Source of the DNA: a virus | Taxonomy: Duplodnaviria > Heunggongvirae > Uroviricota > Caudoviricetes | Virus record (IMG/VR): IMGVR_UViG_648276647_000016 | Span: 1 to 34,499 of that record | Length of the DNA: 34,499 nt | Direction: 5' to 3' (one strand) | Shown: positions 1 through 34,499 of the stretch, one piece after another | How positions within the stretch are numbered: the stretch's first letter is position 1 | How the letters are laid out: each line of letters opens with the position of its first letter | The notes under the pieces: model-generated | Database searches by the model: none | Told to the model about the DNA's origin: nothing | The model's input: the letters and a program-made list of their open reading frames with translations, nothing else | Position numbers and translations under genes: made by a program

Positions 1-300
1 TGCGCGCTTACTGACACTGGTGTAATCCGGGCAGCGCAACGGAACATTCATCAGTGTAAAAATGGAATCAATAAAACCCTGTGCAGCCCGCAGGGTCAGC
101 CTGAACACGCGTTTAATGACCAGAACGGTGGTGATGGCGAGATCAGAATAGCGCTGAGGTCTTCCCCGTGATGAAGGCGTTGCCGACTCATACCAGGCCT
201 GAATAGCTTCATCGTCCAGCCAGAAAGTTATGGAGCCACGGTTGATGAGGGCTTTGTTGTAGGTGGACCAGTTGGTGATTTTGAACTTTTGCTTTGCCAC
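1..300 (-). CDS. IS903-family transposase, N-terminal 100 codons (3' part outside window)
   Basis: Hand translation of the reverse complement from a GTG at 298-300; open to the window edge. Not in the ORF track because it is truncated. Confidence 0.8.
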   Translation of the reverse strand, partial: MAKQKFKITNWSTYNKALINRGSITFWLDDEAIQAWYESATPSSRGRPQRYSDLAITTVLVIKRVFRLTLRAAQGFIDSIFTLMNVPLRCPDYTSVSKRA

Positions 301-377
301 GGAATGGTCTGCGTTGTCGGGAAGATGCGTGATCTGATCCTTCAACTCAGCAAAAGTTCGATTTATTCAACAAAGCC
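1..377 (-). mobile_element. IS903-family (IS5 family) insertion sequence, partial; outer terminal inverted repeat at 359-377
   Basis: Minus strand of 359-377 reads GGCTTTGTTGAATAAATCG, which I recall as the IS903 terminal IR. Adjacent ORF translates to VAKQKFKITNWSTYNKALINRGSITFWLDDEAIQAWYESATPSSRGRPQRY, matching my memory of the IS903/IS102 transposase N-terminus. Element continues beyond the window start. Confidence 0.85.
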
Positions 378-816
378 CCTTCAAGTTTCTAATGTAGTTG
401 TTCAGCGCGTCATACCAGTCTGCGATATTCGAGGGCTTACGTAGCGCCAGCCTGAATAAACTACTTACCTGCTGTATGAGCATAGTCAGCTTATCAAACG
501 CATCCTCGTGCACCTCAGCAAAAAACTTACCCTGGTTTCTAAGATCTGTTTCCTGAGTAACCGGCAGTTCTCGCGATATGGAAATCTGATAACCATTAGC
601 CAGTGCTTTCGACAGAATTACATTGCCGCCGTTATACCCTCCCGCACCAGTGACTGTGTAATCAGTATCAAGAGCCAGCACAGTGATATTCTCGTCAGGG
701 TCAATCACCTGCACTACTAGATCAGATTTATTGAAAACCCTAAAGGTATAAGGGAATGATGTCGTAACGCCGTTACCGGTGTATTCGTTGTGGTCAACTT
801 CGGTTGAGACCGTCAT
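367..816 (-). pseudogene. Tail fibre / tailspike N-terminal virion-attachment domain, truncated by the IS903-family insertion
   Basis: 149-aa ORF starting MTVSTEVDHNEYTGNGVTTSFPYTF, resembling phage tail-fibre N-termini. Only codons 1-146 (378-816) are phage DNA; the last three codons and the TGA stop (367-369) lie inside the IS inverted repeat. Confidence 0.6.
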
Positions 817-920
817 GTTAAATCTCCAGATAGTCGCAGCACCCGTTGCGCCGCATATCCGGTCATTCTATTACCTGAAAAACCATATATGGATAGAAAA
901 CCCATAAATACGAACAGATA

Positions 921-935
921 TTACCTTTCAGGTGA
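921..935. promoter_or_regulatory. Operator-like palindrome TTACC-N5-GGTgA (one mismatch)
   Basis: TTACCTTTCAGGTGA; flanking sequence (cataaatacgaacagatattacc) resembles the -10/operator part of the PL-like promoter at 28395-28438. Confidence 0.4.
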
Positions 936-972
936 TTTGCAAAACGTACTGGATAGCAAACAAATTATTTGA

Positions 973-992
973 TACTGTATAAATATACAGTT
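973..992 (+). promoter_or_regulatory. LexA (SOS) box
   Basis: taCTGTATAAATATACAGtt: perfect CTGT-N8-ACAG palindrome with AT-rich centre, about 20 bp upstream of the ATG at 1012 and its GGAGAAG Shine-Dalgarno (999-1005). Confidence 0.8.
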
Positions 993-1011
993 ATTACATG
1001 GAGAAGATAAG

Positions 1012-1269
1012 ATGCAGCAGTATCACTATCCACTGGAAGACGGATTTACCGAAAGGATTCACACGCCGGGAGGCGTCAGGTCACTGGTGGAGGGATCGCA
1101 CTTGATGAAATTACTCCGGGATCTCGATAAGGATGGATTTAATGTCGATGGCCCACTTGCCGAACTGACTGCACTGATTAACTACGTCACCAGCTCGCAG
1201 ATGTCTATGCAGGATCTGCAAACACATCTCGACTATTGTGCCGAACAATTACTAAAACAAACCAGATAA
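1012..1269 (+). CDS. Small antirepressor-like protein (paralogue of the C-terminal domain of the Bro-N antirepressor), LexA-box controlled
   Basis: 85-aa ORF with good RBS. Aligns by eye to residues ~150-220 of the 1585-2280 product (IHTPGGVRSLVEGSHLMKLL..DGxxVxGxxAELT..QDLQTH vs IHSPSGVLGLTENSLLMNLL..DGHDVSGAAAELT..RDIQTH). Confidence 0.6.
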   Translation: MQQYHYPLEDGFTERIHTPGGVRSLVEGSHLMKLLRDLDKDGFNVDGPLAELTALINYVTSSQMSMQDLQTHLDYCAEQLLKQTR

Positions 1270-1272
1270 GGT

Positions 1273-1315
1273 TTGAAATTACCAAGTGGAGTGCTTATAT
1301 TTACCTTTGCGGTAA
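1273..1315 (+). promoter_or_regulatory. Sigma70-like promoter (TTGAAA-N17-TATATT) with operator palindrome TTACCTTTGCGGTAA (1301-1315) over the predicted start
   Basis: Read directly from sequence; operator matches the motif found in the immunity region. Confidence 0.5.
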
Positions 1316-1407
1316 ATTTACATCGCACTCCTCTTGTGCCATAGTAATCGGGCACTGGCAAAATCCAGTGCCGGGATTGGCGTCCCGGATTACTAAAAGG
1401 CGCATTC

Positions 1408-1427
1408 ACCGCGCAAGCGGTTTTTTT
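1408..1427 (+). terminator. Rho-independent terminator (ACCGC-GCAA-GCGGT + T7)
   Basis: 5-bp GC stem with GNRA loop followed by TTTTTTT, about 110 nt downstream of the promoter at 1273-1300. Confidence 0.55.
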
Positions 1428-1584
1428 ATGCGTATAGCACGGCCACATTCGTATTATGGTGGGCTGTGTGGGGGCACCGAAAGGTGCGCCGGGTCCTTTT
1501 AGCCGGTTACGCCAACCCTGCACAGTTCACCACCAACCGATTGGCGTCGGTAGTGGTGATTAACCAGACTAAAAGGTAACCACT

Positions 1585-2280
1585 ATGACAGCTACAAAAA
1601 GCACGTCCATTTTTTCTTTCGAATCCCAAGCCGATATACGAGTAATCGTCATTAATGGTGAGCCATGGTTTATCGCTTCAGATGTTTGTCGGGCTATAGG
1701 CATAGCAAACCATCGAGATGCTGTTCGAAAACTTGATGATGATGAGAAGGGCGTCGCTTCAACCGACACCCCTGGCGGTGAGCAAGAATCGATCATCATC
1801 TCCGAGTCAGGCCTCTACACACTGATCCTCCGCTGCCGCGATGCGGTGACACCAGGCACTATCCCCTACCGCTTTCGTAAATGGGTTACAGGTGAGGTTC
1901 TTCCTCAGATCCGCCGCACCGGAAGCTACATTAAAAACTCGCTCCCGCAGGAAGAACGCATAAAGATGGTTGCCGACCAGGTTGCCAACGCCACGGCGTC
2001 AGCAGTAATGCAGGCGATGAAGATAGAGAACAAAACCTACAGCGCCCCGCTGAAGCCAGGATACCGCAGTCTGATTCACTCGCCGTCTGGTGTTCTCGGC
2101 CTGACGGAGAACTCACTGCTGATGAATCTGCTGAACCAGTTACAGGACGACGGGCACGACGTATCGGGCGCGGCGGCGGAACTGACCACCATGTTCTGCT
2201 ACATTGTCGGTGTGAGCAAATGCCTGCGTGATATCCAGACGCACGCGGAGTACATCAACGACAAGGCAGGGTTCTTCTGA
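1585..2280 (+). CDS. Antirepressor, Bro-N domain family
   Basis: 231 aa; N-terminal region (EPWFIASDVCRAIGIAN ... ESGLYTLILRCR) matches my recollection of the Bro-N/antirepressor fold. RBS AAAAGG 8 bp upstream. Confidence 0.7.
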   Translation: MTATKSTSIFSFESQADIRVIVINGEPWFIASDVCRAIGIANHRDAVRKLDDDEKGVASTDTPGGEQESIIISESGLYTLILRCRDAVTPGTIPYRFRKWVTGEVLPQIRRTGSYIKNSLPQEERIKMVADQVANATASAVMQAMKIENKTYSAPLKPGYRSLIHSPSGVLGLTENSLLMNLLNQLQDDGHDVSGAAAELTTMFCYIVGVSKCLRDIQTHAEYINDKAGFF

Positions 2281-2295
2281 CGGGCGGCGGTGGCA

Positions 2296-2326
2296 TTCGT
2301 TAAAAACAAGGCCGCGAAAGCGGCCT
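2296..2326 (-). terminator. Rho-independent terminator for the minus-strand late operon (hairpin AGGCCGC-GAAA-GCGGCCT, then TGTTTTTAA on the minus strand)
   Basis: 7-bp GC stem at 2309-2326 followed by a U-rich tract on the minus strand, directly downstream of the lipoprotein gene; convergent with the antirepressor gene. Confidence 0.6.
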
Positions 2327-2341
2327 GTGACATGTCTCGAC

Positions 2342-2755
2342 TTATAAAGATGACTGATATTTTACAACTCTGTTCATGGCATCTTTTTTCACCGAGCTGA
2401 TATCAGTTCTTATTTTGGCTTCGTCATTACTGCTTATCATGCTATTAATTTTTTGCACTGACATGCCGTTTCTTTCAGCCATTGCACATACAGCAGCATC
2501 GTATGAAGAACTCGCTGCGATGGATATCACCTTGTTACACTCAAACACAGCACCTTCAGCAATATCAGATGCCGATGAGGCTGGCTTGGTATAAGTCTTG
2601 ACGTAGTGATCAATACAACTATCCTTCGCCGTCTTGGCAAGAGAAAAATCCATTTTAACTTTGTCGCAATATGCCTTATCAACACCGTCATAAACATCAT
2701 AGGATGTCGAGCAAGCGGATATCAAAAATACCGATAACAGCAATAATTCCTTCAT
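2342..2755 (-). CDS. Lipoprotein, AT-rich moron (candidate superinfection-exclusion protein)
   Basis: 137 aa; N-terminus MKELLLLSVFLISAC has a hydrophobic core and lipobox ending in Cys. Gene is visibly AT-richer than its neighbours. Confidence 0.6.
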   Translation of the reverse strand: MKELLLLSVFLISACSTSYDVYDGVDKAYCDKVKMDFSLAKTAKDSCIDHYVKTYTKPASSASDIAEGAVFECNKVISIAASSSYDAAVCAMAERNGMSVQKINSMISSNDEAKIRTDISSVKKDAMNRVVKYQSSL

Positions 2756-2764
2756 TGTTGTTCC

Positions 2765-5239
2765 TTATTGCGGAGTGACATCCTGAGGTCGCCACCAGTA
2801 TGTCTGGTTAAACTCTTTCTTTGAACGTTGCTCCATTTTACGCAAATAGCCTGGTGAAAAATACTCCTGCATCTGGTTAAAGATCATGTGATCGAGAGCC
2901 GCCTTCAAGTACCAGAGATTCGCACCAGGCATCAAACCTTTCCCCAGCTTAACCAGATCACCACCAGTCTGCTCATTCTTCCCTTCCACAGCATTTAACG
3001 GTATGCCCTGAGCAATCTTCACTACGTCATCAACCAGACCAACTACCGGGCCAAGCATCGACGCTAGTGCGCCGCTCCCGTACCTGGTGTGGTCAGAGAA
3101 AAGAAAATCACCGTACAACCCTGCCCCACCACCTTTTAAAAATGCATTTATCCAGAATTTAACCATGTTGTCACCGGTCATTTCTTTTGGATTTCTCCCA
3201 TTAATAAGATCAGTAATCTGCATGGAAAGAGCACCAAGCATGGTTGTGCTTGCTAAAAACGTTGCTATATATGCTGCACGCCCACCAGCAGACGGCATCC
3301 CCATAGCTCTATGCCAGTGACGCATAACTACCGAGATAGGGAACGATTTAAACAGGAAAACACTTCTCGTTAATTCACCTTTCCATGTTCCACGCTGAAT
3401 ACCAGAACCGGTTATCAGTTGCTCACGTGCTCCCGGTGTAATAACAGCCATATCAACTTCTTCAGTTACGGCACCGAGCAGTTTACGCATTGCCTCAAAT
3501 TTCACGCGTTCAGGCTCACCAAGATGTTTAACTGCTGAATCAGGGATACGCATAATGCTTTCCGGTGTCAGCATCGTATTATTACCGTTCCCCCAGTCCT
3601 CCTGTTGCGCCAGCTTCCATACGCTCCAGTCTGTGTCAGTAATCCCTTTGCTTTTCAGGATACGAAAATCAGAGTCATCGAGGCTACGAAGGTCTGGCGT
3701 CCGTGACACTACTTCTCCCAGGCTTCCCATCATGGTTACGCCATAGGCGCGCTTGTGCGCATCTGACCATGCTGTAAGCCCACTGGCACGCATTACGGCC
3801 GTTGCCGCCCAACGAGACACTGACGGCCCCATATTATCCATCGCCCAGCGGTTAACGCTGCCAAGTAGAGATTCCATCGCCAGACCAGCGCGGCGCGCCC
3901 GCACAAGTTCTGTACGGTTCGTTGGGTCCATAGCTTCAAGCTGGTTGCGGAATAACTGGTTCATTGGAAGGTTGGTAACCTTCGCCGACAGATACATGGT
4001 TCCAAGATCAGAGAACGATGACAGCAACGCGGATCCGAGTCTGCTGGCAACCAGCCAGTTGCGGATATTGTCAGACCATCGCGCGATGTGCGGATTCGCT
4101 ACAGGCTGTGTCTTTCCGGAAATAAAGTTGTACAGATTCTCTGTGTTGTTCGCCAGCCGCTCGACTTTACCGGTTTTACTCGGGTTAGCTGTTGCCGTTT
4201 CTGCCTTCACCTGATCAAGAAGAGAGCGGAAAACATGATCGGGGTTTGGGCCATATGTTTCCACCAGTGCAATATCTTTACTGATACCTTCCAGGTGACC
4301 GACCATGATTTCCCATAGAGAGCGATCGCCATAAAGTTGCTGATATTGCAGATAGGAATCTGCATCTTTGAAATGTATCTGTCGTGATGCATTACCACGG
4401 TTAGCACGTGCGCCGGAAATTCGCATTCCGGTATCAGTAAGCTTATTCAGCCCACCAGTAGCGATCGTGTTATAAGCCTCTCCAAGAAATGCAGACAACT
4501 CAGCATCGTTCATCAGTTGTCCATCGGCTCGGGTATAATATTTGCGATCCAGCTTACCTATAACATCGCTAACCCACTTATCCTTTGATACCGCCCCAAC
4601 CTTTTCCATAGAATGATGTTGAGGGATCCCCCAGTTTTCGAGATAGCCAATGTCCCCACCAGCATCATTAAACCGGCGGCGCAGTAGCTCTGTCACTTCT
4701 CTCCACGCCTTAGCACCTTTTCTTGCTTTAGCATTGCCAGTATTTTGCCCCCGCATTTCATATACCAGGTCACGTACGCCCGCTTCATCTTCAAACAGAC
4801 CAAAAAAGCGAGGATCAACTGCTTCGAATGCCCCCTGCAATTGACTCAATGCATAATCACGGGTGGCTTTTGTTCTGGATTCAACAGAGAGGAAATTCGA
4901 TTTACCGTCTGCATTAAAAGCAATAGTACGGTTAAGAGCACCGAGTTTCCCATCAGCCCCTTGATAGCTATTGATAAATTTATCCAATCTCTGACGTGCG
5001 GCTATAGTGAGGGCCACACGACGTTTATTTAATGCCGCTTCTCGCTGTAATTCTTCAGATGCCAATTGTGCTGCTCGATATAGCCGCTCTGATTCGGAAA
5101 GTTGTCGCCACGACATCGGGTCATCACGAGCAATGGAGCGCATATTTCGATAAATGCGGTCTTCAATGTTCTGTATTTCTCGCGCCGTTAACGTGCGCTG
5201 CGCCGCCTGCTGGACCGCTTGTATACATTCCTGTCTCAT
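2765..5239 (-). CDS. Internal virion / ejection protein, large (T7 gp16-like by position and size)
   Basis: 824-aa ORF, last large gene of the late operon after two other internal-protein genes; assignment is by synteny and size, not a recalled sequence match. Confidence 0.5.
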   Translation of the reverse strand: MRQECIQAVQQAAQRTLTAREIQNIEDRIYRNMRSIARDDPMSWRQLSESERLYRAAQLASEELQREAALNKRRVALTIAARQRLDKFINSYQGADGKLGALNRTIAFNADGKSNFLSVESRTKATRDYALSQLQGAFEAVDPRFFGLFEDEAGVRDLVYEMRGQNTGNAKARKGAKAWREVTELLRRRFNDAGGDIGYLENWGIPQHHSMEKVGAVSKDKWVSDVIGKLDRKYYTRADGQLMNDAELSAFLGEAYNTIATGGLNKLTDTGMRISGARANRGNASRQIHFKDADSYLQYQQLYGDRSLWEIMVGHLEGISKDIALVETYGPNPDHVFRSLLDQVKAETATANPSKTGKVERLANNTENLYNFISGKTQPVANPHIARWSDNIRNWLVASRLGSALLSSFSDLGTMYLSAKVTNLPMNQLFRNQLEAMDPTNRTELVRARRAGLAMESLLGSVNRWAMDNMGPSVSRWAATAVMRASGLTAWSDAHKRAYGVTMMGSLGEVVSRTPDLRSLDDSDFRILKSKGITDTDWSVWKLAQQEDWGNGNNTMLTPESIMRIPDSAVKHLGEPERVKFEAMRKLLGAVTEEVDMAVITPGAREQLITGSGIQRGTWKGELTRSVFLFKSFPISVVMRHWHRAMGMPSAGGRAAYIATFLASTTMLGALSMQITDLINGRNPKEMTGDNMVKFWINAFLKGGGAGLYGDFLFSDHTRYGSGALASMLGPVVGLVDDVVKIAQGIPLNAVEGKNEQTGGDLVKLGKGLMPGANLWYLKAALDHMIFNQMQEYFSPGYLRKMEQRSKKEFNQTYWWRPQDVTPQ

Positions 5240-5244
5240 TTAAT

Positions 5245-7047
5245 TTAACCTCTCAAGAAACACGCCACAGCGACATCAAACAGGCTGGAATCCTGTATTG
5301 CCTGCTCACTTTCCCTGTTCGCTTCATCCAGTACTTCACGCGCACTGCGCGATTGTGGATTACCATCATCATCCAGCACGGTGATTATCATGTCAGGTGA
5401 TTCAAGCAGCGAGTCTTCAGCTATGCGCAGATCAATATCTCCTGCCTGATCTGACATCATTTTTTGTTCTGCCTGTTGCAATATTTTATCAGGCTCAAAA
5501 GGAGCTACTTCGTCTGGCGTCCTGACCTCTGCTGTTTTATAGAATGAAACAGCCTGAGCATTAAGTTCACTTTCTGCCTGCTGTCTCCGAGCCAGTTCTG
5601 CTCGAGCTTCAAAAAACTGACCGCCAGGCTCGTGCGGTGCCAACGCGTTACGGGAAAATTCCAGGCGTTCTTGTGCCTGCCGGATTCGTTGATCAATATC
5701 GCGAAGTCTGGCCTGTTTATCTGATCGAGCACGAGACAAAGCTTTACCGCTACCGGTTGGCTCTTCTGCAAGAATTTGTGCACGCTGTTCAGTGAGATTT
5801 TCAATAATTCGTTGGCTATTAGCGATTTCAGACTGGTAAACCTGTCTATCTCCACGCGGCAAAAGCTGCGCGGCCTGTTCTTCAAGCAACCGATTTTCTA
5901 TAGCGCGCGCCGTTACTCCATCATCTACAGATGACAGAGCCTCATTAACTGCCTGAGACAGCAGACTCTTGCGCCCAGGAATTTCACTGAAAGATGCAGA
6001 CTCAACAATGCTCGCAACGTCTACAGGTCTCCCCTGGCTAACATCAGACATGGCTTTTCGCAGAGCCTGAATGTGCGAATTACGCGAAAGCACGTTGATC
6101 GGAACGCCGGGAGCAATATCAATTTCAGCATGATGAGCGGCATTCGCCGCCAGTGCAGCATCGATATCAACTGGTGAAAAATTTGGTGCGCTTGTAGGCT
6201 CGCCGCGAGAGTTAATAAATCTGCCGACACCACCAAACGCCACCCCAAGAACAGCATCAATAGCAATTGCCTGTCGATCCAACACATCATACTGGTTAGC
6301 CATTTCGCTATAGCCACCATCACGAAGCGTTTTTGCAGTAAGCACACGCTGTGCCATACCGAACGCAATATTTGTACCTGCGGCATAGGCAATATCTGGC
6401 GTTGCACGTACTGCTGTTGCTGCGGCGCGTCGCACTGAACTTTCACCCGTCCGCGCAAGCTGAGCCGCCACACCTTCCGCCAGCGCACCGCCAGCACGTA
6501 ACCCGAGGCTCATTGGGATCAGTGTTCCGGCACCAGCAGTAATACCCTGCACTAATCCCGCTTCCTGCGCCGTCCTGAAATCAACACCCTGTGCTGTCAG
6601 CCGTTCAAACTCAGAAAAACCCTGTAGAGAAGTTACTGCCGCAGCACCTCCGACCGGACCACCGAGCGTTGTACCGACAACAGCCTGCCCGCCCATATCG
6701 AACAACCCATAAAGGACCTGCCCGGCGCTTCCGGTTGTCGCGGCATCAGGCGTCAGCCGCTTAACCTGCTGCTCTGCTAGTTTTCTCTGCTCAGCAATGT
6801 ATGAAACTGAAGTGTCATTGAGCGAGGTGTTTTCGTTAACAAACTGAGCAATCGGGGATACGATTTTATCCATCCCTGCCCATAGCAACTGATCTGGCTT
6901 TGCCACCAGCCCGGAGTACAAACCAGACAATGCCGCGCCTACAGCATTGTCGAAAAAACCAACATCGCTGTTAAAGCCAGCTGGATTTGATGCTGCTTCG
7001 TCAAGCTGCTGATTCTGGTTTACTGGATTAAGGCCAAAGTAACTCAT
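5245..7047 (-). CDS. Internal virion / ejection protein (gp15-like by position)
   Basis: 600-aa ORF, Gly/Ala-rich N-terminal half and coiled-coil-like C-terminal half; 4-nt overlap with the upstream gene. Confidence 0.5.
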   Translation of the reverse strand: MSYFGLNPVNQNQQLDEAASNPAGFNSDVGFFDNAVGAALSGLYSGLVAKPDQLLWAGMDKIVSPIAQFVNENTSLNDTSVSYIAEQRKLAEQQVKRLTPDAATTGSAGQVLYGLFDMGGQAVVGTTLGGPVGGAAAVTSLQGFSEFERLTAQGVDFRTAQEAGLVQGITAGAGTLIPMSLGLRAGGALAEGVAAQLARTGESSVRRAAATAVRATPDIAYAAGTNIAFGMAQRVLTAKTLRDGGYSEMANQYDVLDRQAIAIDAVLGVAFGGVGRFINSRGEPTSAPNFSPVDIDAALAANAAHHAEIDIAPGVPINVLSRNSHIQALRKAMSDVSQGRPVDVASIVESASFSEIPGRKSLLSQAVNEALSSVDDGVTARAIENRLLEEQAAQLLPRGDRQVYQSEIANSQRIIENLTEQRAQILAEEPTGSGKALSRARSDKQARLRDIDQRIRQAQERLEFSRNALAPHEPGGQFFEARAELARRQQAESELNAQAVSFYKTAEVRTPDEVAPFEPDKILQQAEQKMMSDQAGDIDLRIAEDSLLESPDMIITVLDDDGNPQSRSAREVLDEANRESEQAIQDSSLFDVAVACFLRG

Positions 7048-9557
7048 TGCGGAATATCTCCGGAGAATCTCTGACGTTTCTGTGTCAGATTAAGAACAAC
7101 GGGAGAACCATCATCTTTCAGCAGATAACCAGTACCAAGTTTCACCAGGTACTGACTATCGCCGTAACTTTGCAAACCATACTGACCAGGCGGTGTTTTT
7201 ATCCCGGAGCCGACTACTTGTTCATTCCAAGCCTGATTAATCTGCTTATCGAATTGCTCTGCAGACATTCCCCACGGCAAAAGGACATTCCCCATTCCGT
7301 TATAGTCATGCACGCCACCTGTAGCTACGTTAACAGCCTGTTTCCAGACATCATTGTCAATTTCGCCTGATACCACGCCTTTTTTCGCCATCACACCAGC
7401 GTAATAATCCTTTGCGATCTCGTATGCCATTGATGCCCCCTGAGCGTCACCAGCAAATGCATCCTTCACCATGTCAGAAAACTCAAGGCGAAGATCAGCA
7501 TCTTTAGGCATCGGAATACCTTTCGCATCATCAGTACCTTTACGAGCCGCCGCGCCAGCAAGAATTGTCTGCGCAGCGGTTTCAGGAGACACGGAAACAT
7601 CCGGATTAAACCAGTTTTTTTCTGCCAAAATACCACCAGGCTTATCCATCAGTATCCCGGCAACGGCAGCAGATGGAGCGTTGGCACTGATCTGCTGTAG
7701 TGCTGACATATACACCTGCCCACCACCAGTGCTCTGCCTGATGGTATCGAGATATGCTGCCTGTTGGGAAACTGGAGCATCACGAAAGAAAACACCGATC
7801 TGATTGGCCTCGTCTTTGGAAAAGAACGTCAGTGGAGTGCCATATGACTTAGCAAGATCACTGACCTGAGCGGCACGCAAGGCAACGCTCTGTCCAAAGT
7901 TATCCTTATTGCTCATGTCGATAGGCTTTGCCTGTCCGGAGGCAAGAGAGAACTGCACAGGATCCGACTGCCGCTGCTTTATCACCTGATTTGCAGCCGA
8001 AACAACGTTGTCATAAAGAGCTGCGCGTGCCGCATACCCCTCCCCTGTCTCACCAGTATCCGGGCGTAATTGCTCAACATATGCTGTAATGCTGCTTGTC
8101 GGCATGTTGCGGAAAGAGCCTATATACTGTCCGGCGATCTGTGTATTTCTGAACTCGGTATATCGCAGGTTTCCTTCTCTGACGCCATAAGCTGCAATAA
8201 AATCATCCTCACCAGGTGGGTTAGGGAATTCAACGCCACGCATATACGCAGCCGTCGCATCGCGAACCTGGCTGTCAATCATCGTTTTATATTCAGCCTG
8301 CTGCTGCCGACGCAGTTGATCCGCCTGTCGCATAAAACTTGCCTGCGCCTCAGGAGATGCCGCATCGAATGCTGCATTACCGGTATAGCGTTTGGTGTTG
8401 GTTGGAATTGTTGATAAACCAAGTGCTGCACTGACACCAGCAGTTAACTGCTGATCACTGTATGGCTGGTTACCGTTCTCATGATGGATAATGGCTGCAC
8501 AAAGCGCCTTCAGGGTATCAGGATTAGATGCATCGAGAGGATCATCAGCAGAAACGCCAAGTTGTTCGCACACTGCTTTGATATACGACATAGTATCATT
8601 TTTATCAGTAGGCGGTGCCCAGCGATTAATTATCTCGCTGACGGTATCAATACCCTGCCTCTGATACGACATCAGGTTTCGCCCTAATGCACGAATCCCG
8701 TGTTCAGGTGTTTCGAATTTAGCAAATCGACCATCATCACCGGTCTGGCCTACCCACGGATTAGTTTTGCTGTATTCGAGATTTCCTGGGTTATTGTTGC
8801 GTATGCCACGGGCACGCTCGGAAGAGTCACTATCTGCTACAGCACGGCGAGCTCCAGCAGCAGTATCACTTAACTCGCCATTACTTTGGATGAATGCGGT
8901 CGCATTGTTTGCCGACCACTGGGACAATGCGGCATCAGCAACCTTCTCTTTAAACTCGATTTTCTTGGCCTGGATTTGCTCGTCGCTCCAGCCATGCGCA
9001 ATGCCGTAATCCTCAATTTGCTGGAAAGTTTGCTTATTAGCCAATACGTATGCGGCATTGTCGCCATACAATGCTGCGGCATTTTTACCATTATTCAGCA
9101 GCGTCGCCTGAAACTGACCTTCTTCGTAGGCATTAATTTGCCCTATCTCGTGCCGCCCGGCCTGCGTAGTGAACTGAATGCGCTGCTGCTGTGCCTGCTG
9201 CATGAAAGCATTACGGGCCTGTTCATCCGGCAGCGACATAGCCAGTTGCTCGATCTGGGCATCAAACTGCTGCGTATACTCCTGACCTTTTCCAATAGCA
9301 TTTTTCCCTTTCAGGTTAAGCAAACCTGTTTCAGGGTTATTCAGCAGATCGCTGCTTATCTGGCTTAAGCTAAGAGAAGCATCCTGAGCCATAGCAACAT
9401 TCGCACGCTGTTTTGCCTGCGCAATAATACCTGCATATTGCTCTGCAACATCGCCAAGTACATCACCGACATTTGGTGTCTGAAACGATGAGAATCCCTG
9501 CGTCGAAATCCCTCTGCTTTGAACCTGACGGCCCGATGTTGTTGGTACAACTGGCAT
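7044..9557 (-). CDS. Internal virion protein with a putative cell-wall-degrading domain
   Basis: 837-aa ORF; contains GIRNNNPGNLEYSKTNPWVGQ...FAKFETPEHGIRALGRNL, a motif I associate with virion-associated muralytic domains of podovirus internal proteins (from memory, unverified). Confidence 0.5.
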   Translation of the reverse strand: MPVVPTTSGRQVQSRGISTQGFSSFQTPNVGDVLGDVAEQYAGIIAQAKQRANVAMAQDASLSLSQISSDLLNNPETGLLNLKGKNAIGKGQEYTQQFDAQIEQLAMSLPDEQARNAFMQQAQQQRIQFTTQAGRHEIGQINAYEEGQFQATLLNNGKNAAALYGDNAAYVLANKQTFQQIEDYGIAHGWSDEQIQAKKIEFKEKVADAALSQWSANNATAFIQSNGELSDTAAGARRAVADSDSSERARGIRNNNPGNLEYSKTNPWVGQTGDDGRFAKFETPEHGIRALGRNLMSYQRQGIDTVSEIINRWAPPTDKNDTMSYIKAVCEQLGVSADDPLDASNPDTLKALCAAIIHHENGNQPYSDQQLTAGVSAALGLSTIPTNTKRYTGNAAFDAASPEAQASFMRQADQLRRQQQAEYKTMIDSQVRDATAAYMRGVEFPNPPGEDDFIAAYGVREGNLRYTEFRNTQIAGQYIGSFRNMPTSSITAYVEQLRPDTGETGEGYAARAALYDNVVSAANQVIKQRQSDPVQFSLASGQAKPIDMSNKDNFGQSVALRAAQVSDLAKSYGTPLTFFSKDEANQIGVFFRDAPVSQQAAYLDTIRQSTGGGQVYMSALQQISANAPSAAVAGILMDKPGGILAEKNWFNPDVSVSPETAAQTILAGAAARKGTDDAKGIPMPKDADLRLEFSDMVKDAFAGDAQGASMAYEIAKDYYAGVMAKKGVVSGEIDNDVWKQAVNVATGGVHDYNGMGNVLLPWGMSAEQFDKQINQAWNEQVVGSGIKTPPGQYGLQSYGDSQYLVKLGTGYLLKDDGSPVVLNLTQKRQRFSGDIPQ

Positions 9558-9569
9558 CTTATTATCCCC

Positions 9570-10109
9570 TTATCGACCGGTTGGAGTGCCAACAGCAGCA
9601 GAAATCGGCGCAGCCTTCTGAGAGAACGGGCTCCACGTTCCTCCGCCCATCTGGTATGCACCGTATGCTTTTAGTGGTGCCGTTAACAAAGTGCTGGTCA
9701 TCGATGATTTAGCAGCCGACTGAGCAGCAGCCCCCTGTGCCCGAGCATTCATTCCCTGAACCTGATACCCATATGCCTCACGCTGAGCGTTATTCACTGT
9801 CGTTAACGCATCAAGAGTGCCGAACTGAGCATTATCCGCAAAAACGTCAAGAGCTGTTCCGCTACTTAATTCCGCACCGGTAGCCCCCATAGTGGCCGCC
9901 GCAGTGCCTGAGCGTTGACGCATTTCACGACGACGCTGATCCGCTTCAATATTCCCACGATTGATTGAATCCTGTGCCTGAGCTTCAGCAATTTCAGCAT
10001 TCCGATCAGCTATGGCTGACTGGTATTTTGCCTGCTTGCTCTGGCTGTACATTGACGCGGCTGTGGATGCCACTGTGACGGCAACCAAAGCGATGGCTGG
10101 GTTACACAT
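9570..10109 (-). CDS. Putative internal virion protein (hydrophobic N-terminus, Ala/Gln-rich)
   Basis: 179-aa ORF; start overlaps the stop of the upstream gene; position between tail-tube and ejection genes. Confidence 0.4.
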   Translation of the reverse strand: MCNPAIALVAVTVASTAASMYSQSKQAKYQSAIADRNAEIAEAQAQDSINRGNIEADQRRREMRQRSGTAAATMGATGAELSSGTALDVFADNAQFGTLDALTTVNNAQREAYGYQVQGMNARAQGAAAQSAAKSSMTSTLLTAPLKAYGAYQMGGGTWSPFSQKAAPISAAVGTPTGR

Positions 10110-10573
10110 TATTTTCTCTCCATGTGAAATCTGTGGAAATTAAGACCAAGAGCACCATAAGGCGCGGCTTCTTCAAGCCTGAATCCAAGCCAGTGCAGCC
10201 ATGCTTTGGCAACATGGTTTCGCTCGTCGACGTAGTTTTCCAGGCGCGGATAAACTGCCAGCATCTGCTGCAATACAGGGCGGCAGTGGCGCAGAAATGT
10301 CTTCTGATATTTTTCAATACGGCTGGTTCCGACCAGCCAGGGCGTACCATTGCCACCGATCATTGACGCCGGAGATACGCCAAACATGGTTACCAGTTCT
10401 CCGTTCGCAAATCCTGACCAGGCCATAGTCGCAGTACGCAGACCAACACGCAGCGCATCTTCGGTAGTCATCAGTGATACCGCATACAGTTCGTCAATAT
10501 CAGCCTGACGAACATCCGGCAAAATCATCTGAAGATGCTCTTCGGTTGCGGGAATAATTCGAACATCGATCAT
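10109..10573 (-). CDS. Hypothetical virion-module protein
   Basis: 154-aa ORF, start/stop overlaps with both neighbours in the late operon. Confidence 0.4.
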   Translation of the reverse strand: MIDVRIIPATEEHLQMILPDVRQADIDELYAVSLMTTEDALRVGLRTATMAWSGFANGELVTMFGVSPASMIGGNGTPWLVGTSRIEKYQKTFLRHCRPVLQQMLAVYPRLENYVDERNHVAKAWLHWLGFRLEEAAPYGALGLNFHRFHMERK

Positions 10574-13044
10574 CAGAATCCCCCAACAGTAAGGCGAGGA
10601 ATAACGGCAAGAACAGACAGCGGCAACGGATCAAGCTGACGGATTTTTACACGTCCATTTTTGCCCCAGTTACTGTCCAGTTTCACTTCTACTTTTCCGG
10701 TAGCGTCATCAACAGGATCATCGTAGAACTCGAATTCACGCTGTGGATATTCGTACCATTTACCGCCTAGCGTAGTCGCCCAGATGCCGCGACTAGCATT
10801 CACAACCAGAGTAACGGAGGGGATCACCTGTTTTTTGTCCAGCAGCGTTTCCTGTCCGTTAATGTTGATATCCAGTGTTTCGAATTCAGCAGTTATTGGC
10901 AGGCCGATGTGCACTACAGCCCCCGGAGATTCCAGTGTAACGGCACCTCCGGAAACCACTTTCTGTGGTTCCACGTTCGCATCAGAGAGAATGTTTACGG
11001 TCTGGCCTTCAAGATGAGACAGGCCTCCAAATGTCCGGCGCGCCATCTGCCAGTTCGTGGTGGCCACATTCCTGAGTGATGGCGGGACGTTCCTGTTAGC
11101 ACGAACCACTACAGCGGTATTGCTGGTTACAGAAATAATGTCGCAACGTAATTCTTTTGACACTTCATCGCCAGTATCAGGATCAGTTCCGGTATAAGGG
11201 AACTGTAGTTGCGCACCGACATCACTACTGGTGAAGTACGCACCACCAGAAACACTGATTGTATATTCCGCGCGGTAATCCCATTCACCAGAACCACCAG
11301 TGATGGTCATCGTTCTGTCAGACGTATTTCTTCCATCATAGCTAAGGCCAGAATCAACAAAGAAAGCGTCTTCATCGCTGGTAAATAAACGGCTGGACAG
11401 CCGCTCGATGTATCTCACTGTTTGCCCGTTAACGGTTCGGTTAACGACGAAATACACCGCATCTTCATTGCCTTCGCTGATACTGCACGTGCTTTCATAT
11501 TTTCCGGTACTGGACTGTGGTGCCCATGCAAAAACCTGTTGATCACGCAAATAGGTCATCACCAGTAATTTACCGTCATCACGAATGCAGAAGGCGCTGG
11601 AGTAAGGGACAATCGAGAAGCACCAGTCAACAATGCTGTGCTTCTGAAAAAGATGATTGGCAAGGATGGTCAGGTCGTTCCCCTGATAGCCATCAACATC
11701 GAATGAGTAGGCCAGATCACGGACAACACTGCCTTTCTCCTGGACGAACAGAGCAATATTCGCCACAGCAATTGGTGGGACGTTGCTTGAGCCATTTGAT
11801 CCCTGAGAGCTGAATGCAAATGATGATGGGGTTAACACTTTGTTCTGGTCACCGGTGATGACGTACTCACCTCCGGAAGTCAGTGCCACCAGCGAACCGA
11901 CATCAATCAGGTGGCGGATCTCATTAACCTGACGCCCGGCATAGGTGTAGATAATTCTGTCGTCATCCTGCGTAGGATTGCTTTTGCCAAAATCCTTATA
12001 ATCCCCAGTACGGCTGGCCCAGATAGTCTGAGGGAACGCTGTCGATGCGGCGAAGTAAAGACGTTGTTGATAATAAACAACAGTGCCAGGATAACCATTA
12101 ACACTGTTCCAGGCATATTTAGCCCATTTATAGCTGGCATTATCCTCGCCAACGACCTGCGAAGGGATATAGGAAATCACCTCAGCAGTTGCAGTAGTGC
12201 CATTTGCAGCAGTGATACGGGCAATGCCAAAACCACTGTGCAGATATTCCCACTCAATGCCAGTATCATCATCACCGGATCCGCCCCAGCCATCCCATGA
12301 TGTGCCTTCTGTATGCGAAGGGCGCAAAGTACCTGTTTTGCCTGCTGTAACGGCGCGATAGTAGTTACTGTCTGCACGGCGAATATCGCCAATCGACGTA
12401 CTCTTACTGGTTTCCCATACCGGCACTGAATCCACTGCAGGCTGTTCCAGATAGAACAATTTGCCTACCTGCTCCGCGCCAAAAATAGAGGCGCTTGCCG
12501 TTAACGTAATTGTCCCGGTGCTGGCGCTGGCATAAACCGTCACTGACTCATCAATATTGATATCTTCAAATGGCCCGTTCTTCGTTACCACATCAACCAG
12601 TTGCCAGTTGTCATGAGCATATCGGCGCAACTCTTTCGGCGGGTATGCCGGGTGAACCAGCGTAAGCACGTCGGCGCTTTGCGTGAATTTAATTCGGAAC
12701 AGATCGGCTTCAGTATATGGCGTGGCAATTTCATAAATAACATTGCTGCTGTTCAGCACCAACGCACCATCTTTGATAACGCGCATGTACTGGTGTCCGA
12801 ACTCCAGAGCATAGGTCTGAACCGTCGAGAACTGGAACGGGATCAGGCGGCATTTCCGATTTGGGTATTTGGCGGCACCGACAAAACGCGTACCAGGTCG
12901 ATTCTCAACGCCGCCATACTGCCGCACGATAAAGTTATCGCACTTGCGCAATGCCACCTGGTACTTCGCCATGTCGATACGACCGTACAACGACGGTCCA
13001 ATCTCACCACCGGCAAAGCTGGGCTGTATCCAACTGATAGCCAT
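10573..13044 (-). CDS. Tail tubular protein B-like (T7 gp12-like nozzle protein)
   Basis: 823 aa, size and position downstream of a gp11-like gene; weak N-terminal resemblance to gp12. Confidence 0.5.
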   Translation of the reverse strand: MAISWIQPSFAGGEIGPSLYGRIDMAKYQVALRKCDNFIVRQYGGVENRPGTRFVGAAKYPNRKCRLIPFQFSTVQTYALEFGHQYMRVIKDGALVLNSSNVIYEIATPYTEADLFRIKFTQSADVLTLVHPAYPPKELRRYAHDNWQLVDVVTKNGPFEDINIDESVTVYASASTGTITLTASASIFGAEQVGKLFYLEQPAVDSVPVWETSKSTSIGDIRRADSNYYRAVTAGKTGTLRPSHTEGTSWDGWGGSGDDDTGIEWEYLHSGFGIARITAANGTTATAEVISYIPSQVVGEDNASYKWAKYAWNSVNGYPGTVVYYQQRLYFAASTAFPQTIWASRTGDYKDFGKSNPTQDDDRIIYTYAGRQVNEIRHLIDVGSLVALTSGGEYVITGDQNKVLTPSSFAFSSQGSNGSSNVPPIAVANIALFVQEKGSVVRDLAYSFDVDGYQGNDLTILANHLFQKHSIVDWCFSIVPYSSAFCIRDDGKLLVMTYLRDQQVFAWAPQSSTGKYESTCSISEGNEDAVYFVVNRTVNGQTVRYIERLSSRLFTSDEDAFFVDSGLSYDGRNTSDRTMTITGGSGEWDYRAEYTISVSGGAYFTSSDVGAQLQFPYTGTDPDTGDEVSKELRCDIISVTSNTAVVVRANRNVPPSLRNVATTNWQMARRTFGGLSHLEGQTVNILSDANVEPQKVVSGGAVTLESPGAVVHIGLPITAEFETLDININGQETLLDKKQVIPSVTLVVNASRGIWATTLGGKWYEYPQREFEFYDDPVDDATGKVEVKLDSNWGKNGRVKIRQLDPLPLSVLAVIPRLTVGGF

Positions 13045-13649
13045 CAGGACAACCTCGCAATGGTAAACTCGTCAACCGGTGGCTGTGGTTCCTGTGATTC
13101 ATTCTGGCTATGCGAGCCAGCACTAAGAATCACGCGATTGTACATATTGAGGGCAAACGTACCGAGGTCTGCATTCCCAGTCAGCGCCATGTTAATAGCT
13201 GCCGCAAGACGCCAGGCCAACGCCTCCATAAAAATGGCATCAAACATGTTCACATCTGTAACGCGAGAGACATACTTGAGCCATGCCTGAGGCTGGTCTG
13301 TGTAGATCAACTTTCCTGTTCCGTTGGTGTCTACACCTACTTCGTACTGAACGCGCATTGCTGCTGTTGGATTGCGTACACCAGGAAGCATAATTTCAGT
13401 AATGCGCAGACAATCTGACGGGTACTGATACGCATATTCCCAGTCAGGCGGTGGATTGCTCGTATCTGCAAGCGCCACGCGTTTGGTAGCAAAGTTCCAG
13501 TCAAAATCAGAAAGCACAGCATCACGGCAGGCCTCAAAGTGCAGCGAACATTCCCCCGCTTCCTTGCTGGCTTCCGTCAGGCTGTTAATGCTGCGGCTAT
13601 TGCCAATATTGGACAGCGCACGATTGCAGATCTCTACTACAGAGGCCAT
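13044..13649 (-). CDS. Tail tubular protein A-like (T7 gp11-like adaptor)
   Basis: 201 aa, size and position match gp11; N-terminal pattern loosely similar. Confidence 0.45.
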   Translation of the reverse strand: MASVVEICNRALSNIGNSRSINSLTEASKEAGECSLHFEACRDAVLSDFDWNFATKRVALADTSNPPPDWEYAYQYPSDCLRITEIMLPGVRNPTAAMRVQYEVGVDTNGTGKLIYTDQPQAWLKYVSRVTDVNMFDAIFMEALAWRLAAAINMALTGNADLGTFALNMYNRVILSAGSHSQNESQEPQPPVDEFTIARLS

Positions 13650-13978
13650 TACTCACCCCCATTGCCGTACAGGGTTTCAGCCGCTGATTTTTCTACATCC
13701 CCGGAAACAGGAGCGATCGCCATATCAGTGATCTGCAGATCGGCGCTGCGATTAACACCATCGTCAGTTTCTCTGGCAGACAGGCCTCGAATAACAGCCT
13801 TTGCAGTTATCATCACTTCTGTTCCGACGCCCTGAGGTTGCGCCTTCAGCTTATTCAATGTGTCGTTATTAAGAGTGATGCACAGCCCCCACGGGTATTC
13901 ATCGCGAGTTCTGGTTTCTCCGCTCTCATCCTGGTAGCTGTCAGTGCCGGTTTTGAGGTTTACGAGTTCCATATACAC
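13649..13978 (-). CDS. Hypothetical phage structural-module protein
   Basis: 109-aa ORF, stop overlaps the start of the downstream gene. Confidence 0.4.
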   Translation of the reverse strand: MYMELVNLKTGTDSYQDESGETRTRDEYPWGLCITLNNDTLNKLKAQPQGVGTEVMITAKAVIRGLSARETDDGVNRSADLQITDMAIAPVSGDVEKSAAETLYGNGGE

Positions 13979-13983
13979 TCCTG

Positions 13984-14004
13984 CAATAAAGGGGCCGAAG
14001 CCCC
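13984..14004 (-). terminator. Intra-operon rho-independent terminator (GGGGC-UUCG-GCCCC, then UUUAUU on the minus strand)
   Basis: Perfect 5-bp GC stem with UUCG tetraloop at 13991-14004, located after the capsid/decoration genes. Confidence 0.55.
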
Positions 14005-14022
14005 TTGTCTGATCCGCGAGGC

Positions 14023-14367
14023 TTACACGCCCAGTTCTTTACGCTTATCTGCGATCTTCTCGCGGAGCGTTTCGGCTTTGGCGTTATGGTGTGGCTTCTC
14101 GTTAAAGAGCAATTCGTACTCTTCACGGAGCTTATCCAGTTCACCATCATCTGACACATCGTTGATGATTTTGGTGCTGATTGCTGCCATTGACACCTTT
14201 CCTGCAACTTTTGCTTTTGCCTGTCTGGCTGCATCGTTAACAGGTTCCAGTGCGCTACCAGGCTCACCTTCGTATTCGATTTCTGCCCCCTCCGGCCACA
14301 GAGTGTTATGGATATGAGAGAGGCGCAGAACGCGGTATCTTGGTTTCTCACCTGACATCGATATCAC
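14023..14367 (-). CDS. Hypothetical phage protein
   Basis: 114-aa ORF in the late operon. Confidence 0.4.
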   Translation of the reverse strand: MISMSGEKPRYRVLRLSHIHNTLWPEGAEIEYEGEPGSALEPVNDAARQAKAKVAGKVSMAAISTKIINDVSDDGELDKLREEYELLFNEKPHHNAKAETLREKIADKRKELGV

Positions 14368-14368
14368 C

Positions 14369-14806
14369 TTAACCAGTTACTTTTGAGCGGATCGGATACG
14401 GCGTATTGGCATCAACATCAAGACTGATACCAGCAGTGAATTCGCCAGCCGTTAGTGGGCCAGTTGCGACGGAGTAGTTAACACGCAGATATCGCTGAAC
14501 ACCGGCAGGCACCTTTGCAGAAACAACTCGTTTACCTGCTGTCAGGGCGGTCTTTGCCAGTGCGCCACTATCATAAATAGTGGCCCATGAGCTGTTATTC
14601 TCACTCGTCTGCAACTGGATGTTTACAGTTGCATCACCGCTTGCCGCGGCGGCTGTGTTAACCAGCACCCAAAACTCAAGCGGGTAACCCACGCCGATAT
14701 CACGACGTTTTCCGTCAATTGGACCGAGATCGATTACGTCAGTAGAAGCCGCGGTATTCGTAACCGCCTGAGCTTCGGAGAACATCAACAGTTTGTCGGT
14801 GATCAT
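14369..14806 (-). CDS. Putative capsid decoration / minor head protein
   Basis: 145-aa ORF immediately downstream of the major capsid gene; assignment by position only. Confidence 0.4.
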   Translation of the reverse strand: MITDKLLMFSEAQAVTNTAASTDVIDLGPIDGKRRDIGVGYPLEFWVLVNTAAAASGDATVNIQLQTSENNSSWATIYDSGALAKTALTAGKRVVSAKVPAGVQRYLRVNYSVATGPLTAGEFTAGISLDVDANTPYPIRSKVTG

Positions 14807-14821
14807 CTTCTTTCTCCATTA

Positions 14822-14841
14822 GTGGGTCTGTTACGACCCAC
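14822..14841 (-). other. Intergenic stem-loop (GTGGGTC-TGTTAC-GACCCAC) between capsid and decoration genes
   Basis: Perfect 7-bp stem, no U-tract; likely an RNA stability or processing element. Confidence 0.35.
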
Positions 14842-14857
14842 AGGTTAATAACAGGCG

Positions 14858-15850
14858 TTACACCACGCGGGCTTCTGTTTCCAGAAGCGCATCAGTTTCA
14901 CGGATTGGTACACCACGGAATGAAGTCCACCACTCGCCTTCAGTCTCTTTTACGCTGATAGCCAGAGATGTTTTCTCCAGAGATTGCAGATCAAGAGCCT
15001 GGCCTACAGTGCGGTTCATGTAGAACACCGGGCGGCCCATGCCACGGTTTGGAATGCGATGCAGTGCTTTAACCATCAACTTCGCAATATTTGCGGCAGA
15101 GGAAGGTTCTGAAAGATTGCTGACATCGATGTTTGCAATGCGAACAACATAACGCCAGTCACGCAGAGCAAGTCCGTTATCCCATTTATAATGGGTGCGA
15201 TAGCCTTCGTACTTGCCGCCATTAACATCTTCCAGTGTCACCTGGCCTTTATCTTCCATCTGGATGCCAGCCTTCTGCCCTTTCGGGAAGATGCCATGCA
15301 CGGTGTTTTCGCCCCACACCACTAACCAGATTGAGGTGTTATCTGTACCCGTGCCACCAGCATCAATGATGTTCTGAGCATTACCCGCAGACAGGCTGGA
15401 ATAGCGGGAGGACAGTCCCATAAACTGCTGAGGGTTAACGCTGGAATCACCATAAAACAGTGTCTGCGCCATCTGCTGATTCATCGCTTCAATAAATGCA
15501 CGGTCTTCAGACAGGCGGAATTCGGCGGTATTACCGTTCAGATCAGCAAGTGACTTATCGACTTCAGCATAGGTTTCCAACATGCCAACGGAATCAGTCA
15601 CCTGCACTGTGGTTGATTTGCTTGGCTGTACGCCATAGTTCAGCAAACGCCAGGTAGCTGAAGGTAAACCAGAACGAATGGTGGTTCGGTGTCCGGTAGG
15701 AAGGTTCCCTTCGACAAAAGGCATATCCTGAAGGATCGGGTTAGTTTGACCGAGAAGCTCGATAATCTTATCGACTTTCCCGTTTTGATCGACGCGCTTA
15801 CCCCAGTCAGCCATCGTTAGCGCAGTTAAGCCTTTAACAGCCATTGTCAT
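14858..15850 (-). CDS. Major capsid protein (T7 gp10 / epsilon15-type)
   Basis: 330 aa, directly downstream of the scaffold gene; size and order typical of T7-supergroup capsid genes. Confidence 0.65.
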   Translation of the reverse strand: MTMAVKGLTALTMADWGKRVDQNGKVDKIIELLGQTNPILQDMPFVEGNLPTGHRTTIRSGLPSATWRLLNYGVQPSKSTTVQVTDSVGMLETYAEVDKSLADLNGNTAEFRLSEDRAFIEAMNQQMAQTLFYGDSSVNPQQFMGLSSRYSSLSAGNAQNIIDAGGTGTDNTSIWLVVWGENTVHGIFPKGQKAGIQMEDKGQVTLEDVNGGKYEGYRTHYKWDNGLALRDWRYVVRIANIDVSNLSEPSSAANIAKLMVKALHRIPNRGMGRPVFYMNRTVGQALDLQSLEKTSLAISVKETEGEWWTSFRGVPIRETDALLETEARVV

Positions 15851-15858
15851 TTCCTCTC

Positions 15859-16572
15859 TTATTTGCCATAGAGCACTTCGGCCGCACTACGCTGGCCTTC
15901 ATTACCACCGGTGACCATGCCATCTTCAGACATCGCCTTTCCGATTTTCACGAACGTTTTGACCAGATCAGGGTGATTACCCAGCCCGGTGGTGTTCAGA
16001 TATTCTTTGAGTTCAGGTGTCCCGAACTGGTCAAGCGCACGCTGTGCGGCGCTAAGGTTAGAAATCAACTTGTCGCCACCGATTTCTTTGTCAGCTTTTA
16101 CATCCGCAGCCCACTGCTCGGTTGTTTTCTGCCAGGCTTCTGCCTGGCGCTGCTGCACACCTGCCAGAATCTTCGGATAAGCATCAACCAGCTTTTGCGC
16201 TTGCTCGTTGGTCAGGTTTAGTTCACGCGCCACCGGCTCGAATTCCTTCAACGCTTCTGTATCCAGCTCTACGCCTTCGGCAGCATGAAATTCGTACTTC
16301 TCCGGCGCACCCTCTGGCTTCTTATCCTTTTCTGCTTCTTCGGTATTGGCTTTTTCAGCAGCAAGCTCTTCCTCAGTTTTCTGAGCTTCAGAACCTTTCT
16401 CAGAGTCAGTCCCCTGGGAGTTATCCTGCGACTGGGTTTGCTCCTGCATTTCACCCGAGCCCTGAGTGGTTTCAGTTGCTCCCGTTGAAGCTGTATCTGC
16501 CTGGCCACCTTCAGTGGATTGCTCATTGCAAAGACGGCGATACAGCAAACGCTCAAATAAATTCATGATCAC
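15859..16572 (-). CDS. Scaffolding protein
   Basis: 237 aa, very acidic with low-complexity Glu/Lys/Ala/Gln stretches, between portal and capsid genes. Confidence 0.6.
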   Translation of the reverse strand: MIMNLFERLLYRRLCNEQSTEGGQADTASTGATETTQGSGEMQEQTQSQDNSQGTDSEKGSEAQKTEEELAAEKANTEEAEKDKKPEGAPEKYEFHAAEGVELDTEALKEFEPVARELNLTNEQAQKLVDAYPKILAGVQQRQAEAWQKTTEQWAADVKADKEIGGDKLISNLSAAQRALDQFGTPELKEYLNTTGLGNHPDLVKTFVKIGKAMSEDGMVTGGNEGQRSAAEVLYGK

Positions 16573-16865
16573 TCCTGTTCACTGGCCTCTTTGGCCATCT
16601 TCAAATACTGTTCAGGGCAATGCGCCATAACGCGCTGAAACAGTTCCAGCGCCAGATTGCGTTGCCCCTCATTAAATGCCATTGCCATAGCGTCCATCGG
16701 TGAGATAGCGGAAAACACACGGCCTTTCTCCAGCACCGACCAGACAACGCGACGCCCCTGTTCACTGCTCATGACAAAGCGAATGTCATCAATTTCACGC
16801 TGCGCCATGTCACGTTGCTTACGGGCGTTTTCTTCTTTCAGTTGATCGTCTTCGTAATCTGTCAT
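16569..16865 (-). CDS. Hypothetical protein translationally coupled between portal and scaffold
   Basis: 98-aa ORF; start overlaps the portal stop and stop overlaps the scaffold start. Confidence 0.45.
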   Translation of the reverse strand: MTDYEDDQLKEENARKQRDMAQREIDDIRFVMSSEQGRRVVWSVLEKGRVFSAISPMDAMAMAFNEGQRNLALELFQRVMAHCPEQYLKMAKEASEQE

Positions 16866-18541
16866 TGTGATTGCCCACCCTGACTACTAACTGCATTTGC
16901 CATAGCTGACAAAACACTCGGATCCGAAGTTTTAGCTTCGCTTAGCGTCTTGGCGCCCTGTGCCGCCGCCATCCCCATCGCCATCATTTGTTGCTGCTGT
17001 TGTTGCTGTGCCCGTTGCTGGCGAGCCTGCTCAACCTGTTCCTGCGGAACAATGACGGTTGGAGACACTCCGGACATATCAGCGAATGCATCAATCGCCT
17101 GATCAACGTTGAGTTTGTCGAGAGCTTCTGGTTTCGCTTGCGCAAGTTGACCAATGAAGTTAACCGTGGACGCCAGACTGGACAGGCCGATAGACTTCTG
17201 CGCCTGAGCCATGACGGAAATGTATTCGACCTTCAGGGGCATGCCTTCCATCGCGTCAGGCGGTGGGGGCAGCATGTTTTTACGCACCATCATCGAGAAA
17301 GCGCGGTCAATAAGAGGATTAAGACATTCGTCGTTCAGACGCTCCAGAACCGGCCCCAACATCAGAAGTTTTTCTTCTTTCATTTCGATCACCGCTTCAA
17401 CAGGCATCGAGCGGGTATTGATGTTCTGCAACATCATGAACAGATCGACAAAGTAGGCGCTGTTAATGATTTGACGAGTGTCCTGAATGTCTGCCACCAA
17501 ATCTGCTGTACTGGGGTTAACCAGATAAGCAGGCCTGAAGCCATCCTGACCAGTAATCTGATCGATATACGTGATGTCGCCAGGAAGAAGGGAGGCGCGC
17601 TGATTCTTGAGGGAAGTCGGAGCAACCATCGGCGGATTGGTGGCTTTATCAATCAACTGCGACTTGCGCTTCTGGAGAAGCTGCAATGCCTTAACAGGTC
17701 CAAGCGCCAGCATACCCGGGCATGATGATCCATAAACATCTTCGCCGTTAACTTCCCAGCGCGGAGCCATAATTGGAAACTCATCGAATCCGGACTCACG
17801 CAACAACTTGTCGTTATCGCCACCAACCTCGTAATAAACCGATTTGAATGGCTTGTTCTTGCTATCCAGCTTCGATGTATCGCGGTCAATGTTCGGGTAA
17901 ACCGAATGCATCACTTCAATCCACTTCTCGTAGGTGCCGCTTTCCCACATGCTTTTTACGGATTCGCTGACGTTATTTAGCCCGAACTCCTGAACAAGCT
18001 GACGAACAGTCATAGAGAACTTGCGAAAACAGGTGTCCACACTGCCACGAGGTGAGTTAGCCAGGTAGTAACTGCCTATCGGGAATGGCATTGTGCGAAT
18101 GATGTCCTCGTCATCCTCCAGCACTGCCATTGCACCAGTGCTGTATGTGCCGAGGCTTCCGTATAACTGCGGCAGCGACTGATAGAGATTCGACTTATTG
18201 AACATATCGTTCATGCGGTTCTGCACCGCCTCAAGCCACAACTTAACAGGGCCATAATCCATCATTTCAGGATCTGGCGTAGCCAGGCGAAACCACGGAC
18301 GCGCGGGGCTTGTGATGCCTGACATCATGCCACTAGCGAGAGTGCGCGCCGCCATAGTCCCGGTCGAATCAATAATGCGTGTATTGCGTCGATCGTTACG
18401 GTTGACCTCAGAAGTCAGAAAGCGGGAACCACGCGGGTTGATGTAATCACTCAACTCGCGCCAGTGCGGCTCGAACGACTGACGCTCGCTTTCAAGTTGT
18501 GCGAACTGTTTGTTCAATCGCTCTTTAGTTGTTTCCGCCAT
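16862..18541 (-). CDS. Portal (head-to-tail connector) protein, T7 gp8-like
   Basis: 559 aa; overall architecture and Gln/Ala/Met-rich C-terminal tail (QQQQQQQMMAMGMAAAQG) as in T7-supergroup portals. Confidence 0.7.
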   Translation of the reverse strand: MAETTKERLNKQFAQLESERQSFEPHWRELSDYINPRGSRFLTSEVNRNDRRNTRIIDSTGTMAARTLASGMMSGITSPARPWFRLATPDPEMMDYGPVKLWLEAVQNRMNDMFNKSNLYQSLPQLYGSLGTYSTGAMAVLEDDEDIIRTMPFPIGSYYLANSPRGSVDTCFRKFSMTVRQLVQEFGLNNVSESVKSMWESGTYEKWIEVMHSVYPNIDRDTSKLDSKNKPFKSVYYEVGGDNDKLLRESGFDEFPIMAPRWEVNGEDVYGSSCPGMLALGPVKALQLLQKRKSQLIDKATNPPMVAPTSLKNQRASLLPGDITYIDQITGQDGFRPAYLVNPSTADLVADIQDTRQIINSAYFVDLFMMLQNINTRSMPVEAVIEMKEEKLLMLGPVLERLNDECLNPLIDRAFSMMVRKNMLPPPPDAMEGMPLKVEYISVMAQAQKSIGLSSLASTVNFIGQLAQAKPEALDKLNVDQAIDAFADMSGVSPTVIVPQEQVEQARQQRAQQQQQQQMMAMGMAAAQGAKTLSEAKTSDPSVLSAMANAVSSQGGQSQ

Positions 18542-18555
18542 TTCAATGACTCCGG

Positions 18556-18762
18556 TTACTGACCAAGTAGCGTTTTACCGCTGGTATTAGCGGTTGATGT
18601 GTCGCCCTGAGAACCGGTAAGCAGCGTAGAACTACGACCAGCAGCAGCGCGACGGCGACGTGTTTCTTCGTCGCGGGCATCAACAACGGCGGCATCCTGC
18701 TCCTGTGGTGCTGCCTGAACTTCTGGTGTTGCAGGCACTGATGGTGAGCTACCCATGCACAT
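18556..18762 (-). CDS. Hypothetical small Ala/Pro-rich protein upstream of portal
   Basis: 68-aa ORF ending 14 bp before the portal start; low-complexity, could be non-coding. Confidence 0.25.
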   Translation of the reverse strand: MCMGSSPSVPATPEVQAAPQEQDAAVVDARDEETRRRRAAAGRSSTLLTGSQGDTSTANTSGKTLLGQ

Positions 18763-18830
18763 ATCAATGACTCCGTACGCAATTAAATTATTACCAATTT
18801 AACCACATATGATTTATTTGTCGTAGATAG

Positions 18831-18867
18831 TTGACATTTAACGCACAAATTATTACCTTTAGGGTAA
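18831..18867 (+). promoter_or_regulatory. Promoter-like element (TTGACA at 18831-18836) with operator palindrome TTACCTTTAGGGTAA (18853-18867)
   Basis: Resembles the PL-like promoter/operator at 28395-28438; oriented toward the tRNA module. Confidence 0.45.
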
Positions 18868-19189
18868 CAAAAGAGTTCATTCCGTTTACTAACCTGACTG
18901 GCTTGTCGTTAAATTGAACAGGTGGAGTGAGCTTTTATTTTGAGCAGTACGGCGTATGGCACATGCGCCGATAGCGGTCTGGATACGTTTAAGGGGCACC
19001 CTCCCTTGCTCGGGCAAACGAACCAGGTAGCCGGAATGTGCAAGTCGAGCGGTTTTATTCCGCGCACGGGGATTCACCATCCCGGCGATTCGGTGTGACA
19101 CCTCGGAAGAGACGAGGGTACAACGATGAGAGCATTTATGGAGCCGCGACAAAGTGTGGCGCCTTAACAGGCTAAGTGCTCTCAGCGTT

Positions 19190-19266
19190 GTGGCATTAGC
19201 TCAGCTGGACAGAGCAACCGCCTTCTAAGCGGTTGGTCGCAGGTTCGAATCCTGCATGCCACGCCA
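19190..19266 (+). tRNA. tRNA-Arg (anticodon UCU)
   Basis: Hand-folded cloverleaf: acceptor GTGGCAT/ATGCCAC, D-stem GCTC/GAGC, anticodon stem ACCGC/GCGGT with loop CUUCUAA, T-arm GCAGG-TTCGAAT-CCTGC, discriminator G and encoded CCA. Confidence 0.85.
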
Positions 19267-19464
19267 GAATCACGCCTAAGGACCGTGATGCCAGAAGTTC
19301 CAGGGGCTTGGCGGTGATGGTTTCCCTTGAAGGACTATCACCGCCCTTTTTACAGCAGGACGCCATTGCGATGACTTCATGCTGTAAACCAGTACAGCCA
19401 CGGAAGGCATAACTCATTGCTTCCAGTTCGCCCGGTTCGCCGGGCATTTTTTTAAGGTGAGATT

Positions 19465-19821
19465 ATGAACGACCAGCAAATCGAAAAAGAAATCGTTGAG
19501 AAAGGCAAAACGGCACCGCGAGTTACGCCCCAATATATCGAAAGCATCATTCTTGAAGAGCATTTCTTTACTGCTTATGACGGTATTCGTGCCGCCAATA
19601 TGGGCGTTGGCGCTGCGTGGACAGCGCATAAATCTACAGACCTCCTTACTTTCTGCGTACTGGTGCTGAAGAATGGCTTCACCGTCACCGGAGAGAGCGC
19701 CTGTGCAAGTCCGGAAAATTTTGATGCAGAAATTGGTCGGAAGATTGCCCGGCAGAATGCTGTAAACAAAATCTGGATGCTCGAAGGTTACTTGCTGAAG
19801 CAGAAGCTAAGCGAGCAATAA
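19465..19821 (+). CDS. Conserved small phage protein (possibly N4 Gp49 / Sf6 Gp66-like)
   Basis: 118-aa ORF downstream of the tRNA; family assignment is a tentative recollection. Confidence 0.45.
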   Translation: MNDQQIEKEIVEKGKTAPRVTPQYIESIILEEHFFTAYDGIRAANMGVGAAWTAHKSTDLLTFCVLVLKNGFTVTGESACASPENFDAEIGRKIARQNAVNKIWMLEGYLLKQKLSEQ

Positions 19822-19825
19822 CACC

Positions 19826-19837
19826 GTGACATGTCAC
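19826..19837. repeat. Palindrome GTGACATGTCAC (copy 1, flanks cCGTGACATGTCACAa)
   Basis: Exact 12-bp palindrome between the Gp49-like gene stop and the terminator. Confidence 0.6.
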
Positions 19838-19842
19838 AAACA

Positions 19843-19870
19843 GCCAGCCGATGAGCTGGCTTTGTTTTAT
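19843..19870 (+). terminator. Rho-independent terminator (AGCCAGC-CGATGA-GCTGGCT + TTTGTTTTAT)
   Basis: Perfect 7-bp stem followed by a T-rich tract; sits between the convergent plus-strand module and the terminase large-subunit gene. Confidence 0.6.
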
Positions 19871-19911
19871 CCTCACCAGAGGATATCAGCAGCATTATCC
19901 CCTCCAGCGGA

Positions 19912-21387
19912 TTAAGCATAGGGATCGTAATCAGTGATGGCCTTGCCTTGCTGGTTCTGCTGCCCGGGAATTCGCAGGCGCTTCGACACAGGGAACGCAA
20001 ACGTCAGCAGTAGCGCATCGCCTTTACCCGGCGAACGCCCAAGCCGCTCCTTGATATCTTCCTTCGGTTCGATAACGATTTTACCGTCCACTCGAACTTT
20101 GTACTCTGCCGCCGACAGGTCGTCCGCTGTTTCCTGGTCATCCAGCATCCCGCCGAGCCTCAGCCATATCTTGCATGCATTGAACATCTCCCCACGCTTG
20201 TTGAGCATCTGAGGGTCAGTAGACGCGCCACCGAACGGAACAAGTTGCCATGTACGACCCCACCCGTCACCGATTGACTTCAGACCAGTTCCGTAACCGA
20301 AGTCGATGAACACTGCGTCAGCCTGGTACTGGTCTTCAAAGTCAGCGATACGCTTCGCCATAATCAGATCGTCAGTGGTCTTGTTGCCAGTCCACAGCAC
20401 CTTACTGTGCAGACCCTGCCGCAGGTATATCACAGCGTCATCAACGCCGGAGTATGCCGGGTCAACGCCGATTATCACCGGAGCATGTGCAACCTGCGCA
20501 GCGGTTACCACCCGTTTCATTGCCTCGTCAGTAAGGCCGGTAGGGATAAACTGCAATTCAGATGCATCCGGGAATATGCCGCGCACACGGATTTTAACGA
20601 AATCGCTGTCTTCCCCGTAGTCATCAACCCATTTCTGCAACTGCTGTTTGTTAGTGCCTTCCACCGTCCGGCTGTCAATCTGCGCAGTTTTCCAGCGGTG
20701 TTTATATTTGCGGAAACATTCGCGGAAACGCCCGGTGTTACGTGTCGGGTTTCCGAACGCCACCCAGATAATCTCAGTGTCTTCGTCCGTAAGCGCGCCC
20801 TCAGCAACTTCCCACACCAGATCCGCAATGTTCGACGCTTCATCGAATACCACGATGATGCGTTTGCGCTCGTTGTGTAGTCCGGCGAATGCCTCAGTAT
20901 TGTGCTCAGACCAGGGGATTGCGTCAGCTCGCCACCGCTTGTCGTGCCCAGGATCATTGCTGTACATCGCGGTAGCGGTACAGGTAAACCAGTCTTTCGT
21001 GATAGCAAGGTTCGACCACTTGATAATTTCCGGCCAGGTCTTCGTTCGTAGCTGGTTGTCGGTGTTGGCGGTCACCACGACCTTACAATCCTCGCAAGTG
21101 GACATGCCCCAGTTGATCAGCATTGAGATGAATGCGGATTTACCAATACCGTGACCAGAAGCGCGTGCCAGCATAAGCGGCTGATAGCGCGTCTCTGGAT
21201 TCTGCAGGTGATCACGTATCTCTCTGAACGCATCAGCCTGCCACTGACGTGGACCGGTGGCATGTGCTAATTCAGTCCCCTCTTCCCCCCACGGGAACGC
21301 ATAGAGGGCATAGCCAAGCGGATCGTGAGTGAACCCTGCAATATCCTCGATCAACTGCTCTTCAGGAGATAACGCTGTATCTGTCAC
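19912..21387 (-). CDS. Terminase large subunit
   Basis: 491 aa with an N-terminal ATPase-like region (GHGIGKSAF Walker-A-like) and C-terminal nuclease-like region; 4-nt overlap with the upstream small-subunit gene. Confidence 0.75.
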   Translation of the reverse strand: MTDTALSPEEQLIEDIAGFTHDPLGYALYAFPWGEEGTELAHATGPRQWQADAFREIRDHLQNPETRYQPLMLARASGHGIGKSAFISMLINWGMSTCEDCKVVVTANTDNQLRTKTWPEIIKWSNLAITKDWFTCTATAMYSNDPGHDKRWRADAIPWSEHNTEAFAGLHNERKRIIVVFDEASNIADLVWEVAEGALTDEDTEIIWVAFGNPTRNTGRFRECFRKYKHRWKTAQIDSRTVEGTNKQQLQKWVDDYGEDSDFVKIRVRGIFPDASELQFIPTGLTDEAMKRVVTAAQVAHAPVIIGVDPAYSGVDDAVIYLRQGLHSKVLWTGNKTTDDLIMAKRIADFEDQYQADAVFIDFGYGTGLKSIGDGWGRTWQLVPFGGASTDPQMLNKRGEMFNACKIWLRLGGMLDDQETADDLSAAEYKVRVDGKIVIEPKEDIKERLGRSPGKGDALLLTFAFPVSKRLRIPGQQNQQGKAITDYDPYA

Positions 21388-21980
21388 TGATTACCATCCT
21401 GACGTTCTTTGAGTCGCTTCCTGGCTGCTGCTATGCGATCAGCAATTGTCACATTCACATTAACATCCAGACGTTCTTTGAACGCGTTGACATCAACATG
21501 CTTACCAATCAGCTCAAGATTCTTCACCTTGTCAGGCCATTTAATTTTTTTGAGGATTGTCTCTATCGAATCCTCGTTCATGTTCATGATGGTCGATGAC
21601 AGATCAAAGCCGCTAAGCGTAGTGCGCCAGATTTTCGGCCACTCGCGGATTGGCTTAAGGCTCCCATCGTCGTTGAGGATATCAATCACGTCCATCTGGT
21701 CGATCTCCACCAGGCGCATGAGAACGTAATCAGCACTGACACGCATTCGTTTGTTGCGCTCTTCCATCAGCTCGGCAATCCGTTTTTGAATGCGTTCATC
21801 GCGCATCATGACACTGGCTTTAACTGCCGCTGTATTTGGGGAGAATCCTGCGTTAATCGCTGCCTGAGTCTGGTTTTCAGGCGTTTTGATGTATGACTGG
21901 CAATAAGCCTCCTGCATTGCTGTTAGTGGCTTAAATTGCGTTGATTTGCGTTTATAGGTTTTAGGTTCAGCAGGCATCAT
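21384..21980 (-). CDS. Terminase small subunit
   Basis: Position immediately upstream of the large subunit with overlap. Start placed at the ATG at 21978-21980; the track start at 22058 is a TTG preceding a low-complexity Thr/Val stretch. Confidence 0.55.
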   Translation of the reverse strand: MMPAEPKTYKRKSTQFKPLTAMQEAYCQSYIKTPENQTQAAINAGFSPNTAAVKASVMMRDERIQKRIAELMEERNKRMRVSADYVLMRLVEIDQMDVIDILNDDGSLKPIREWPKIWRTTLSGFDLSSTIMNMNEDSIETILKKIKWPDKVKNLELIGKHVDVNAFKERLDVNVNVTIADRIAAARKRLKERQDGNQ

Positions 21981-22054
21981 AACCACCGTGGTAATAGTTA
22001 CCGTTGTGGTAATAGTACCATGCAAAATAAAGCCGCCATAGTTGGCGGCAGTAT

Positions 22055-22288
22055 TCAAAGTCCATCAAATTCATCGTAAAAACTCTCGTCAAGATACCCT
22101 TCCCATTTACCGCGAATGAAAATTACATCCTCGCCGCAAGGGTGCTGACTGTCGATAACTATATCCCTCCTGGCGCAACCATACTTATGCATGAGAAATT
22201 TAACCTCTTTCGGAAAATTTGCTGAGTTATCTCTCATATCTTCAAGGTCGTAGCGTATTTTTGGCATAACACCTTCGTGACATGTCAC
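22055..22288 (-). CDS. Hypothetical protein
   Basis: 77-aa ORF; its ATG lies inside the palindrome GTGACATGTCAC (22277-22288). Confidence 0.4.
   Translation of the reverse strand: MTCHEGVMPKIRYDLEDMRDNSANFPKEVKFLMHKYGCARRDIVIDSQHPCGEDVIFIRGKWEGYLDESFYDEFDGL
22277..22288. repeat. Palindrome GTGACATGTCAC (copy 2, flanks tCGTGACATGTCACAc)
   Basis: Exact copy overlapping the start codon of the 22055-22288 gene. Confidence 0.6.
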
Positions 22289-22626
22289 ACTATTAATTTC
22301 GTTTCATGCCAGCCTTTGGTCACCCAGCATTGCGAGTCACCATTACACGGGCATGAATTCACAGGAACTCTCTCGCCGCACTTACCGCAACGTTTTCTGC
22401 TGATCGATTTTATACGCCCGTGCACGCGTGCATCATCCTGGCGGATCAGTAACGCTATATACTCACCAAATTCGTAAGGCGCACGCCCGGGGCGACGCGT
22501 GGCACAGTTACGCTCCAGCATTTCAATTTCCTGAGCATCAAGCACAATCTCCAGCTTACGTACACCGGATTCAGCTTGTCTGGCTCTCTGAGCGGCTTTG
22601 CGCTCTGCTGCTGATTTAGCCATCAA
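22285..22626 (-). CDS. Hypothetical zinc-ribbon protein (C-x2-C-x9-C-x-C)
   Basis: 113-aa ORF with basic N-terminus and CGKCGERVPVNSCPC motif; possible regulator (speculative). Confidence 0.4.
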   Translation of the reverse strand: MMAKSAAERKAAQRARQAESGVRKLEIVLDAQEIEMLERNCATRRPGRAPYEFGEYIALLIRQDDARVHGRIKSISRKRCGKCGERVPVNSCPCNGDSQCWVTKGWHETKLIV

Positions 22627-22858
22627 TATTCACCTTTATCGCGAACACCTTTACCGGTTTATCACCGAAGTGCGGATGTGTGATTGTCTTGATTTCATAT
22701 CCGTCATACGGAACATCAATTCTGCGACTGAAATCGTCGCGCTTCGGATATCCCTTTGTGATAATCAGGCGGCCATTATGAGACGACAATAACTCAGTCC
22801 GCCTAGCGCCGATTATTCTGGCCGGTTTTGTAACCTGAGTGTCATTTACATGATCCAA
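22616..22858 (-). CDS. Hypothetical protein, possibly a 5'-truncated remnant at the IS21-family junction
   Basis: 80-aa ORF whose start lies within about 12 bp of the IstA start, so its N-terminal codons probably fall in the IS left end. Confidence 0.3.
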   Translation of the reverse strand: MDHVNDTQVTKPARIIGARRTELLSSHNGRLIITKGYPKRDDFSRRIDVPYDGYEIKTITHPHFGDKPVKVFAIKVNIDG

Positions 22859-22869
22859 CAGGAAATGGC

Positions 22870-24369
22870 GTGACGCTCAATACTTCTCAGGTCAGTTACT
22901 ATATGACTCAGCGTAAGAAAGGTATAACTCAGCATATCTCGGCCATGAAGGCTGGTATCTCAGTCCGTTCTGGTCGTCGGATCGAAAAAGGAGAGTGGGC
23001 AAAAAACAGTGTTCGGCACTGGCGCACACGCAAAGATCCTCTGGAAGCTGTGTGGGACAGCATGCTTGTTCCTCTGTTGAAAGAGAGGCCGGCTCTGACA
23101 CCAACAACTCTGCTGGAGATGCTACAGGATAAATATCCCGGCCAGTATCCCAACAGCCTTCGAAGAACAATGCAACGGCGAGTTCGCGAATGGAAGCTAC
23201 AGTATGGTGCAGAGCAGGAGGTCATGTTCCGCCAGCGACATCAGCCCGGTCTGCGAGGTCTGTCGGACTTTACTGAACTGAAAGGTGTAGTTGTCACCAT
23301 CGCCGGTAAGTTGTTGGCGCATAAGTTGTATCACTTCCGTCTGGAATGGAGCCACTGGAGCTGGATGCGGGTTGTGCTGGGTGGTGAGAGCTTCTCTGCT
23401 CTGGCTGAAGGTCTGCAGGAAGCCCTCGGACAACTGGGCGGAGTGCCGGTAGAACATAAAACGGACAGCCTGAGGGCAGCATGGAAACAACAGGGCGAAG
23501 ATGGACGCCGCGAGCTGACTGAGCGTTATGCTGCTCTCTGTCAGCACTACGGAATGCAGGGCGTACACAATAATGCTGGTCGGGGCCACGAAAATGGCTC
23601 GGTTGAAAGTGCCCACGGACATCTGAAAAGGCGTATCTGTCAGGCGTTGATACTGCGGGGCAGTAACGACTTCAGCACCATAGAAGAATATCAGGCCTTC
23701 ATCACTCAGCAGGTTATGCGGCACAACCGTAACAATCAGGATCTGGTCAAGGAAGAACGTCTTCATCTGAAACCGCTGCCGCTTCGTCGCAGTGCTGACT
23801 ATGATGAGCTGACTGTGAGGGTTAGCCGCAGCAGTACCATCAATGTGAAGCACGTCGTCTACAGCGTACCTTCCCGGCTTGTAGGTCAACTGTTACGGGT
23901 CCGGTTATGGGACGATCGTCTGAGCTGTTATGTTGGCAGCAGCGAGGTCATGAGCTGCCCTCGTGTCAGACCAGAAAAAGGGAAGACGCGGGCCCGTCGT
24001 ATCGACTTCCGACATGTGATCGACAGTCTGGCAAAAAAGCCCGGTGCGTTCTGCCATGCAACGCTGAGAAATGACATCCTGCCAGACGATGAATGGCGGA
24101 GACTGTGGCGTCGCTTATGTAATCATCTGGAACCCGACATGGCAGGAAGGCTGATGGTACATGCCCTGAAACTGGCTGCAGGATACGACGATATCTCAGT
24201 CGTGGCAAAAGGTATGGAGCAGATGCTGAATACCCCGGGAAACGTGGATCTGCACCGGCTGATGCGCTTCCTGGGTATAAAGGAAAAGGCGTTGCCGGTA
24301 GTCAATGTGAAACAGCATAACCTGAGCAGTTATGAGCAACTACTGCGTGGCAAGGGAGGTTCGCAGTGA
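22870..24369 (+). CDS. istA: IS21-family transposase IstA
   Basis: 499 aa with N-terminal HTH-like region and central DDE-type domain; GTG start with AGGAAA Shine-Dalgarno (alternative ATG at 22903); stop overlaps the istB start. Confidence 0.7.
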   Translation: MTLNTSQVSYYMTQRKKGITQHISAMKAGISVRSGRRIEKGEWAKNSVRHWRTRKDPLEAVWDSMLVPLLKERPALTPTTLLEMLQDKYPGQYPNSLRRTMQRRVREWKLQYGAEQEVMFRQRHQPGLRGLSDFTELKGVVVTIAGKLLAHKLYHFRLEWSHWSWMRVVLGGESFSALAEGLQEALGQLGGVPVEHKTDSLRAAWKQQGEDGRRELTERYAALCQHYGMQGVHNNAGRGHENGSVESAHGHLKRRICQALILRGSNDFSTIEEYQAFITQQVMRHNRNNQDLVKEERLHLKPLPLRRSADYDELTVRVSRSSTINVKHVVYSVPSRLVGQLLRVRLWDDRLSCYVGSSEVMSCPRVRPEKGKTRARRIDFRHVIDSLAKKPGAFCHATLRNDILPDDEWRRLWRRLCNHLEPDMAGRLMVHALKLAAGYDDISVVAKGMEQMLNTPGNVDLHRLMRFLGIKEKALPVVNVKQHNLSSYEQLLRGKGGSQ

Positions 24370-24689
24370 GCAATATCCATCACCTTGAACGCAGCCTGCG
24401 TAAACTACGCCTGACACGAGTTGGAGCTGAATGGCACGCTCTGGAAAAACGAGCGCTGGCAGAAGGCTGGACACCATCGCGCTATCTTCTGACGCTATGC
24501 AATGAAGAACTCCTGTGGCGCGAGAGTGAAAAACTGCGTCGTTATAAAAAGGAGGCCCGGTTGCCAGTTGCCAAAACGCTAAGCGAATACGACTTCAGTC
24601 AGGTGCCGGAACTGAATGGAGCTCAGTTCCGGCAACTCTGTGAAACGACAGACTGGGTTGATGCTGGAGAAAACGTTCTGCTGTTCGGG
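24366..24689 (+). pseudogene. istB: IS21-family helper ATPase IstB, N-terminal fragment
   Basis: MSNIHHLERSLRKLRL...DWVDAGENVLLFG matches the IstB N-terminus up to the Walker A position, where the expected GPSGVGKTH is replaced by unrelated sequence. Confidence 0.65.
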
Positions 24690-24847
24690 GCCAGCGCATT
24701 AGCACGCACCAGTTGCACTTCCAGTTGCGTTGCCAAATCGCTGATCAGCTTTGCCACACTGCGCATATCAACGGCACCACATTCAGCTTTCAGTTCCGAA
24801 GCCATCTCATGCCCGGCGGCAACTAACCCTTTGATATTACTTTCCAT
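24690..24847 (-). pseudogene. N-terminal fragment (~52 codons) of a phage early-right gene, truncated at the IS21-family junction
   Basis: MESNIKGLVAAGHEMASELKAECGAVDMRSVAKLISDLATQLEVQLVRANA reads as protein-like; beyond ~24690 the frame is antisense to istB. Confidence 0.4.
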
Positions 24848-24908
24848 CTTTACCCTCGCTTATCCACATAACTTATTGATTACATTGATAACTAAAAAGA
24901 TCGTCGAT

Positions 24909-25253
24909 TCAGAACTCTTCGATATTCCAGCCACCATCTGCTTTCTTTGGTTTAACCGTTACCCCGATAATTCGGAACGGATACTGATCTGCGGCGACTT
25001 TGGTTTTCACCCTAGCGTCGTCGGTCCAGAAACCTTTCACTTCGTGCAGTTCCATCTCTCCTGTGGCGAGCATCACAGCGAAATCTGGCGTATAGAACGT
25101 GTTGTCAGCTAACCGCAGCTTGATACCCTCGAATCGATACCAGGCTATTTCCCCTGCGCGTTTACGCTGCTCAAGGTGCTGGCAATACGCAGATTCTGTT
25201 TTGTTCATCTGGCCTGTTTTGAGTCGACCAAGAGCCTGTATCTGTTTTCTCAT
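24909..25253 (-). CDS. DUF1064-like phage protein (putative PD-(D/E)XK-fold)
   Basis: 114 aa; pattern YRFEGIKLRLA...YTPDF...ELHEVKG recalled from DUF1064 proteins of lambdoid replication regions. Confidence 0.5.
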   Translation of the reverse strand: MRKQIQALGRLKTGQMNKTESAYCQHLEQRKRAGEIAWYRFEGIKLRLADNTFYTPDFAVMLATGEMELHEVKGFWTDDARVKTKVAADQYPFRIIGVTVKPKKADGGWNIEEF

Positions 25254-25256
25254 GAT

Positions 25257-25332
25257 TTACCCCTTAGGTAATTAAAAACCACATAAGACATGAAATCAAT
25301 AGATATTAGAACATTTTATTACCTATAAGGTA
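25257..25332 (-). promoter_or_regulatory. Promoter flanked by two operator palindromes (TTACCCCTTAGGTAA 25257-25271; TTACCTATAAGGTAA 25318-25332)
   Basis: Minus-strand reading (tctaatatctattgatttcatgtcttatgtggtttttaattacc) parallels the PL-like region (ctcatatctattgacatcaaaccaaatacgcataattattacc). Confidence 0.5.
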
Positions 25333-25370
25333 ATTATATAGGCGTAAAAAAATGCGCTATCGCGCTGGTA

Positions 25371-26156
25371 TTACTTGATAAATCCTGCCGCCTTTCCCCG
25401 CCTGTATTCCTCCATCAGCCACTGCGCCGGTGTTATTCCCCCCAGGGTGGCTGCGTTAGGCATGCACCCGAAACTTCGCCCTAGTGGATGGTAAACGTCT
25501 CTCCCTGTGTCCGGAGGTGTACTCATGGGTTCTGGCTTTGCCTGTATGCTGATCACTGGATCGGGTATCTGCTGTCCGGAAGCCACCTTTTTCGCCCAAT
25601 CATCGAGCAGCCTGCGCGCGTGTTTCTCAACCTCAATCTCGCTAAGCTGGCGCTGATACATTGCACGGCGGGTATCACATACGACCCAGTACATAACCGG
25701 ATGCCGCCACGGGAATCTTTCGGGACCGCCAGGATATAAACTTTTTTCCTTGCTGTACCGGTGAAACTCCGCCATCACATCGTCAATGGTGACACCAAGA
25801 ACCATCTTGCTGTCTTTGCACCACTTGATAAATTGCCCAGGCGACGGCCAGAACGGAGATTCACTGGCGCGGGCGTGGCGCATACCAGCAGAAACCTGTT
25901 CACGGGTTCGGATCCCACCTTCGGCAAACGCAGCAATCCACTGCTGTTTTGCAGCGACTTCCTGCTCTGGCGTCTTCAGGTTGGTTACCACTGCCGCCGG
26001 AAACAGTTGTTTCAGCTGTTTGAAAAGGGCATCAACAAGCCTCTCTGCTGACATGTTCACCACATTGTCATTGTTGACGTACTGATGCTCATAACCTGAC
26101 ATGCGAGAAAGGGCTTCTCCGTCACGGTTTTGTATCGCGGTAAAAACGTTGTTCAC
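25371..26156 (-). CDS. Replication protein P-like (DnaB helicase loader)
   Basis: GGIRTREQVSAGMRHARASESPFWPSPGQFIKWCKD matches my recollection of lambda P (NGITTMEQVNAGMRVARRQNRPFLPSPGQFVAWCRE). Start placed at the GTG at 26154-26156 after a GGAGGA Shine-Dalgarno, giving a GTGA overlap with the O stop. Confidence 0.75.
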   Translation of the reverse strand: MNNVFTAIQNRDGEALSRMSGYEHQYVNNDNVVNMSAERLVDALFKQLKQLFPAAVVTNLKTPEQEVAAKQQWIAAFAEGGIRTREQVSAGMRHARASESPFWPSPGQFIKWCKDSKMVLGVTIDDVMAEFHRYSKEKSLYPGGPERFPWRHPVMYWVVCDTRRAMYQRQLSEIEVEKHARRLLDDWAKKVASGQQIPDPVISIQAKPEPMSTPPDTGRDVYHPLGRSFGCMPNAATLGGITPAQWLMEEYRRGKAAGFIK

Positions 26157-26968
26157 AAGAAATCCTCCCACGCTTCAGGGCTGTTCCAGTGCGGAACGTT
26201 GTTATCAGGTAATGTTGATTGCTTCTGTCTGCTAATCTGCAGCCGCCTTGCCAGCTTCTGCTCCCACTGTGCCTGATGGTATGCCTTACCCTCAGCCATC
26301 CAGTAAATTCTGAATTCTGCAAGTTCCTGTGCCGTTGGCAGACTGTCCAGGTAGATTCCCTGCAATGAGCTTTTCCGAAGAAAGTCATCTGATGGTTGCC
26401 ATTGTTCATGCATGACAAATTTGCCTAATTGCCCTAGCCCACCAGGAGGAACAAAGTTATTCATCACGGCGTTGTTTGCGCCGGGGTCATGAGGCACAGA
26501 ATCCCCGGTTTTTGTCCTGCTCTCCCTCTCTTGGTTAAATGACTGGTTATATGACTGGTTCTGGATCCCGTTTTTGGGATCATTCAACATCCCGTTTTTG
26601 GGATCATTCAACATCCCGTTTTTGGGTATATTCCCGTTTTCGGGAACATTACCGTTTTCGGGTTTATTACACCCTTCTAGGTTGCCTTTAATGTTCCCTT
26701 TTTTGGTTATATTAAGAGAGAAAACCCGCACTCTTTTCGTCGCTCCCTTTCTCTCTCCGGTATCTGAAATAAGCCCCATTTTCATGAGCGATATAAGCCC
26801 GGCCTGTACGGTTTTTTTATTCAGGCAAGTGTCTTTAACGAGGCGTTCTATGCTGGGGTAGCAGAGGTTATATTCATCGGCTCTGTCAGCCATCGAGAGC
26901 AGTATGAGCTTTAATGATGAGCTACCTGGATCTGTCTCCCAGGCCCAATCTGTTGCATGTCTGCTCAT
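26153..26968 (-). CDS. Replication initiator O-like protein (N-terminal winged-helix, central repeat region holding the origin)
   Basis: 271 aa; strong RBS (GGAGATT); internal peptide repeats NDPKNGML are encoded by the DNA iterons; immediately upstream of P. Confidence 0.65.
   Translation of the reverse strand: MSRHATDWAWETDPGSSSLKLILLSMADRADEYNLCYPSIERLVKDTCLNKKTVQAGLISLMKMGLISDTGERKGATKRVRVFSLNITKKGNIKGNLEGCNKPENGNVPENGNIPKNGMLNDPKNGMLNDPKNGIQNQSYNQSFNQERESRTKTGDSVPHDPGANNAVMNNFVPPGGLGQLGKFVMHEQWQPSDDFLRKSSLQGIYLDSLPTAQELAEFRIYWMAEGKAYHQAQWEQKLARRLQISRQKQSTLPDNNVPHWNSPEAWEDFL
26564..26668. repeat. Origin iterons: two perfect 24-bp direct repeats (ATCCCGTTTTTGGGATCATTCAAC) plus three degenerate copies, each containing TCCCG-N-CGGGA-type dyad symmetry
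   Basis: Directly visible tandem repeats inside the O-like gene, followed by an AT-rich stretch (26669-26720), as in lambda ori. Confidence 0.7.
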
Positions 26969-26983
26969 GATTAATCTCCGCTA

Positions 26984-27250
26984 TCAGCTTGAGTGTTGTG
27001 GGGAGGAATTAATCATGATCTGCTTAATCTCTGCCCTGATGCGACGGTTTGATTCCATGGTGCACTCAACACAGTGTCCGTTGTAAACCCAGCGTTCACT
27101 GTCATGTCCGTGCTTACATGGTTTTCCGGTGTAGTAGCGTTTAAGTCCGCGCTTTGCGGCATCAATACGTGTAATGATTTCCATGGTAAGCCCTGTTATT
27201 AGTATTGGGATTACGGTTATTTTGTGCTGACACAAAAAAAGATCAACCAT
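26984..27250 (-). CDS. Hypothetical zinc-finger protein (early-right operon)
   Basis: C-x4-H ... C-x2-C motif (KPCKHGH...HCVEC); true start may be the internal ATG at 27182-27184. Confidence 0.4.
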   Translation of the reverse strand: MVDLFLCQHKITVIPILITGLTMEIITRIDAAKRGLKRYYTGKPCKHGHDSERWVYNGHCVECTMESNRRIRAEIKQIMINSSPQHSS

Positions 27251-27283
27251 ATTTGGTTTTTCATTACCTTTGAGGTACGAATA

Positions 27284-27312
27284 GATATGAAAAGACCGCC
27301 GGGTGGCGGTCT
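27284..27312 (-). terminator. Rho-independent terminator downstream of the cro-like gene (AGACCGCC-ACCC-GGCGGUCU + UUUUCAU)
   Basis: Perfect 8-bp GC stem at 27293-27312 followed on the minus strand by a U-tract; tR1-like position. Confidence 0.55.
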
Positions 27313-27333
27313 ACAGAGGATTGTGGCTGGATA

Positions 27334-27564
27334 TCATGAGTAGAAGAAGTATGCCAGTTCTGCTTTTGAGCGCAGCCATTGTCTTGTTTTACAGGCTTTA
27401 AAAAGCCCATTCATCAATACCTTACCTGGCATTTTGCGCTTACCTGTTAAGTGAGTCTGGATATAGTGACTCGTCGTTCCGGCTTCCTGTGCGAAGGCTT
27501 CACGCTCATCCGGAGTAAGTGCAAGCCAGTGCTTTTTGAAATCGAAATGTCCGTTATCGCTCAT
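27334..27564 (-). CDS. Cro-like HTH regulator (YdaS/Cro-type)
   Basis: 76 aa with an HTH-like segment (EAFAQEAGTTSHYIQTHLTGKRKMP); divergent from the repressor gene. Confidence 0.6.
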   Translation of the reverse strand: MSDNGHFDFKKHWLALTPDEREAFAQEAGTTSHYIQTHLTGKRKMPGKVLMNGLFKACKTRQWLRSKAELAYFFYS

Positions 27565-27600
27565 AGCTATTGCCTGATATTTATTTCAGATAATAAATAT

Positions 27601-27663
27601 TCACCCATAAGGTAACAAAAATCAAGGATAGTTACCTATGGGGTGCATTTACCTGTTGGGTAA
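27601..27663. promoter_or_regulatory. OR-like operator cluster: TCACCCATAAGGTAA (27601-27615), TTACCTATGGGGTGC (27632-27646), TTACCTGTTGGGTAA (27649-27663)
   Basis: Three copies of the TTACC-N5-GGTAA palindrome in the 154-bp divergent intergenic region between the cro-like and repressor genes. Confidence 0.6.
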
Positions 27664-27718
27664 TATTGCTTTAAATTGAATCACCTACTGATTCATATAT
27701 GAGGCGATTTTCCAGAAA

Positions 27719-28303
27719 ATGAAAAGTATCCAGGACGTCCGCAGGCAAAATCTCAACGACTTGATCGACCGTGAATTCAATGGTGTTCAGACGCGGATGG
27801 CAGAAAAACTTGGAACTCAGGCAAATCTGGTAAACCGCTGGGCTCTTGGCAAGAAGGTTATCGGCGACCAGGTTGCTCGAAAAATTGAAGCTGCCGCCAA
27901 TAAACCCCGTAACTGGCTTGATATCGATCGCTCGCTTTCTCATGAAGGTTTTCAGCCTGTCGGCCCAAGCGACATTGGTCAGCTGGCGGCTCACAACCTG
28001 GAACGCTGGATGAGCGAAAGCCGCGACCTTTCAACGCAGGGAAAACTTCACCGCGCATCCGGCGTCGCCCAGGTGACAATCAGCCGCCTGTTAAACAATG
28101 AGGTCAGCGTTTCCATTTCCACCCTGGAGAATGTTGCATCCGCATTCGGGCGTCACGGATATGAACTACTGATTCACCCGCACGACCCTGCGACTATCAA
28201 CTATGACCGCTCGCGCTACGCATTGTTACCCGAAACCGAGAAAGCAAAGATTGAAAGTTACATTGAATTTGTCATCAACCAGAACGAAAAAAGCAAACAA
28301 TAA
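27719..28303 (+). CDS. Prophage immunity repressor, tandem HTH domains, no S24 peptidase domain
   Basis: 194 aa with two XRE-like HTH segments (QTRMAEKLGTQANLVNRW and LHRASGVAQVTISRLLN); no Ala-Gly/Ser-Lys autocleavage module; divergent from cro and followed by a terminator. Confidence 0.65.
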   Translation: MKSIQDVRRQNLNDLIDREFNGVQTRMAEKLGTQANLVNRWALGKKVIGDQVARKIEAAANKPRNWLDIDRSLSHEGFQPVGPSDIGQLAAHNLERWMSESRDLSTQGKLHRASGVAQVTISRLLNNEVSVSISTLENVASAFGRHGYELLIHPHDPATINYDRSRYALLPETEKAKIESYIEFVINQNEKSKQ

Positions 28304-28322
28304 AACTATAGTTTTCAGCAAG

Positions 28323-28350
28323 TAAGCCGCCTCATGGCGGCTTTTTTATT
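28323..28350 (+). terminator. Rho-independent terminator (AAGCCGCC-TCAT-GGCGGCTT + TTTTTATT)
   Basis: Perfect 8-bp stem plus T-tract 20 bp after the repressor stop. Confidence 0.7.
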
Positions 28351-28360
28351 GCCCATGCTA

Positions 28361-28438
28361 TTACCTAATGGGTAATTTTTTTAACTCATATCTATTGACA
28401 TCAAACCAAATACGCATAATTATTACCTCAACGGTAAC
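28361..28438 (+). promoter_or_regulatory. PL-like promoter (TTGACA 28395-28400, -10 near 28417-28423) bracketed by operators TTACCTAATGGGTAA (28361-28375) and TTACCTCAACGGTAA (28424-28438)
   Basis: Consensus -35 hexamer, AT-rich -10, and the downstream operator lies over the predicted transcription start. Confidence 0.6.
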
Positions 28439-28456
28439 AGACCGAGGTAACAAGTT

Positions 28457-28609
28457 ATGCAGTGGAAAATCATCAACGGTTGGTACTGCGTTACTGCATG
28501 CGGATTCATGAGCTGGAAGTTCCGCACCTTACAGGAAGGCATTAAGTGGGCTTTCGTCAGCAAAGAAGCTCGCGATGTGGCCAATGATAACGAGATATGG
28601 GAGGGCTGA
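28457..28609 (+). CDS. Small hypothetical protein, first gene of the early-left operon (50 aa, Trp/Cys-rich, hydrophobic N-terminus)
   Basis: Hand-called (below the ORF-track size cut-off): ATG 28457 preceded by GAGG; stop overlaps the next start. Confidence 0.35.
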   Translation: MQWKIINGWYCVTACGFMSWKFRTLQEGIKWAFVSKEARDVANDNEIWEG

Positions 28610-28611
28610 TA

Positions 28612-28911
28612 ATGAACGTTAATCAGCAGAAAAATCTTCAAAAAATCATGCTGGCATTCGACAAGGACTACCGCCTGTCAGAACAGCTATATGACCGACA
28701 AGTTGAACTGATCGAGAGCATCCGGCTTCATCAACTGGCCTCAACTTTTGACGCTGTAACAGGCAAAGGAGTTCGCCAGGAAGTGCTGGAGGCAGCTAAA
28801 GACAGCCCTGAGTTCGAAGAACTTATGGATGCCTACCGGCGCGAGGCAATGGCTATTATCGCCCGCTGGGATCTGGCGGATCGGATTGATGGGCAGAGGG
28901 AAGCGGCATGA
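28612..28911 (+). CDS. Hypothetical early protein
   Basis: ORF from the ATG at 28612 (track start 28597 is further upstream in frame); stop overlaps the exonuclease start (ATGA). Confidence 0.45.
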   Translation: MNVNQQKNLQKIMLAFDKDYRLSEQLYDRQVELIESIRLHQLASTFDAVTGKGVRQEVLEAAKDSPEFEELMDAYRREAMAIIARWDLADRIDGQREAA

Positions 28912-29729
28912 AACCGGGAATTTATTTCGACATCAGCAACGAAGACTACCACGCCGGGGACGGCGTGAGTAAGTCGCAACTGGACATGGTTGCCAAGAAT
29001 CCGGCGCTTCTTAAATGGGTTCAGGCAGCACCAGAAGACGAAGAGAAAAAGTCTGCACTGGATATGGGAACCGCATTGCACTGTCTGCTTCTGGAGCCTG
29101 GAGAATTCAACAAACGCTTCATTGTTTCACCGAAATTCGATCGTCGGGCGAAACAAGGTAAAGCTGACGAAGAAGCATTTCTTCGTGATGTAGCGGATAT
29201 GGGGATTACGGTACTTGATGCCGAGCAGTGGCGGAAACTGGAGCTTATGCGTGATAGCGCAATGGCTCACCCGGCGGCACGCTGGATGCTGGAAGCACCT
29301 GGTTACTGCGAAGCATCAATGTACTGGAATGATGAAGAGACTGGTGAGTTGTGCCGCATTCGTCCAGACAAATGGCTGAACGAGCACAACGTGATCGTCG
29401 ACGTGAAAAAGGTTGCAGATATGGACCGTTTTGCACGCCACATCGAGGAGTTCCGCTACCACGTGCAGGACGCAATGTACCGCGAAGGAGCAATGAGGGT
29501 TACTGGTCAGCCACATGGTTTTTTCTTTCTTGCCGTGAGCGAAAGCATTGATTGTGGTCGGTATCCGGTACGCGTGTTCGAGCTGGATGCGCCGGATGTC
29601 GATGCCGGGCACGCTCTGTTCCGCCGGGATCTGAATACCTATCACGAATGCCGCATCAACGATGAATGGGGCGGAGTGGAAATTATTAAACGCCCTGACT
29701 GGGCACGTAAACAGGATATGTACGTATGA
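28908..29729 (+). CDS. PD-(D/E)XK-family exonuclease (RecE C-terminal domain / Cas4-like fold)
   Basis: 273 aa; N-terminal GIYFDISNEDYH and later IRPD...VDVKK motifs; translationally coupled to the annealing-protein gene. Confidence 0.65.
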   Translation: MKPGIYFDISNEDYHAGDGVSKSQLDMVAKNPALLKWVQAAPEDEEKKSALDMGTALHCLLLEPGEFNKRFIVSPKFDRRAKQGKADEEAFLRDVADMGITVLDAEQWRKLELMRDSAMAHPAARWMLEAPGYCEASMYWNDEETGELCRIRPDKWLNEHNVIVDVKKVADMDRFARHIEEFRYHVQDAMYREGAMRVTGQPHGFFFLAVSESIDCGRYPVRVFELDAPDVDAGHALFRRDLNTYHECRINDEWGGVEIIKRPDWARKQDMYV

Positions 29730-30607
29730 GCAATGATATCGCAATCACATCACAACCAGGCGCAACTGTAGGCACTGCTGCGGCAATATTCAGCCCCGAG
29801 GGCATGAATCAACTGGTGCGTTTCGCGGAGTTGATGTCACAAAGCAAAGCGACTGTACCGAAACATCTTGAAGGCAAACCTGCCGATTGTCTGGCGGTGA
29901 CCATGCAGGCGGCACAGTGGGGAATGAACCCTTTCGCCGTGGCGCAGAAAACGCATGTGGTAAACGGAACGTTAGGCTACGAAGCACAGTTGGTAAACGC
30001 GGTCGTATCCTCTTCCAGCCTGCTGGCGACACGCCTGAATTATCGCTGGAGCGGTGACTGGTCGAATGTTAACGGCAAAACAGATAAATCACCGAATCTG
30101 ACGGTAACTGTGTCAGCAGTTCTTAAAGGAGAAGCAGAACCCCGTGAGCTTACCATCAGTATGGCGCAAGCCGGAGTGCGTAACTCTCCATTGTGGGAAC
30201 AGGATCCGCGCCAGCAACTTGCCTATCTTTGCACGAAACGATGGGCTCGCCTGCACGCTCCTGATGTACTTCTCGGTGTTTACACCCCAGACGAATTACA
30301 GGAAACGGCACCGCGCGTTGAGCGAGACATTACTCCGCAAACGACCACTGCTGCGGGAATGAACAGTCTGATCAACGCTAAACCAGCGAAAAAGCCTGAT
30401 GAGCAAACGCGTAAAGAGGATAGCCGTGATCCAGAAGAAATGCTGATGGCCTTTACCAGCGCAGCGATGAATTACAGCACTGTCTCCGAACTGGATAAGG
30501 CTTACAAATACATTGCACAAAAACTTTCAGATGATGACGAACTGCTGGCAAAAGCCACCGACGTTTACAGCGTTCGTCGGGAAGAATTAAACGAAACATC
30601 TATATAA
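29726..30607 (+). CDS. Single-strand annealing protein, RecT/Redbeta family
   Basis: 293 aa; segments GMNPFAVAQKTHVVNGTLGYEAQL and ERDITP resemble my recollection of lambda Bet; paired with an exonuclease. Confidence 0.6.
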   Translation: MSNDIAITSQPGATVGTAAAIFSPEGMNQLVRFAELMSQSKATVPKHLEGKPADCLAVTMQAAQWGMNPFAVAQKTHVVNGTLGYEAQLVNAVVSSSSLLATRLNYRWSGDWSNVNGKTDKSPNLTVTVSAVLKGEAEPRELTISMAQAGVRNSPLWEQDPRQQLAYLCTKRWARLHAPDVLLGVYTPDELQETAPRVERDITPQTTTAAGMNSLINAKPAKKPDEQTRKEDSRDPEEMLMAFTSAAMNYSTVSELDKAYKYIAQKLSDDDELLAKATDVYSVRREELNETSI

Positions 30608-30656
30608 CCACCACCGCGGCGCCACGCGCGCCGCACTGCAACCAAGAGAGGTATTT

Positions 30657-30905
30657 ATGAAAGGTGCATTAGGTAAGAAGGAACTCCTGGCGGTGGTGCC
30701 ACTGTCATGGAGCACTATCGACCGTATGGAGCGCGCAGGGGAATTTCCTAAACGCTGGTATATCACTGACAAACGCTGCGCATGGAACCGTGACGAAGTT
30801 GAGCGTTGGCTTGATGAACGTCAGGCAGCAAGCCCGGCAGAGTTCCAGGGTAAAAAGCCTCCTGTTCAGCAACGTGTATATCGTCCTGTGAGCAACGCTG
30901 CATGA
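30657..30905 (+). CDS. AlpA-family DNA-binding protein (putative excisionase / transcriptional regulator)
   Basis: 82 aa; LLAVVPLSWSTIDRMERAGEFPKRWYITDKRCAWNRDEVERWL fits the AlpA/Xis pattern; strong RBS AGAGAGG. Confidence 0.65.
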   Translation: MKGALGKKELLAVVPLSWSTIDRMERAGEFPKRWYITDKRCAWNRDEVERWLDERQAASPAEFQGKKPPVQQRVYRPVSNAA

Positions 30906-31014
30906 GTGCGCTGCTAAGGCACTGGAGCAAATGGTCAGGATGGTACTTATTCCTGGCCTCTGTTTCAGCATGGCTTTATCTGCTGGCATTAATTTTCAGA
31001 GAGGGTTGGATTAA

Positions 31015-31314
31015 GTGAGAAAGTTAAGCCGACTTGAAAAATATCACATGAACAAGGTTTCAATGCGCCGTCCTTCAAAGGTTATCGCCGTTACTCCTGC
31101 GGCGATAGAGATCGAAAAACGCGCGATTGAAAGAGAGAAAAAAGGGCAATTCCGCATTGCCGCTCACCTTTGGCTTCAGTGTATGGATGTTGCTTCTGGT
31201 GATGTTGAACGTGCAAGGATCGCGGTTCGCAGGGACCAATGTATCACAAAAGGTAACGGCCTTCGCCGTGGCGACTATAGCGGTATAGGATGTTGCGGGG
31301 TGGTTTATGAATAA
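31015..31314 (+). CDS. PerC-like transcriptional regulator (tentative)
   Basis: 99 aa; GQFRIAAHLWLQCMD...ERARIAVRRDQC resembles the PerC/Pch G-W-R-AA-WL core as I remember it; start uncertain (GTG 31015 or internal ATG). Confidence 0.4.
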   Translation: MRKLSRLEKYHMNKVSMRRPSKVIAVTPAAIEIEKRAIEREKKGQFRIAAHLWLQCMDVASGDVERARIAVRRDQCITKGNGLRRGDYSGIGCCGVVYE

Positions 31315-32410
31315 ACAAAACAATAATATAAAAGGTAATATCATGAGCAAGGTAGGCGATTATTTCTTTGAATTTCCCGCATCACGAGGAACGCAGGGAA
31401 GCACTGTAATACTTATGATGACAGTACCAGCAAGAGCACTATCGAGAGTATTGGCAACCGACAATACGGGAAGTACCCTTGAACGTTCTCAACGTGAAAT
31501 TAATCCAACTAGGGTAAAAAAGTTTTATCAATATTTAGTCAACGCTTACGAGAAAAAGGAACCATTTATTGTTCCACCATTGGTCGGAAATTGTAACTCA
31601 GAAATAGAGTTCCATGAGATTGGAAATACTAATGTCGGTTTAGCTAGATTTCCTATGGATGCAGAAATAAAATTATTTGATGGACAGCATCGTGCTGCAG
31701 GATTAGCTGAGTTCTGCCGTAATTATGGTGAAACAATTATGATTCCTCTTATGCTTACGCATAACCTTCCTTTGAAGGCGCGTCAGCAGTTCTTTTCTGA
31801 CATTAATAATAATGTTTCAAAACCATCTGCAGCAATTAATATGGCGTATGACGGACGAAACGATGTTGCCCAAGAAATGGTGTCTTTCCTGTCGCAACAT
31901 GACACTTTTGCAGAAGTCACTGACTTCGAGCACAACGTTGTTCCGTCAAAGTCAAACATGTGGGTGAGTTTCAAAGCATTAAGTGATTCAACATCAAAAT
32001 TTTGTATTCATAATGGAAAAAAACTAGAAATTGGTAACATCGAGTCAGTATGGGAATCATGGTTATGTCTTACACAACTAGAAGCAATTCGCCATGGTAC
32101 AAAGCAATCAGAATACAAAAGAGAATATATCCAGTTTCATGCAGTGATGATTAACGCTTTTGGTTATGCTGTTCAGCAAATGATGGTTAATCACTCAATA
32201 AAAGAAATAATTTCAATGATTGAAACATTATGTGCAAATACTGACTTCGCAGAAAGAGAGAATTTTTTCCTAATGGATAATTGGGTTGGGATCTGCACGA
32301 AAGCAAGCCAGGAAAAACTATCAGTTATTGCCAATGTAGCAGCACAGAAAGCGGCAGCAAACAGGCTGATACAAGCCTTTACCAAAGGAAGTCTGGGAGC
32401 AGAGCAATGA
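31307..32410 (+). CDS. DGQHR-domain protein (DndB-like, ParB/Srx-fold)
   Basis: Contains the exact DGQHR signature (KLFDGQHRAAGLAEF); ~355-367 aa like DndB; gene is strongly AT-rich; alternative start at the ATG at 31343. Confidence 0.6.
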   Translation: MNKQNNNIKGNIMSKVGDYFFEFPASRGTQGSTVILMMTVPARALSRVLATDNTGSTLERSQREINPTRVKKFYQYLVNAYEKKEPFIVPPLVGNCNSEIEFHEIGNTNVGLARFPMDAEIKLFDGQHRAAGLAEFCRNYGETIMIPLMLTHNLPLKARQQFFSDINNNVSKPSAAINMAYDGRNDVAQEMVSFLSQHDTFAEVTDFEHNVVPSKSNMWVSFKALSDSTSKFCIHNGKKLEIGNIESVWESWLCLTQLEAIRHGTKQSEYKREYIQFHAVMINAFGYAVQQMMVNHSIKEIISMIETLCANTDFAERENFFLMDNWVGICTKASQEKLSVIANVAAQKAAANRLIQAFTKGSLGAEQ

Positions 32411-33054
32411 AAAAATACACGCTAATATATGCAGATCCACCCTGGGTATACCGGGACAAAGCCGCAGATGGTAATCGCGGCGCTGGTTTTAAATATCCGG
32501 TTATGAGTGTGCTGGATATCTGCCGCCTTCCTGTGTGGGATTTGTCCGATGAAAACTGTCTGTTGGCCATGTGGTGGGTGCCAACACAACCACTCGAAGC
32601 ACTAAAAGTTGTTGAAGCCTGGGGATTCCGTCTGATGACCATGAAGGGCTTCACGTGGATAAAATGTGGTAGTCGACAACCAGATAAACTAGTTATGGGT
32701 ATGGGACACATGACTCGCGCCAATAGTGAAGATTGCCTGTTTGCGGTAAAGGGAAAACTACCTCCGCGCATTAATGCAGGTATCGTTCAGTCATTTACCG
32801 CACCGCGGCTTGAGCATTCAAGAAAACCAGATGTCGTTCGTGAAAAACTTGTGCAATTGTTAGGCGATGTTTCTCGCATTGAACTGTTCGCCCGCCAGTC
32901 GTCTCATGGCTTCGATGTTTGGGGTAATCAGTGCGAAGACCCGGCAGTGCAACTACACCCTGGATACGCGTTGGATATTGGCGGATTAACAAATGCATTC
33001 AGCAATGCTCCGCTGTCACCAACAGACAACCAGGGGCGGGAGCGTGCAGCATGA
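32407..33054 (+). CDS. MT-A70-family DNA N6-adenine methyltransferase
   Basis: Starts MKKYTLIYADPPW (DPPW catalytic motif) with further conserved stretch HSRKP; start overlaps the DGQHR stop (ATGA). Track start 32281 is an upstream extension. Confidence 0.7.
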   Translation: MKKYTLIYADPPWVYRDKAADGNRGAGFKYPVMSVLDICRLPVWDLSDENCLLAMWWVPTQPLEALKVVEAWGFRLMTMKGFTWIKCGSRQPDKLVMGMGHMTRANSEDCLFAVKGKLPPRINAGIVQSFTAPRLEHSRKPDVVREKLVQLLGDVSRIELFARQSSHGFDVWGNQCEDPAVQLHPGYALDIGGLTNAFSNAPLSPTDNQGRERAA

Positions 33055-33245
33055 ACAGGGCATCACCAGCAGATTTAAGGAAATGCCTTGAAACTGCAAA
33101 CATGCTTGCACACAGCGGGATCAGGTTTGTTCCAATTCCCGCTGTCACTGATGCTGAATTTGCAACACTGTCAGCAATATTCGCAGATAAAATTGAATCA
33201 CTGGCAGCAGAAGCCGAGATGGAAGAAAATCAGCAGAATAATTAA
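33051..33245 (+). CDS. Small conserved hypothetical protein (64 aa)
   Basis: ATG overlapping the methyltransferase stop (ATGA); last gene before the convergent integrase. Confidence 0.4.
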   Translation: MNRASPADLRKCLETANMLAHSGIRFVPIPAVTDAEFATLSAIFADKIESLAAEAEMEENQQNN

Positions 33246-33251
33246 ACGTTA

Positions 33252-34499
33252 TTACCCCGCCATCCATTTCTCAAACTTCGACGGGGAGAACGGAATCAGA
33301 TCCGTATGCTCCCCGTCAATCCAGGAATCAATCATATCGGCCCACTGCTGCAACATCCAGGCGCGCTGTCTGGCGTATTCCGCTTTGTTATATACGGCGC
33401 GCACACCTTTCTGCTCATGTGCCAGAGCCTTTTCAATCCAGTCTGAAGGATAACCAGCCTCATGCAATAACGTACTGGCTGTACGGCGCATATCGTGTAC
33501 GGTGAAGTCCTGAATATGCTCACCATTTTCATTTATTATTTTCACCGTTCTGTCGATCAGAGAGTTCAGCGCGGCATTAGATAATGGCTTCCGGAAGTTG
33601 TAACGACCAGGAACCAGATATTCACTTCCACCAGCGCACATCTGCAGCCCGACCAATATATCCTGTGCCTGTTTAGGCAGGTAAATAACGTGCGCCCGGC
33701 TTCCCTTCATGCGGTCTGAAGGAATTGTCCATGTCCATTTTTTAAAATCTATTTCATCCCACGTTGCGTTGGTGAATTCGCCTTTACGAACCATAGTGAT
33801 AAGCACCAGCTTTAAAGCCATTTTCATAGTGCCCATAGCACCAATGGCATCCAGCGTGCGGAAAAACAGGCCAATTTCTTCTGGTGTCAGTGTTCGCTCT
33901 CTTGGTTTAAATATGGCGATAGACGAAGGTTTAATGTCAGCCGCAGGATTAAACAAACCATGACCACGGTCATTGGCGTGACGGTATACGCTGCTGATGA
34001 TCTCCCTTGCCTGTACTGCTGTTGCCCGACCACCGCGTTCGACAATCCGGTCACACAAATCACGAACCATCGATGTGGTAATTTCAGTCATCATTTTGTT
34101 GCCAAGAACCGGAAGTATGTCACGGTCGATCACCGCCTGCTTCATTGCGCGGGTACTGTCAGCCAGGATGACATGTTTCATATAACTGTCGGTATGTACC
34201 GCAAACGTCTCGGCACCACGAATCTTTTTGATACCGTCACGTTTAGCCGCAGCCGGTGACTGGCCTGCCTTAAGCAGCTTCTTTGCAGCAATCAGTTCTT
34301 CTCGCGCTTCTGCCAGGCTGATACCGTCACGCCCATACTGCCCGATTACCAGTGTTTCGCGGCGACCGTTGATACGGTAGTCATAGCGAAACGAGACCGT
34401 GCCTGACGTAAGCACAGCTACATACAGCCCGTCACGATCGGAGACCTTGTACAGTTTGTCCTGCGGCTTGAGGTTTTTTAATTTTGTATCGGTAAGCAC
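33252..34499 (-). CDS. int: Tyrosine recombinase / phage integrase (P4-like), 5' end at or just beyond the window edge
   Basis: 415 aa; N-terminus LTDTKLKNLKPQDKLYKVSDRDGLYV is typical of P4-type integrases; C-terminal catalytic region (HDMRRTASTLLHEAG...YNKAEY). First codon in window is GTG at the very edge. Confidence 0.8.
   Translation of the reverse strand: MLTDTKLKNLKPQDKLYKVSDRDGLYVAVLTSGTVSFRYDYRINGRRETLVIGQYGRDGISLAEAREELIAAKKLLKAGQSPAAAKRDGIKKIRGAETFAVHTDSYMKHVILADSTRAMKQAVIDRDILPVLGNKMMTEITTSMVRDLCDRIVERGGRATAVQAREIISSVYRHANDRGHGLFNPAADIKPSSIAIFKPRERTLTPEEIGLFFRTLDAIGAMGTMKMALKLVLITMVRKGEFTNATWDEIDFKKWTWTIPSDRMKGSRAHVIYLPKQAQDILVGLQMCAGGSEYLVPGRYNFRKPLSNAALNSLIDRTVKIINENGEHIQDFTVHDMRRTASTLLHEAGYPSDWIEKALAHEQKGVRAVYNKAEYARQRAWMLQQWADMIDSWIDGEHTDLIPFSPSKFEKWMAG

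Follow-up and report, generated by a model that had tools for sequence, protein, structure and literature searches.

Introduction

The tailspikes of the Uetakeviruses, podoviruses such as phiV10, epsilon15, TL-2011b and PAS61, have a total length of about 650-1080 aa, and their receptor-binding domain lies C-terminal to an anchor that comprises the first 205 aa in phiV10 (PMC10408124). Among insertion sequences (ISs), IS903 has been shown experimentally to give rise commonly to adjacent deletions, and deletions beside ISs carry no target-site duplications; missing duplications are also known to result from IS-IS recombination and from break-associated insertion (PMC11708052).

Here we consider a locus where these two subjects meet, the left end of a 34,499-nt prophage sequence (IMG/VR record IMGVR_UViG_648276647_000016), which is referred to as the window. 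An initial annotation had described there a tail-fibre gene truncated by the insertion of an IS. The truncation stands, but the encoded protein is not a fibre but the tailspike of a podovirus (Uetakevirus), and in place of a simple insertion the likely event is an IS-associated deletion. We consider it highly probable that a single IS903B-like element has replaced a colinear block of the late region in a phiV10/epsilon15-like prophage of Escherichia coli M605, located beside yfgI, with an adjacent deletion as the most likely route. The locus resembles the IS-adjacent deletions described before (PMC11708052) in having one IS between two colinear, non-duplicated flanks with the DNA between them lost, and differs from them in that the event is deduced from the end state of a natural isolate, without an ancestral intermediate.

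Results

The IS903B-like element at the left end of the window

Nucleotide identity to other IS copies and matches to transposase models place the IRL-proximal end of an IS903B-like element of the IS5 family, probably about 1057 bp long, at positions 1-377 of the window, on the minus strand. Its terminal inverted repeat IRL, GGCTTTGTTGAATAAATCG, lies at 359-377 (minus strand) and is identical to the IRL of IS903B (PMC10569121). A search tolerating up to 3 mismatches, for which 0.02 matches are expected by chance, found this sequence once in the window, with 0 mismatches. The comparison with IS903B was made with its published 50-nt ends (PMC10569121): reading inward from 377, the initial 50 nt agree with the printed IRL (50/50 nt), and the 50 nt on the IRR side, taken from the M605 scaffold described below, are those of the printed IRR (50/50 nt). 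The 18-bp inverted repeats of the IS903 group, GGCTTTGTTGAATAAATC(G/A), are present at both ends, IRL at window 359-377 and IRR at 11650-11667 of the scaffold locus, which we call L002.

The nearest relatives of window 1-377 are IS copies on E. coli ETEC plasmids, with 99.5% identity. A complete 1057-bp copy in E. albertii pEA36_1 (L001), which we used as a control, is 98.9% identical to the same segment; its terminal inverted repeats measure 18 bp, and it lies between perfect 9-bp duplicates, GTAGAGTGG. Other plasmid copies are numerous, mostly from Klebsiella, in the 90-99% identity bands; PGAP gives close copies no isoform name, labelling them 'IS5 family transposase' or 'transposase'. When window 1-345 is translated on the minus strand, the product matches the IS5-family DDE transposase model PF13737 (DDE_Tnp_1_5; 1.7e-27, 96.5 bits against a cut-off of 28.1). 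It also matches NF033579, where its score of 110 bits falls short of the 140 set for full-length proteins, as the fragment has only 115 aa. This N-terminal part of the transposase has the orientation of the tailspike gene and is read leftwards, past the window edge, and the C-terminal piece past the scaffold gap carries PF01609. By the sequence criteria tested, namely the ends and the transposase, the element fits the IS903 group of the IS5 family. The exact repeat, the 50-nt IS903B ends and the IS5 transposase models thus bear out the family assignment made in the initial annotation, and the inverted-repeat match is real, not spurious. What sets the M605 copy apart from IS903 and IS903B is that it has no target-site duplication and that 205 nt in its middle, as estimated by alignment to the complete copy, are unsequenced.

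The truncated tailspike gene

From position 378 onward the DNA is that of a phiV10/epsilon15-type (Uetakevirus) prophage, with 90-92% identity to phages PAS61, TL-2011b and phiV10, and 96-97% identity over 11.6 kb to many E. coli prophages. The truncated tailspike ORF at 367-816 (minus strand), delimited by homology and by the junction bases, specifies 149 aa, that is, 146 phage residues followed by Gly-Leu-Cys, and ends with a TGA stop at 369-367. Its product in E. coli M605 is EGI15160.1, annotated as 'conserved hypothetical protein'. The ribosome-binding region at 817-830 (minus strand), with GGAG 8 nt upstream of the ATG, reads as intact.

PHROG, PDB and tblastn comparisons assign the phage-encoded codons 1-146 (379-816, minus strand) to the N-terminal anchor (particle-binding) domain of a phiV10/epsilon15-type tailspike. 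In the PHROG comparison, residues 1-146 fall on positions 1-146 of tail fibre/tailspike profiles 593-1084 positions long (best phrog_1640, E = 2e-106), and they also align to residues 1-146 of five intact tailspikes of 700, 707, 743, 837 and 991 aa; over these 146 residues the identity to intact prophage tailspikes is 86-91%. tblastn with the five intact tailspikes likewise matched the ORF over residues 1-146, with the alignment of the VG38-53E1 spike extending to residue 172 through a spurious run into the IS. A Pfam search of the stub returned no family. Residues 1-128 match domain 1 of the Klebsiella phage depolymerase Dpo31/Dpo36 (PDB 28lx, 8ck1; E = 7e-27), which belongs to another phage and host and retains its depolymerase domains; the match supports, at the level of sequence, the view of the stub as a separable N-terminal module.

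The initial annotation had placed the end of the phage-encoded sequence at position 378, with about 146 N-terminal residues retained and the last three codons and the stop supplied by the inverted repeat at 359-377, and these points hold in full. Codon-level comparison with the relatives matches through base 378, which is phage-derived and is the first base (G) of the lost Asp147 codon. The relatives all continue with GAC/GAT CC.. (Asp-Pro), whereas the window continues from this G with GGCTTTGTTGA, so that Gly-Leu-Cys-TGA is read from the IS end. In intact relatives ...NYIRNL(K/R) is followed by the conserved DPxxPQDAATKNYVD, and the divergence of the ORF from all of them falls exactly at the IS end, mid-motif, ahead of DPxxPQDAATKNYVD.

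The entire C-terminal receptor-binding/enzymatic part that distinguishes Uetakevirus tailspikes is absent from the M605 gene, the ORF ending at 146 + 3. With five full-length spikes as tblastn queries, no similarity past residue 146 was found in the whole window or in the 20-kb L002, and neither contains another tailspike or fibre sequence; a complete fibre gene elsewhere in the prophage, which would have spoken against the initial annotation, did not come to light. The position of the ORF is that of the tailspike gene in Uetakeviruses, between the ejection-protein/antirepressor block and the lysis cassette, and the gene order matches that of VE-T9, YDC107, 90-3040, VG38-53E1 and a metagenomic phage scaffold (L010). 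Flanking genes are also shared with the Uetakeviruses and the E. coli prophage relatives, among them the 85-aa gene, the BRO-N antirepressor gene and the genes for ejection proteins. On its sequence, the ORF is the remnant of a Uetakevirus tailspike and not a functional member of that family. We looked for the ancestral spike allele in the 90% cluster of the stub, whose members are truncated by contig ends or only about 90% similar, and none could be assigned.

The far side of the element

An exact-protein look-up of the 149-aa product led to scaffold GL883914.1 of assembly GCA_000176555.2 (E. coli M605) and to the Logan assembly of run SRR024152. Window 1-10816, reverse-complemented, gives exactly the sequence of L002 (the GL883914.1 locus) 1-10816, which is followed by one base and then by 376 N; the window thus begins one base short of a contig end, where a scaffold gap interrupts the IS. 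The Logan contig (L003), an independent assembly, reproduces the tailspike-IS junction and ends 28 nt into the IS. Past the gap the M605 scaffold resumes within the IS, which ends at L002 11667. The two sequenced portions of 378 and 474 nt cover IS nt 1-378 and 584-1057 in the same orientation and are in register with the complete 1057-bp copy, to which they are identical at 374/378 and 468/474 positions.

The DNA that follows IRR (AACCAGCAGCATCAATTC...) aligns base-for-base with a 134-codon gene of five relatives, holin_8 ('putative holin', PF16931 Phage_holin_8), starting at its nt 206 (codon 69). Consistent with this, tblastn of holin_8 against the M605 locus gives residues 69-133 only. Downstream of holin_8, M605 has a Phage_holin_3_7 holin gene, which lies only 200 bp from the IS in the scaffold, a GH19 endolysin gene, a DUF2514 gene, and then the host genes yfgI, yfgH, yfgG, pdeF, ppx and ppk. 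The initial annotation had left room for the remainder of the fibre beyond the IS. Since the far flank is codon 69 of holin_8, the rest of the tailspike is not there. The leftward extension that it had proposed as a check thus reached the other IS end without encountering further fibre coding sequence or a target-site duplication.

As for the duplication, the 9 bp abutting the IS at 378-386 read CCTTCAAGT on the plus strand and ACTTGAAGG in gene orientation, and a copy of them would be expected at the other end after a simple IS903 insertion. None is present: the flanks are ACTTGAAGG and, on the far side in L002, AACCAGCAG, whereas the control copy in pEA36_1 has its 9-mer twice. We take the missing duplication to characterise the event and not the element, and ascribe it to the IS being bounded by a colinear deletion.

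The main caveat is that the two IS halves are joined in a single scaffold (GL883914.1), through a repeat spanned by Ns. The gap was estimated at 376 N, not far from the 205 nt that the IS lacks, and this fits one IS copy and not two copies plus 3 kb. In the searched E. coli genomes, GTDB representatives and JGI metagenomes, neither a contig nor a complete genome was found to span the whole IS, and therefore the join relies on the M605 scaffold. Among complete E. coli genomes no record covered at least 80% of window 1-900 and no match spanned the far-side junction, and neither junction was found elsewhere in GTDB species-representative genomes or JGI metagenomes.

Gene order in intact relatives and the extent of the probable loss

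Four intact chromosomal relatives, which occupy the same site beside yfgI as the M605 prophage, have the order yfgI / DUF2514 / GH19 endolysin / holin / holin_8 / (acyltransferase) / tailspike of 700-991 aa / 85-aa gene, with the acyltransferase gene on the opposite strand in three of the four; for one of them, one of the records examined spans the early region only. The metagenomic phage scaffold, which was recovered with a DndB-like protein as the query and used for gene order only, is circularly permuted and shares this order, with an integrase gene in place of yfgI and no gene called between endolysin and holin_8. From the shared gene order it follows that the two IS flanks are colinear; they have the same orientation, and the distance between them in the relatives ranges from about 3.1 kb in YDC107 to about 4.0 kb in VG38-53E1. 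Judged against these genomes, M605 is likely to have lost about 550-850 codons of the receptor-binding/enzymatic domain of the tailspike, together with the 5' half of holin_8 and any counterpart of the acyltransferase cargo gene that the relatives usually have there.

Other features of the prophage

A second IS lies in the early region at window ~22770-25112. This ISEc10-like element of the IS21 family is 99% identical to ISEc10 copies and has an intact 499-aa istA, yet only 1927 nt of it are present, istB being cut at about codon 110 and running in frame into phage DNA (ORF 24366-25112). Beside it, phage homology restarts exactly at 24697, within the gene for a 185-aa hypothetical protein, and about 2.2 kb of small early genes of VG38-53E1 are absent. 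The site looks like another IS-associated deletion.

On the other side of the tailspike gene, Rfam models identify two RNAs at 1352-1427 and 1452-1537 (plus strand), the Hfq-binding sRNA isrK with 77.9 bits and a C4 antisense RNA with 77.7 bits, directly upstream of the BRO-N antirepressor-like gene at 1585-2280. Together they resemble an immunity module of the P1/P7 c4-ant type, placed immediately beside the tailspike gene. The 85-aa ORF at 1012-1269 (plus strand) is similar to the C-terminal part of the 231-aa BRO-N protein (1585-2280, plus strand); both match the antirepressor C-terminal region of phrog_1760 and have visibly common motifs, and the ORF may be a small paralogue of the antirepressor C-terminal domain. 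Between the antirepressor gene and that of an 824-aa virion protein lies a 137-aa ORF (2342-2755, minus strand) with a lipoprotein-type signal sequence (MKELLLLSVFLISAC...). It matches phrog_8691 (function unknown), other small genes stand in its place in VG38-53E1, and it is probably a moron.

Further to the right, a tRNA-Arg gene (anticodon TCT; 19190-19266, plus strand) is located between the portal and large terminase genes on the strand opposite to the structural genes. At 31307-33054 (plus strand), just upstream of the integrase gene, an MT-A70-type DNA methyltransferase comes after a 367-aa DndB-like protein with a DGQHR domain (TIGR03187, 192 bits); the pair, which also occurs in the metagenomic phage scaffold, may serve the prophage in DNA modification or anti-restriction. 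The tyrosine integrase ORF (33252-34499, minus strand) reaches the last base of the window. It has 415 aa compared with 416 aa in the metagenomic scaffold, which puts the integrase start no more than a codon or so from the window's end, and the attL side of the prophage therefore falls outside the window.

Discussion

How the structure arose

In the structure as we read it, the IRL end of the element (window 377) is joined to codon 146 of the tailspike gene and the IRR end, across the scaffold gap, to codon 69 of holin_8. We suggest that the IS would have inserted at one of these two present junctions, and that intramolecular, replicative-type transposition into nearby DNA would then have produced the adjacent deletion. 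Recombination between two directly oriented IS copies could have taken the place of this second step, and either route would leave one IS without a target-site duplication.

Several other readings need to be weighed against this one, and the one closest to it concerns the route only. The same end structure might have been produced by RecA-dependent recombination between two direct IS903B repeats that had entered the tailspike gene and holin_8 independently, or by capture of an IS at a double-strand break, with no transposase-mediated adjacent deletion involved. The missing duplication and the colinear flanks fit these routes equally well, and IS-IS recombination and break-associated insertion are both named as causes of missing duplications (PMC11708052). 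Recombination, however, demands that two copies inserted independently within 3-4 kb of each other, no sister genome carrying just one of the insertions came up among the complete E. coli genomes searched, and it is adjacent deletions that IS903 gives experimentally (PMC11708052); we give this family of routes perhaps one chance in a few. One sequence is compatible with adjacent deletion, two-copy recombination and IS capture at a break alike, and with more than one order of events. A further reading is a scaffolding artefact, in which two IS903B copies, one in the tailspike gene and one in holin_8, flank a segment of ~3 kb that resides on an unplaced contig, with two insertions and no deletion. 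The join does cross a repeat represented by Ns alone, and short-read and 454 assemblies break at each IS copy, as the Logan contig does shortly after entering the IS. Yet such an arrangement needs a gap of more than 4 kb against the estimated 376 nt, and the IS pieces share their orientation and are complementary in their coverage (nt 1-378 and 584-1057). We regard an artefact of this kind as improbable, and even if it were true, the tailspike gene and holin_8 would both still be interrupted.

The two remaining readings are rejected. Simple insertion, in which the tailspike gene is merely split, continues from codon 147 to its end directly on the other side of the IS and shows a 9-bp duplication, is the default for IS903, a maker of 9-bp duplications as seen in the control copy and in the direct repeat of IS903B (PMC10569121), and it is compatible with the window alone, which stops inside the IS. 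It is contradicted by the M605 scaffold: in GL883914.1 the far flank is codon 69 of holin_8 and not tailspike, the flanking 9-mers differ, and the 200 bp between the IS and the next holin gene are all the space there is. It is accordingly very unlikely. The faintest chance of all we assign to the idea that the inverted repeat is a coincidental match and that the ORF is short by nature, serving as an anchor-only adapter in a split receptor-binding arrangement of the kind known from SP6, K1-5 and CLB_P1. Although split anchor/receptor-binding-domain systems exist (PMC10408124), the 377 nt at the left end share 99.5% identity with IS copies over their whole length and carry coding sequence for an IS5 transposase, the repeat is exact, the divergence from the relatives falls precisely at the IS end before the conserved DPxxPQDAATKNYVD, and neither the window nor L002 contains a separate receptor-binding gene.

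Consequences for the prophage

Returning to replacement of a late-region block by a single IS as the favoured reading, we consider what it would mean for the prophage. Judging from the sequence, only an anchor stub of 146 + 3 aa could be made, and the retained tailspike piece of 146 aa is shorter than the 205-aa phiV10 anchor (PMC10408124). The receptor-binding part is C-terminal and lost, and therefore any particles would be without functional receptor-binding spikes and unable to adsorb, so that the loss of adsorption-competent particles suggested by the initial annotation appears reasonable. The rest of the structural module looks intact, with ORF lengths of 824, 600, 837, 179, 154, 823, 201 and 559 aa that equal those of the relatives. 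Lysis may also be impaired; one of two holin-like genes is halved, and the lysis cassette is now downstream of the IS. Taken together, the IS903B-like junction and the second, truncated IS would mark a defective, decaying prophage.

One could imagine that the stub has been kept for a purpose, either as a dominant-negative decoy docking on the tails of superinfecting or co-resident Uetakeviruses, or because the spikeless prophage is a satellite that borrows the spikes of a helper phage. The start codon and the ribosome-binding site of the stub are indeed intact. However, only one strain has the junction, and other random IS damage is seen in the prophage; both observations point to simple decay, and we consider such a role most unlikely.

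IS-driven erosion of prophages is routine, and the finding is known in kind and leaves the concepts unchanged. It does mean that EGI15160.1 is a tailspike remnant fused to an IS end and not a 'conserved hypothetical protein', and that prophage predictors should score the yfgI-adjacent prophage as defective. Surveys of tailspikes or serotype specificity that screen N-terminal anchors (as in PMC10408124) should likewise count it as defective. Beyond this, the locus is a clear case from nature of a deletion-bounded IS903-type element that lacks a target duplication.

Follow-up and report, generated by a model that had tools for sequence, protein, structure and literature searches.

The window analysed here, a stretch of viral DNA of 34,499 nucleotides, is a defective prophage of the phiV10/epsilon15 type (Uetakevirus), with a truncated tail fibre and an IS element. 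The described systems which most resemble it are those of epsilon15 and SPC32H. Repressor sites have reportedly been described in epsilon15, and SPC32H is said to have a Rep-Ant-LexA lytic switch, with structures PDB 5D50 and 5D4Z. The GenBank record of epsilon15 (AY150271.2 / NC_004775.2) contains seven features labelled "protein_bind: repressor" by its depositors, all of them on TTACC-N5-GGTAA sites: three in OL and one each at terS, gp3, ant/tail fibre and upstream of RuvC. The record omits OR as well as the second site of the cassette. The window belongs to the same genus, has the same gene order, contains orthologues of the annotated loci and shares the 15–17 bp palindrome ATTACC-N5-GGTAAT at syntenic positions (terS, gp3, ant/tail fibre, OL and downstream of the replication genes). 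On the other hand, epsilon15 Rep is only 43% identical to that of the window, OL has three operators in epsilon15 and two in the window, and epsilon15 contains neither a tRNA nor the isrK/C4/Bro-N module and its operator. SPC32H encodes a Rep and an Ant homologous to those of the window over their full length, its ant promoter contains a LexA box, and an identical operator motif is found at the same positions. Its Rep is about 43% identical to window Rep, and it lacks the second, Bro-N-type antirepressor module of the window. A secondary account (PMC9638917) describes SPC32H Rep as binding palindromic DNA as a tetramer, which is broken by Ant; we assume, by homology, that the window proteins would do the same. 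Since the orthologous epsilon15 sites are already annotated as repressor-binding, our finding is largely known: The operator set of this prophage is sound, of low novelty, and fits an already known operator system.

Dispersed operators are also found in less related phages. The operators of the P1 C1 repressor are reportedly scattered genome-wide, one of them at the c4-icd-ant (immI) operon. As in the window, a single repressor gates many units, one of which combines a C4 antisense RNA and an antirepressor. P1 is a plasmid prophage, and its asymmetric 17-mer operators each bind a repressor monomer. As C1 and Rep are not related proteins, the likeness is a functional analogy and not family membership. 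Mycobacteriophage L5 also has many repressor sites beyond the immunity region, some positioned such that they could stop an elongating polymerase; these gp71 stoperators are said to be asymmetric, orientation-dependent and located within transcribed regions. Stoperators of this type have been rejected for the window, as its sites are symmetric palindromes and most of them overlap or flank promoters.

The repeated TTACC-N5-GGTAA palindrome is real. The whole window contains eight exact copies (0.02 expected) and 12 copies with at most one mismatch (0.59 expected), a number which none of 100 shuffled sequences reaches. All 5-mer inverted repeats with spacers of 0–15 bp were tallied in the whole window as an unbiased control: TTACC/N5 ranks first with eight copies, the runner-up has three. 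The intergenic placement claimed for the copies is also correct. All 13 operator sites fall within the non-coding 9% of the window (P ~4e-9 with the 13 sites reduced to 8 independent loci). Their extended consensus is (A/T)TTACC(T)-N3-(A)GGTAA(T/A), with an invariant core, A3 C4 C5 and G11 G12 T13, in 26 of 26 half-sites.

Two coordinates in the original list of sites were off by one: The copies placed at 25318-25332 and 28424-28438 are at 25319-25333 and 28423-28437. An adjacent pair, 21980-21994 and 21998-22012, immediately upstream of the small-terminase start, was absent. The site at 27632-27646 (TTACCTATGGGGTGC), listed among the copies with no or one mismatch, carries two. It is nevertheless credible, since it is the sole non-coding member of the 21 two-mismatch sites in the window and stands where epsilon15, SPC32H and BUCT711 have a perfect middle operator. 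The terminator-then-operator pattern and the link to late operons had also been overlooked.

The immunity region contains the following features:
27264-27278, unstranded: operator with one mismatch, just past the cro terminator (27293-27312) and beside a second palindrome (27245-27258)
27334-27564, minus strand: Cro-like HTH protein, 76 aa (PHROG 35 "transcriptional repressor", 6e-13)
27601-27663, unstranded: three-part OR
27719-28303, plus strand: rep, 194-aa immunity repressor (SPC32H Rep homologue, PDB 5D50 chain A, E = 5e-42)
28361-28437, plus strand: OL/PL cassette, behind the rep terminator (28324-28343)

Judging from homology, Rep is a repressor of the SPC32H/epsilon15 type, with two HTH domains and without a self-cleavage domain. 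Its alignment with PDB 5D50 chain A spans residues 1-190 and, together with Pfam, fits the SPC32H architecture, in which an HTH at the N-terminus is combined with an HTH-like domain for oligomerisation and Ant binding at the C-terminus, without S24. A Pfam scan of Rep for a Peptidase S24 domain found HTH domains only. The rep gene adjoins the three-part OR and a divergent cro-like gene, as in the Uetakevirus operator set. In OR, operator 27601-27615 is inside the PR spacer (TTGTTA-17-TATTAT, minus strand), the middle operator is degenerate in the window, and the exact operator 27649-27663 adjoins the rep promoter region. OL/PL consists of a distal operator (28361-28375), a -35 box TTGACA (28395-28400), a -10 box AATTAT (28418-28423) and a proximal operator (28423-28437), with the operators 62 bp apart. 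The copies reported between cro and the repressor and at a PL-like promoter form a classic OR/OL layout around rep. Lambda CI/Cro, with its three-part OR and OL and cooperative or looped binding, is similar in its three operators between divergent repressor and cro genes, their overlap with PR and PL, and the terminator after cro. It differs in that induction of the window prophage would proceed via an antirepressor, and in that the window has operators outside the immunity region and pairs placed 62 bp apart around a single promoter. A self-cleaving switch of the lambda CI type has been rejected, as Pfam finds no S24 domain in Rep.

In phiV10, epsilon15, SPC32H and Klebsiella phage BUCT711, the same palindrome recurs at the matching syntenic loci. 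Rep of phiV10, SPC32H and BUCT711 is only 43-45% identical to window Rep, yet the operator set is still common to them. All five genomes have the 62-bp cassette at the DUF1064/RuvC promoter and an OR layout of 17 + 30/31 bp; the spacing of the PL cassette is 62 bp in four of them and 63 bp in BUCT711. We have also compared the non-coding alignment columns of about 80 close relatives. Variable columns amount to 8 of 110 in half-sites (7%), 31 of 55 in the 5-bp spacers (56%) and 219 of 905 in other non-coding DNA (24%), the difference between half-sites and other non-coding columns having P = 1.6e-5. Low half-site variability is also seen at the ant and gp3 sites taken singly. On these comparisons, the dispersed sites are conserved genus-wide and are under purifying selection. 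A more distant case is the cI gene of Pseudomonas phage PseuP_224, whose product is distantly related to the N-terminal domain of Rep: It is flanked by five TTACC-N4-GGTAA sites, so the half-site travels with the DNA-binding domain. The C-terminal part of this cI looks S24-like when its sequence is read by eye.

The enrichment of the motif, its placement and synteny, the selection on it and the homology of the proteins have been shown here. We consider it highly probable that the palindromes are operators of Rep, with predicted binding at almost every transcription unit. A repressor operator spread beyond the immunity region, as initially proposed, agrees with the OR/OL layout, the epsilon15 annotation and the genus-wide conservation, while the assignment of targets needs revision. 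ZX5, whose Rep is 99% identical to window Rep, yields no free phage when Rep is overexpressed, and its holin and endolysin transcripts fall by more than 99.9% (PMC9782041).

Going by sequence, either Rep or the Cro-like protein could read these sites, and the latter, which is highly conserved, probably binds the same operators. It is, however, improbable that the dispersed sites are read mainly by the Cro-like protein, dampening early and accessory units in lytic growth, with Rep confined to OR and OL. Operators are common to Cro and CI in lambdoid switches, and the Cro-like protein, itself an HTH protein, is more conserved across the genus than Rep (58-84% vs 43-78% identity to the window proteins), matching the invariance of the operators. 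Nevertheless, the putative recognition helix of Rep, NLVNRW, is likewise invariant in five lineages, and a cI related to the Rep N-terminal domain, that of PseuP_224, has the same half-site. In sequence, the dispersed sites equal those of OR and OL, the epsilon15 authors label them repressor sites, and lysogen silencing is required while Cro is absent.

Slightly less probable still is that only OR and OL are functional operators, the remaining copies being weak decoys, reservoirs or leftovers that regulate nothing. Several copies are indeed a long way from any core promoter that can be recognised (~ -67 to -79), or have a terminator on one side and a start codon on the other. Against this, three dispersed sites adjoin a -10 hexamer exactly like the PL operator, positions are kept across otherwise diverged genomes, and half-sites are constant at the DUF1064, post-cro, ant and gp3 sites while spacers and flanks vary. 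A promoter element, a packaging/recombination signal or a restriction-modification/methylase target is very improbable, despite the pair at terS (a frequent location of pac sites), the methyltransferases encoded by the phage and a bipartite form resembling Type I recognition sites, since the motif forms a three-part OR and an OL around rep, is never found in coding DNA and is labelled repressor-binding by the depositors at the orthologous epsilon15 sites, and a packaging signal would not recur at 8 loci.

If the sites are Rep operators, those near the antirepressor genes deserve attention:
921-935, unstranded: operator with one mismatch (TTACCTTTCAGGTGA), where ant (plus) and the tail-fibre gene (minus) diverge
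973-992, plus strand: LexA box TACTGTATAAATATACAGT, within the ant promoter TTGATA-17-TATTAC (promoter read by eye)
1012-1269, plus strand: ant, 85-aa antirepressor (SPC32H Ant homologue, PDB 5D50 chain E, E = 4e-46)
1273-1315, plus strand: promoter-like TTGAAA-17-TATATT (1273-1301) and exact operator (1301-1315)
1352-1427, plus strand: isrK-like sRNA (Rfam RF01394, 77.9 bits), with its own terminator at 1408-1421
1452-1537, plus strand: C4-type antisense RNA (Rfam RF01695, 77.7 bits)
1585-2280, plus strand: Bro-N / Ant-type antirepressor-like gene, 231 aa (Pfam Bro-N 2e-21; PHROG 130 "anti-repressor Ant" 2e-62)

The LexA box is perfect (CTGT-N8-ACAG at 975-990, with the ATG 22 bp further on) and is kept in SPC32H and BUCT711. 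Both features of the SPC32H switch are present, a small Ant (type size about 86 aa) and a LexA box over the ant promoter, and on this homology the 85-aa Ant is the actual lytic-switch antirepressor. Both antirepressor genes had been proposed to be under repressor control. This holds better for Bro-N: The 1301 operator abuts the promoter of the isrK/C4/Bro-N module, which makes a stronger case for repressor control of this gene. The 921 operator is ~40 bp upstream of the LexA box and faces the tail-fibre promoter equally, so control of ant by Rep is only suggested. Orthologues of the 921 site are found in phiV10 (20877), epsilon15 (19896, annotated repressor-binding), SPC32H (20013) and BUCT711 (16965), and its half-sites are almost invariant in 57 alleles. 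No sigma-70-like promoter was found adjoining the 921 site or at terS.

At the 1301 site, the final T of TATATT doubles as the first T of the exact operator, a geometry which matches PL, P(DUF1064) and the BUCT711 moron promoter. The C4-family RNA upstream of a Bro-N gene on the same strand is an arrangement of the P1 immI type. In the isrK-orf45-anrP region of Gifsy-1, isrK and its own terminator are also followed by an antirepressor-like gene, read through from the isrK promoter (PMC4825925). The window differs in that its promoter region carries an operator of the resident Rep and that isrK is separated from the Bro-N gene by a C4-family RNA. In ZX5, overexpression of ORF4, annotated as a Bro-family anti-repressor, cut the prophage titre 1000-fold (PMC9782041); we assume ORF4 to be the orthologue of the gene at 1585-2280.

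The remaining sites are found outside these two regions:
18853-18867, unstranded: exact operator, between the late head operon (gp3-portal, minus) and the tRNA-Arg side (plus)
19190-19266, plus strand: tRNA-Arg(TCT), antisense to late genes, 323 bp away from the operator
21980-22012, unstranded: adjacent operator pair, between a terminator (22032-22049) and the terS start (ATG 21980/21977, minus)
25257-25333, minus strand: DUF1064 promoter-operator cassette, operators 62 bp centre to centre

The tRNA had been taken as part of an insert in the late region. It is not unusual: phiV10, SPC32H and BUCT711 have it at this place as well, also antisense. The 18853 site is the conserved site upstream of the head operon and is also present in epsilon15 (2931-2947, annotated repressor-binding), which has no tRNA. 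A conserved TTGACA (18831-18836), invariant in 57 alleles, is 17 bp from TACCTT (18854-18859); the operator might control the tRNA only through this putative opposite-strand promoter, which overlaps it. The terS pair is spaced 18 bp centre to centre, and its epsilon15 orthologue (12-27) is annotated repressor-binding. The DUF1064 cassette consists of a distal operator (25319-25333), a -35 box TTGATT (25294-25299), a -10 box TTTAAT (25271-25276) and a proximal operator (25257-25271), with half-sites conserved in 63 alleles.

From these positions we infer Rep binding, repression site by site, tetramer bridging and roadblocking. The geometry points to repression: three operators in OR, 62-bp cassettes, operators after terminators and one abutting a -10 box. 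In a lysogen, Rep would hold nearly all transcription units closed. At PR, the operator inside the promoter spacer would be responsible; at PL, P(DUF1064) and the isrK/C4/Bro-N promoter, the operator begins at the final -10 base and would cover the transcription start. PL and P(DUF1064) have a second operator 62 bp upstream, approximately six helical turns, so both operators would be on the same helix face. Conjecturally, one Rep tetramer could grip both operators across the promoter, though a 62-bp loop is tight, which counts against such bridging. Operators just past intrinsic terminators (those of cro and of the replication genes, and the one ahead of terS) may gate the next promoter or stop read-through. 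Roadblock-like placement is limited to the terS and post-cro sites. Three single operators are found in the divergent regions at the head, tail-fibre and lysis operons, the lysis one being outside the window. They are at about -67 to -79 from the putative starts of these promoters, too distant for simple occlusion. Induction would be antirepression: DNA damage would strip LexA from the ant promoter, Ant would remove Rep, and all units would open together. As the prophage is defective, present-day operator function in its host is not guaranteed.

A more tentative suggestion, which we consider possible but rather doubtful, is that Uetakeviruses have a genus-wide promoter code in two layers, so far undescribed as such. 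The first layer may be a modular Rep cassette, in which two operators spaced by exactly 62 bp enclose a promoter, the proximal one being fused to the -10 box. Such a cassette may suit a Rep tetramer with two DNA-binding heads, and may recur or be copied onto early units. Its fused -10/operator half alone also fronts accessory modules after ant (isrK/C4/Bro-N here, a DUF2335 moron in Klebsiella); the putative promoter towards the tRNA instead has its entire -10 box under the operator. The second layer would be another palindrome, AACCATATATGGTT, which is placed 7 bp upstream of the -10 box at the promoters for head, tail-fibre and lysis genes and may tag late promoters for a putative activator. 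If this were true, the invariant operator and recognition helix would predict cross-immunity among members from Escherichia, Salmonella, Klebsiella and Enterobacter. The repressors of these members are only 43% identical.

The initial annotation described an operator palindrome, TTACC-N5-GGTAA, dispersed in intergenic positions along the prophage. Its frequency is far above that of dinucleotide-preserving shuffles of the window: There are eight exact copies (0.02 expected) and 12 copies with up to one mismatch (0.59 expected), a number reached by no shuffle. When all 5-mer inverted repeats with spacers of 0–15 bp are ranked, without prior assumptions on the motif, the TTACC/N5 dyad comes first with eight copies, the runner-up having three. 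The intergenic placement is also borne out, all 13 operator sites are found in non-coding DNA, which is 9% of the window. The sites first listed are real, but two were off by one and should read 25319–25333 and 28423–28437. Site 27632–27646, listed as an exact or single-mismatch copy, carries two mismatches. It is still credible as an operator and is included among the 13: It is the sole non-coding member among 21 two-mismatch sites, and related phages have a perfect middle operator at this position. An adjacent pair, 21980–21994 and 21998–22012, was absent from the list. Full-text literature searches gave no relevant match to the operator sequence.

The GenBank and RefSeq records of epsilon15 include seven "protein_bind, repressor, lysogeny" features, all of which coincide with a TTACC-N5-GGTAA match. 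One each precedes terS and gp3, one falls between gp19 (Ant) and the tail fibre, three follow the repressor gene and the last follows the replication genes. Our evidence from the prior record consists of GenBank features and secondary accounts. The same syntenic positions are found in phiV10 (14 sites), SPC32H (18 matches) and the Klebsiella phage BUCT711 (13 matches). Rep, the immunity repressor, is 43–45% identical to the window protein in the Salmonella and Klebsiella lineages, and all five lineages carry NLVNRW unchanged in its first HTH.

Selection has been analyzed on alignments of as many as 80 relatives from IMG/VR for each region, which provide 24–63 distinct alleles (13 for OR, the operators between rep and the divergent cro-like gene). 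One alignment set covers the DUF1064 pair and the post-cro site along with OR and OL, the region after the rep terminator.

Variable columns in the alignments of operator regions
Half-sites (TTACC or GGTAA): 8 of 110
Central 5-bp spacers: 31 of 55
Other non-coding columns: 219 of 905

Half-sites differ from the other non-coding columns (P = 1.6e-5) and from the spacers (P = 1e-11), and the ant and gp3 sites alone give the same pattern (P = 0.03). Since half-sites are conserved relative to both, the dispersed copies are maintained and not accidental. We should also note that 56% of spacer columns (e.g., 25262–25266 and 28366–28370) vary among close relatives, against 24% in the surrounding non-coding DNA.

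Repressors with a changed recognition helix were sought in IMG/VR, and only Rep loci with 99% identity were returned. These were used for the polymorphism test, and Pseudomonas phage PseuP_224 for a distant comparison. The N-terminal domain of its cI shares 39% identity with that of Rep, while the C-terminal part appears S24 peptidase-like by eye. Five TTACC-N4-GGTAA sites flank this gene, in OR-like and OL-like clusters (2422–2474 and 3297–3336 of the PseuP_224 locus); seven matches with up to two mismatches are found, against 0.87 expected. The half-site is identical to that of the window and the spacing is shorter by one base, which fits a different pairing of DNA-binding domains. Judging from these sequences, the half-site appears to travel with the DNA-binding domain.

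Other identities have been considered for the palindrome. Of the three CTGT-N8-ACAG sequences in the window, only that of ant is a good LexA box beside a promoter, so the operator is not a LexA site. It is not an IHF site either, these are separately annotated in epsilon15. The sites are symmetric and located at promoters, so this is not a stoperator system of the L5 type. A Type I restriction or methylase target and a pac site have been rejected.

The window belongs to the phiV10/epsilon15 group of prophages (genus Uetakevirus). Its early region is 96–98% identical to phiV10-like E. coli phages, and an 8-kb query from the window hits 1131 of 5426 complete E. coli genomes. The lytic switch can be assigned to the SPC32H type, because it includes homologues of Rep and Ant (the antirepressor), a LexA box at ant and a Cro-like gene:

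Components of the lytic switch
27719–28303: Rep, 194 aa, full-length alignment to SPC32H Rep (PDB 5D50_A, E = 5e-42)
1012–1269: Ant, 85 aa, homologue of SPC32H Ant (5D50_E, E = 4e-46)
973–992: perfect LexA box, TACTGTATAAATATACAGT, in the ant promoter, immediately upstream of ant, as in SPC32H
Gene divergent from rep: Cro-like HTH protein, 76 aa

The Pfam domains of Rep are all of the HTH kind. A self-cleaving switch of the lambda type is rejected, since there is no S24 peptidase. As read from the sequence, the LexA box at ant implies SOS induction by antirepression, not by repressor cleavage. Kim & Ryu in 2013 and Kim et al. in 2016 reportedly found that Ant is under LexA control and strips the non-cleavable Rep from DNA. 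According to a secondary account, Rep of the SPC32H type is a tetramer on palindromic sites, which is broken by Ant (PMC9638917). The Rep of ZX5, a phiV10-like phage, is 99% identical to that of the window. Its overexpression abolishes free phage and reduces holin and endolysin transcripts by more than 99.9%, in a study without operator mapping (PMC9782041). Overexpression of ZX5 ORF4, annotated as a Bro-family anti-repressor and assumed here to be the counterpart of the window Bro-N gene, lowers the prophage titre 1000-fold (PMC9782041).

The operators show several arrangements. In OR there are three, with spacings of 17 bp and 30–31 bp which are constant in all five lineages. The cro-proximal one lies in the PR promoter and the other two adjoin the weak rep promoter region. 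A single cassette recurs at PL and at the promoter ahead of DUF1064 (RuvC in epsilon15): an intrinsic terminator, the distal operator, about 20 bp, a -35 (TTGACA or TTGATT), 17 bp and a -10 fused to the proximal operator, the last T of the -10 being the first T of the operator. Operator centres are 62 bp apart in all five genomes at DUF1064, and in four at PL, where BUCT711 has 63 bp. The sites outside this cassette include the following:

Operators and their promoters
27601–27615: cro-proximal OR operator, occupies the spacer of PR, TTGTTA-17-TATTAT, minus strand
1273–1315: fused -10/operator, TTGAAA-17-TATATT followed by TACC, just after ant
27264: post-cro operator, directly behind the cro terminator, without obvious promoter
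Between the terminator at 22032–22049 and the terS start codon: tandem pair, without obvious promoter
921: single operator, divergent region between ant and the tail fibre
18853: single operator, divergent region between the tRNA side and gp3-portal, the head operon

BUCT711 also has a fused -10/operator in the equivalent place after ant, at a different accessory gene. No partner was found 62 bp upstream of the 1301 operator, there is no site at 1239–1253. Relatives have further single operators upstream of the lysis genes and near int, both positions lying outside the window. In phiV10, the operator after ant is the centre of a near-perfect inverted repeat of about 41 bp, GGAGTGCTTATATTTACC...GGTAAATATAAGCACTCC (about 20479–20529 of its locus); the right arm has diverged in the window.

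A sigma-70 consensus scan recovered PR, PL and the isrK-side promoter, and detected none at either terS or 921, nor on the side of 18853 that faces the late genes (minus strand), so late promoters have been located by visual inspection of alignments between genomes. Operator centres lie at roughly -67 to -79 relative to the inferred start of the head, tail-fibre and lysis promoters, which is a weak point for the mechanism. The longest terS ORF of the window and the phiV10 terS annotation begin upstream of the two operators and of the stretch that follows the terminator (21975–22058; phiV10 locus 41–119). In epsilon15 and SPC32H, terS begins just after them. The likely start in the window is the ATG at 21980 or 21977. 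Five otherwise diverged genomes share a near-identical block of some 45 bp, CTACGACAAATAAATCATATGTGGTTAAATTGGTAATAATTTAA, ahead of gp3 (18763–18830; phiV10 locus 3290–3356).

The initial annotation placed an operator at a tRNA-bearing insert. The tRNA side of this proposal may hold: On the opposite strand at 18853, a conserved TTGACA (18831–18836) is found 17 bp from a TACCTT within the operator. It is directed toward tRNA-Arg, 323 bp away, and the hexamer shows no variation among 57 alleles and occurs in each of the five lineages. The operator may thus serve a promoter facing the tRNA. On the other hand, this tRNA is no unusual insert: phiV10, SPC32H and BUCT711 have it at the same antisense position. 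In phiV10, tRNA-Arg(TCT) is unannotated (2853–2929 of its locus) and overlaps the annotated CDS PhiV10p04.

Operators are indeed found near both genes first described as antirepressors, but these are of different kinds, the 85-aa Ant being the LexA-controlled switch protein. The 921 operator lies about 40 bp upstream of the LexA box, which makes Rep control of ant a candidate only. Two RNAs are found between ant and the gene for a 231-aa Bro-N protein:

RNAs of the Bro-N module (Rfam, about 78 bits each)
1352–1427: isrK-like sRNA
1452–1537: C4-type antisense RNA

The same pair is present, unannotated, in phiV10 (20278–20463 of its locus). The 1301 operator abuts the isrK-side promoter ahead of the Bro-N gene. 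This module resembles the P1 immI operon and the isrK-orf45-anrP operon of Gifsy-1, where the antirepressor gene is driven from the isrK promoter by read-through (PMC4825925).

Enrichment, position, synteny and selection of the motif are established, as is the homology of the proteins. Rep bound to the operators would occlude PR, PL, the DUF1064 promoter and the isrK-side promoter. The 62-bp pairs are six helical turns apart and therefore on the same helical face, and one Rep tetramer might bridge them. Operators behind terminators would gate the next unit or stop read-through. Upon DNA damage, LexA would leave the ant promoter, Ant would strip Rep from its sites and all units would open together. 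The map thus predicts that one antirepression event opens early, replication and packaging genes, the tRNA and the second antirepressor module, whose product could target other prophages within the same cell.

The nearest systems are the epsilon15 set of repressor sites and the SPC32H Rep/Ant switch, all of whose features that can be examined in a sequence are present here. The likeness to P1 C1 is functional (one repressor with many operators, including one at a C4-antirepressor operon), the two systems are not related. Dispersed repressor sites in epsilon15-like phages are already on record: The finding is real and coherent, and largely known. It provides a near-complete, testable map of repressor targets in a prophage family that is very common in E. 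coli. Three details may be new: the cassette with its fixed 62-bp spacing, the placement of the operator on accessory modules and a second palindrome, AACCATATATGGTT. As a compact and portable unit of repression, the promoter-operator cassette could serve engineering.

Copies of the second palindrome
881–894: tail-fibre region
18801–18814: gp3 region
27245–27258: post-cro region
1260–1273 and 25277–25285: weaker copies
24736–24749 of the phiV10 locus: phiV10 copy

Copies are found 5–38 bp from Rep operators, including a perfect one upstream of the phiV10 lysis genes, and the palindrome is conserved in phiV10, SPC32H, epsilon15 and BUCT711. Three promoters, those of the head (gp3), tail-fibre and lysis genes, have a -10-like TAATAA, TAATAG or TATAAT exactly 7 bp downstream of it. 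It may be a late-activator box. A DnaA box has been rejected, the resemblance is limited to two copies.

The prophage is probably defective. The tail-fibre ORF (367–816, minus strand) retains just the N-terminal 146 residues of a 700–1000-aa protein. A mobile element is suggested by bases 1–380, which have thousands of matches across the chromosomes and plasmids of E. coli. A partial insertion sequence is also present:

About 22772–24696, strand opposite to the early-right operon: partial ISEc10 of the IS21 family (499-aa istA and truncated istB)

This remnant sits where relatives, phiV10 among them, have Eae/Ead-type genes. A 248-aa ORF (24366–25112) extends from it into DNA antisense to DUF1064.

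Follow-up and report, generated by a model that had tools for sequence, protein, structure and literature searches.

The region described here is 95-98% identical to the Escherichia phages TL-2011b, phiV10 and vB_EcoP_ZX5 (ZX5 below), which belong to the genus Uetakevirus of epsilon15-like podophages, and judged by this similarity the window, by which we mean the whole stretch of 34,499 nucleotides that was analysed, is an epsilon15/phiV10-like prophage of that genus. A gene for a protein of 85 aa, called ant here, lies on the plus strand at 1012-1269. It is flanked on one side by the tail-fibre gene (367-816) and on the other by the large virion structural genes (2765-9557), all of them on the minus strand and thus opposite to ant. 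The placement of ant in Salmonella phage SPC32H, divergent from the tailspike gene and with virion structural genes on the other side, recurs in the window. The left end is occupied by an IS903 element (1-381) that is 92% identical to the copy in phage P7 and truncates the tail-fibre gene after codon 149. Because the tail-fibre gene is broken, the module described below may in this host belong to a defective prophage, one that may be incapable of making infectious particles.

Results

The 85-aa antirepressor

The 85-aa protein matched chain E of PDB entry 5D50, the 'Anti-repressor protein' of phage SPC32H, over residues 2-84 (E=4.3e-46), and it is 86.7% identical (tblastn) to the product of the SPC32H gene annotated ant (SPC32H_020). 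Homology to SPC32H Ant extends along the full length of the protein, and ant of the window is regarded as its orthologue. PHROG 450 also matched (E=1.1e-46), and a Pfam match to DUF724 was discarded as noise (17 bits, cutoff 38). The counterparts of the ORF in phiV10 (p24) and epsilon15 (gp19) are each annotated as "hypothetical". When a phage collection was searched with Ant by tblastn, only 35 records matched, all from phages of enterobacterial hosts, and those that were fetched belonged to Uetakevirus.

The LexA box and the ant promoter

The sequence CTGTATAAATATACAG, the CTGT-N8-ACAG core of a near-consensus LexA box, is located at 975-990 upstream of ant. The full 20-mer TACTGTATAAATATACAGTT (973-992) shares 18 of its 20 bases with TACTGTATATATATACAGTA, the consensus for LexA of E. 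coli, and is the sole site in the window with at most three mismatches to that consensus; the chance expectation for such a site, from 100 dinucleotide-preserving shuffles, was 0.00. The loose pattern CTGT-N8-ACAG by itself occurs three times in the window against 0.75 expected, which is not significant, and the strength of the LexA box therefore rests on the full 20-mer. The occurrences at 14828-14843 and 19382-19397 have G+C-rich spacers and their number is within chance, and both are probably unrelated to LexA. From the end of the box there are 21 bp to the ATG of ant and 157 bp to that of the tail-fibre gene. The Shine-Dalgarno sequence of ant is GGAGA (1000-1004, plus strand), of which GGAG (1000-1003) lies 8 nt 5' of the ATG. 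An earlier note, made from the same DNA, had described a textbook SOS box about 20 bp before an 85-aa gene with a strong ribosome-binding site, and had placed this gene between the ejection-protein and tail-fibre genes; the match to the consensus, the spacing, the GGAG and the positions of the flanking genes bear out both descriptions.

The spacer between the tail-fibre gene and ant was aligned for seven phages, namely the window phage, phiV10, TL-2011b, SPC32H, epsilon15, Enterobacter phage Tyrion and Klebsiella phage BUCT711. The LexA box is conserved in all seven amid flanks that are to a large extent variable. No position of its right arm differs between the phages, and in the left arm most positions are constant too, with one change in BUCT711. 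The GGAG of the Shine-Dalgarno sequence is also invariant. The SPC32H genome contains exactly one LexA-like site, which lies 20 bp upstream of its ant gene.

At the LexA box, a scan for the sigma-70 consensus gave no canonical promoter, and the hexamers of the ant promoter were therefore assigned by analogy with the p95 promoter of coliphage 186 and with Gifsy-2. In p95 the annotated -10, TACTGT, is formed by the opening six bases of the LexA box. Gifsy-2 is arranged in the same way, and there TTGAAT precedes the TACTGT by 17 bp. In the window the putative -10, TACTGT (973-978, plus strand), likewise consists of the first six bases of the box, and 17 bp upstream of it lies a putative -35, TGGATA (950-955, plus strand), which overlaps a CTGGA.A block (949-953, 955) that is invariant across the seven phages. 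If the analogy holds, LexA bound to the box would lie across the -10 and the transcription start of ant.

The repressor and its putative operators

The immunity repressor gene rep (27719-28303, plus strand) encodes a protein of 194 aa, the presumed target of Ant. This protein matched chain A of 5D50, 'Repressor', over residues 1-190, which include the C-terminal part (E=5.1e-42), and the separately crystallised C-terminal fragment 5D4Z matched residues 89-190 (E=3.5e-20). As the 85-aa protein matches 5D50_E and the 194-aa protein 5D50_A, both partners of the crystallised antirepressor-repressor complex are, by homology, present in the window. Pfam identified HTH_3 and a YdaS-like HTH in Rep and no Peptidase_S24, and NCBIfam and PHROGs yielded only HTH or regulator families. 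The window thus encodes a Rep homologue that has the C-terminal tetramerisation and Ant-binding domain and no recognisable S24 protease domain, in agreement with the earlier description of this repressor as one without an S24 autocleavage domain. The rep region is 97.7% identical at the DNA level to the repressor region of ZX5. Rep is about half identical to SPC32H Rep, as roughly estimated from the 5D50_A alignment, and binding of Ant to Rep in the window phage is therefore an extrapolation.

A cro-like HTH ORF of 76 aa (27334-27564, minus strand) is divergent from rep, and the 154-bp spacer between the two contains three putative Rep operators (27601-27663), recognised by a palindrome motif. 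The rep/cro-like region with its three palindromes constitutes the actual genetic switch. Across the whole genome the 15-bp palindrome, TTACC-N5-GGTAA, shows about 15-fold enrichment and stands mostly in intergenic spacers; for the pattern TTACC-N5-GGTRA, with at most one mismatch allowed, the window has 30 strand-matches where 2.08 were expected. Sites lie at 921, 1301, 18853, 21980, 21998, 25257, 25319, 27264, 27601, 27632, 27649, 28361 and 28423, and two sites of the TTACC-N5-GGTRA pattern are immediately downstream of rep. Two putative operators are close to ant. One of them, TTACCTTTCAGGTGA (921-935), is situated in the tail-fibre/ant spacer and is conserved in the seven-phage alignment, and its counterpart is marked as a 'repressor' site in the epsilon15 annotation. 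The other, TTACCTTTGCGGTAA (1301-1315), is a perfect palindrome that shares base 1301 with the -10 of a predicted promoter downstream of ant, and resembles Op51 of P1.

The palindrome is likewise enriched in SPC32H (18 matches, 0.65 expected) and stands there at syntenic places, with the same three-operator layout between rep and the cro-like gene. From centre to centre, the palindrome in the ant/tailspike spacer is 54.5 bp from the LexA box in the window and in SPC32H alike. Their distribution indicates that the TTACC-N5-GGTAA palindromes are probably Rep operators. Because the palindromes are spread genome-wide, in a pattern that is syntenic in SPC32H, the data also suggest that Rep controls many promoters beyond the switch region.

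The C4/Bro-N unit downstream of ant

Directly downstream of ant and on the same strand lies what its sequence features identify as an immI unit of the P1/N15 type without an icd-like ORF. A sigma-70 promoter, TTGAAA-17-TATATT (1273-1301, plus strand), was predicted purely from its 10/12 match to the consensus. It is followed by an isrK-like leader (1339-1427, plus strand), in which the Rfam isrK model scored 77.9 bits (1352-1427) and overlapped a c4-a1b1 match of 45.1 bits (1339-1391). The leader carries the a1 and b1 targets of C4, TTGGCGT at 1377 and CTAAAAGG at 1393, both of which are complementary to C4, as well as an intrinsic terminator (1408-1427, plus strand). The C4 antisense RNA itself (1452-1537, plus strand; Rfam RF01695) reached 77.7 bits where the gathering score is 45, and its predicted fold is stable, with an energy of -45.6 kcal/mol (z=-4.7). 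A second pair of targets on the plus strand, a2 (TTGGCGT, 1541-1547) and b2 (CTAAAAGG, 1569-1576), is exactly complementary to C4 segments 1509-1515 and 1495-1502, which are unpaired in the C4 fold, and b2 overlies the Shine-Dalgarno sequence of the Bro-N gene, 8 nt before the ATG at 1585. A C4 match above the gathering score and duplicated targets, the distal one on the ribosome site, are the traits of a P1-type immI; no icd-like ORF was found between C4 and the Bro-N gene, where the gap from C4 (ending at 1537) to the ATG (1585) measures just 47 bp. The location of ant had previously been called immI-like, and with a C4 antisense RNA and a Bro-N antirepressor directly downstream this term applies more literally than was claimed.

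The gene whose ribosome site C4 would mask (1585-2280, plus strand) encodes a second antirepressor of 231 aa, composed of a Bro-N domain and an Ant-like C-terminal domain. The N-terminal part matched Pfam Bro-N (E=2.3e-21), a stretch at residues 150-223 shows 42% identity to the small Ant (E=2e-15), and the protein was assigned to PHROG 130, 'anti-repressor Ant', with PHROG 450 matching residues 148-229. By this similarity the C-terminal domain of the Bro-N protein is a paralogue of Ant. No Pfam model covers the C-terminal 80 residues of the Bro-N protein, and PHROGs 130 and 1760 ('anti-repressor') carry that domain at the C-terminus; judged from this placement, the Ant-like domain may be what binds the repressor in a broader group of Bro-N antirepressors.

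phiV10, TL-2011b and Tyrion carry the C4/Bro-N unit, whereas SPC32H, epsilon15 and BUCT711 lack it. From this pattern the LexA-ant unit is the conserved core and the C4/Bro-N unit is accessory. The scan of the window with up to three mismatches found no LexA box belonging to the Bro-N gene. At the DNA level this gene is about 98% identical to ORF4 of ZX5, whose overexpression, according to the ZX5 study, the one experimental paper on an E. coli relative, lowered the prophage titre 1000-fold, gave fewer lysogens and reduced repressor transcription by 75%. The Bro-N protein was the sole antirepressor tested in that study, in which LexA and SPC32H are unmentioned.

Some further observations concern the surroundings of the unit. 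Many of 165 matching phage records, among which Stx-converting phages (about 100) prevail, contain a 200-bp segment with about 81% identity to the isrK/C4 stretch (about 1358-1560). Unrelated lambdoid phages therefore share this RNA control unit with the window phage. In TL-2011b (positions 4280-5368 and 7277-8221), an insertion of about 1.1 kb separates ant from the isrK/C4 element, and nearby lie a toxin gene of the YafO family and a gene that is the third to be annotated 'anti-repressor Ant'; this slot is a hotspot for accessory genes. In the window, the Bro-N gene is followed by an ORF of 137 aa (2342-2755, minus strand) with a lipoprotein-like signal (LLSVFLISAC), in a slot where phiV10 and SPC32H carry a membrane protein of 46 aa. 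This ORF could be a moron or a superinfection-exclusion gene.

Discussion

Taken together, our results make it highly probable (about 0.86) that the region is an SOS-induction module, in which a LexA-repressed Ant inactivates a non-cleavable Rep. In the lysogen, host LexA bound at 973-992 would cover the probable -10 (TACTGT) and the start site and so keep ant off. Upon DNA damage, RecA would be activated, LexA would cleave itself and the 85-aa Ant would be made. Ant would then bind the 194-aa Rep, which is predicted to be incapable of self-cleavage, and strip it from the TTACC-N5-GGTAA operators, by which the lytic genes would be turned on. By homology with SPC32H, an Ant tetramer would grip the C-terminal domains of two Rep dimers and split the DNA-binding Rep tetramer. 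The earlier note had likewise proposed SOS induction through a LexA-repressed antirepressor and not through self-cleavage of the repressor, and the SPC32H homologues of Ant and Rep, the conserved box and the lack of an S24 match support this proposal.

The closest precedent, as judged by homology, is the Ant/Rep/LexA system of SPC32H (PDB 5D50, 5D4Z), and the mechanism is already known in the genus Uetakevirus, since it has been characterised genetically and structurally in that phage. The system was described by Kim and Ryu in 2013 (J Virol) and by Kim et al. in 2016 (PNAS), and later publications summarise it as follows. According to a review that cites Kim and Ryu 2013, self-cleavage of LexA in SPC32H leads to the production of Ant, which inhibits the repressor by protein-protein binding (PMC7380047). 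An Ant tetramer of SPC32H engages a pair of Rep dimers and takes apart the Rep tetramer (PMC9638917), and the C-terminal tetramerisation domain of Rep doubles as the Ant-binding surface (PMC9986798). The window phage belongs to the same genus as SPC32H, and the likeness extends from the 86.7% identity of Ant and the homology of Rep over its whole length to the position of ant, divergent from the tailspike gene, the single LexA box about 20 bp upstream and the TTACC-N5-GGTAA palindromes in the same layout. The two phages differ in that Rep has diverged far more than Ant (to about half identity, an estimate), and in that SPC32H is without the isrK/C4 RNA and the Bro-N antirepressor that follow ant in the window. 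Further differences are that the host of the window phage is E. coli and that its tail-fibre gene is interrupted by IS903.

Tum of coliphage 186 and the antirepressors of the Gifsy prophages, which the earlier note had named as precedents, follow the same regulatory logic but are not homologous to Ant. The BLASTP alignment with Tum had an E value of 0.061 over 46 residues, in the DinI-like half of Tum, and Pfam found no DinI domain in the 85-aa Ant. Tum is also a LexA-repressed antirepressor whose gene stands apart from the immunity region and whose target repressor is non-cleavable, and in 186 TACTGT serves at once as the -10 and as the left half of the LexA box, as proposed here for ant. Unlike Ant, Tum has 146 aa with a DinI-like half, and its gene is beside replication genes and not tail genes. 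For Gifsy-2, the 73-codon ORF after dinI was taken as gftA, as inferred from the description of Lemire et al. 2011 (PMC3121763), and no alignment with Ant was obtained; tblastn of the phage collection, which includes Gifsy-2, gave no Gifsy match for Ant. GfoA, GftA and GfhA of Gifsy-1, -2 and -3 are small LexA-controlled antirepressors that bind non-cleavable repressors (PMC3121763), and their LexA-box promoter is similar to that proposed for ant; in contrast to the window, the Gifsy antirepressor comes after a dinI homologue. The Gifsy repressor-antirepressor complex was reported as A2B2 (PMC3121763), whereas that of SPC32H is reportedly a hetero-octamer (PMC9638917).

The downstream unit resembles immI of P1 (c4-icd-ant) and immA of N15 in its C4 RNA, its duplicated a and b targets with b2 over the ribosome site, its antirepressor gene and the putative repressor operator at its predicted promoter. 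It differs from P1 immI in being without an icd-like ORF and in having as its antirepressor a fusion of Bro-N with an Ant domain. N15 combines the LexA-controlled antC with a small-RNA-controlled anti-immunity operon, and the window phage also pairs a LexA-controlled antirepressor with such an RNA-controlled unit. However, the two loci are separate in N15, whereas in the window phage the units are adjacent and their proteins have a domain in common. In phage P22, the antirepressor region immI (mnt-arc-ant) lies between the ejection-protein genes and the tailspike gene, and ant of the window has the same position. Unlike the gene in the window, P22 ant is under the control of Mnt and Arc and not of LexA, and the c2 repressor is RecA-cleavable (PMC7380047).

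Three other explanations were weighed against the SOS-induction module. Foremost among them, the main inducer in the E. coli phages might be the 231-aa Bro-N antirepressor, the 85-aa protein being an accessory such as a modulator that enters mixed oligomers via the common domain. The homologous domain of the two proteins (42% identity), the reported tetramer of SPC32H Ant (PMC9638917) and the effects of ZX5 ORF4 overexpression, with the titre lowered 1000-fold and repressor transcription by 75%, are in line with this. However, the Bro-N gene is placed under C4 RNA and is without its own LexA box. In P1 and N15, such an arrangement is said to serve anti-immunity and not SOS induction. Furthermore, SPC32H, epsilon15 and BUCT711 keep LexA-ant alone without the Bro-N unit, and SPC32H is cited in the review as a case of induction via LexA-controlled Ant (PMC7380047), all of which makes a Bro-N inducer quite improbable.

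The location of the box within a divergent intergenic region, where the consensus scan called no promoter, would also suit a box that serves the tail-fibre gene, or a chance palindrome, with the 85-aa gene being SOS-independent. But the distance to the ATG is 21 bp for ant against 157 bp for the tail-fibre gene, a site with 18 of 20 consensus positions had an expectation of 0.00, and the box is kept in seven phages, at the same place in SPC32H, so that we give this explanation very little credence. Self-cleavage of Rep stimulated by RecA as in lambda, which would make Ant dispensable, is hardly credible either; no point in its support was found in the analysis, the family searches of Rep returned HTH or regulator families without Peptidase_S24, and a Rep homologue has been crystallised in complex with Ant.

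Beyond the SOS-induction module itself, the LexA-ant and C4/Bro-N units might be functionally coupled, via C4 titration and mixed Ant/Bro-N oligomers on Rep, a view which we put forward tentatively and consider unlikely. Between the stop codon of ant and the isrK-like leader no terminator was found, and transcripts that start at the ant promoter under SOS conditions would therefore carry extra a1/b1 decoys; by read-through they would also carry the Bro-N mRNA. The decoys could titrate C4 and thereby unlock the second antirepressor, and the Ant-like domain of the Bro-N protein might then form mixed oligomers with the small Ant on Rep. If such coupling is true, one locus would feed DNA damage and an RNA-based immunity signal into a single repressor-binding fold.

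The ant locus was found in 529 of 5426 complete E. coli genomes (about 10%). Its product carries the PGAP label "hypothetical protein" in 12 of 12 records among the matches listed, neither Pfam nor NCBIfam has a model for the 85-aa Ant, and its PHROG is labelled "unknown function". Since the mechanism is already established, the value of our finding is practical and lies in this annotation gap. With the SPC32H annotation transferred to them, these prophages, among them prophages of O157 and O103 strains, would be predicted to undergo SOS induction driven by LexA and Ant and not by repressor cleavage. The adjacent unit, with its Bro-N::Ant-domain fusion, also shows the Ant fold in a second use, as the C-terminal part of larger "Ant" proteins, and so gives a hint of where these proteins touch the repressor.

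Follow-up and report, generated by a model that had tools for sequence, protein, structure and literature searches.

The Ant/Rep antirepression system of the Salmonella phage SPC32H was reportedly described by Kim & Ryu in 2013 and by Kim et al. in 2016. SPC32H Ant has been co-crystallised with its repressor (PDB 5D50; PMC9638917, PMC9986798) and is a tetramer (PMC9638917), and its gene is reported to be under LexA control (review PMC7380047). The immI region of P1 and P7 has a promoter that carries a C1 operator, followed by a1 b1, the c4 RNA, a2 b2, icd and ant1/2. The two phages are said, since the work of Citron & Schuster in 1990, to have a common main repressor and to differ in RNA specificity. 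P1 Ant is under the control of C1, C4, and Icd (PMC8201110), and N15 has both an SOS-controlled small antirepressor (antC) and a small-RNA-controlled immA (antA-icd-antB; PMC4488713, PMC3121763). In the isrK-orf45-anrP locus of Gifsy-1 from Salmonella (Hershko-Shalev et al. 2016), the IsrK terminator is leaky, and downstream come a stable RNA formed by processing and an antirepressor gene, transcribed yet translationally silent; short IsrK supplied in trans raises translation of the downstream antirepressor 139-fold (PMC4825925).

Functional data come from the E. coli phage vB_EcoP_ZX5, in which strong overexpression of ORF4 from the GST-tag vector pGEX-6p-1 reduced lysogens from 1e9 to 1e6 (about 1000-fold) and lowered rep transcription by 75% (Li et al. 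2022, PMC9782041). The portion of that study drawn on here takes ORF4 as the phage antirepressor, leaves the orthologue of the short Ant described below as a "hypothetical protein," and makes no mention of a shared domain or of the RNAs (PMC9782041). The window analyzed here, a tailed-phage sequence of 34,499 nucleotides from an E. coli prophage (IMG/VR record IMGVR_UViG_648276647_000016), encodes a long antirepressor, a Rep and a short Ant to which the ZX5 proteins are 99.6% (ORF4), 99 and 98.8% identical, respectively.

Two Genes with a Common Ant-Type Domain

Both open reading frames singled out in the first-pass annotation were recovered at their expected positions on the plus strand. With the elements that flank them they are:

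921–935, no strand: Rep-operator-like palindrome TTACCTTTCAGGTGA upstream of short ant, 1 mismatch to TTACC-N5-GGTAA
973–992, plus strand: predicted LexA box TACTGTATAAATATACAGTT, 20 nt upstream of the short open reading frame
1012–1269, plus strand: short antirepressor gene ant, 85 aa, orthologue of SPC32H Ant
1585–2280, plus strand: long antirepressor gene, 231 aa, with Bro-N (nt 1633–1905), a helical linker and an Ant-like C-terminal domain (nt 2032–2262)
2309–2326, no strand: GC-rich hairpin between the long gene and convergent minus-strand genes

The short product matches chain 5D50_E ("Anti-repressor protein") over residues 2–84 (E = 4.3e-46) and the PHROG family phrog_450 (E = 1.1e-46). 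It has 87% amino-acid identity to SPC32H Ant, with a dN/dS of 0.059; comparisons with relatives gave values of 0.04–0.09, and the gene, flanked by the tailspike and virion-protein genes, occupies the slot that ant has in SPC32H. LexA control of the short copy, as proposed earlier, is supported by the predicted box at 973–992, which has 2 mismatches to the 20-nt consensus, is the sole site in the window (0 expected) and is kept in phiV10, Klebsiella, Tyrion, and SPC32H. In 75 of 78 loci, short ant is preceded by both a LexA box and an operator-like palindrome; a consensus scan for the promoter of this gene gave no confident placement.

The long product begins with a Bro-N domain (PF02498, residues 17–107; 76.7 bits against a cut-off of 25.6), and its residues 150–226 match the same chain 5D50_E (E = 1.9e-13); it too falls in phrog_450 (E = 6.3e-36). 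The C-terminal homology, which had been claimed from an alignment by eye, is confirmed by BLASTP: residues 2–75 of the short protein align to residues 150–223 of the long one with 31 identities in 74 positions (42%), no gaps and E = 2e-15, and the alignment displays the conserved string noted before, IH.P.GV..L.E.S.LM.LL..L..DG..V.G..AELT...QTH. Short and long forms have 20 invariant positions in common. The Ant-like domain of the long protein evolves under purifying selection (dN/dS 0.23–0.28) and faster than short Ant (about 0.25 versus about 0.06). Searches of Pfam and NCBIfam found no model for an Ant domain. AlphaFold2 gave the Bro-N part of the long protein, at about residues 11–110, mean pLDDT values per 10 residues mostly of 82–91, and modeled the C-terminal Ant-like domain with low confidence (pLDDT < 50).

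Judged by these matches, the long protein joins Bro-N to an SPC32H-type Ant domain, and since the orthologue of the short protein has been crystallised with its repressor, the suggestion that the shared domain is of a repressor-binding type holds up. The direction of derivation does not: rather than being derived from the Bro-N protein, the short protein is the canonical, characterised SPC32H-type Ant and the long one the fusion. Stand-alone forms are the more diverse clade, and the fusions form a clade of their own. A word-indexed homologue search with the short protein returned stand-alone relatives only; the fusions emerged with an exhaustive profile search. The SPC32H equivalent of the hairpin at 2309–2326 lies directly 3' of short ant.

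The Ant-like domain is only 42% identical to short Ant and evolves faster, so its partner may differ. The deposited sequence of phiV10 has a frameshift inside this domain of the long gene; phiV10 being a viable temperate phage, the domain would be dispensable for growth, although the frameshift could also be a sequencing error.

An IsrK/C4 Cassette Precedes the Long Gene

Between the two genes lies a compact set of predicted elements:

1273–1301, plus strand: sigma-70 promoter-like site TTGAAA-17-TATATT, in agreement with the consensus at 10 of 12 positions and assigned to the RNA/long-ant cassette
1301–1315, no strand: perfect Rep-operator-like palindrome TTACCTTTGCGGTAA, overlapping the -10 hexamer and start region
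1339–1428, plus strand: IsrK/c4-a1b1 element with C4 target copies b1 (1377–1383) and a1 (1393–1400), ending in an intrinsic terminator
1408–1421 plus T run, plus strand: stem of that intrinsic terminator
1452–1537, plus strand: C4 antisense RNA with loops a' (1495–1502, CCTTTTAG) and b' (1509–1515, ACGCCAA)
1541–1547 and 1569–1576, plus strand: C4 targets b2 (TTGGCGT) and a2 (CTAAAAGG), upstream of the long gene

A structured leader had been reported upstream of the long gene; it is indeed present, and can now be identified as the known IsrK/c4-a1b1 plus C4 system of the P1/N15 immI type. The C4 RNA is matched over its full length (Rfam RF01695, 77.7 bits; gathering score 45) and isrK clears its gathering score of 50 with 77.9 bits; c4-a1b1, at 45.1 bits, lies just below its cut-off of 46.7. 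The C4 loops are exactly complementary, over 8 nt and 7 nt, to both target sets, a1/b1 and a2/b2, and the Shine-Dalgarno sequence of the long gene, 9 nt before its ATG, lies within a2.

Compensatory changes in loops and targets are seen in Tyrion, Klebsiella, EC.W1-9, HEMP4 and phiv142-3, and across 89 loci the loops show three-way covariation with both target sets, which resolves nine a' × b' specificity types. All four sites are fully paired in 75 of the 89, most of the others being alignment offsets, and the cross matrix of the nine C4 types is near-orthogonal. Four of the types occur among cultured phages whose Rep proteins are at least 98.5% identical.

No conserved open reading frame that could stand for icd intervenes between C4 and the long gene, the ATG of which follows C4 by 47 nt, and some variants have an extra 168-aa open reading frame without a Pfam match. 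An orf45-like coding frame over C4 (1456–1563) was considered and set aside: the frame is not conserved among relatives, stopping after 15 codons in Tyrion and continuing in frame into the long gene in Klebsiella, which makes translational coupling through an upstream open reading frame unlikely. The ZX5 annotation places an "ash family protein" over the C4 RNA; this call and the 279-aa N-terminally extended gene calls look like artefacts caused by an ATG inside C4.

Rep and its Predicted Operators

The presumed common target of both antirepressors is encoded towards the other end of the window:

27601 and 27649: operator-like palindromes in the rep-cro intergenic region
27719–28303, plus strand: Rep, homologue of SPC32H Rep (E = 2e-52)

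This Rep is 99% identical to those of phiV10 and ZX5 and 42% identical to SPC32H Rep, in an end-to-end alignment that includes the C-terminal region. Motifs resembling TTACC-N5-GGTAA number 12 in the window against 0.59 expected, and 18 in SPC32H against 0.74 expected, where they cluster between rep and cro; in four phages the half-sites are conserved and the spacer is variable. From this enrichment and clustering we infer that Rep binds the motif, which is accordingly called a predicted operator. A simple co-variation of Rep and Ant divergence was sought and not found in the comparisons with Klebsiella (Rep 45%, Ant 61% identity) and Salmonella (Rep 43%, Ant 87%).

Upstream of the RNA cassette, the palindrome TTACCTTTGCGGTAA keeps a fixed position of -38 from the a1b1 start in 73 of 74 loci. 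The proposal that the two genes have distinct promoters is partly supported: a promoter and operator can be predicted for the long gene, but an operator-like palindrome (921–935) also lies upstream of short ant, so that the inputs to the two genes are not cleanly separate.

Distribution of the Cassette and Exchange of N-Terminal Domains

The cassette is present in 72 of 80 IMG/VR loci from E. coli-type relatives; among 5426 complete E. coli genomes, 239 have it. Its carriers include relatives from E. coli, Klebsiella and Enterobacter and some from Salmonella. Wherever its genomic context was sampled, the long-type gene stands beside short ant. The gap from ant to cassette is just 73 nt in about 60% of loci; in about 30 of 74, opposite-strand genes of 0.9–1.2 kb lie between them, and equivalent -35 and -10 hexamers have moved with the cassette. 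The same RNA cassette is found with no upstream short ant in 279 phage records, for example Stx phages and APSE. Across the carriers the Ant-like domain stays 94–100% identical while its N-terminal partner changes between Bro-N subtypes, AntA, ORF6N, and pRha. The interval from ant to the virion gene is a hot spot in which YafO-like toxin genes, DUF2335, a lipoprotein-like open reading frame and extra open reading frames vary.

A Model and its Alternatives

We consider it probable, at roughly 60%, that two separately regulated antirepressors operate here through one homologous Rep-binding domain, the short one serving SOS induction and the long one RNA-gated anti-immunity or feedback. The homology, the RNA elements, the covariation in pairing, the enrichment and placement of the operator motif and the distribution of the cassette were computed in this study; Ant–Rep binding and LexA control are taken from the SPC32H literature, and the pro-lytic effect of the long protein from the cited portion of the ZX5 study. 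LexA would repress short ant until DNA damage frees it, whereupon the Ant tetramer would bind the C-terminal domain of Rep and break up the DNA-binding Rep tetramer, leading to prophage induction. A self-contained P1/N15-type "immI" cassette would have been inserted between ant and the original downstream hairpin of ant, bringing its own promoter with a Rep operator, IsrK/a1b1 and the terminator, C4, and a fusion gene with a swappable N-terminal domain. C4 would be processed from read-through transcripts, a step that falls to RNase P in cassettes of the P1/P7/N15 type, and its loops would pair with b2 and with a2 over the Shine-Dalgarno sequence. In an established lysogen the long antirepressor would be doubly blocked, with Rep shutting the promoter and C4 preventing translation, and would be made when Rep and the cognate C4 are absent or outcompeted; this might occur when an incoming phage has a C4 type unlike that of the resident prophage (compare P1/P7 anti-immunity), or when short Ant is already removing Rep, which would amount to positive feedback. 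Both the timing of expression and the action of the long protein on the same Rep, through its Ant-like domain, are things we infer.

An elaboration to which we give limited credence would turn the two genes into a trigger and a latch joined by an RNA relay. The SOS-induced ant mRNA, running with no intervening terminator into IsrK/a1b1, would carry decoy C4 targets at its 3' end; titration of C4 together with loss of Rep from the cassette operator would unlock translation of the long antirepressor, and double-negative feedback by the long protein would then hold Rep off. The nine or more orthogonal C4 types would in that case form a second, RNA-level tier of immunity among podophages with one common repressor.

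It is unlikely, in our judgment, that the Ant-like domain of the long protein is just an oligomerisation module that has ceased to bind Rep, leaving the Bro-N, AntA, ORF6N or pRha domain to act, for example, on DNA, on the repressor of another prophage or on a host target. SPC32H Ant is tetrameric, so that the conserved core may be kept partly for assembly; the long domain is diverged and the faster evolving of the two, all four N-terminal domains are typical "antirepressor" or regulator domains, and antirepressors directed against non-cognate repressors are known (PMC3121763). However, what is seen is a constant Ant-like domain with swapped partners, the opposite of what one would expect if the phage-specific function resided in the N-terminal domain, and the 20 positions invariant across both forms likewise speak against this reading. 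We regard as distinctly improbable a role of the short form as modulator of the long, with SOS-made Ant activating or poisoning the Bro-N fusion in mixed tetramers. Adjacent genes with a homologous, presumably tetramer-forming domain would suit such an arrangement, whereas the two copies show no sign of co-variation and belong to old, distinct clades, the short form works alone in SPC32H, which has no long gene, and sequence-only samples of phages and prophages contain the long-type domain as well.

Two further readings concern the adjacency itself. A single SOS-driven operon, in which the long gene has no promoter of its own, is expressed by read-through from ant and has IsrK/C4 as an attenuator, would have one input; in its favour, no plus-strand intrinsic terminator is predicted between the ant stop (1269) and the IsrK terminator (1408–1428), and the ant-to-cassette spacing is short in the majority of loci. 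The loci with intervening opposite-strand genes nevertheless retain the hexamers and the palindrome at -38, and 279 phage records have the cassette with no short ant upstream; we think a single operon rather improbable. That the pairing has no meaning as a circuit, the cassette being a moron in a hot spot by ant and the shared domain a mark of common ancestry, agrees with the coming and going of genes in the ant-to-virion-gene interval and with the frameshifted phiV10 copy; we give it very little weight given a cassette present in 72 of 80 close relatives, an Ant-like domain under purifying selection and a long-type gene always next to short ant in the contexts sampled.

Implications

Bro-N, AntA, ORF6N, and pRha "antirepressors" are annotated by the thousands, and the role of their variable C-terminal halves is rarely known. 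The homology to a small antirepressor with a solved repressor complex offers a concrete assignment, with the C-terminal domain as the putative repressor-binding part and the N-terminal domain as the exchangeable one. It also reconciles two strands of literature, since work on SPC32H names the short protein as antirepressor and work on ZX5 the long one; the two genes occur together in most E. coli phiV10-like prophages. A tier of RNA specificity, if real, would explain how related prophages with identical repressors superinfect or induce each other, and would be relevant to the dynamics of E. coli prophages, those of O157 and other EHEC strains among them.

Comparison with Known Systems

All the parts of this locus are of known kinds, and it is their pairing alone that is apparently undescribed. 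The SPC32H system (PDB 5D50, 5D4Z) resembles it in the position of ant, the LexA box, the upstream operator-like palindrome and a homologous Rep, but carries a single copy of the domain, in ant, and lacks both the IsrK/C4 RNAs and a Bro-N gene. The Gifsy-1 locus has the same succession of leaky-terminator IsrK, processed stable RNA and antirepressor gene; the window differs from it in that the orf45-like frame is not conserved and no antQ is found nearby.

With N15 the window shares the combination of an SOS-controlled small antirepressor and a small-RNA-controlled antirepressor locus, although the LexA-controlled antC and immA are far apart in N15 and the corresponding genes are neighbours here. 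N15 gp30 and the Bro-N part of the long protein share 44% identity. Sharing of a domain between the two antirepressor loci of N15 was considered and rejected, the C-terminus of gp30 having neither a paralogue in N15 nor similarity to the Ant domain.

The immI region of P1/P7 has the same RNA families in the same order and C4 loops that pair with the ribosome-binding site, and its repressor-controlled promoter has a predicted counterpart here in the promoter-like site overlapped by an operator-like palindrome. In the window, by contrast, there is no icd and C4 directly targets the Shine-Dalgarno sequence of the antirepressor gene; the long protein has no relationship to P1 Ant in its C-terminal domain, and the phage is an integrating podovirus, whereas P1 and P7 are plasmid myoviruses. 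RNA specificity that differs among phages with a shared main repressor is seen here, as is reported for P1 and P7.

A domain shared by two antirepressors

The 85-aa product of the short gene (ant) aligns without gaps to residues 150-223 of the 231-aa Bro-N protein encoded by the long gene (31/74 identical, BLASTP E 2e-15), and the similarity noticed by eye in the first-pass annotation is thus borne out. The short protein had been described there as a stand-alone paralogue of the antirepressor C-terminal domain; the shared homology stands, the direction does not. The short protein is 87% identical to Ant of Salmonella phage SPC32H and matches that protein in PDB 5D50 (chain E, from the solved complex with the repressor Rep; E 4.3e-46), and by these matches it is the SPC32H Ant orthologue, the canonical antirepressor. 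The polarity is hence better put the other way round, with the long protein as a fusion carrying a diverged copy of a short-type antirepressor: Bro-N forms its N-terminus (PF02498, 76.7 bits), and its C-terminal Ant-like domain also matches 5D50_E (E 1.9e-13). Pfam and NCBIfam hold no model for the shared domain; both proteins match phrog_450 in PHROGs (“unknown function”). An AlphaFold model of the Ant-like domain was unreliable. Ant binds Rep at its C-terminal tetramerisation domain (PMC9986798), and LexA cleavage leads to production of such antirepressors (PMC7380047, citing Kim & Ryu 2013).

Features of the window
921-935, one-mismatch palindrome copy, upstream of the short gene's LexA box
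973-992, LexA box, the only one in the window
1012-1269, plus strand, short gene
1273-1301, predicted sigma-70-like promoter site, good match (TTGAAA-17-TATATT)
1301-1315, perfect palindrome TTACCTTTGCGGTAA, overlapped by the predicted -10 hexamer
1339-1427, IsrK / c4-a1b1 element (Rfam, far above chance)
1377-1383, b1, complementary to loop b'
1393-1400, a1, exact complement of loop a'
1452-1537, C4 antisense RNA (Rfam, far above chance)
1495-1502, C4 loop a' (CCTTTTAG)
1509-1515, C4 loop b' (ACGCCAA)
1541-1547, b2, complementary to loop b'
1569-1576, a2, exact complement of loop a', covering the Shine-Dalgarno 9 nt before the long-gene ATG
1585-2280, plus strand, long gene
2342-2755, minus strand, 137-aa ORF with lipoprotein-like signal (…LISAC)
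18853, 21980, 21998, 25257, 25319, 27264, 27601, 27649, 28361, 28423, further operator-like palindromes
27719-28303, Rep homologue, 42% identical to SPC32H Rep and 99% to Rep of phiV10 and ZX5

An exhaustive profile search of 1.84 billion representatives placed the Ant-domain family in only 60 clusters at 50% identity, the majority being stand-alone proteins of 80-95 aa; in all fusions the domain is C-terminal, preceded by Bro-N, AntA, pRha or ORF6N. A crude neighbour-joining tree sets a diverse stand-alone clade apart from a fusion clade, in which the N-domain types are mixed together. Across E. coli loci the Ant-like domain varies little (94-100% identity); what precedes it is a non-Bro domain or belongs to one of three Bro-N subtypes (100%, ~65% and ~61% identical). 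Purifying selection acts on both copies: dN/dS is 0.04-0.09 in the short gene and, over the stretch of the long gene that encodes the Ant-like domain, 0.23-0.28. In the long gene it is thus the Ant-like domain that stays constant under selection, consistent with this domain being the Rep-directed part.

In-frame ATGs occur in the long ORF's linker at 2008 and 2017 (Met142, Met145), initiation at which is predicted to yield a ~87-aa product of short-Ant size; 89-95-aa “stand-alone” long-type database proteins (P0123, P0125, P0132) begin at the equivalent Met; internal initiation of the P1 Ant1/Ant2 kind may account for them, or they may be fragments. In the deposited phiV10 genome (L001, 4198-4439), a frameshift in the middle of the Ant-like domain, which may be genuine or may stem from a sequencing error, leaves the long gene annotated as 194-aa and 29-aa ORFs. 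TL-2011b (L102) has a third copy of the domain (3772-4029, minus strand), 92% identical to the long type, within an oppositely oriented “anti-repressor Ant” gene just 3' of the cassette.

The cassette and its surroundings

The region is 95-98% identical to phiV10-like E. coli podophages (genus Uetakevirus, epsilon15-like). A minus-strand tailspike gene is followed by the short and long ORFs on the plus strand and, convergent with these, by virion genes on the minus strand. At the left end of the window (1-377 and 367-816, minus strand) the tailspike gene is broken off after ~149 codons by a multicopy element, found at 7518 places across 2299 E. coli genomes; the minus-strand translation of this element resembles a transposase N-terminus (VAKQKFKITNWSTYNKALINRGS...), and we take it to be of the IS903/IS5 family. 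This junction was found in none of the E. coli genomes of the collection. The prophage is probably defective for adsorption.

In SPC32H a hairpin and then a convergent membrane-protein gene lie directly 3' of ant, where neither isrK nor C4 was found; in the window, the cassette (promoter, operator, IsrK/a1b1, C4 and long gene) occupies the gap from ant stop codon to hairpin. By this comparison the cassette is an add-on inserted between ant and the downstream hairpin. It is carried by phiV10, ZX5, TL-2011b, Klebsiella, Enterobacter and some Salmonella relatives, and by 72/80 IMG/VR loci whose short ant is 98-99% identical; 239 of 5426 complete E. coli genomes contain the entire module, and a long-type gene adjoins short ant in all sampled genomic contexts. 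Between ant and the virion genes lies a hot spot for cargo: in SPC32H and phiV10 the place of the 137-aa ORF is taken by a 46-aa membrane protein, and relatives (L013, L017, L009) carry genes for YafO-like toxins, DUF2335 and further small ORFs, inserted between ant and cassette or 3' of the long gene.

Predicted transcriptional and RNA-level control

The LexA input proposed for the short gene agrees with the box found upstream, and the long gene does lie behind a predicted promoter, a sigma-70-like site with an overlapping phage-operator-like palindrome. The window contains 12 copies of TTACC-N5-GGTAA where 0.59 would be expected, some of them between rep and the divergent cro-like gene; SPC32H contains 18 (0.74 expected), which likewise cluster around rep. 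Among phages the half-sites are invariant and the spacer variable. From enrichment, clustering and invariance we infer that the palindrome is the Rep operator. In both phages the copies are dispersed over the genome beyond the rep-cro interval, suggesting a multi-operator Rep regulon resembling that of P1 C1. The one-mismatch copy upstream of ant recurs in SPC32H and in 75/78 loci, and its position beside the LexA box suggests that Rep and LexA may jointly control the short gene. The cassette palindrome keeps one position, -38 relative to the start of a1b1, in 73/74 loci, even where opposite-strand genes of 0.9-1.2 kb part cassette from ant, which argues that the cassette is transcribed autonomously.

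The “structured leader” previously noted before the long gene is indeed RNA structure, for which Rfam supplies known names. In Tyrion, Klebsiella, EC.W1-9, HEMP4 and phiv142-3 the C4 loops differ, with matching changes in both target copies; because loops and targets change together in these relatives, the predicted pairings are not accidental. Over 89 loci we found nine a' by b' combinations, each paired with its own a1/a2 and b1/b2 and nearly orthogonal to the rest; among near-identical prophages (L018-L097, L099-L103, region equivalent to 1377-1576) they arise from 5 a-types by 3 b-types. Four types occur among cultured phages with Rep at least 98.5% identical; nine specificities, four of them with the same Rep, imply diversifying selection on RNA-level immunity. 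An ATG in the C4 5' end opens a non-conserved reading frame (1456-1563; 947-1060 in L103). Apparent database artefacts stem from it, namely the “ash family protein” called over C4 RNA in ZX5 and many 279-aa, N-terminally extended long-gene calls, P0185 and P0192 among them.

Proposed mechanism and known systems

Most likely, one Rep-binding domain is used twice. The short Ant would be the SOS trigger. Two blocks would act on the long protein in a lysogen, with Rep sitting on its promoter and C4 pairing over its ribosome-binding site. Its synthesis would start upon entry of a genome whose targets the resident prophage's C4 fails to recognise, and also once Rep removal begins, the latter giving positive feedback. 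Four C4 types at near-constant Rep are the pattern expected of a second, RNA-level immunity tier, such as Citron and Schuster are said to have described between P1 and P7 in 1990. No plus-strand terminator is predicted between ant and the IsrK element in the window, so SOS-induced ant transcripts could, speculatively, supply an IsrK-type activator or decoy; this cannot hold for all loci, since in many of them other genes are inserted between ant and cassette. In Gifsy-1 the antirepressor encoded downstream is translationally activated 139-fold by short IsrK acting in trans (PMC4825925).

Experimental evidence on the long protein comes from E. coli phage vB_EcoP_ZX5, which matches the window at 99% (Rep), 98.8% (short ORF) and 99.6% (long ORF). 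When its long protein, ORF4, was overexpressed, lysogens fell from 1e9 to 1e6 and rep transcription dropped by 75%; excerpts of that study draw no connection between the two proteins (PMC9782041). The short orthologue is labelled “hypothetical protein” in the ZX5 record.

The initial observation is therefore confirmed and its interpretation partly supported. Every component of the locus is of a known kind; the pairing of differently gated antirepressors that share a homologous Rep-binding domain, and modular N-domain swapping around the Ant-like domain, appear undescribed, with the proviso for both that the primary SPC32H literature may already note Bro-N-fused homologues. The cassette has the architecture of P1/P7 immI and N15 immA. 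In P1/P7, C1, C4 RNA and Icd control Ant (PMC8201110); unlike immI, the window has no icd, and C4 would therefore target the antirepressor's own ribosome-binding site. N15 already offers a precedent for LexA-controlled and RNA-controlled antirepressors in one phage, but its two antirepressors share no domain, whereas those of the window do.

Follow-up and report, generated by a model that had tools for sequence, protein, structure and literature searches.

The immI operon of phages P1 and P7 encodes c4, an antisense RNA that matures to about 77 nt through RNase P processing at a GGU motif, as quoted in PMC5320573. In a model traced to Citron and Schuster (1990, as cited in Weinberg, 2010), two sets of short sites, a1/b1 and a2/b2, compete for this RNA.

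A second literature concerns the isrK-orf45-anrP genes of Gifsy-1 in Salmonella (Hershko-Shalev et al., 2016; PMC4825925). IsrK is an Hfq-binding RNA; Hfq binding and activation of antirepressor translation by its short form are established for Gifsy-1 only, where providing the short form in trans increased anrP translation by a factor of more than 100 (PMC4825925). A processed and stable RNA, STnc1160, derives from the sequence downstream of IsrK (PMC4825925). In the authors' account IsrK refolds the long mRNA and orf45 is translated, rather than a processed c4 being titrated, and IsrK is likened to the P4 seqA/CI system, not to P1 c4 (PMC4825925). A 2025 review gives IsrK and c4 as separate systems, and the authors describing the APSE phages of Hamiltonella did not connect IsrK to a1/b1 sites (PMC7313666). 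We found no explicit statement that IsrK is a1b1, or that orf45 is c4, in the searchable literature, which omits most subscription-journal papers.

We examined a structured region ahead of an antirepressor gene (ant) in a viral sequence from IMG/VR (IMGVR_UViG_648276647_000016). Judged by its sequence, this is a functional-looking P1-type c4 antisense-RNA immunity module with an upstream IsrK-type partner. We consider it highly probable that positions 1273-1584 lead a P1-type immI operon of a phiV10/epsilon15-like E. coli prophage, in which c4 would repress ant and an a1/b1 decoy would relieve the repression. Directly shown are family membership, structure, exact complementarities, their co-variation among related modules, and an arrangement syntenic with that of P1, Gifsy-1, APSE and Stx phages.

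Elements of the ant leader

The window, that is the whole 34,499-nt stretch analysed, represents an E. coli prophage of the phiV10/epsilon15-like (Uetakevirus) type. The cassette adjoins the tail-fibre gene and a LexA-controlled small antirepressor gene; it lies directly 3′ of the latter, whose LexA box is at 973-992 and which has no terminator before 1408. The tail-fibre gene of this prophage carries an inserted IS, so the module may no longer matter for the phage life cycle. In phiV10 the corresponding region is annotated with a 'terminator' alone.

A sequence-only reading of this DNA, made without database searches, had called 1270-1584 highly structured. Folding confirms this: RNA 1308-1600 reaches −120.7 kcal/mol against −92.3 ± 4.9 kcal/mol for dinucleotide shuffles (z = −5.84), and none of 200 shuffles equalled it, so the structure exceeds chance. 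The hairpins and terminator listed in that reading all exist, at coordinates off by 1-3 nt. It had taken the region for non-coding regulatory RNA controlling ant, and the Rfam scan of the whole window agrees. Two families match here over their full model length and well exceed their gathering scores: isrK (RF01394) at 1352-1427 on the plus strand (77.9 bits, gathering 50, model positions 1-77 of 77) and C4 (RF01695) at 1452-1537 (77.7 bits, gathering 45, model positions 1-87 of 87, no non-canonical pairs). Its 'candidate small RNA or attenuator' is right about a regulatory RNA and too modest about its status, the RNA belonging to a curated and experimentally characterised family; the kind of element is already known and is not new. 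Across 800-2400 no other Rfam family scored better than E = 3, the remainder being chance-level snoRNA and FtrA matches, and ARAGORN found no tRNA or tRNA-derived att site in the region.

Two analogies had been offered for control of ant, P1 c4 and P22 sar. The first proved to be homology, both by the C4 match and by feature-by-feature alignment with P1 immI. The second, under which an opposite-strand antisense RNA of the sar type or some other unrelated sRNA controls ant, has the precedent that ant genes of P22-like phages are so controlled; however, we found no minus-strand promoter-like site in 850-2400 and no Rfam match for it, and the plus-strand c4 module explains every structured element. 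We give the sar-type or unrelated-sRNA explanation next to no probability.

The leader begins with a promoter-like site, TTGAAA-17-TATATT (1273-1301, plus strand), which agrees with the consensus at 10 of 12 positions and overlaps an operator-like sequence as the earlier reading had proposed. This sequence is the perfect inverted repeat TTTACC-N5-GGTAAA (TTTACCtttgcGGTAAA, 1300-1316), lying between and overlapping the first site and a second, TTTACA-17-CATAGT (1317-1345, plus strand). The two are the positional equivalents of P1 P2c4 (P51a) and P1c4 (P51b), respectively: the −35 of P2c4 aligns to 1273-1279, and the −35 and −10 of P1c4 to 1317-1322 and 1340-1345. The second site was found independently by the consensus scan and by the P1 alignment, and a sequence TTGACA-17-TATATT, read by eye, stands at the matching position 5′ of Gifsy-1 isrK. 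The scan yielded two sites against a shuffle mean of 1.7, which is chance level; the promoters proposed for the window rest on the alignment with the annotated P1 promoters.

The operator motif, generalized as WTTACC-N5-GGTAAW, has 10 copies in the window where 0.15 would be expected. One lies in the gap (27565-27718) 5′ of an HTH repressor gene (27719-28303, 194 aa), and two are just 3′ of that gene, a distribution suggesting that this repressor binds the motif.

Transcription from the second promoter is predicted to start near G1352; the −10 ends 7 nt before this base, which is position 1 of the isrK model. The IsrK-type RNA (1352-1427) comprises two hairpins, a single-stranded b1 site and an intrinsic terminator. 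Hairpin 1 has 8 bp (GGCACTGG-CAAAAT-CCAGTGCC) and lies at 1351-1372, where it had been reported at about 1354-1375; the adjacent 6-bp hairpin 2 (CCGGGA-TTGGCG-TCCCGG), also listed in that reading, is located at 1371-1388. The terminator, CACCGCGCAAGCGG followed by T7 (1407-1427, plus strand), was described before from 1408 (as ACCGCGCAAGCGGT) to 1427 and is supported by sequence and consensus scan alike. It probably ends the short RNA, in which case c4 and the ant mRNA would need read-through. A short plus-strand transcript ending at this terminator had been expected, and the one predicted here matches the known IsrK sRNA. The c4-a1b1 motif (RF03163) also matches at full length (1-53) at 1339-1391 with E = 9e-10, its 45.1 bits being 1.6 under the gathering score of 46.7; the bases of this match also score above the isrK gathering threshold. 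The third stem of the motif, described in Weinberg (2010), is present (1344-1349 with 1388-1393).

The predicted mature c4 antisense RNA occupies 77 nt (1458-1534, plus strand), and the annotated 77-nt P1 C4 aligns exactly here. The minimum-energy structure reproduces its three-helix fold of closing stem P1, P2 hairpin with GAAA tetraloop, and P3 hairpin with an open loop. P1 is a 17-bp stem (1457-1473 with 1516-1532) that unites the parts into one RNA. P2 (1474-1487) is the GAAA-loop hairpin (GGCACC-GAAA-GGTGC, 1473-1487) previously placed at about 1475-1492, and P3 spans 1488-1507. The RNA starts with GGU at 1458 and has the 3′ tail ACCA at 1532-1535. These sequence hallmarks, together with P1 homology, suggest maturation to 77 nt by RNase P.

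Pairing partners of c4 and the proposed control of ant

Two single-stranded segments of c4 have exact complements on both sides of it. The P3 loop b′ (CCUUUUAG, 1495-1502, plus strand), unpaired in the minimum-energy fold, matches b1 (CUAAAAGG, 1393-1400) and b2 (CUAAAAGG, 1569-1576) over 8 nt. The junction a′ (ACGCCAA, 1509-1515) matches a1 (UUGGCGU, 1377-1383) in the loop of hairpin 2 and a2 (UUGGCGU, 1541-1547) in the loop of a small hairpin CCGA/UCGG (1537-1550) over 7 nt; all these sites are on the plus strand.

The b2 site includes the Shine-Dalgarno AAGG and stands 8 nt before the AUG of ant, and a2 is just upstream. The sequence-only reading had seen no complementarity to the ant ribosome-binding site; the exact 8 nt covering the Shine-Dalgarno, and the 7 nt upstream, overturn this. 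Besides this complementarity of the c4 loop, it had missed the long-range closing stem of c4 and the second promoter. When the flanks were shuffled with dinucleotides preserved, 1 of 5000 shuffles gave any c4 8-mer complementary in both flanks. Predicted duplexes are −14.2 kcal/mol for b′:b2, −10.3 for a′:a2, −12.0 for b′:b1 and −16.5 for a′:a1, so that the totals for decoy (−28.5) and target (−24.5) are comparable.

The gene that follows, ant (1585-2280, plus strand, AUG at 1585), encodes a 231-aa Bro-N antirepressor (Pfam Bro-N, E = 2.3e-21; PHROG 'anti-repressor Ant', E = 2.2e-62). The scan found no plus-strand terminator-like site between c4 and ant. The AUG of ant occupies the aligned position of the P1 icd AUG; the window lacks a small icd-like ORF that would follow b2 and be coupled in translation to ant, such an ORF being a feature of the P1 operon and not of the RNA family. 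One further element, X (GUGGUGA, 1553-1559, plus strand), is the complement of bases 1527-1533 in the 3′ strand of stem P1 of c4.

From these elements we infer the following scheme. Tandem sigma-70 promoters flanking the operator-like repeat would give transcripts starting near 1308 and 1352. Most would halt at the intrinsic terminator (1407-1427), yielding a short IsrK-type RNA that displays a1 in a hairpin loop together with b1. Read-through transcripts would contain c4, to be cut by RNase P between U1457 and G1458 if P1 homology is a guide. Free c4 would then pair through its P3 loop and junction with b2 and a2 in the ant leader, masking the Shine-Dalgarno and blocking translation of the Bro-N antirepressor, so that the prophage repressor would stay active, an RNA-based immunity. 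The a1/b1 sites, whether carried by the short RNA or by the 5′ segment of the read-through transcript itself, would compete for c4 and could so relieve the block. By homology, c4 is predicted to act in the window as a trans repressor of antirepressor synthesis that sets immunity specificity. Titration of c4 by the short RNA, likewise inferred, is supported by the Gifsy-1 data; the more than 100-fold activation of anrP there is consistent with a decoy role and with the model of a1/b1 and a2/b2 competing for c4.

Variation of the module among relatives

A pattern scan of viral contigs gave 120 loci with 121 usable modules and 56 different b′ loops; one module per loop was compared. The b′ loop co-varies with b1 and b2: its longest complement averaged 6.86 nt upstream and 7.93 nt downstream over the 56 loops, against 4.71 and 4.86 nt when modules were permuted, and none of 200 permutations reached the observed averages. 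The target positions of b′ are nearly fixed among these loop variants, at about −95 and +50 from the c4 core, and b2 lies 46-58 nt 3′ of the core in nearly all modules. Such a hypervariable loop (56 variants in 121 modules) fits the role of an immunity-specificity determinant. Compensatory changes were seen in 15 of the 22 predicted c4 pairs (54 sequences), and 45 of the 56 distinct modules have a terminator-like hairpin with T-run between b1 and c4. Of 43 modules, 22 have an antirepressor-type gene (Rha, Bro-N, ORF6N, P22_AR or KilA-N) as the first one after b2, and in 20 of the other 21 a short ORF comes first; about half of the surveyed modules are without a short first ORF. The window is an ordinary member of this 'no icd' variety of c4 modules. 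Among 5426 complete E. coli genomes, about 1000 match the cassette at least in part and 239 contain most of the 1.4-kb query; APEC O1 (NC_008563, 2744749-2746134) is one strain with this prophage. The cassette also stands 5′ of antirepressor genes in many Stx phages.

We also considered whether the region codes for protein, through ORF 1236-1502 (plus strand, 88 aa), ORF 1233-1523 (minus strand, 96 aa) or ORF 1456-1563, whose 35 codons begin with the AUG at the c4 5′ edge and end 21 nt short of ant. The homologous AUG of Gifsy-1 opens orf45, reported to be necessary, in translated form, for anrP expression (PMC4825925). Over 38 modules, 8 stops fall in the c4-AUG frame, compared with 21 and 36 in the other two, and in 15 of the modules the c4-AUG frame continues in frame into the downstream gene; this pattern is suggestive but confounded by conserved RNA sequence and relatedness. 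Against coding, none of the three ORFs matched Pfam and neither of the two long ones matched PHROG; the c4 helices evolve through compensatory base changes; and orf45 is reported to be conserved in nucleotide sequence but variable in amino acid sequence. RNase P cleavage, if it occurs as P1 homology suggests, would split the 5′ AUG of c4, and the 35-codon ORF of the window ends before b2, uncoupled from ant. Coding as the explanation of this region is accordingly very improbable. An open-frame test of coding was rejected as uninformative: owing to the G+C-rich RNA, 91% of modules have at least one of six frames stop-free across the isrK-c4 span.

Element X and the 3′ strand of c4 co-vary over 51 modules (6.39 observed, 4.89 permuted; none of 200 permutations reached the observed value). 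A 7-bp hairpin in the window pairs element X (1550-1556) with the bases immediately 5′ of the AUG (1578-1584) and would have formed, with c4, a chain of mutually exclusive, attenuator-like helices; it was dropped as a general feature, its mean arm in the family being 4.8 nt, about that of unrelated pairs in the other tests. The co-variation of X bears on a purely cis-acting leader or attenuator, in which ant expression depends on how the long transcript folds (by cis pairing of a1 with a′, by the terminator, and by pairing of the c4 3′ strand with X), with no processed c4 acting in trans. Such a leader would have a terminator within it, as this one does, and a downstream partner co-varying with the c4 3′ strand; in Gifsy-1, moreover, altering a1 or a′ by mutation increased the basal translation of anrP on that very molecule, and native gels resolved two conformers (PMC4825925). 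However, c4 is reported to work in trans in P1 and P7 and to set their heteroimmunity; STnc1160, the processed RNA 3′ of IsrK, is stable and abundant in Salmonella lysogens; and both c4 targets are placed in loops of a kind that favors loop-loop contacts. Action in cis and action in trans are not mutually exclusive, and we consider control by cis folding alone unlikely. We retain the trans-acting c4 with its a1/b1 decoy as the preferred reading.

A broader proposal is tentative, and we hold it somewhat more doubtful than probable: that IsrK is the a1/b1 'decoy' of the c4 system, that Gifsy-1 'orf45' (STnc1160) is c4 RNA, and that the widespread isrK-c4-ant cassette is a three-RNA switch, SOS-linked here and with element X as a cis switch. 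If so, one transcription unit would give a terminated decoy, a processed antisense RNA and a target leader, and antirepressor synthesis would depend on how often the terminator is read through and on the ratio of decoy to c4. SOS-induced read-in from the LexA-controlled upstream gene would add a1/b1 copies, since that gene lacks its own terminator, and might couple DNA damage to release of the second antirepressor. Pairing of the c4 3′ strand with X would be a further cis switch, deciding whether a read-through transcript yields c4.

For annotation, the 'hypothetical' ORFs and lone 'terminator' of phiV10-like phages should give way to an IsrK-type RNA, a c4 RNA and four target sites, and the Bro-N gene should be read as an RNA-controlled antirepressor.

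Comparison with P1, P4, APSE and Gifsy-1

The P1 comparison used the GenBank P1 record with detailed immI annotation and a four-way alignment. All annotated immI features (both promoters, a1, b1, C4, a2, b2 and the first AUG) align with matching window elements: P1 a1 to 1377-1383 and b1 to 1391-1399, on the plus strand, and a2 and b2 to positions that deviate by no more than a few bases from the window sites defined by complementarity. P1/P7 immI (c4-icd-ant1/ant2) and the window share, on one strand, the order operator with tandem promoters, a1, b1, terminator-like hairpin, 77-nt c4, a2, b2 on the ribosome-binding site, and AUG; their c4 RNAs share the three-helix fold with tetraloop on P2 and the GGU 5′ end. 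In P1/P7, however, icd intervenes, whereas b2 of the window covers the ribosome-binding site of the antirepressor itself. The P1 antirepressor is Ant1/Ant2, that of the window the 231-aa Bro-N protein. The P1 a and b sequences, TTGACAG and GTTAGTGA, differ from those of the window, and therefore the two would be heteroimmune. The P1 repressor is C1, whereas the operator motif of the window is assigned to a different one, the HTH protein that would bind it; and P1 is a plasmid prophage, while the window is an epsilon15-like integrated prophage.

The P4 CI RNA with seqA/seqC follows the same logic, an immunity RNA processed from the leader of its own operon and pairing with repeated sites on both sides (PMC4825925); it differs in belonging to another RNA family, with no Rfam match in this region of the window, and in acting by premature transcription termination. 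The APSE phages of Hamiltonella (isrK, C4 and Bro-N) have the identical gene order, annotated so in GenBank LR794149 and PMC7313666, but about 71% nucleotide identity to the window and other a′ and b′ sequences.

Gifsy-1 shares with the window a full-length isrK match and a C4 match at near-equal spacing; the latter (Rfam, 69 bits) lies between isrK and anrP, and here too the antirepressor gene comes directly after b2. The first AUG of 'orf45' (A107) is the conserved AUG at the c4 5′ edge. The Gifsy-1 frame that it opens is 45 codons long, overlapping the anrP start (AUGA), whereas the window frame, as noted, has 35 codons and stops 21 nt short of ant; with no icd either, translational coupling of the P1 or Gifsy-1 type therefore cannot work in the same way. 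The b′ loops differ (UCGGUGAU in Gifsy-1, GUCCUUUUAG in the window), as do the settings, the Q/nin region of a lambdoid phage for Gifsy-1 and the neighborhood of the tail-fibre and LexA-controlled antirepressor genes for the window. Reading the Gifsy-1 sequence against the numbering of PMC4825925, which also holds in the window counted from 1352, places G28 and G31 in a1 and C159 and C162 in a′. The compensatory mutants G28A/C162U and G31A/C159U (PMC4825925, Table 1D) fall exactly on a1 and a′ and therefore prove the a1:a′ pairing experimentally for Gifsy-1. This correspondence suggests that the P1 c4 and Salmonella IsrK literatures describe one mechanism.

A possible alternative pairing of the c4 3′ strand

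The 3′ strand of the closing stem of c4, the predicted antisense RNA, is complementary (1527-1533) to a segment that we call element X (1553-1559), placed about 33-38 nt downstream of that strand and between a2 and b2, the target sites in the ant leader. We examined the pairing in 51 related modules, that is, isrK-c4 cassettes from viral contigs, and found that its two strands co-vary, with 6.39 nt observed vs. 4.89 nt when permuted, a value reached by none of 200 permutations. The c4 fold and the pairing with element X are mutually exclusive; if the latter forms, the a2 hairpin would be the tip of the resulting structure. No mention of this pairing was found in the literature examined.

Reading frames over the isrK-c4 span

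An AUG is conserved at the 5′ edge of c4, and in the window opens a frame at 1456-1563. Among 38 related modules this frame has 8 stops, vs. 21 and 36 in the other two, and in 15 of them it is continuous and in frame with the downstream gene. Judging from the homologous P1 RNA, RNase P would cut inside this AUG. The scarcity of stops may mean that unprocessed transcripts are translated, or may be a by-product of conserved RNA sequence. More generally, a stop-free frame crosses the isrK-c4 span in 91% of modules, because the span (1233-1523 in the window, both strands) is G+C-rich and structured. Several phage records (PV189400 and PV189402 included) carry "hypothetical protein" genes annotated there; these are likely mis-annotations.

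Probable SOS control, probable operators and prophage state

A near-perfect LexA box, TACTGTATAAATATACAGTT (973-992; two mismatches to consensus, none expected by chance), precedes by 20 nt a gene (1012-1269) for an 85-aa product that matches phrog_450 and is 42% identical to the Bro-N Ant over the 75 C-terminal residues of the latter (E = 2e-15). It looks like an SOS-controlled mini-antirepressor, with a repressor-binding domain common to it and the c4-controlled Ant. No plus-strand terminator was found between this gene and the leader of c4, and transcripts made in the SOS response are therefore expected to extend into a1/b1, the upstream pairing sites.

The inverted repeat WTTACC-N5-GGTAAW occurs ten times in the window (0.15 expected), as 17-bp sites at 920, 1300, 18852, 21979, 21997, 25256, 25318, 27648, 28360 and 28422. 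Copies lie upstream of both antirepressor genes, and in the upstream gap and just downstream of the gene for a 194-aa HTH repressor (27719-28303); these are probably the operators of the prophage repressor. No peptidase S24 domain was detected in this protein; a repressor lacking a self-cleavage domain is consistent with induction via antirepressors.

The terminal part of an IS5-family insertion sequence (1 to ~385), which shares 97% identity with copies found on thousands of plasmids, adjoins a tail-fibre gene (367-816, minus strand) shortened to 149 codons; the phiV10 homologue of this gene has 2628 bp (~875 codons). It is unlikely that the prophage can produce infectious particles. A tRNA-Arg gene (anticodon TCT; 19190-19266), detected by both ARAGORN and Rfam, lies inside the prophage.

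The Gifsy-1 isrK locus

In Gifsy-1, the orf45 described at the isrK locus (L125, 34131-34316, minus strand) occupies the same stretch as a full-length match to the Rfam C4 model. The compensatory mutants reported for this locus, G28A/C162U and G31A/C159U (PMC4825925), map to a1 and to the c4 element a′. The IsrK and P1 c4 literatures appear to describe one system.

What the first reader, a model, noticed from the sequence alone, without database searches (positions are those of the whole stretch)
2342..2755. AT-rich lipoprotein moron at the distal end of the ejection-protein operon
The 137-aa product has a signal peptide with lipobox (LISAC) and four further cysteines. Its gene is clearly AT-richer than the flanking structural genes and has its own terminator. 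A lipoprotein encoded beside receptor-binding or ejection genes is the arrangement seen for receptor-masking superinfection-exclusion proteins (T5 Llp, Cor-type), so it may block entry of related phages; it could equally be a host-fitness moron.
Basis: inference. Interest (0 to 1): 0.5.

Follow-up and report, generated by a model that had tools for sequence, protein, structure and literature searches.

The report
Orphan outer-membrane lipoprotein in prophage exclusion slot
A defective phiV10/epsilon15-like E. coli prophage carries, right after its DNA-ejection genes, a real, strongly conserved gene for a small disulfide-stapled helical lipoprotein of unknown family. The same family also occurs on small plasmids and in anti-phage defence islands, so it most likely protects the cell envelope against incoming phage, but this is untested.

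Summary
ORF 2342-2755 (-) encodes a 137-aa protein with a rule-conforming lipoprotein signal (Cys15, Ser at +2) and four more cysteines. It has 39% GC against 49-53% in the flanks.

The gene is real: dN/dS is 0.05, and the lipobox and all four cysteines are invariant down to 26% identity.

It is not a classic moron. The exchanged DNA is the ORF alone (2343-2760). The Shine-Dalgarno sequence and the terminator belong to the conserved phage backbone, and no convincing own promoter exists.

The slot behind the last ejection-protein gene always holds small envelope proteins: 2-TM proteins in phiV10 and epsilon15, and unrelated lipoproteins elsewhere. It lies in the interval that holds sieA in P22.

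The family (phrog_8691) is tiny and confined to Enterobacterales. It has no Pfam family and no structural neighbour. It is unrelated to T5 Llp, Cor or SieA beyond the signal peptide.

Homologues also sit on about 4-kb Col3M plasmids of Proteus and in Morganellaceae islands beside SIR2-HerA, Gabija, dGTPase and restriction-modification genes.

Best reading: a stand-alone lipoprotein on the inner face of the outer membrane that mediates exclusion, probably through a host envelope target. The function is inferred, not shown.

The parts
2342..2755 (-). CDS of the 137-aa prolipoprotein (mature form 123 aa, about 13.3 kDa, pI 6.8); stop codon included
   Evidence: ORF listing. Full-length match to phrog_8691, E=1.6e-91. 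dN/dS 0.05 against the 95%-identical Citrobacter/Enterobacter allele. AF2 model with pLDDT 85.
2711..2755 (-). Codons 1-15: signal peptide MKELLLLSVFLISA plus the lipid-modified Cys15 (lipobox I-S-A-C). Codon 16 is Ser, so no Asp inner-membrane retention signal.
   Evidence: PS51257 rule met in all 8 family members. The signal peptide aligns with that of T5 Llp, which its GenBank record annotates as processed by lipoprotein signal peptidase and acylated on the N-terminal Cys.
2486..2668 (-). Region encoding the twin CX16C motif: Cys30/Cys47 on helix 1 and Cys73/Cys90 on helix 3
   Evidence: All four cysteines are invariant, with conserved 16-residue spacing. They lie on helices 24-55 and 74-96 of the model. 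Pairing as 30-90 and 47-73 (position sums both 120) is inference.
2761..2766 (-). Shine-Dalgarno AAGGAA, overlapping the TAA stop (2765-2767) of the upstream 824-aa gene and 5 nt before the ATG
   Evidence: Read from the sequence. It lies in backbone DNA shared with phiV10 and E. coli DSM 103246.
2343..2760 (.). The exchangeable cassette: the only DNA that differs from prophages carrying other slot alleles
   Evidence: blastn homology to phiV10 (L001) and DSM 103246 (L003) stops at 2339-2342 and resumes at 2761-2762.
2299..2326 (-). Intrinsic terminator of the late/ejection operon (AGGCCGC-TTTC-GCGGCCT, then TGTTTTTAAC); shared backbone
   Evidence: Scan and fold. A terminator is annotated at the same place in phiV10 and after gp18 in epsilon15.
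2765..5239 (-). Upstream gene: 824-aa internal virion / ejection-type protein (phiV10 gp20, epsilon15 gp17 homologue), the last large gene of the operon
   Evidence: phrog_684 'virion structural protein'. 96% DNA identity to phiV10. The operon in relatives starts with a T7_gp14-like protein and an SLT-domain protein.
1585..2280 (+). Convergent Bro-N antirepressor gene that ends at the same terminator region. It lies between the slot and the tailspike gene, as ant does in P22.
   Evidence: Pfam Bro-N 2.3e-21 and PHROG Ant families. P22 map.

Best explanation
The gene encodes a Sec/Lsp-processed lipoprotein. [quoted passage not shown] There a short tether of about 8 residues holds a compact six-helix domain of about 115 residues. 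Two disulfides probably staple this domain (Cys30-Cys90 and Cys47-Cys73).

It is a self-sufficient accessory protein carried by mobile elements. I propose that it confers exclusion of incoming phage at the cell envelope. The favoured route is binding a conserved host envelope component at the periplasmic face of the outer membrane, as T5 Llp and Cor do with FhuA, so that infection is blocked at or before the DNA-delivery step.

In this prophage it is translated as the last cistron of the late ejection-protein operon. It would therefore at least be made late in infection, which could protect the infected cell from superinfection and progeny from abortive ejection into debris. Expression from the repressed prophage is not established.

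Shown: gene reality, the lipoprotein signal, composition, the helical model, the cassette structure and the distribution.
Inferred: localisation, disulfides, exclusion function and the target.
For: 1. Real, constrained gene: 32 synonymous against 8 non-synonymous differences, dN/dS 0.05. The lipobox, four Cys, D26 and S99 are invariant to 26% identity.
2. Envelope destination: the PS51257 rule is met, with +2 Ser or Thr in all members. The conserved even number of cysteines fits an oxidising compartment.
3. The slot is specialised for envelope proteins:
- phiV10 gp21, 46 aa, 2 TM.
- epsilon15 gp18, 64 aa, 2 TM.
- 55-58-aa 2-TM and 92-98-aa multi-TM proteins in Kluyvera, Klebsiella, C. braakii and E. 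coli.
- Unrelated lipoproteins in Pectobacterium (159 aa) and Pantoea (102 aa).
- A Sec-signal protein in C. werkmanii.
4. The interval (last ejection gene, slot, antirepressor module, tailspike gene) is the one that holds sieA in P22. SieA is a proven envelope exclusion protein acting on ejection proteins (PMC10883804).
5. It acts without phage genes. Homologues are among the few genes on 4-kb Col3M plasmids of Proteus.
6. Other homologues lie in Providencia/Morganella integrase-AlpA-DUF3987-YfjJ islands beside HerA (E=6e-223), GajB (5e-121), dGTPase (2e-141), PDC-S11, and type I and type III restriction-modification genes.
7. A host target rather than a cognate phage target is favoured. The lipoprotein is 55% identical between the E. 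coli and Cedecea prophages, whereas the adjacent ejection protein is only 23% identical. Carriers also have different tailspikes and O-antigen-modification genes.
8. The short tether (residues 16-23 unstructured, helix from residue 24) keeps the domain at the outer membrane.
Against: - No convincing own promoter, so expression in a lysogen, the classical requirement for prophage exclusion, is unproven.
- The primary receptor of this phage type is O-antigen, which a periplasm-facing lipoprotein cannot mask. A protein secondary receptor is hypothetical here.
- Guilt by association with defence islands is weak evidence. In Morganellaceae the gene is flanked by IS elements and pseudogene debris.
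- None of the sequenced phages in the INPHARED collection carries the gene, so it has never been present in a phage studied in the laboratory.
Confidence: 0.42

Rival explanations
1. Conduit-blocking exclusion (works like P22 SieA, TP-J34 Ltp or T4 Spackle). The periplasm-facing lipoprotein binds incoming ejection proteins of related podophages, or inhibits their muralytic domain. The trans-envelope channel then fails to assemble.
For: - The gene is glued to the ejection-protein operon in every prophage examined, even where the ejection proteins are only 23-27% identical.
- The genome interval is the same as that of P22 sieA, whose targets are gp16 and gp20.
- The operon of relatives encodes an SLT-domain protein.
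- The protein is helical and disulfide-stabilised, as I recall T4 Spackle to be (own knowledge, not tested here).
Against: - The lipoprotein is far better conserved than the adjacent ejection proteins (55% against 23%).
- It also lives on plasmids and in islands of Proteeae with no such phage nearby.
- The window's ejection gene is 96-97% identical to that of phiV10, which lacks the lipoprotein, so there is no allele coupling.
- The short tether keeps it at the outer membrane, away from the peptidoglycan and inner-membrane part of the conduit.
- No similarity to SieA, and no Ltp or Spackle hit in the fold searches.
Confidence: 0.17
2. A host-fitness or immunity cargo unrelated to phage. Examples would be an orphan periplasmic immunity protein or inhibitor against envelope-acting toxins (bacteriocins, T6SS effectors, lysozymes), or a Bor-like serum-resistance or adhesion factor.
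For: - It is a small, disulfide-bonded envelope protein carried on phages, small plasmids and genomic islands.
- It is AT-rich, like horizontally acquired cargo, in every host (GC 0.30-0.41 against 0.45-0.56 in the flanks).
- It co-resides with resistance or surface cargo (Qnr pentapeptide, GNVR/Wzz-like) on Col3M plasmids.
Against: - No cognate toxin gene is adjacent in any context examined.
- The repeated, precise placement behind the ejection genes in divergent phages is not explained.
- Neighbours in the islands are anti-phage systems.
- No similarity to known immunity or inhibitor families in Pfam or the PDB.
Confidence: 0.2
3. A late-phase phage function. As the last cistron of the late operon, the protein would modify the envelope for the phage's own cycle, for example lysis timing or outer-membrane disruption, release, or prevention of progeny inactivation by debris. 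It would not protect lysogens.
For: - There is no own promoter. The SD overlaps the upstream stop codon, and the intergenic distance is 2-9 nt in E. coli, Citrobacter and Cedecea prophages.
- All slot alleles, including epsilon15 gp18, which overlaps the gp17 stop, are similarly coupled.
Against: - It is dispensable and freely replaced by unrelated proteins in close relatives.
- Homologues function in phage-free contexts with their own upstream regions.
- It is not an o-spanin. The mature protein is 123 aa, helical and has a single Pro. It lies far from the lysis cassette, which in relatives has its own holin, endolysin and DUF2514 (Rz-like) set.
Confidence: 0.15

Closest known systems
T5 Llp (lipoprotein that inactivates FhuA) and Cor of N15/phi80/HK022-type phages
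   Same: - A phage-encoded small lipoprotein with a near-identical type of signal peptide (MKKLFLAMAVVLLSAC-ST in Llp against MKELLLLSVFLISAC-ST here).
- Predicted outer-membrane, periplasm-facing location.
- Encoded at the distal end of a virion-gene block (Cor).
- Proposed to act on a host envelope protein.
   Different: - Mature domains are unrelated: hhalign aligns only 17 columns with Llp and 27 columns with Cor, essentially the signal peptide and lipobox.
- The mature protein is twice as large (123 aa against about 60) and is an all-helical twin-CX16C domain.
- Llp is divergently transcribed from its own promoter next to the receptor-binding gene. This gene is co-directional behind an ejection-protein gene, with no own promoter.
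- The host phage is an O-antigen-specific podophage.
P22 SieA (superinfection exclusion A)
   Same: - It occupies the same genome interval: after the last ejection-protein gene and before the antirepressor module and tailspike gene.
- It is an envelope protein.
- It is present in only some members of the phage group and comes in unrelated sequence types (PMC10883804).
   Different: - SieA is a 3-TM inner-membrane protein with no signal peptide, transcribed convergently from PsieA.
- No sequence similarity.
- SieA's target, the ejection proteins gp16 and gp20, is demonstrated. Nothing is demonstrated here.
Slot alleles of Uetakevirus phages (phiV10 gp21, epsilon15 gp18)
   Same: Exactly the same position, the same translational coupling to the upstream gene and the same terminator. 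All are small envelope-targeted proteins of unknown function.
   Different: Those are 46-64-aa two-helix membrane proteins and are unrelated in sequence. The lipoprotein allele is absent from all sequenced phages in the INPHARED collection and is known only from prophages.
Plasmid entry-exclusion lipoproteins (TrbK, ColE1 MbeD/Exc, TraT) - own knowledge, not tested here
   Same: Small lipoproteins carried by mobile elements that block entry of incoming DNA of the same kind. The family here is a recurrent gene of small Col3M plasmids.
   Different: No sequence relationship was detected in Pfam or NCBIfam. The Proteus plasmids are typed as non-mobilizable. No functional data exist.

Membership tests
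Bacterial lipoproteins (signal peptidase II substrates, PROSITE PS51257) | Lipobox [LVI][ASTVI][GAS]C with Cys at position 15-35, preceded by an uncharged hydrophobic stretch, with K/R in the first 7 residues | tested here: met
   Window protein: LLLSVF-LI-S-A-C15, with K2. All 8 family members pass.
Bacterial lipoproteins (signal peptidase II substrates, PROSITE PS51257) | Actual diacylglyceryl modification and Lsp cleavage (globomycin-sensitive); outer-membrane sorting by Lol | not testable with these tools
   Only the sorting signal can be read: +2 is Ser or Thr, never Asp, which in E. coli predicts the outer membrane.
T5 Llp | Homology of the mature ~60-aa domain | tested here: not met
T5 Llp | Own promoter, divergent from and adjacent to the receptor-binding protein gene; binds and inactivates FhuA | tested here: not met
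   The arrangement differs. The gene is co-directional, behind an ejection-protein gene, with no consensus promoter. FhuA binding is not testable here.
Cor (N15/phi80/HK022) | Homology of the mature domain | tested here: not met
   hhalign against N15 Cor aligns 27 N-terminal columns only, at 22% identity, covering the signal peptide.
P22 SieA | Integral inner-membrane protein with three TM segments; sequence types A-C | tested here: not met
   hhalign probability 0.1%. The mature protein has GRAVY -0.28 and no hydrophobic helix after the signal peptide.
P22 SieA | Located between the last ejection-protein gene and the tailspike gene | tested here: met
   Window order: 824-aa gene, lipoprotein, BRO antirepressor, 85-aa ORF, tailspike N-terminus. 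P22 order: 16, sieA, mnt/arc/ant, 9. Orientation and promoter differ.
Moron (autonomous transcription unit inserted between conserved phage genes) | Deviant base composition and presence/absence polymorphism among close relatives | tested here: met
   GC 0.394 against 0.49-0.53 in the flanks. Present in 22 of 5,426 complete E. coli genomes, while the flanking junction occurs in 535. Replaced in phiV10 and DSM 103246.
Moron (autonomous transcription unit inserted between conserved phage genes) | Own promoter and own terminator within the inserted DNA | tested here: not met
   The inserted DNA is 2343-2760, that is the ORF plus 5 nt. The SD and terminator are backbone. The scan found no promoter-like site upstream of the gene on its strand, and the best site in the 400 nt upstream scores 8/12.
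o-spanin (Rz1-like outer-membrane lipoprotein) | Short (about 40-70 aa), Pro-rich, unstructured; encoded within, overlapping or next to the i-spanin gene in the lysis cassette | tested here: not met
   The mature protein is 123 aa, has six helices and a single Pro. The lysis cassette (holins, endolysin, DUF2514) lies beyond the tailspike gene in relatives.
phrog_8691 | Full-length profile match | tested here: met
   E=1.6e-91, residues 1-137 on profile positions 1-137 of 137. The family has no annotated function.

The most novel reading that the evidence does not exclude
The protein founds a previously unrecognised family of mobile-element 'entry-exclusion' lipoproteins with a new twin-CX16C helical fold. 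The family is shared by temperate podophages, small Col-type plasmids and defence islands of Enterobacterales. It would shut an outer-membrane gateway used for DNA delivery. The gene position behind the ejection genes of epsilon15-like phages would then be a general exclusion-gene slot, equivalent to the sieA slot of P22, whose other alleles (phiV10 gp21, epsilon15 gp18) are exclusion proteins too.
Probability: 0.3. Interest if true: 0.65.

Novelty: new variant of a known kind. Interest (0 to 1): 0.42.

Why it matters
Envelope-level exclusion proteins decide which phages can infect lysogens, yet they are invisible to current defence-system finders. This family gives no hit in PADLOC, Pfam or NCBIfam.

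If this family excludes phage, three things follow:
- It adds a structurally new class beside Llp, Cor and SieA.
- It identifies a predictable 'exclusion slot' in epsilon15/phiV10-like phages, which are used for O157 and Salmonella typing and biocontrol.
- It gives a possible function to a recurrent unexplained ORF of the small Col3M plasmids, some carrying a Qnr-type pentapeptide-repeat gene, that circulate in Proteus, Providencia and Morganella.

If it does not exclude phage, it remains an ordinary uncharacterised prophage cargo gene.

Tried and rejected
- Sequence family searches gave nothing usable. Pfam gave only sub-threshold Linker_histone and Trans_coact hits. NCBIfam gave only a sub-threshold CC_3452 hit. 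PADLOC gave none. The PDB sequence profile hit only designed helical repeats at E>=0.1.
- tblastn against 50,697 phage records found no match.
- The exhaustive HMM search of 1.84 billion representatives found only 7 proteins. A second profile search added only Morganella and plasmid copies.
- Rejected: o-spanin (size, structure, location).
- Rejected: virion component. A Sec/Lsp-exported protein cannot be packaged, and the gene is dispensable in relatives.
- Rejected: spurious ORF (dN/dS 0.05). The overlapping + strand ORFs at 2376-2594 and 2606-2737 have no support.
- The 102-aa secreted protein in the C. werkmanii slot shows only local similarity (41% over 32 aa, E=4e-4 pairwise). It is possibly a distant, non-lipidated relative, and I left it undecided.
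- Literature searches for phiV10 or epsilon15 exclusion and lipoprotein found nothing on this gene.
- I did not attempt linker-fusion AF2 'docking' to the ejection proteins. Without deep alignments the result would not be interpretable.

Full report
**Setting**

The window is a phiV10/epsilon15-like (Uetakevirus) prophage of E. coli. Positions 431-8000 are 96-97% identical to phiV10 and relatives, except at a few cassettes. On the - strand, from 13044 down to 2765, run the large internal-virion/ejection-type genes of 823, 154, 179, 837, 600 and 824 aa. In relatives the 179-aa protein is T7_gp14-like and the following giant protein carries an SLT domain. The 824-aa protein is phrog_684, 'virion structural protein'. 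The target ORF follows directly. Then come a terminator, a convergent Bro-N antirepressor gene (1585-2280), an 85-aa ORF, and the N-terminal 149 codons of the tailspike gene.

**Observation**

ORF 2342-2755 (-) encodes MKELLLLSVFLISAC|STSYD.... It passes the PS51257 lipoprotein rule, with Cys15 and Ser at +2. Four more cysteines lie at positions 30, 47, 73 and 90. Its GC content is 0.394, against 0.489 for the 824-aa gene, 0.532 for the BRO gene and 0.496 for the window. That places it in the lowest ~2% of 414-nt windows. A canonical hairpin plus T-run lies 16 nt after the stop codon.

**Is it a real gene?**

Yes.
- The exact protein occurs on at least 1000 public contigs, and it matches phrog_8691 end to end.
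- Against the 95%-identical allele of Citrobacter/Enterobacter prophages there are 32 synonymous and 8 non-synonymous differences, giving dN/dS 0.05.
- In an alignment reaching 26% identity, the invariant residues are the lipidated Cys, the four other Cys, D26 and S99.
- AlphaFold gives a confident model (pLDDT 85; above 90 for most of the mature part). Residues 1-17 are disordered, followed by six helices at 24-55, 62-72, 74-96, 100-106, 109-115 and 119-136.

The cysteines form a conserved twin CX16C motif on helices 1 and 3. Because 30+90 = 47+73, an antiparallel helix pair stapled by disulfides 30-90 and 47-73 is the natural reading. This is inference, since the coordinates could not be inspected.

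**Anatomy of the insertion**

Homology to phiV10 and to E. coli DSM 103246, which carry other genes here, stops at 2339-2342 and resumes at 2761-2762. The exchanged DNA is thus the ORF plus 5 nt.

The Shine-Dalgarno AAGGAA (2761-2766) overlaps the stop codon of the 824-aa gene. It is backbone sequence, as is the terminator, which is annotated at the same place in phiV10 and after gp18 in epsilon15.

The promoter scan found no site upstream of the gene on its strand. A relaxed scan of the 400 nt upstream found one 8/12 site. In Cedecea the intergenic distance is 2 nt.

The gene is therefore an ORF-precise allele in a fixed slot of the late operon. It is not an autonomous moron, and it is expected to be made at least late in infection. 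Whether a lysogen expresses it is unknown.

**The slot**

Every relative examined has a small envelope-targeted protein at this position:
- phiV10 gp21: 46 aa, 2 TM.
- epsilon15 gp18: 64 aa, 2 TM.
- C. braakii: 55 aa, 2 TM.
- Kluyvera, Klebsiella and E. coli DSM 103246: 57-58 aa 2-TM plus 92-98 aa multi-TM (phrog_3075).
- C. werkmanii: a 102-aa Sec-signal protein.
- Pectobacterium (159 aa) and Pantoea (102 aa, phrog_13472/10370 'lipoprotein'): unrelated lipoproteins.

The interval between the last ejection gene and the antirepressor/tailspike module is the one that holds sieA in P22. [quoted passage not shown] It is also present in only some relatives and comes in unrelated sequence types (PMC10883804). 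In P22, however, sieA is convergent and has its own promoter.

**Distribution of the family**

An exhaustive profile search of 1.84 billion representatives found seven proteins. A second search added only near-copies. All members are from Enterobacterales. There are three contexts.

(i) Prophages of this type in E. coli (22 of 5,426 complete genomes), Enterobacter, Citrobacter, Cedecea and metagenomes. The gene is always right after the last ejection gene. This holds although the ejection protein is only 23-27% identical while the lipoprotein is 55%, 44% or 26% identical. It also holds although tailspikes and O-antigen-modification genes differ. The gene is 10-20 GC points below its flanks in every host.

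(ii) Small Col3M plasmids of Proteus and other Proteeae, about 4 kb. Their other genes are ParA, a Qnr-type pentapeptide protein or a GNVR/Wzz-like protein.

(iii) Integrase-AlpA-DUF3987-YfjJ islands of Providencia and Morganella. There the gene is flanked by IS elements and lies within about 10 kb of HerA with SIR2, GajB with an OLD nuclease, dGTPase, PDC-S11, and type I and type III restriction-modification genes.

The protein thus works without any phage partner. It travels with elements that profit from excluding competitors.

**Comparison with known systems**

The family profile aligns with T5 Llp and N15 Cor only over the signal peptide and lipobox (17 and 27 columns). It does not align with P22 SieA at all. 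No Pfam, NCBIfam or PADLOC family matches. Fold searches return only generic helical bundles. It is therefore not a member of any characterised exclusion family. The resemblance to Llp and Cor is one of kind: a small periplasm-facing outer-membrane lipoprotein of a phage. It is not an o-spanin, on grounds of size, helicity and distance from the lysis cassette.

**Mechanism**

I commit to exclusion at the envelope by an outer-membrane-anchored, disulfide-stabilised helical domain held on a short tether.

A conserved host envelope component is the more likely target, for four reasons. The protein is much better conserved than the neighbouring ejection proteins. It is independent of tailspike type. 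It occurs in phage-free contexts. The tether is short.

The rivals are direct blocking of the ejection conduit (SieA-, Ltp- or Spackle-like), an unrelated immunity or fitness cargo, and a late-phase role in the phage's own cycle. None can be excluded computationally. The experiments that separate them are listed under next steps.

**Verdict**

It is not a self-contained moron, and it is not of the Llp or Cor type. It is an uncharacterised, structurally orphan family in a recognisable 'envelope-protein slot', of moderate interest.

Noticed in passing
window 1-420: The tailspike gene is cut off after about 146-149 codons (ORF 367-816, -). It runs into the end of an IS5-family, IS903-like element, whose transposase reading frame continues off the left edge. 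The prophage therefore cannot make a tailspike and is defective.
   Followed up: partly
window 22870-25112: An IS21-family element (istA-like 499 aa with a Mu-transposase C-terminal domain, and istB-like 248 aa) is inserted near the terminase and replication region of the prophage. This is a second sign of decay.
   Followed up: partly
window 31261-33054: The only other strongly AT-rich stretch of the window (GC down to 0.35) encodes a DndB-like protein (31307-32410; Pfam 3.5e-46, PADLOC DndB 2e-37). It is followed by a type II methyltransferase-like protein (32281-33054; PADLOC 4e-76), next to the integrase (33252-34499). This is a candidate defence or epigenetic cargo pair.
   Followed up: partly
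window 1012-1269 and 1585-2280: The 85-aa ORF (epsilon15 gp19 homologue) and the C-terminal third of the Bro-N antirepressor match the same families (phrog_450, phrog_15539). The small protein therefore looks like a free-standing copy of the antirepressor's C-terminal domain.
   Followed up: no
L002 5224-6023; L003 2141-3023 (region corresponding to window 2281-2300): The convergent side of the same terminator is a second cargo hotspot. Other E. coli prophages carry here a YafO-family toxin, a 53-aa secreted Gly/Cys-rich 'transmembrane anchored protein' and other small ORFs. The window has none of them.
   Followed up: no
L018 7366-7941 / L019 1133-1708: In a distant relative of this phage type, a 191-aa Cys-rich secreted protein (signal MKTSVFLLSLLFSLKCFA) sits between the last ejection gene and the lipoprotein homologue. 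The slot can therefore hold two exported proteins.
   Followed up: no
L037-L041, L032 (Proteeae small plasmids): The lipoprotein homologue is a recurrent backbone ORF of 4-6-kb Col3M plasmids. Their variable cargo includes a Qnr-type pentapeptide-repeat protein or a GNVR (Wzz-like) protein. Metagenome assemblies show the plasmids as tandem concatemers.
   Followed up: partly
L022 4410-4718 (Citrobacter werkmanii prophage slot): A 102-aa protein with a cleavable Sec signal but no lipobox shares a 32-residue Cys...Cys segment with the lipoprotein (41% identity, E=4e-4). It is possibly a soluble periplasmic relative with only one of the two cysteine pairs.
   Followed up: partly

Follow-up and report, generated by a model that had tools for sequence, protein, structure and literature searches.

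The leader of a small transcription unit in a phiV10/epsilon15-type prophage contains a conserved structured RNA of 244 nt, which almost certainly constitutes a family of its own. The RNA extends from position 18946 to 19189 on the plus strand of the window, i.e., the whole 34,499-nt stretch of phage DNA analysed here, and forms the 3' part of a leader of about 320 nt. The surrounding interval, 18831-19870, is very probably a repressor-controlled accessory transcription unit that fills the gap between the portal gene (16862-18541) and the terminase gene (19912-21387). Both genes are on the minus strand, the unit is on the plus strand. Its order is promoter with operator, about 80 nt of unconserved leader, the 244-nt RNA, a gene for tRNA-Arg(UCU), two units each consisting of hairpin and terminator, a gene of the Acb4 family, and the terminator T3. 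A preliminary description had proposed that a promoter-like element with operator precedes a leader, the tRNA, a small gene and a terminator, the whole running opposite to the late operon, and this anatomy was confirmed. A module of tRNA and gene, as envisaged there, is an incomplete account: alongside both, the unit contains two sRNA-like units and a total of three terminators, and the gene is a member of an anti-defence family. How the leader folds and how well it is conserved had been overlooked, as had the identity of the 118-aa gene and two additional plus-strand terminator hairpins.

Fold and conservation of the leader RNA

The core of the RNA (18946-19120, plus strand) is supported by a covariance model, covariation and fold z-score. 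From 5' to 3' it contains helix H1 (18950-18955 with 18965-18970), P2 (18978-18981 with 19024-19027), which encloses a variable hairpin, an invariant 19-mer, GGUAGCCGGAAUGUGCAAG (19026-19044), the variable hairpin P3 at about 19050-19064, P4 (19069-19072 with 19080-19083), and P5 (19101-19105 with 19113-19117). A loop sequence CACC (19075-19078) pairs with GGUG (19092-19095) to form a pseudoknot. Four helices and this pseudoknot are supported by compensatory changes among 34 representatives. In this set, ten pairs show such changes, none of 500 shuffles equalled the observed score, and pairing was found in 98.4% of the cells, compared to 25-52% when the partners were slid against each other. 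Numerous G-U pairs are compatible with the plus strand only, and the fold z-score was -3.4 for the plus strand and -2.0 for the minus strand. The covariance model, R1, detected a single copy in the window with 145.9 bits (E 2e-46) and matched all fetched loci with 105-165 bits. Invariant core and compensatory changes hold over 45 sequence clusters. A pseudoknot proposed first, GCACAU (18959-18964) with AUGUGC (19036-19041), is invariant in the main set. It was considered unsupported because the variants AUAUGC and AUGCGC, fetched with degenerate patterns and present in eight loci, are never compensated at GCACAU.

Nothing was found in Rfam 15 over the leader RNA of the window, neither at the gathering score nor at E values up to 10, and the scan of 18868-19189 suggested in the preliminary description likewise gave no family match at E up to 10. 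For the homologous stretches of P1, cdtI, SopranoGao and BUCT708, Rfam likewise returned nothing with E up to 1. The RNA is unannotated in RefSeq, and no description of it emerged from the literature, searched by topic and with sequence strings.

The complex fold, the invariant junction nucleotides and the position in a 5' leader are features that a riboswitch-like sensor would share, in which expression of the early operon would depend on a small molecule or ion bound by the pseudoknotted core. RNAalifold also predicted a different, long-range pairing in competition with H1. A conserved expression platform or a coupled terminator is missing, however, the sequence after P5 varies by locus, and no riboswitch family of Rfam was matched at E up to 10. 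A sensor of this kind is quite improbable.

Conservation of the region could also reflect a small protein encoded in the leader, or constraint on the DNA itself, e.g., at a junction where phage modules recombine. ORFs of 45-87 aa overlap the leader region, GenBank entries place hypothetical proteins over the element, for example mEp460_037, and the element is located at mosaic boundaries between phage modules. The preliminary description had seen no convincing ORF and had named a conserved small protein as the observation that would speak against its reading. Among 44 representatives, however, the share in which any given frame is open never exceeds 36%, and lengths differ by insertions and deletions that are not multiples of three. 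Coding for a protein was rejected for these reasons. As the substitutions are compensatory and the G-U pairs suit one strand only, an explanation by protein or DNA-level conservation retains very little probability.

The 3' part of the RNA (19121-19189, plus strand) is the P6 domain, in which a closing helix of CAACGAUGAGAGCAUU with AAGUGCUCUCAGCGUUG surrounds a variable insert. The 3' strand of P6 extends into the first bases of the tRNA. P6 is present in most variants, with inserts of 21 to 183 nt. All 17 distinct pairs of P6 strands give duplexes of 13-16 bp. Cognate duplexes had a mean of -19.7 kcal/mol versus -15.3 kcal/mol for non-cognate ones, and the cognate partner ranked first or second in 12 of the 17 cases. 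The sequence UGCUCU in the 3' strand was considered as a free boxA and rejected, since this strand is base-paired and covaries. Some inserts contain tRNA-like T-arm pieces, and P6-like units are repeated downstream in three loci (L075, L104 and L100). With the tRNA start lying just inside the end of the P6 3' strand, and with an RNase III site annotated in the region in epsilon15, these features would suit a processing or expression platform, i.e., a folding or RNase-recognition module of core and P6 that launches small-RNA cargo placed behind or inside it, such as the tRNA, sRNA mimics or rRNA-like fragments. Against it, many lambdoid copies are without P6 or any recognisable RNA cargo, and the invariant core would be left unexplained. 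A platform of this type is regarded as unlikely.

Promoter, operator and distribution of the RNA

Upstream of the leader, a sigma-70-type promoter is predicted from sequence and conservation at 18831-18859 on the plus strand, with TTGACA (18831-18836) as -35 region, a 17-nt spacer and TACCTT (18854-18859) as -10 region. A consensus promoter scanner called no promoter at this site because TACCTT fits the consensus at only three of six positions. TTGACA, the 17-nt spacer and the key positions T-A-T of the -10 region are kept in eight divergent Uetakevirus-type loci, including epsilon15. Transcription would start near 18866, and the stretch from there to 18945 constitutes the poorly conserved 5' part of the leader, whose length varies in relatives between about 0 and 85 nt.

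The -10 hexamer and the presumed start are covered by the palindrome TTACC-N5-GGTAA (18853-18867, strand-neutral), assigned as operator by copy count and conservation. Twelve copies are present in the window versus 0.59 expected, a number reached in none of 100 shuffles. In Uetakevirus-type loci the half-sites are conserved and the centre is variable, and the GenBank record of epsilon15 labels the homologous site as repressor-binding site. Further copies flank the gene of an HTH_3 protein, precede the isrK/C4 antirepressor region, and are located near the replication genes and at the small-terminase start. The same palindrome heads several transcription units, which form a dispersed phage operator regulon. 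With conserved hexamers and spacing and an operator repeated across the window, the promoter-like element with phage operator noted in the preliminary description is well founded.

The RNA is widespread. It was detected in 1,836 of 5,426 complete E. coli genomes, about a third, with the annotation 'none' in almost all matches listed, and in 24 species-representative genome assemblies, 22 of them from Enterobacterales and two from MAGs labelled Bacillota. A covariance model for the RNA would annotate thousands of intergenic regions that are blank or mis-annotated. Three unrelated phage groups carry it: Uetakeviruses in the gap between portal and terminase, lambdoid phages without recognisable N just after pL, and P1 upstream of ban. 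Among 151 fetched loci, 64 were lambdoid, 51 of Uetakevirus type and 17 of P1 type. In Uetakeviruses, lambdoid phages without recognisable N, and P1-like phages, the RNA lies at the head of predicted early, repressor-controlled transcripts. In the window it follows the operator-overlapped promoter after about 84 nt. In cdtI, the stop codon of cI is followed by a terminator, the promoter TTGACA-16-CATAAT with a palindrome, and the RNA approximately 45 nt further on. The same arrangement was seen in two other loci, L027 and L163, the operator of the latter being 8 nt before the first hairpin. In SopranoGao, the RNA comes after the lysis genes, and in epsilon15 most of it is lost, terminator and gene being kept. 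A second copy on the pR side, comparable to putR, was sought in lambdoid loci and not found; a degenerate tandem copy is present in one locus, L027. No N-like protein was detected with Pfam and PHROGs among the first early-left genes of lambdoid carriers.

The RNA occurs with or without an adjoining tRNA. When present, the tRNA is its immediate neighbour and without exception shares its strand: tRNA-Arg is located at the 3' end in 33 loci, and tRNA-Ile2(CAT) is 14 nt from the 5' end in 18 loci. The position directly 5' of the tRNA, as in the window, would be expected of an ordinary tRNA precursor leader without own function. This explanation is contradicted by the approximately 60% of loci without tRNA, by P1, in which the RNA is downstream of the tRNA, on the strand of the ban operon and 2.4 kb from Pban, and by compensatory changes and an invariant core across the 45 clusters. 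It can practically be dismissed. For the leader of about 320 nt, the preliminary description had offered an unrecognised ncRNA and a processed precursor as possibilities; the former holds, and the latter, as a mere precursor, fails on the same observations.

tRNA, sRNA-like units and protein gene behind the RNA

The tRNA-Arg(UCU) with encoded CCA end at 19190-19266 (plus strand) was identified correctly in the preliminary description. ARAGORN, the check proposed there, called tRNA-Arg(tct) at exactly this position, the Rfam model RF00005 scored 71.7 bits (gathering score 29), and relatives in RefSeq have it annotated as tRNA-Arg. AGA codons amount to 6.2 per 1000 in the ORFs of the window; in E. 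coli, usage is roughly 2 per 1000. From these codon counts, the tRNA most likely supplements the rare AGA decoder of the host. As a canonical tRNA in a phage whose ORFs use AGA above the level typical of E. coli, it resembles other phage-borne tRNAs for rare codons, for example those of P1 and the tRNA-Arg of phiV10-like phages. The difference is that this otherwise ordinary tRNA is fused to a conserved structured RNA which also travels without it.

Two sRNA-like units follow on the plus strand, defined by terminator scan and centroid fold. The first (19267-19353) consists of a 5' hairpin (19269-19289), a single-stranded stretch, and the stem of terminator T1 (19310-19345) followed by CUUUUU. 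The predicted layout, 5' hairpin, single-stranded seed and Rho-independent terminator, is that of Hfq-type sRNAs. Hairpin and T1 are conserved in Uetakevirus-type relatives, the stretch between them is variable and has an RprA-like seed in some. No match to the RprA family was obtained in the window at E up to 10; the relative BUCT708 reached 50.2 bits, below the gathering score of 70. The second unit (19349-19453) contains hairpins at 19349-19388 and 19402-19423 and the T2 stem (19430-19445) with a U-run to 19453. This U-run adjoins the ribosome-binding site AAGGUGAG of the Acb4-family gene, leaving no room for a separate promoter. In relatives, T2 is located immediately 5' of the starts of different cargo genes.

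The 118-aa gene, noted in the preliminary description, is located at 19465-19821 on the plus strand. Its product, named 'Gp49 family protein' in RefSeq, matches PF13876 with 118.6 bits (cut-off 27) over profile positions 1-82 of 82. PF13876 is defined as the Acb4 family, and 3'3'-cGAMP was bound by eight of eight homologues tested (PMC11722364). By its full-length family match the protein is predicted to be a member of the Acb4 anti-CBASS family of cyclic-dinucleotide sponges, and the gene can be re-labelled as such; direct similarity to SPO1 Acb4 (PDB 9e4w) is weak (E 0.006). The same slot is occupied by a Tad2-like gene in a Klebsiella relative. Other cargo proteins of relatives, of 262 aa and 142 aa, gave no informative family. 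RNA cargo in relatives resembles host RNAs, with an RprA-like seed, a 16S-like fragment and a weak DicF-like match. New anti-defence genes and RNA mimics may be sought in the slot behind the RNA.

The gene is followed by T3 (19842-19870), detected by the terminator scan as a stem at 19842-19861 and UUGUUUUAUC, in agreement with the strong terminator proposed before. It had also been suggested that this hairpin attenuates late transcription from terminase into portal. The sequence does not support this: the scanner listed T3 on the plus strand only, and on the minus strand the hairpin is followed by GTTTGT, not a T-run. The phiV10 record annotates the homologous hairpin as a terminator on the terminase strand. 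Strong terminators precede the early-left genes in BUCT708 and two further loci (L097 and L099). In general, plus-strand terminators are not enriched downstream of the RNA, with 0.77 per 700 nt compared to 0.75 upstream, and just 51% of loci have one within 700 nt downstream.

Taken with the cargo, the RNA may be a stable trans-acting molecule within an early anti-defence package. Its release from the early transcript would depend on RNase P, cutting at the 5' end of the tRNA, in the window and on tRNA 3' processing in P1, and its target would be a component of the host or of a defence system, which it might engage as decoy or sponge. Adjoining tRNAs that always abut on the same strand, in the 33 tRNA-Arg and 18 tRNA-Ile2(CAT) loci, are consistent with such a product, as are the anti-defence proteins of the unit, Acb4 in the window and Tad2-like in the Klebsiella relative, and the cargo that looks like mimics of host RNAs. 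An invariant 19-mer would also suit recognition of a conserved partner. On the other hand, about 60% of the loci have no tRNA to set an end, and a trans-acting role appears rather doubtful. If it applied, the RNA would be a rare RNA-based factor for host takeover or anti-defence.

Comparison with put and other known RNAs

In bacteria, very few cases of transcription elongation controlled by RNA alone are known, put and EAR among them. The put RNAs of HK022 and HK639 are cis-acting processive antiterminators that bind the zinc-binding domain of the RNA polymerase beta' subunit. Like put, the RNA described here is located directly after a repressor-controlled early promoter in enterobacterial phages without recognisable N. 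Its first hairpin, ACGGCG...CAUGCGUCG, matches putL stem I of HK022 and HK639 at its base, including a G-U pair and a U equivalent to the essential U28. By analogy, a cis-acting, put-like action on RNA polymerase is put forward tentatively, as the favoured guess at the function of the structured RNA. As put RNAs do, it would adopt its fold while transcription is still under way and attach to the elongating polymerase. The RNA-bound polymerase would then partly pass the intrinsic terminators before the cargo, in the window T1 and T2 in front of acb4 and in lambdoid relatives those between pL and the early-left genes. Polymerases stopping at these terminators would give rise to the RNA, the tRNA and the small RNAs. 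The invariant 19-mer and the near-exclusive range of Enterobacterales fit binding to a conserved host machine.

The RNA does not belong to the put family. While put consists of two stems of approximately 70 nt in total, the RNA has 175-245 nt with P2, P4, P5 and a covarying pseudoknot; positions equivalent to the A9-G35 platform needed by put vary, the pR-side copy is absent, and Uetakeviruses and P1 are also carriers. R1 at E up to 10 gave no match in the HK639 genome and in the pL-pR region of HK022, and BLAST against the HK022 region gave no match to the RNA. Membership was rejected since neither search gave a match and the two RNAs are built differently, sharing no more than the U and the basal part of stem I.

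Several observations were counted against the put-like role itself. A fully terminator-resistant polymerase would not stop at T3 either and would enter the terminase gene in antisense direction. Other points were the differences from put in size, architecture and A9-G35 platform, the failure of R1 to match the put regions, the lack of terminator enrichment downstream, the distance of the P1 RNA from Pban, the position in SopranoGao, the retention of terminator and gene without most of the RNA in epsilon15, and the missing pR-side copy.

Lambda nutL, which acts with N, is likewise located between pL and the early-left genes. In contrast to this system, an N-like protein was not found for the RNA, and UGCUCU of P6, being paired, is not a free boxA. 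Terminator passage in lambdoid phages without N, in Uetakeviruses and in the P1 ban operon is largely unexplored. With less than even confidence, the 244-nt RNA may be viewed as a second class of phage RNA, with a structure of its own, that reprogrammes the host unaided, either a polymerase-binding processive antiterminator much larger than put or an RNA-only anti-defence factor expressed first after infection. In this capacity it would head a modular 'cargo bay' for tRNAs, sRNA mimics and anti-defence sponge genes.

ROOL and GOLLD are large structured RNAs of phages and prophages with complex conserved folds, often encoded beside tRNA genes. Judged by these descriptions, the RNA would resemble them in being phage-borne, tRNA-adjacent and intricately folded. 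It differs in that Rfam searches at E up to 10 gave nothing, in its much smaller size, and in its occurrence in Enterobacterales, not Firmicutes or rumen organisms.

Layout and control of the accessory module

The window is a phiV10/epsilon15-type E. coli prophage (genus Uetakevirus), with 97% identity over 18500-20000 to phiV10, O157 typing phages, and many E. coli chromosomes. RefSeq annotation gives the order portal protein, small hypothetical protein, tRNA-Arg, 'Gp49 family protein', and terminase. According to ORF calls, the portal gene (16862-18541), a small gene (18556-18762), and the genes for the large (19912-21387) and small terminase (21384-22058) are located on the minus strand. 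The accessory module, from its promoter to the last terminator, is on the plus strand, opposite to the portal and terminase genes. The tRNA, gene, and terminator assigned to it in the preliminary description were all recovered: ARAGORN called tRNA-Arg(tct) at 19190-19266 (Rfam 71.7 bits, threshold 29), and a 118-aa ORF (19465-19821, here acb4) is followed by a hairpin with a T-run (19842-19861). Two more plus-strand terminator hairpins, T1 (19310-19345) and T2 (19430-19445), lie between tRNA and acb4 and were absent from that description. These components are ordinary and already annotated; the novelty is the leader of about 320 nt preceding the tRNA. Codon counts revealed AGA at 6.2 per 1000 codons in the ORFs of the window, more than the roughly 2 per 1000 that are usual in E. 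coli, and the role of the tRNA is most simply to supplement AGA decoding.

No promoter was called at this site by a consensus scanner, because the -10 region retains just three key positions. Alignment of eight divergent Uetakevirus-type loci revealed conservation of TTGACA (18831-18836), a 17-nt spacer, and TACCTT (18854-18859), overlapped by the palindrome TTACC-N5-GGTAA (18853-18867) with constant half-sites and a variable center. Conserved hexamers, spacing, and a recurrent palindrome thus support the promoter with phage operator proposed earlier. The palindrome occurs 12 times in the window (at 921, 1301, 18853, 21980, 21998, 25257, 25319, 27264, 27601, 27649, 28361, and 28423), compared to 0.59 copies expected. 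These copies constitute a dispersed operator regulon, and the plus-strand promoter therefore belongs to a set under the control of a single DNA-binding protein, for which the prophage repressor is the simplest candidate. The homologous site of epsilon15 is annotated as repressor-binding in its record. Other copies precede the isrK/C4 antirepressor region, are found at the small-terminase start and near replication genes, or flank the gene of an HTH_3 protein (27719-28303) on both sides. Behind the copy at 1301-1315, isrK (1352-1427, 77.9 bits) and C4 antisense RNA (1452-1537, 77.7 bits) are followed by a Bro-N antirepressor gene (1585-2280); 1301-2280 is an antirepressor control region like ImmI of P1/P7, here within a Uetakevirus prophage. 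Upstream of the -35 hexamer and facing the portal-side genes, a second ATTATTACC string (18787-18795) within a block of strong conservation, AAATTATTACCAATTTAACCACATATGATTTATTT, could be a half-operator or a piece of a divergent promoter.

The final hairpin, which might attenuate transcription from terminase into portal according to the preliminary description, was called by the terminator scan on the plus strand only. On the minus strand, GTTTGT follows it instead of a T-run, and the sequence thus does not support attenuation; the phiV10 record, however, places the homologous hairpin on the terminase strand. T1 and T2 have no minus-strand T-runs either, and late transcription is therefore probably able to pass through the module. 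Judged from the sequence, convergent transcription over the module would be expected, because the same operator type is present at the small-terminase start.

A conserved structured RNA in the leader

A sensitive BLAST search (query 18770-19200) showed that unrelated phages share the 3' two-thirds of the leader with 70-83% identity, among them P1, P7, D6, SJ46, and RCS47, the lambdoid phages cdtI, mEp460, Ayreon, and Stx2c phages, Klebsiella phage SopranoGao, and phage BUCT708. All these matches are to unannotated DNA. An invariant 19-mer, GGTAGCCGGAATGTGCAAG (19026-19044), retrieved at least 120 viral contigs and was present in 24 species-representative genome assemblies, 22 from Enterobacterales and two labelled as Bacillota MAGs. 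The fetched versions formed 45 clusters at 93% identity.

Structure was tested on 34 representatives, with covariation compared to 500 shuffles and a control in which pairing partners were moved by one to three columns. The tested fold consists of hairpin H1, helix P2 around a variable hairpin, a second variable hairpin P3, hairpins P4 and P5, and a pseudoknot between CACC in the P4 loop and a downstream GGUG. Standard pairs were present in 98.4% of the cells, compared to 25-52% with the partners slid, ten pairs showed both-sided changes (73 cells), and the observed covariation was reached in none of the 500 shuffles. The pseudoknot covaries as well, from C-G to A-U in four lineages. Many G-U pairs are compatible with the plus strand only, and fold stability relative to shuffles was z = -3.4 for the plus and z = -2.0 for the minus strand. 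A second pseudoknot that we proposed, GCACAU/AUGUGC, is unsupported, since natural variants of its 3' strand are not compensated. A riboswitch-like sensor, as one reading of this conserved fold, is improbable.

A covariance model built from the alignment found one copy in the window (18946-19120, 145.9 bits) and matched every fetched locus with 105-165 bits. In the adjoining P6 domain (19121-19189), a closing helix surrounds an insert that varies from 21 to 183 nt. All 17 distinct strand pairs of P6 form duplexes of 13-16 bp, cognate ones being more stable than mixed ones, and the 3' strand extends into the 5'-terminal bases of the tRNA. The P6 inserts of two loci, L104 and L013, contain T-arm-like strings (GGTTCGATTCC and GGTTCAATTCC) that gave no ARAGORN tRNA call and may represent remnants of tRNAs or pieces resembling them. 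Another locus, L027, has two copies on one strand (3997-4156 and 4804-4961), about 650 nt apart with an opposite-strand gene between them; the downstream copy is degenerate (119.5 bits), its core altered to GGAAGCUGG.

Rfam 15 gave no match over the element at E values up to 10 in the window and up to 1 in four relatives, which fits the unrecognised ncRNA considered in the preliminary description. The core is present in 1,836 of 5,426 complete E. coli genomes, each of which carries it up to four times, and is located on chromosomes and P1-like plasmids alike. Among the matches listed, annotation of the core was 'none' in 39 of 40 and hypothetical protein in one. Some GenBank records overlay hypothetical ORFs on the RNA features: mEp460_037 overlies the structured RNA on the opposite strand, and PhiV10p04 runs across the tRNA/T1 region (window 19196-19447, minus strand). 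Both are probably mis-annotations. Searches by sequence string and topic in the literature other than King et al. 2011, the paper most likely to be relevant, yielded no description of the RNA. It is therefore treated, with this caveat on the literature, as undescribed. The family is widespread, strongly supported, and located at the start of phage early transcripts.

Genomic position and possible function

The 151 fetched loci with the exact core comprise 64 lambdoid, 51 Uetakevirus-type, 17 P1-type, and 19 unclassified ones. Lambdoid loci have the order cI, terminator, pL, structured RNA, early-left genes. A palindrome in cdtI overlaps a near-consensus promoter (TTGACA-16-CATAAT) located about 45 nt upstream of H1. 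In Uetakeviruses, the spacing between the operator-bearing promoter and the RNA that follows it varies, being about 8 nt in L163 and about 84 nt in the window. The P1 copy has tRNA-Ile2 14 nt upstream and ban downstream, and its strand is that of the ban operon. Epsilon15 (L005, 2304-2395) harbors a truncated remnant with the 5' part only (41.6 bits) and no tRNA, and has kept the terminator and the Acb4-family gene gp50.

A tRNA adjoins the RNA in a minority of loci, tRNA-Arg(UCU) directly 3' in 33 and tRNA-Ile2 directly 5' in 18, on the same strand in all cases. Therefore, the RNA is not a tRNA leader as such, and this distribution together with the covarying fold speaks against the processed precursor that had been the other suggestion for the leader. 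No reading frame in the leader is open in more than 36% of the representatives, in agreement with the earlier lack of a convincing ORF, and a conserved small protein is therefore not indicated. A plain precursor leader, a small protein, and a DNA-level element are, even jointly, very improbable. The adjoining tRNAs would suit a stable trans-acting RNA freed by tRNA processing, with an early role in anti-defence or host takeover; with tRNAs at a minority of loci, this reading is tentative and slightly less likely than the put-like one considered below.

Anatomy, conservation, structure, and the position heading repressor-controlled early transcripts are established; for the mechanism, we infer by analogy that the RNA may act in cis to modify the elongating polymerase, like put, the antiterminator RNA of phages HK022 and HK639. 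This function is plausible, if tentative. It is suggested by the position at the head of early transcripts, by the lack of a recognisable N-like protein among the first early-left genes of lambdoid loci, and by the terminators separating the RNA from its cargo, with no space for a separate promoter before acb4. Strong terminators also precede the early-left genes in some lambdoid loci. Furthermore, comparison of window 18950-18970 with L010 (about 4279-4308) and L131 (34187-34312) showed that the H1 stem ACGGCG...CAUGCGUCG is identical to the basal part of stem I in putL of HK022 and HK639, with a counterpart of the essential U28, whereas the rest of the RNAs is unrelated. Several observations argue against such a function. 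BLAST and the covariance model rejected membership in the put family, and the A9-G35 platform of put is not retained. Downstream terminators are not enriched overall across loci, the RNA is not adjacent to a known promoter in P1 and SopranoGao, and epsilon15 copes without the full RNA. Full antitermination would also lead to antisense transcription into the terminase gene.

Exchangeable cargo behind the RNA

The layout downstream of the RNA is conserved in Uetakevirus-type loci: a hairpin, a variable single-stranded stretch, and T1 are followed by a hairpin and T2. The U-run of T2 directly adjoins the ribosome-binding site of the next gene, a variable cargo gene. In the window, this gene is acb4, the product of which matches Pfam PF13876 with 118.6 bits. 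A 2024 preprint (PMC11722364) defined PF13876 as Acb4, a family of cyclic-dinucleotide sponges directed against CBASS. The direct match to the solved SPO1 Acb4 is weak, and the 'Gp49 family' gene is a candidate for such a sponge. Klebsiella phage ST512-KPC3phi13.3 specifies a Tad2-like protein (PF11195) in the same slot (L156, 3697-4218), and in other relatives unrelated proteins are encoded there, either a coiled-coil protein of 262 aa that is hydrophobic in its N-terminal part or a protein of 142 aa, neither with an informative family match. With protein and RNA cargo exchangeable, the unit would thus appear to be an early accessory, anti-defence locus.

RNA cargo includes RprA-like seeds (AAGCUGUGUGUAGUCGUU in L104 and L085) in the variable stretch before T1 of some Uetakevirus-type relatives. 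Just behind the element, BUCT708 (L009, 2131-2250) carries an RprA-like sRNA with seed AAUUGCUGUGUGUAGUCUU and a terminator, scoring 50.2 bits with Rfam RprA, below the gathering score of 70. In these cases, the phage could be mimicking a host sRNA. That the structured RNA serves as a processing platform for small-RNA cargo is unlikely. In L104 (3971-4017; also seen in L100), a stretch of 47 nt behind the element matches small-subunit rRNA models (38.3 bits, E 2e-7) and looks like a 16S rRNA fragment within a phage leader. In L085, the element is followed on its own strand by a weak DicF-like match (802-854; 27.7 bits, gathering score 48), and a 'dicF-like region' is present in the P1 ban operon, too.

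Follow-up and report, generated by a model that had tools for sequence, protein, structure and literature searches.

Genes and features of the truncated ISEc10 locus

A 3'-truncated copy of ISEc10, a common E. coli insertion sequence of the IS21 family, lies between the replication and packaging genes of a prophage in the window (the whole stretch of 34,499 nucleotides that was analyzed), with a fragment of a phage gene on either side (Table 1). The window was 100% identical to GL883914.1 of the E. coli assembly GCA_000176555.2 and contains the greater part of a phiV10/epsilon15-like (Uetakevirus) prophage in minus-strand orientation. Alignment blocks shared with vB_EcoP_PAS61 (OQ921333; hereafter PAS61) were 90-98% identical over ~29 kb and in the same order, and the taxonomy lines of PAS61 and phiv142-3 place both phages in Uetakevirus, assigning the prophage to that genus by co-linearity and identity. 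From the tailspike N-terminus to int, it was co-linear at 94-98% with the Uetakevirus phages PAS61, phiv142-3, ZX5, phiV10, and TL-2011b (type member Salmonella phage epsilon15), sharing the order int, recombination genes, repressor, DnaT-like gene, P, accessory genes, terS, terL, tRNA-Arg, portal to tailspike, and finally holin-endolysin-spanin. The prophage is integrated next to guaA, and its guaA-int arrangement matches the integration site reported for Uetakevirus ZX5 at the 3' end of guaA (PMC9782041).

The prophage differed from these relatives in the ISEc10 remnant with its 2.4-2.8 kb deletion of accessory genes, in an extra DndB-like gene beside the MT-A70 methylase, and in a second IS (IS5 family, IS903 type), to which it has lost the C-terminus of the tailspike, the O-antigen acetylase region, and a portion of the following gene, equivalent to ~4.1 kb of PAS61. 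The prophage is defective, since this second element has taken out most of the tailspike gene. Separately, window positions 17786-18333 aligned twice, with overlap, to PAS61, which suggests a tandem duplication of ~530 bp within the portal gene of PAS61 (735 aa compared to 559 aa in the prophage) rather than a defect of the window.

Table 1. Features at and around the ISEc10 remnant, and the lysis genes of the same source scaffold.
Feature	Position	Strand	Basis or remark
Small terminase subunit (terS), first gene of the packaging/structural block	21384..22058	-	Pfam Terminase_2, E 1.4e-29
Small phage gene, phrog_1541	22055..22288	-	In PH444, absent from PAS61
Small regulator-like gene upstream of terS, intact, conserved, Cys-rich C-terminus	22285..22626	-	phrog_536 "transcriptional regulator", E 1.5e-54
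3' remnant (last 53 codons) of 93-aa phage gene, phrog_625	22616..22776	-	Matches PAS61 L001 6464-6624; protein alignment
Left terminal inverted-repeat region of ISEc10 (TATGAGACGACAA...)	22777..22824	+	Imperfect ~48-bp inverted repeat with the right end of intact copies
istA, intact, 499 aa	22870..24369	+	NCBIfam NF033546 transpos_IS21, 227 bits (cut-off 160)
istB', first 108 codons only	24366..24696	+	Pfam IstB_IS21, profile positions 3-107 of 238
Deletion junction, 8-bp microhomology GGCCAGCG	24689..24696	.	Three-way alignments; octamer in the L002-type istB allele and in the eae-like phage gene
5' remnant (first ~53 codons) of 215-aa Eae-like phage gene, phrog_614	24689..24847	-	Alignment, phrog match
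DUF1064/Holliday-junction-resolvase-like phage gene, intact	24909..25253	-	Domain and phrog scans
Lambda-P-like replication protein	25371..26171	-	Pfam Phage_lambda_P, E 1.5e-56
Holin, 102 aa	within L009 11854-13245		Phage_holin_3_7/phrog_217
Endolysin, GH19, 209 aa	within L009 11854-13245		Glyco_hydro_19/phrog_181
Rz-like spanin, 155 aa	within L009 11854-13245		phrog_312

The remnant (window 22777-24696, plus strand) aligns with ISEc10 positions 1-1920 (full length 2410 bp) and agrees with intact copies at 1906 of these 1920 bases (99.3%; 14 mismatches and no gaps), an ungapped identity that establishes its descent from this element. The length and ends of the intact element were set from copies bordered by target duplications, namely L003 (GGCCAT, 6 bp), L005 (CAATATAA, 8 bp), and L002 (GCCAG, 5 bp). 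An earlier note on this DNA, made from the sequence alone, had recognized a 3'-truncated IS21-family element that loses istB sequence after ~108 codons near 24690, and both claims hold: the element is shortened from 2410 to 1920 bp by loss of its right end, and istB diverges at 24689-24696. The left end is intact; it begins at 22777 (TATGAGACG...), and the GTG of istA follows 93 bp downstream. The right inverted repeat and the rest of ISEc10 positions 1921-2410 had no match in the window or within ~10 kb on each side in the source scaffold, so that only the left of the two terminal repeats is present and the intact IS21 copy that would have contradicted the note is lacking from this span.

The IstA protein is an IS21-type DDE transposase, 100% identical to WP_000174402.1 (RefSeq ISEc10 IstA) and to IstA of the copies L003, L004, and L005, all 11 nucleotide differences in istA being synonymous. 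Missing with the right-hand 490 bp are the right inverted repeat and, starting at Walker A, the AAA+ core of IstB; alignment to intact IstB placed the cut inside Walker A (LLFGAS/GLGKS), after codon 108. The truncated product scored 76.8 bits against NCBIfam IS21_help_AAA (NF038214), under the cut-off of 200 for a full-length helper ATPase. Beyond the junction the istB' frame stays open in antisense phage DNA until a stop at 25112, and the resulting 248-aa fusion ORF was not on record by exact-protein look-up. Compared to the RefSeq-annotated E. coli copies of ISEc10, the remnant retains the common left end, the identical IstA, and the same 4-bp istA/istB overlap but is without positions 1921-2410 and the target duplication. 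With a single end and no helper ATPase, it is immobile and cannot transpose, though a full-length IstA is still encoded.

Junctions of the remnant and its probable history

The left junction is clean, with PAS61 homology ending at 22776 and ISEc10 beginning at the next base, and phage homology returning at 24689. The insertion interrupted the 93-aa phrog_625 gene. The earlier note had drawn the left end of the IS ~90 bp too far to the right (~22860) and therefore saw an 80-aa ORF starting a few bp outside it; this ORF (22616-22858, minus strand) is instead a chimera of ~27 IS codons and the last 53 codons of the phrog_625 gene. No exact-protein record was found for it, and the lack of such records implies that neither this ORF nor the 248-aa fusion had been called as a gene. 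Similarly, the minus-strand phage ORF noted at the istB break (MESNIK..., 24623-24847) does reflect a phage gene, the start of which is kept, but the ORF itself comprises the first ~53 codons of the Eae-like gene followed by antisense istB, the right junction having taken away the 3' part of the gene. Outside GCA_000176555.2 and its read set, no record of this 74-aa chimera exists.

The octamer at the right junction, GGCCAGCG, is common to the L002 allele of ISEc10, PAS61, phiv142-3, and TL-2011b, and the chance of a shared run of at least 8 bp at random IS-by-phage junction pairs was 1.3e-4. The common ISEc10 allele starts the octamer with A rather than G; the microhomology amounts to 8 bp for an inserted copy of the L002 type and to 7 bp otherwise. 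Alignment to relatives, a check proposed in the earlier note, sized the missing phage DNA at 2372 bp compared to PAS61 (L001 6625-8996) and 2821 bp compared to PH444 (L013 4002-6822); both this length and the exact gene content are estimates, as the P-terS interval is mosaic among relatives. The distance to the eae-like gene, which is joined to istB in the prophage, is thus 2.37 kb in intact PAS61 and 2.82 kb in intact PH444. There the missing DNA encodes Ead_Ea22, DUF551, DUF4752, and PHROGs of unknown function, with no lysis or antiterminator family; the lost phage genes are non-essential.

The clean left junction and a right junction falling within an 8-bp identity point to an insertion followed by a microhomology deletion, a reading given a probability of about 0.85. 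It sustains the suggestion in the earlier note of insertion and then adjacent deletion, which the internal right junction to a distant eae-like gene further supports. A 2410-bp ISEc10 would have inserted after GGCCAT in the 93-aa accessory gene, antisense to the phage early-right operon. A later RecA-independent event, slippage or illegitimate recombination, would then have joined the octamer in the istB Walker A region to that in the eae-like gene. The deletion would have taken the last 490 bp of the IS (the IstB ATPase core and the right inverted repeat) and the right-hand target duplication, together with ~2.4-2.8 kb on the phage side (Ea22, Ead/Ea22-like, DUF551, DUF4752, and most of Eae), leaving the DUF1064 gene as the last intact early gene ahead of it. 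The remnant may also exert a polar effect on downstream genes; a promoter/terminator consensus scan of 21900-25500 gave nothing decisive on polarity, the minus strand of the IS showing no more than weak terminator-like sites.

The remnant and its deletion might alternatively have arisen in a related prophage and been imported by homologous recombination, in which case the local history would not be that of the lineage itself. The left flank is most similar to PH444 (contiguous through 22076-22274), the base pattern at the right junction is PAS61-like (GCGCATT compared to GCTCATT in PH444), and the interval is mosaic, which speaks for such an exchange. However, neither junction was found in any other genome or contig on record, making import improbable. 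Both junctions were covered by 0 of 5426 complete E. coli genomes, and the 35-mer of the right junction had no exact match in the GTDB representative genomes, the E. coli representative evidently being without it. The junctions are strain-specific.

IS elements often produce adjacent deletions, and the junction octamer contains GGCCAG, resembling the GGCCA(T/G) targets at three ISEc10 insertion sites, which could indicate a deletion catalyzed by the IS itself through transposase-mediated adjacent deletion or intramolecular transposition. Transposase-mediated adjacent deletions, however, begin precisely at the IS end and leave the element intact, whereas here the break falls within istB, 490 bp short of the right end of the IS, and the right inverted repeat has been lost; this internal breakpoint led to rejection of transposase-mediated adjacent deletion, and catalysis by the IS is considered very unlikely. 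A false join at a repeat in the draft genome is just as implausible: the source scaffold is gapped and the left edge of the window is an N-run inside another IS, but in an independent Logan assembly of run SRR024152 one contig matched window 22743-26594 at 100% identity, running through the entire IS remnant and across both junctions, and overlaps of 8 bp are not joined by assemblers. Mis-assembly was rejected on the basis of this contig.

Position of the lysis genes and late regulation

In lambdoid phages the late region runs from the Q antiterminator through PR' and S/R/Rz to nu1/A. The prophage resembles that region in its lambda-like P, its DnaT/O-type replication genes, and the ea22/eae-type accessory genes upstream of the terminase. 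Unlike lambdoids, the Uetakevirus members examined carry no Q or lysis genes between replication and terminase, and their lysis cassette ends the late operon. Between P and the small terminase gene the relatives hold only a DUF1064 protein, Eae/Ea22/DUF551/DUF4752-type accessory genes, and one phrog_536 "transcriptional regulator", as identified by HMM scans of PAS61 and PH444 (the latter record without annotation) and by the record annotation of PAS61, phiv142-3, and TL-2011b. None of these four intact relatives has lysis or Q genes in that interval by the respective method. In intact PAS61 the holin, endolysin, and endopeptidase genes follow the tailspike and O-antigen acetylase genes and adjoin attP and int.

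The prophage follows the same plan. A full-length lysis cassette was identified in the source scaffold 1.0-2.4 kb beyond window position 1 (Table 1), and after it comes an att-like sequence matching PAS61 1-104, so that the cassette lies 3' of the tailspike and beside att, as in the genus. The earlier note had supposed that lysis genes and a Q-type antiterminator once stood between P and the terminase and were removed by the deletion. Its observation that they are absent from there was correct: HMM scans found no lysis or Q family within 22055-25371, and the small ORFs of 22055-22858, which it had proposed for scanning, yielded no holin or endolysin family. The proposed loss is almost certainly wrong, being refuted by the intact holin-endolysin-spanin cassette after the tailspike, where the genus places these genes, and opposed by the lack of such genes between P and terminase in the four intact relatives. 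The lysis cassette was never in the P-terminase interval and sits at the far end of the prophage.

A literature search on late regulation in Uetakevirus gave nothing. The homologue of the phrog_536 protein in TL-2011b is annotated as a transcriptional regulator; the protein itself had no Pfam, NCBIfam, or PDB sequence match, and its single-sequence AlphaFold2 model (mean pLDDT 44) was too poor for a fold search. A strong terminator-like hairpin lies at 22032-22049 (minus strand), upstream of the probable terS start. It is a speculative and rather doubtful proposition that this protein and hairpin form the Uetakevirus late-gene switch, a Q/tR' analogue unrelated in sequence. In that case the ISEc10 remnant, lying antisense, would uncouple the switch from the early-right operon, and the prophage would represent a naturally occurring mutant unable to express its late genes, structural and lysis alike, even with the lysis genes intact.

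Implications for epsilon15/phiV10-like prophages

The locus represents ordinary prophage decay, an already known kind of event, and no new biology is indicated. It is best described as a clean, strain-specific, two-step decay in which an IS insertion was probably followed by an 8-bp microhomology deletion that disabled the IS and some accessory genes. The ISEc10 deletion and the tailspike loss caused by the second IS together predict that no infectious particles would be formed, while cell lysis on induction may persist. That lysis and Q genes seem to be absent is due to the epsilon15/phiV10-like layout and the window edge rather than to gene loss, highlighting that the lambda gene order is unfit for annotating epsilon15/phiV10-like prophages.

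The ISEc10 remnant and its coding content

When 5426 complete E. coli genomes were searched by megablast, window positions 22770-24696 aligned with hundreds of copies annotated as "IS21-like element ISEc10 family" with 99.1-99.3% identity. The limits of the element were defined by comparing the flanks of four intact copies (L002-L005), giving a length of 2410 bp with first bases TATGAGACGACAA and last bases GTTGACGTCTAATA, an imperfect terminal inverted repeat of about 48 bp, and flanking target duplications of 5-8 bp (GCCAG, GGCCAT, and CAATATAA). The window copy starts at 22777 and covers element positions 1-1920 without gaps and with 14 mismatches; positions 1921-2410 had no match in the whole window or in approximately 10 kb on each side in the source scaffold. 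The ISEc10 alignment, along with IstB being cut after residue 108, bore out an earlier note of a 3'-truncated IS21-family element that loses IstB near 24690, while its left end, taken in that note as the istA start, was wrongly placed and lies 93 bp further left.

The IstA protein is identical to RefSeq ISEc10 IstA and scored above the NCBIfam IS21 equivalog cut-off, and all 11 nucleotide differences in istA are synonymous. The istB frame overlaps istA by 4 bp and its first ~108 codons matched positions 3-107 of the 238 in the Pfam IstB_IS21 profile, ending within the Walker A motif between LLFGAS and GLGKS; the truncated product scored under its NCBIfam family cut-off. With a single end and no helper ATPase, the remnant would therefore be unable to move, and IstA could still be made. 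ISEc10 insertion sites were alike at GGCCAT (window 22770-22776), GGCCAT (L003), GCCAG (L002), and GCGCCA (L004), with CAATATAA at L005, suggesting that GGCCA is loosely preferred as a target.

Coordinates of features in the window and in L009, the source-scaffold stretch that includes DNA left of the window
Feature	Position	Strand	Description
Second-IS/tailspike region	window 1-816; L009 10440-11667		IS5-family insertion
Truncated tailspike ORF	367-816	minus	149 aa, cut by IS903-type element
Terminator-like hairpin (strong)	22032-22049 (region 22015-22060)	minus	GCCGCCA-ACTA-TGGCGGC plus T-run
phrog_536 "transcriptional regulator" gene	22285-22626	minus	intact, conserved 112/113 aa
80-aa chimeric ORF	22616-22858	minus	first ~27 codons IS, last 53 codons phage
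istA	22870-24369	plus	499-aa ORF (ORF listing, Pfam scan)
74-aa MESNIK ORF	24623-24847	minus	first ~53 codons of 215-aa Eae-like gene (phrog_614), then antisense istB
Holin	L009 11854-13245 cassette		102 aa; Phage_holin_3_7, phrog_217
GH19 endolysin	L009 11854-13245 cassette		209 aa; phrog_181
Rz-like spanin	L009 11854-13245 cassette		155 aa; phrog_312

Junctions and the adjacent deletion

Homology to the Escherichia phage PAS61 reaches 22776 on the left (position 6624 of its compared region, L001) and restarts at about 24689 on the right. Since the IS left end is at 22777, the 80-aa ORF is an IS/phage chimera, the phage part of which is the C-terminus of a 93-aa gene (phrog_625) broken by the IS. 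The right junction reads CTGCTGTTCGGGGCCAGCGCATTAGC in the window. Its ISEc10 side extends through GGCCAGCG, an exact octamer in the L002 allele (AGCCAGCG in the commoner allele), and its phage side is GGCCAGCGCATTAGC from the eae-like gene of PAS61, phiv142-3, and TL-2011b, placing the breakpoint within 8 bp of identity (24689-24696). The GGCCA core also occurs within the octamer GGCCAGCG.

A deletion made by the transposase starts exactly at an IS end; the breakpoint here is internal to the element and the right inverted repeat is absent, and this origin was therefore ruled out. A random break is also disfavored, because, when every possible IS-by-phage junction pair was considered, a fraction of only 1.3e-4 fell in shared runs of at least 8 bp, a rarity that argues for microhomology-mediated illegitimate recombination. 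The loss comprises 490 bp of IS DNA and 2372 bp of phage DNA by comparison with PAS61 or 2821 bp with PH444, which is the closest relative on the left side and is contiguous across 22076-22274. The missing DNA in both phages encodes Ead/Ea22-like, DUF551, DUF4752, and Eae-like proteins plus PHROGs of unknown function.

A single contig of a Logan assembly (run SRR024152) is identical to 22743-26594, a stretch that takes in the IS remnant with its two junctions. Neither junction was covered by any of the 5426 complete E. coli genomes, the right-junction 35-mer did not occur in GTDB representative genomes, and the chimeric 74-aa ORF was recorded only for assembly GCA_000176555.2 and its reads. 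Judged from these searches, the event is strain-specific.

Host prophage and location of the lysis genes

The window is a prophage read on the minus strand and is 100% identical to its source, scaffold GL883914.1 of NCBI assembly GCA_000176555.2, which was identified through an exact protein match. Its best phage-record matches by blast were the Uetakevirus members PAS61, phiv142-3, ZX5, phiV10, and TL-2011b, plus the unverified record PH444. Compared with the whole PAS61 genome, it is co-linear from its tailspike N-terminus (382) as far as the start codon of int (34499), with 90-98% identity. In the scaffold guaA adjoins int, the same arrangement as the guaA-adjacent integration site reported for ZX5 (PMC9782041). 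A tRNA-Arg(tct) (19190-19266, plus) adjoins the large terminase gene, a position also annotated for it in phiv142-3 and in the O157 typing phages. The portal gene encodes 559 aa versus 735 aa in PAS61, and window 17786-18333 gave overlapping alignments to PAS61 16145-17221, suggesting that the PAS61 record carries an internal tandem duplication of ~530 bp, rather than that the window has lost DNA. A DndB-like gene (355 aa; PADLOC DndB, E 2e-37) overlaps and lies directly upstream of an MT-A70/type II methyltransferase gene, the pair lying at 31343-33054 (plus). PAS61 lacks the DndB-like gene, with no homology to window 31323-32409, and the gene is possibly a prophage-borne defense or modification moron.

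In PAS61 the genes for holin, endolysin, and endopeptidase lie outside the interval between P and the terminase, at 37866-39287, where they follow those for the tailspike and O-antigen acetylase and adjoin attP and int. By annotation of PAS61, phiv142-3, and TL-2011b and HMM scans of PAS61 and PH444, the interval from P to the small terminase gene (terS) held nothing beyond a DUF1064 gene, accessory genes of ea/eae type, and the conserved 112-aa phrog_536 regulator upstream of terS. The window ends inside the prophage, and following the truncated tailspike ORF beyond its left edge revealed an intact lysis cassette 1.0-2.4 kb left of position 1, with holin and endolysin lengths equal to those of PAS61, then an att-like match to PAS61 1-104 and host genes. 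This cassette refutes the proposal that the IS-associated deletion took lysis functions with it. The earlier note had named lysis genes among the small ORFs of its span as the finding that would count against it; HMM scans showed that those ORFs are not lysis genes, and the refutation comes from the genes located elsewhere. Loss of Q in the same event was likewise a mistaken suggestion, as the scans found neither lysis nor antiterminator families in the missing DNA of PAS61 and PH444.

A second IS of the IS5 family (IS903 type), with its end GGCTTTGTTGAATAAATCG at about window 377, displayed no 9-bp target duplication, and at its left edge the window begins in an assembly gap (N-run) within this IS. 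There, PAS61 homology skips from 33597 to 37680, a loss equivalent to about 4.1 kb of PAS61 that held the C-terminal part of the tailspike, the region of the O-antigen acetylase, and part of the gene that follows. By its tailspike truncation the prophage is, we infer, defective independently of the ISEc10 event.

Consequences for the rightward operon

The structural picture is one of a known IS in a prophage of a known kind that has decayed through a deletion of a known type. The phage genes removed are variable accessory genes, and it is unlikely that any is essential. The insert of 1.9 kb sits antisense in the rightward operon, where it separates the replication genes from the phrog_536/terS block, and it could be polar on downstream expression; in simple promoter and terminator scans the only terminator-like sites inside the IS on the minus strand were weak. 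The phrog_536 protein is Cys-rich at its C-terminus (CGKCG...CPCNGDSQC), matched nothing in Pfam, NCBIfam, or PDB, and gave an unusable single-sequence AlphaFold2 model (pLDDT 44). The hairpin separates the probable terS ATG from a small gene whose end is at 22055. Its folding energy is -16.2 kcal/mol (z -3.5; 0 of 200 shuffles as stable), and it lies in a block aligning at 97-98% identity in PAS61, phiv142-3, TL-2011b, and PH444. The hairpin and the phrog_536 regulator upstream of it could jointly act as a control point of the late operon.
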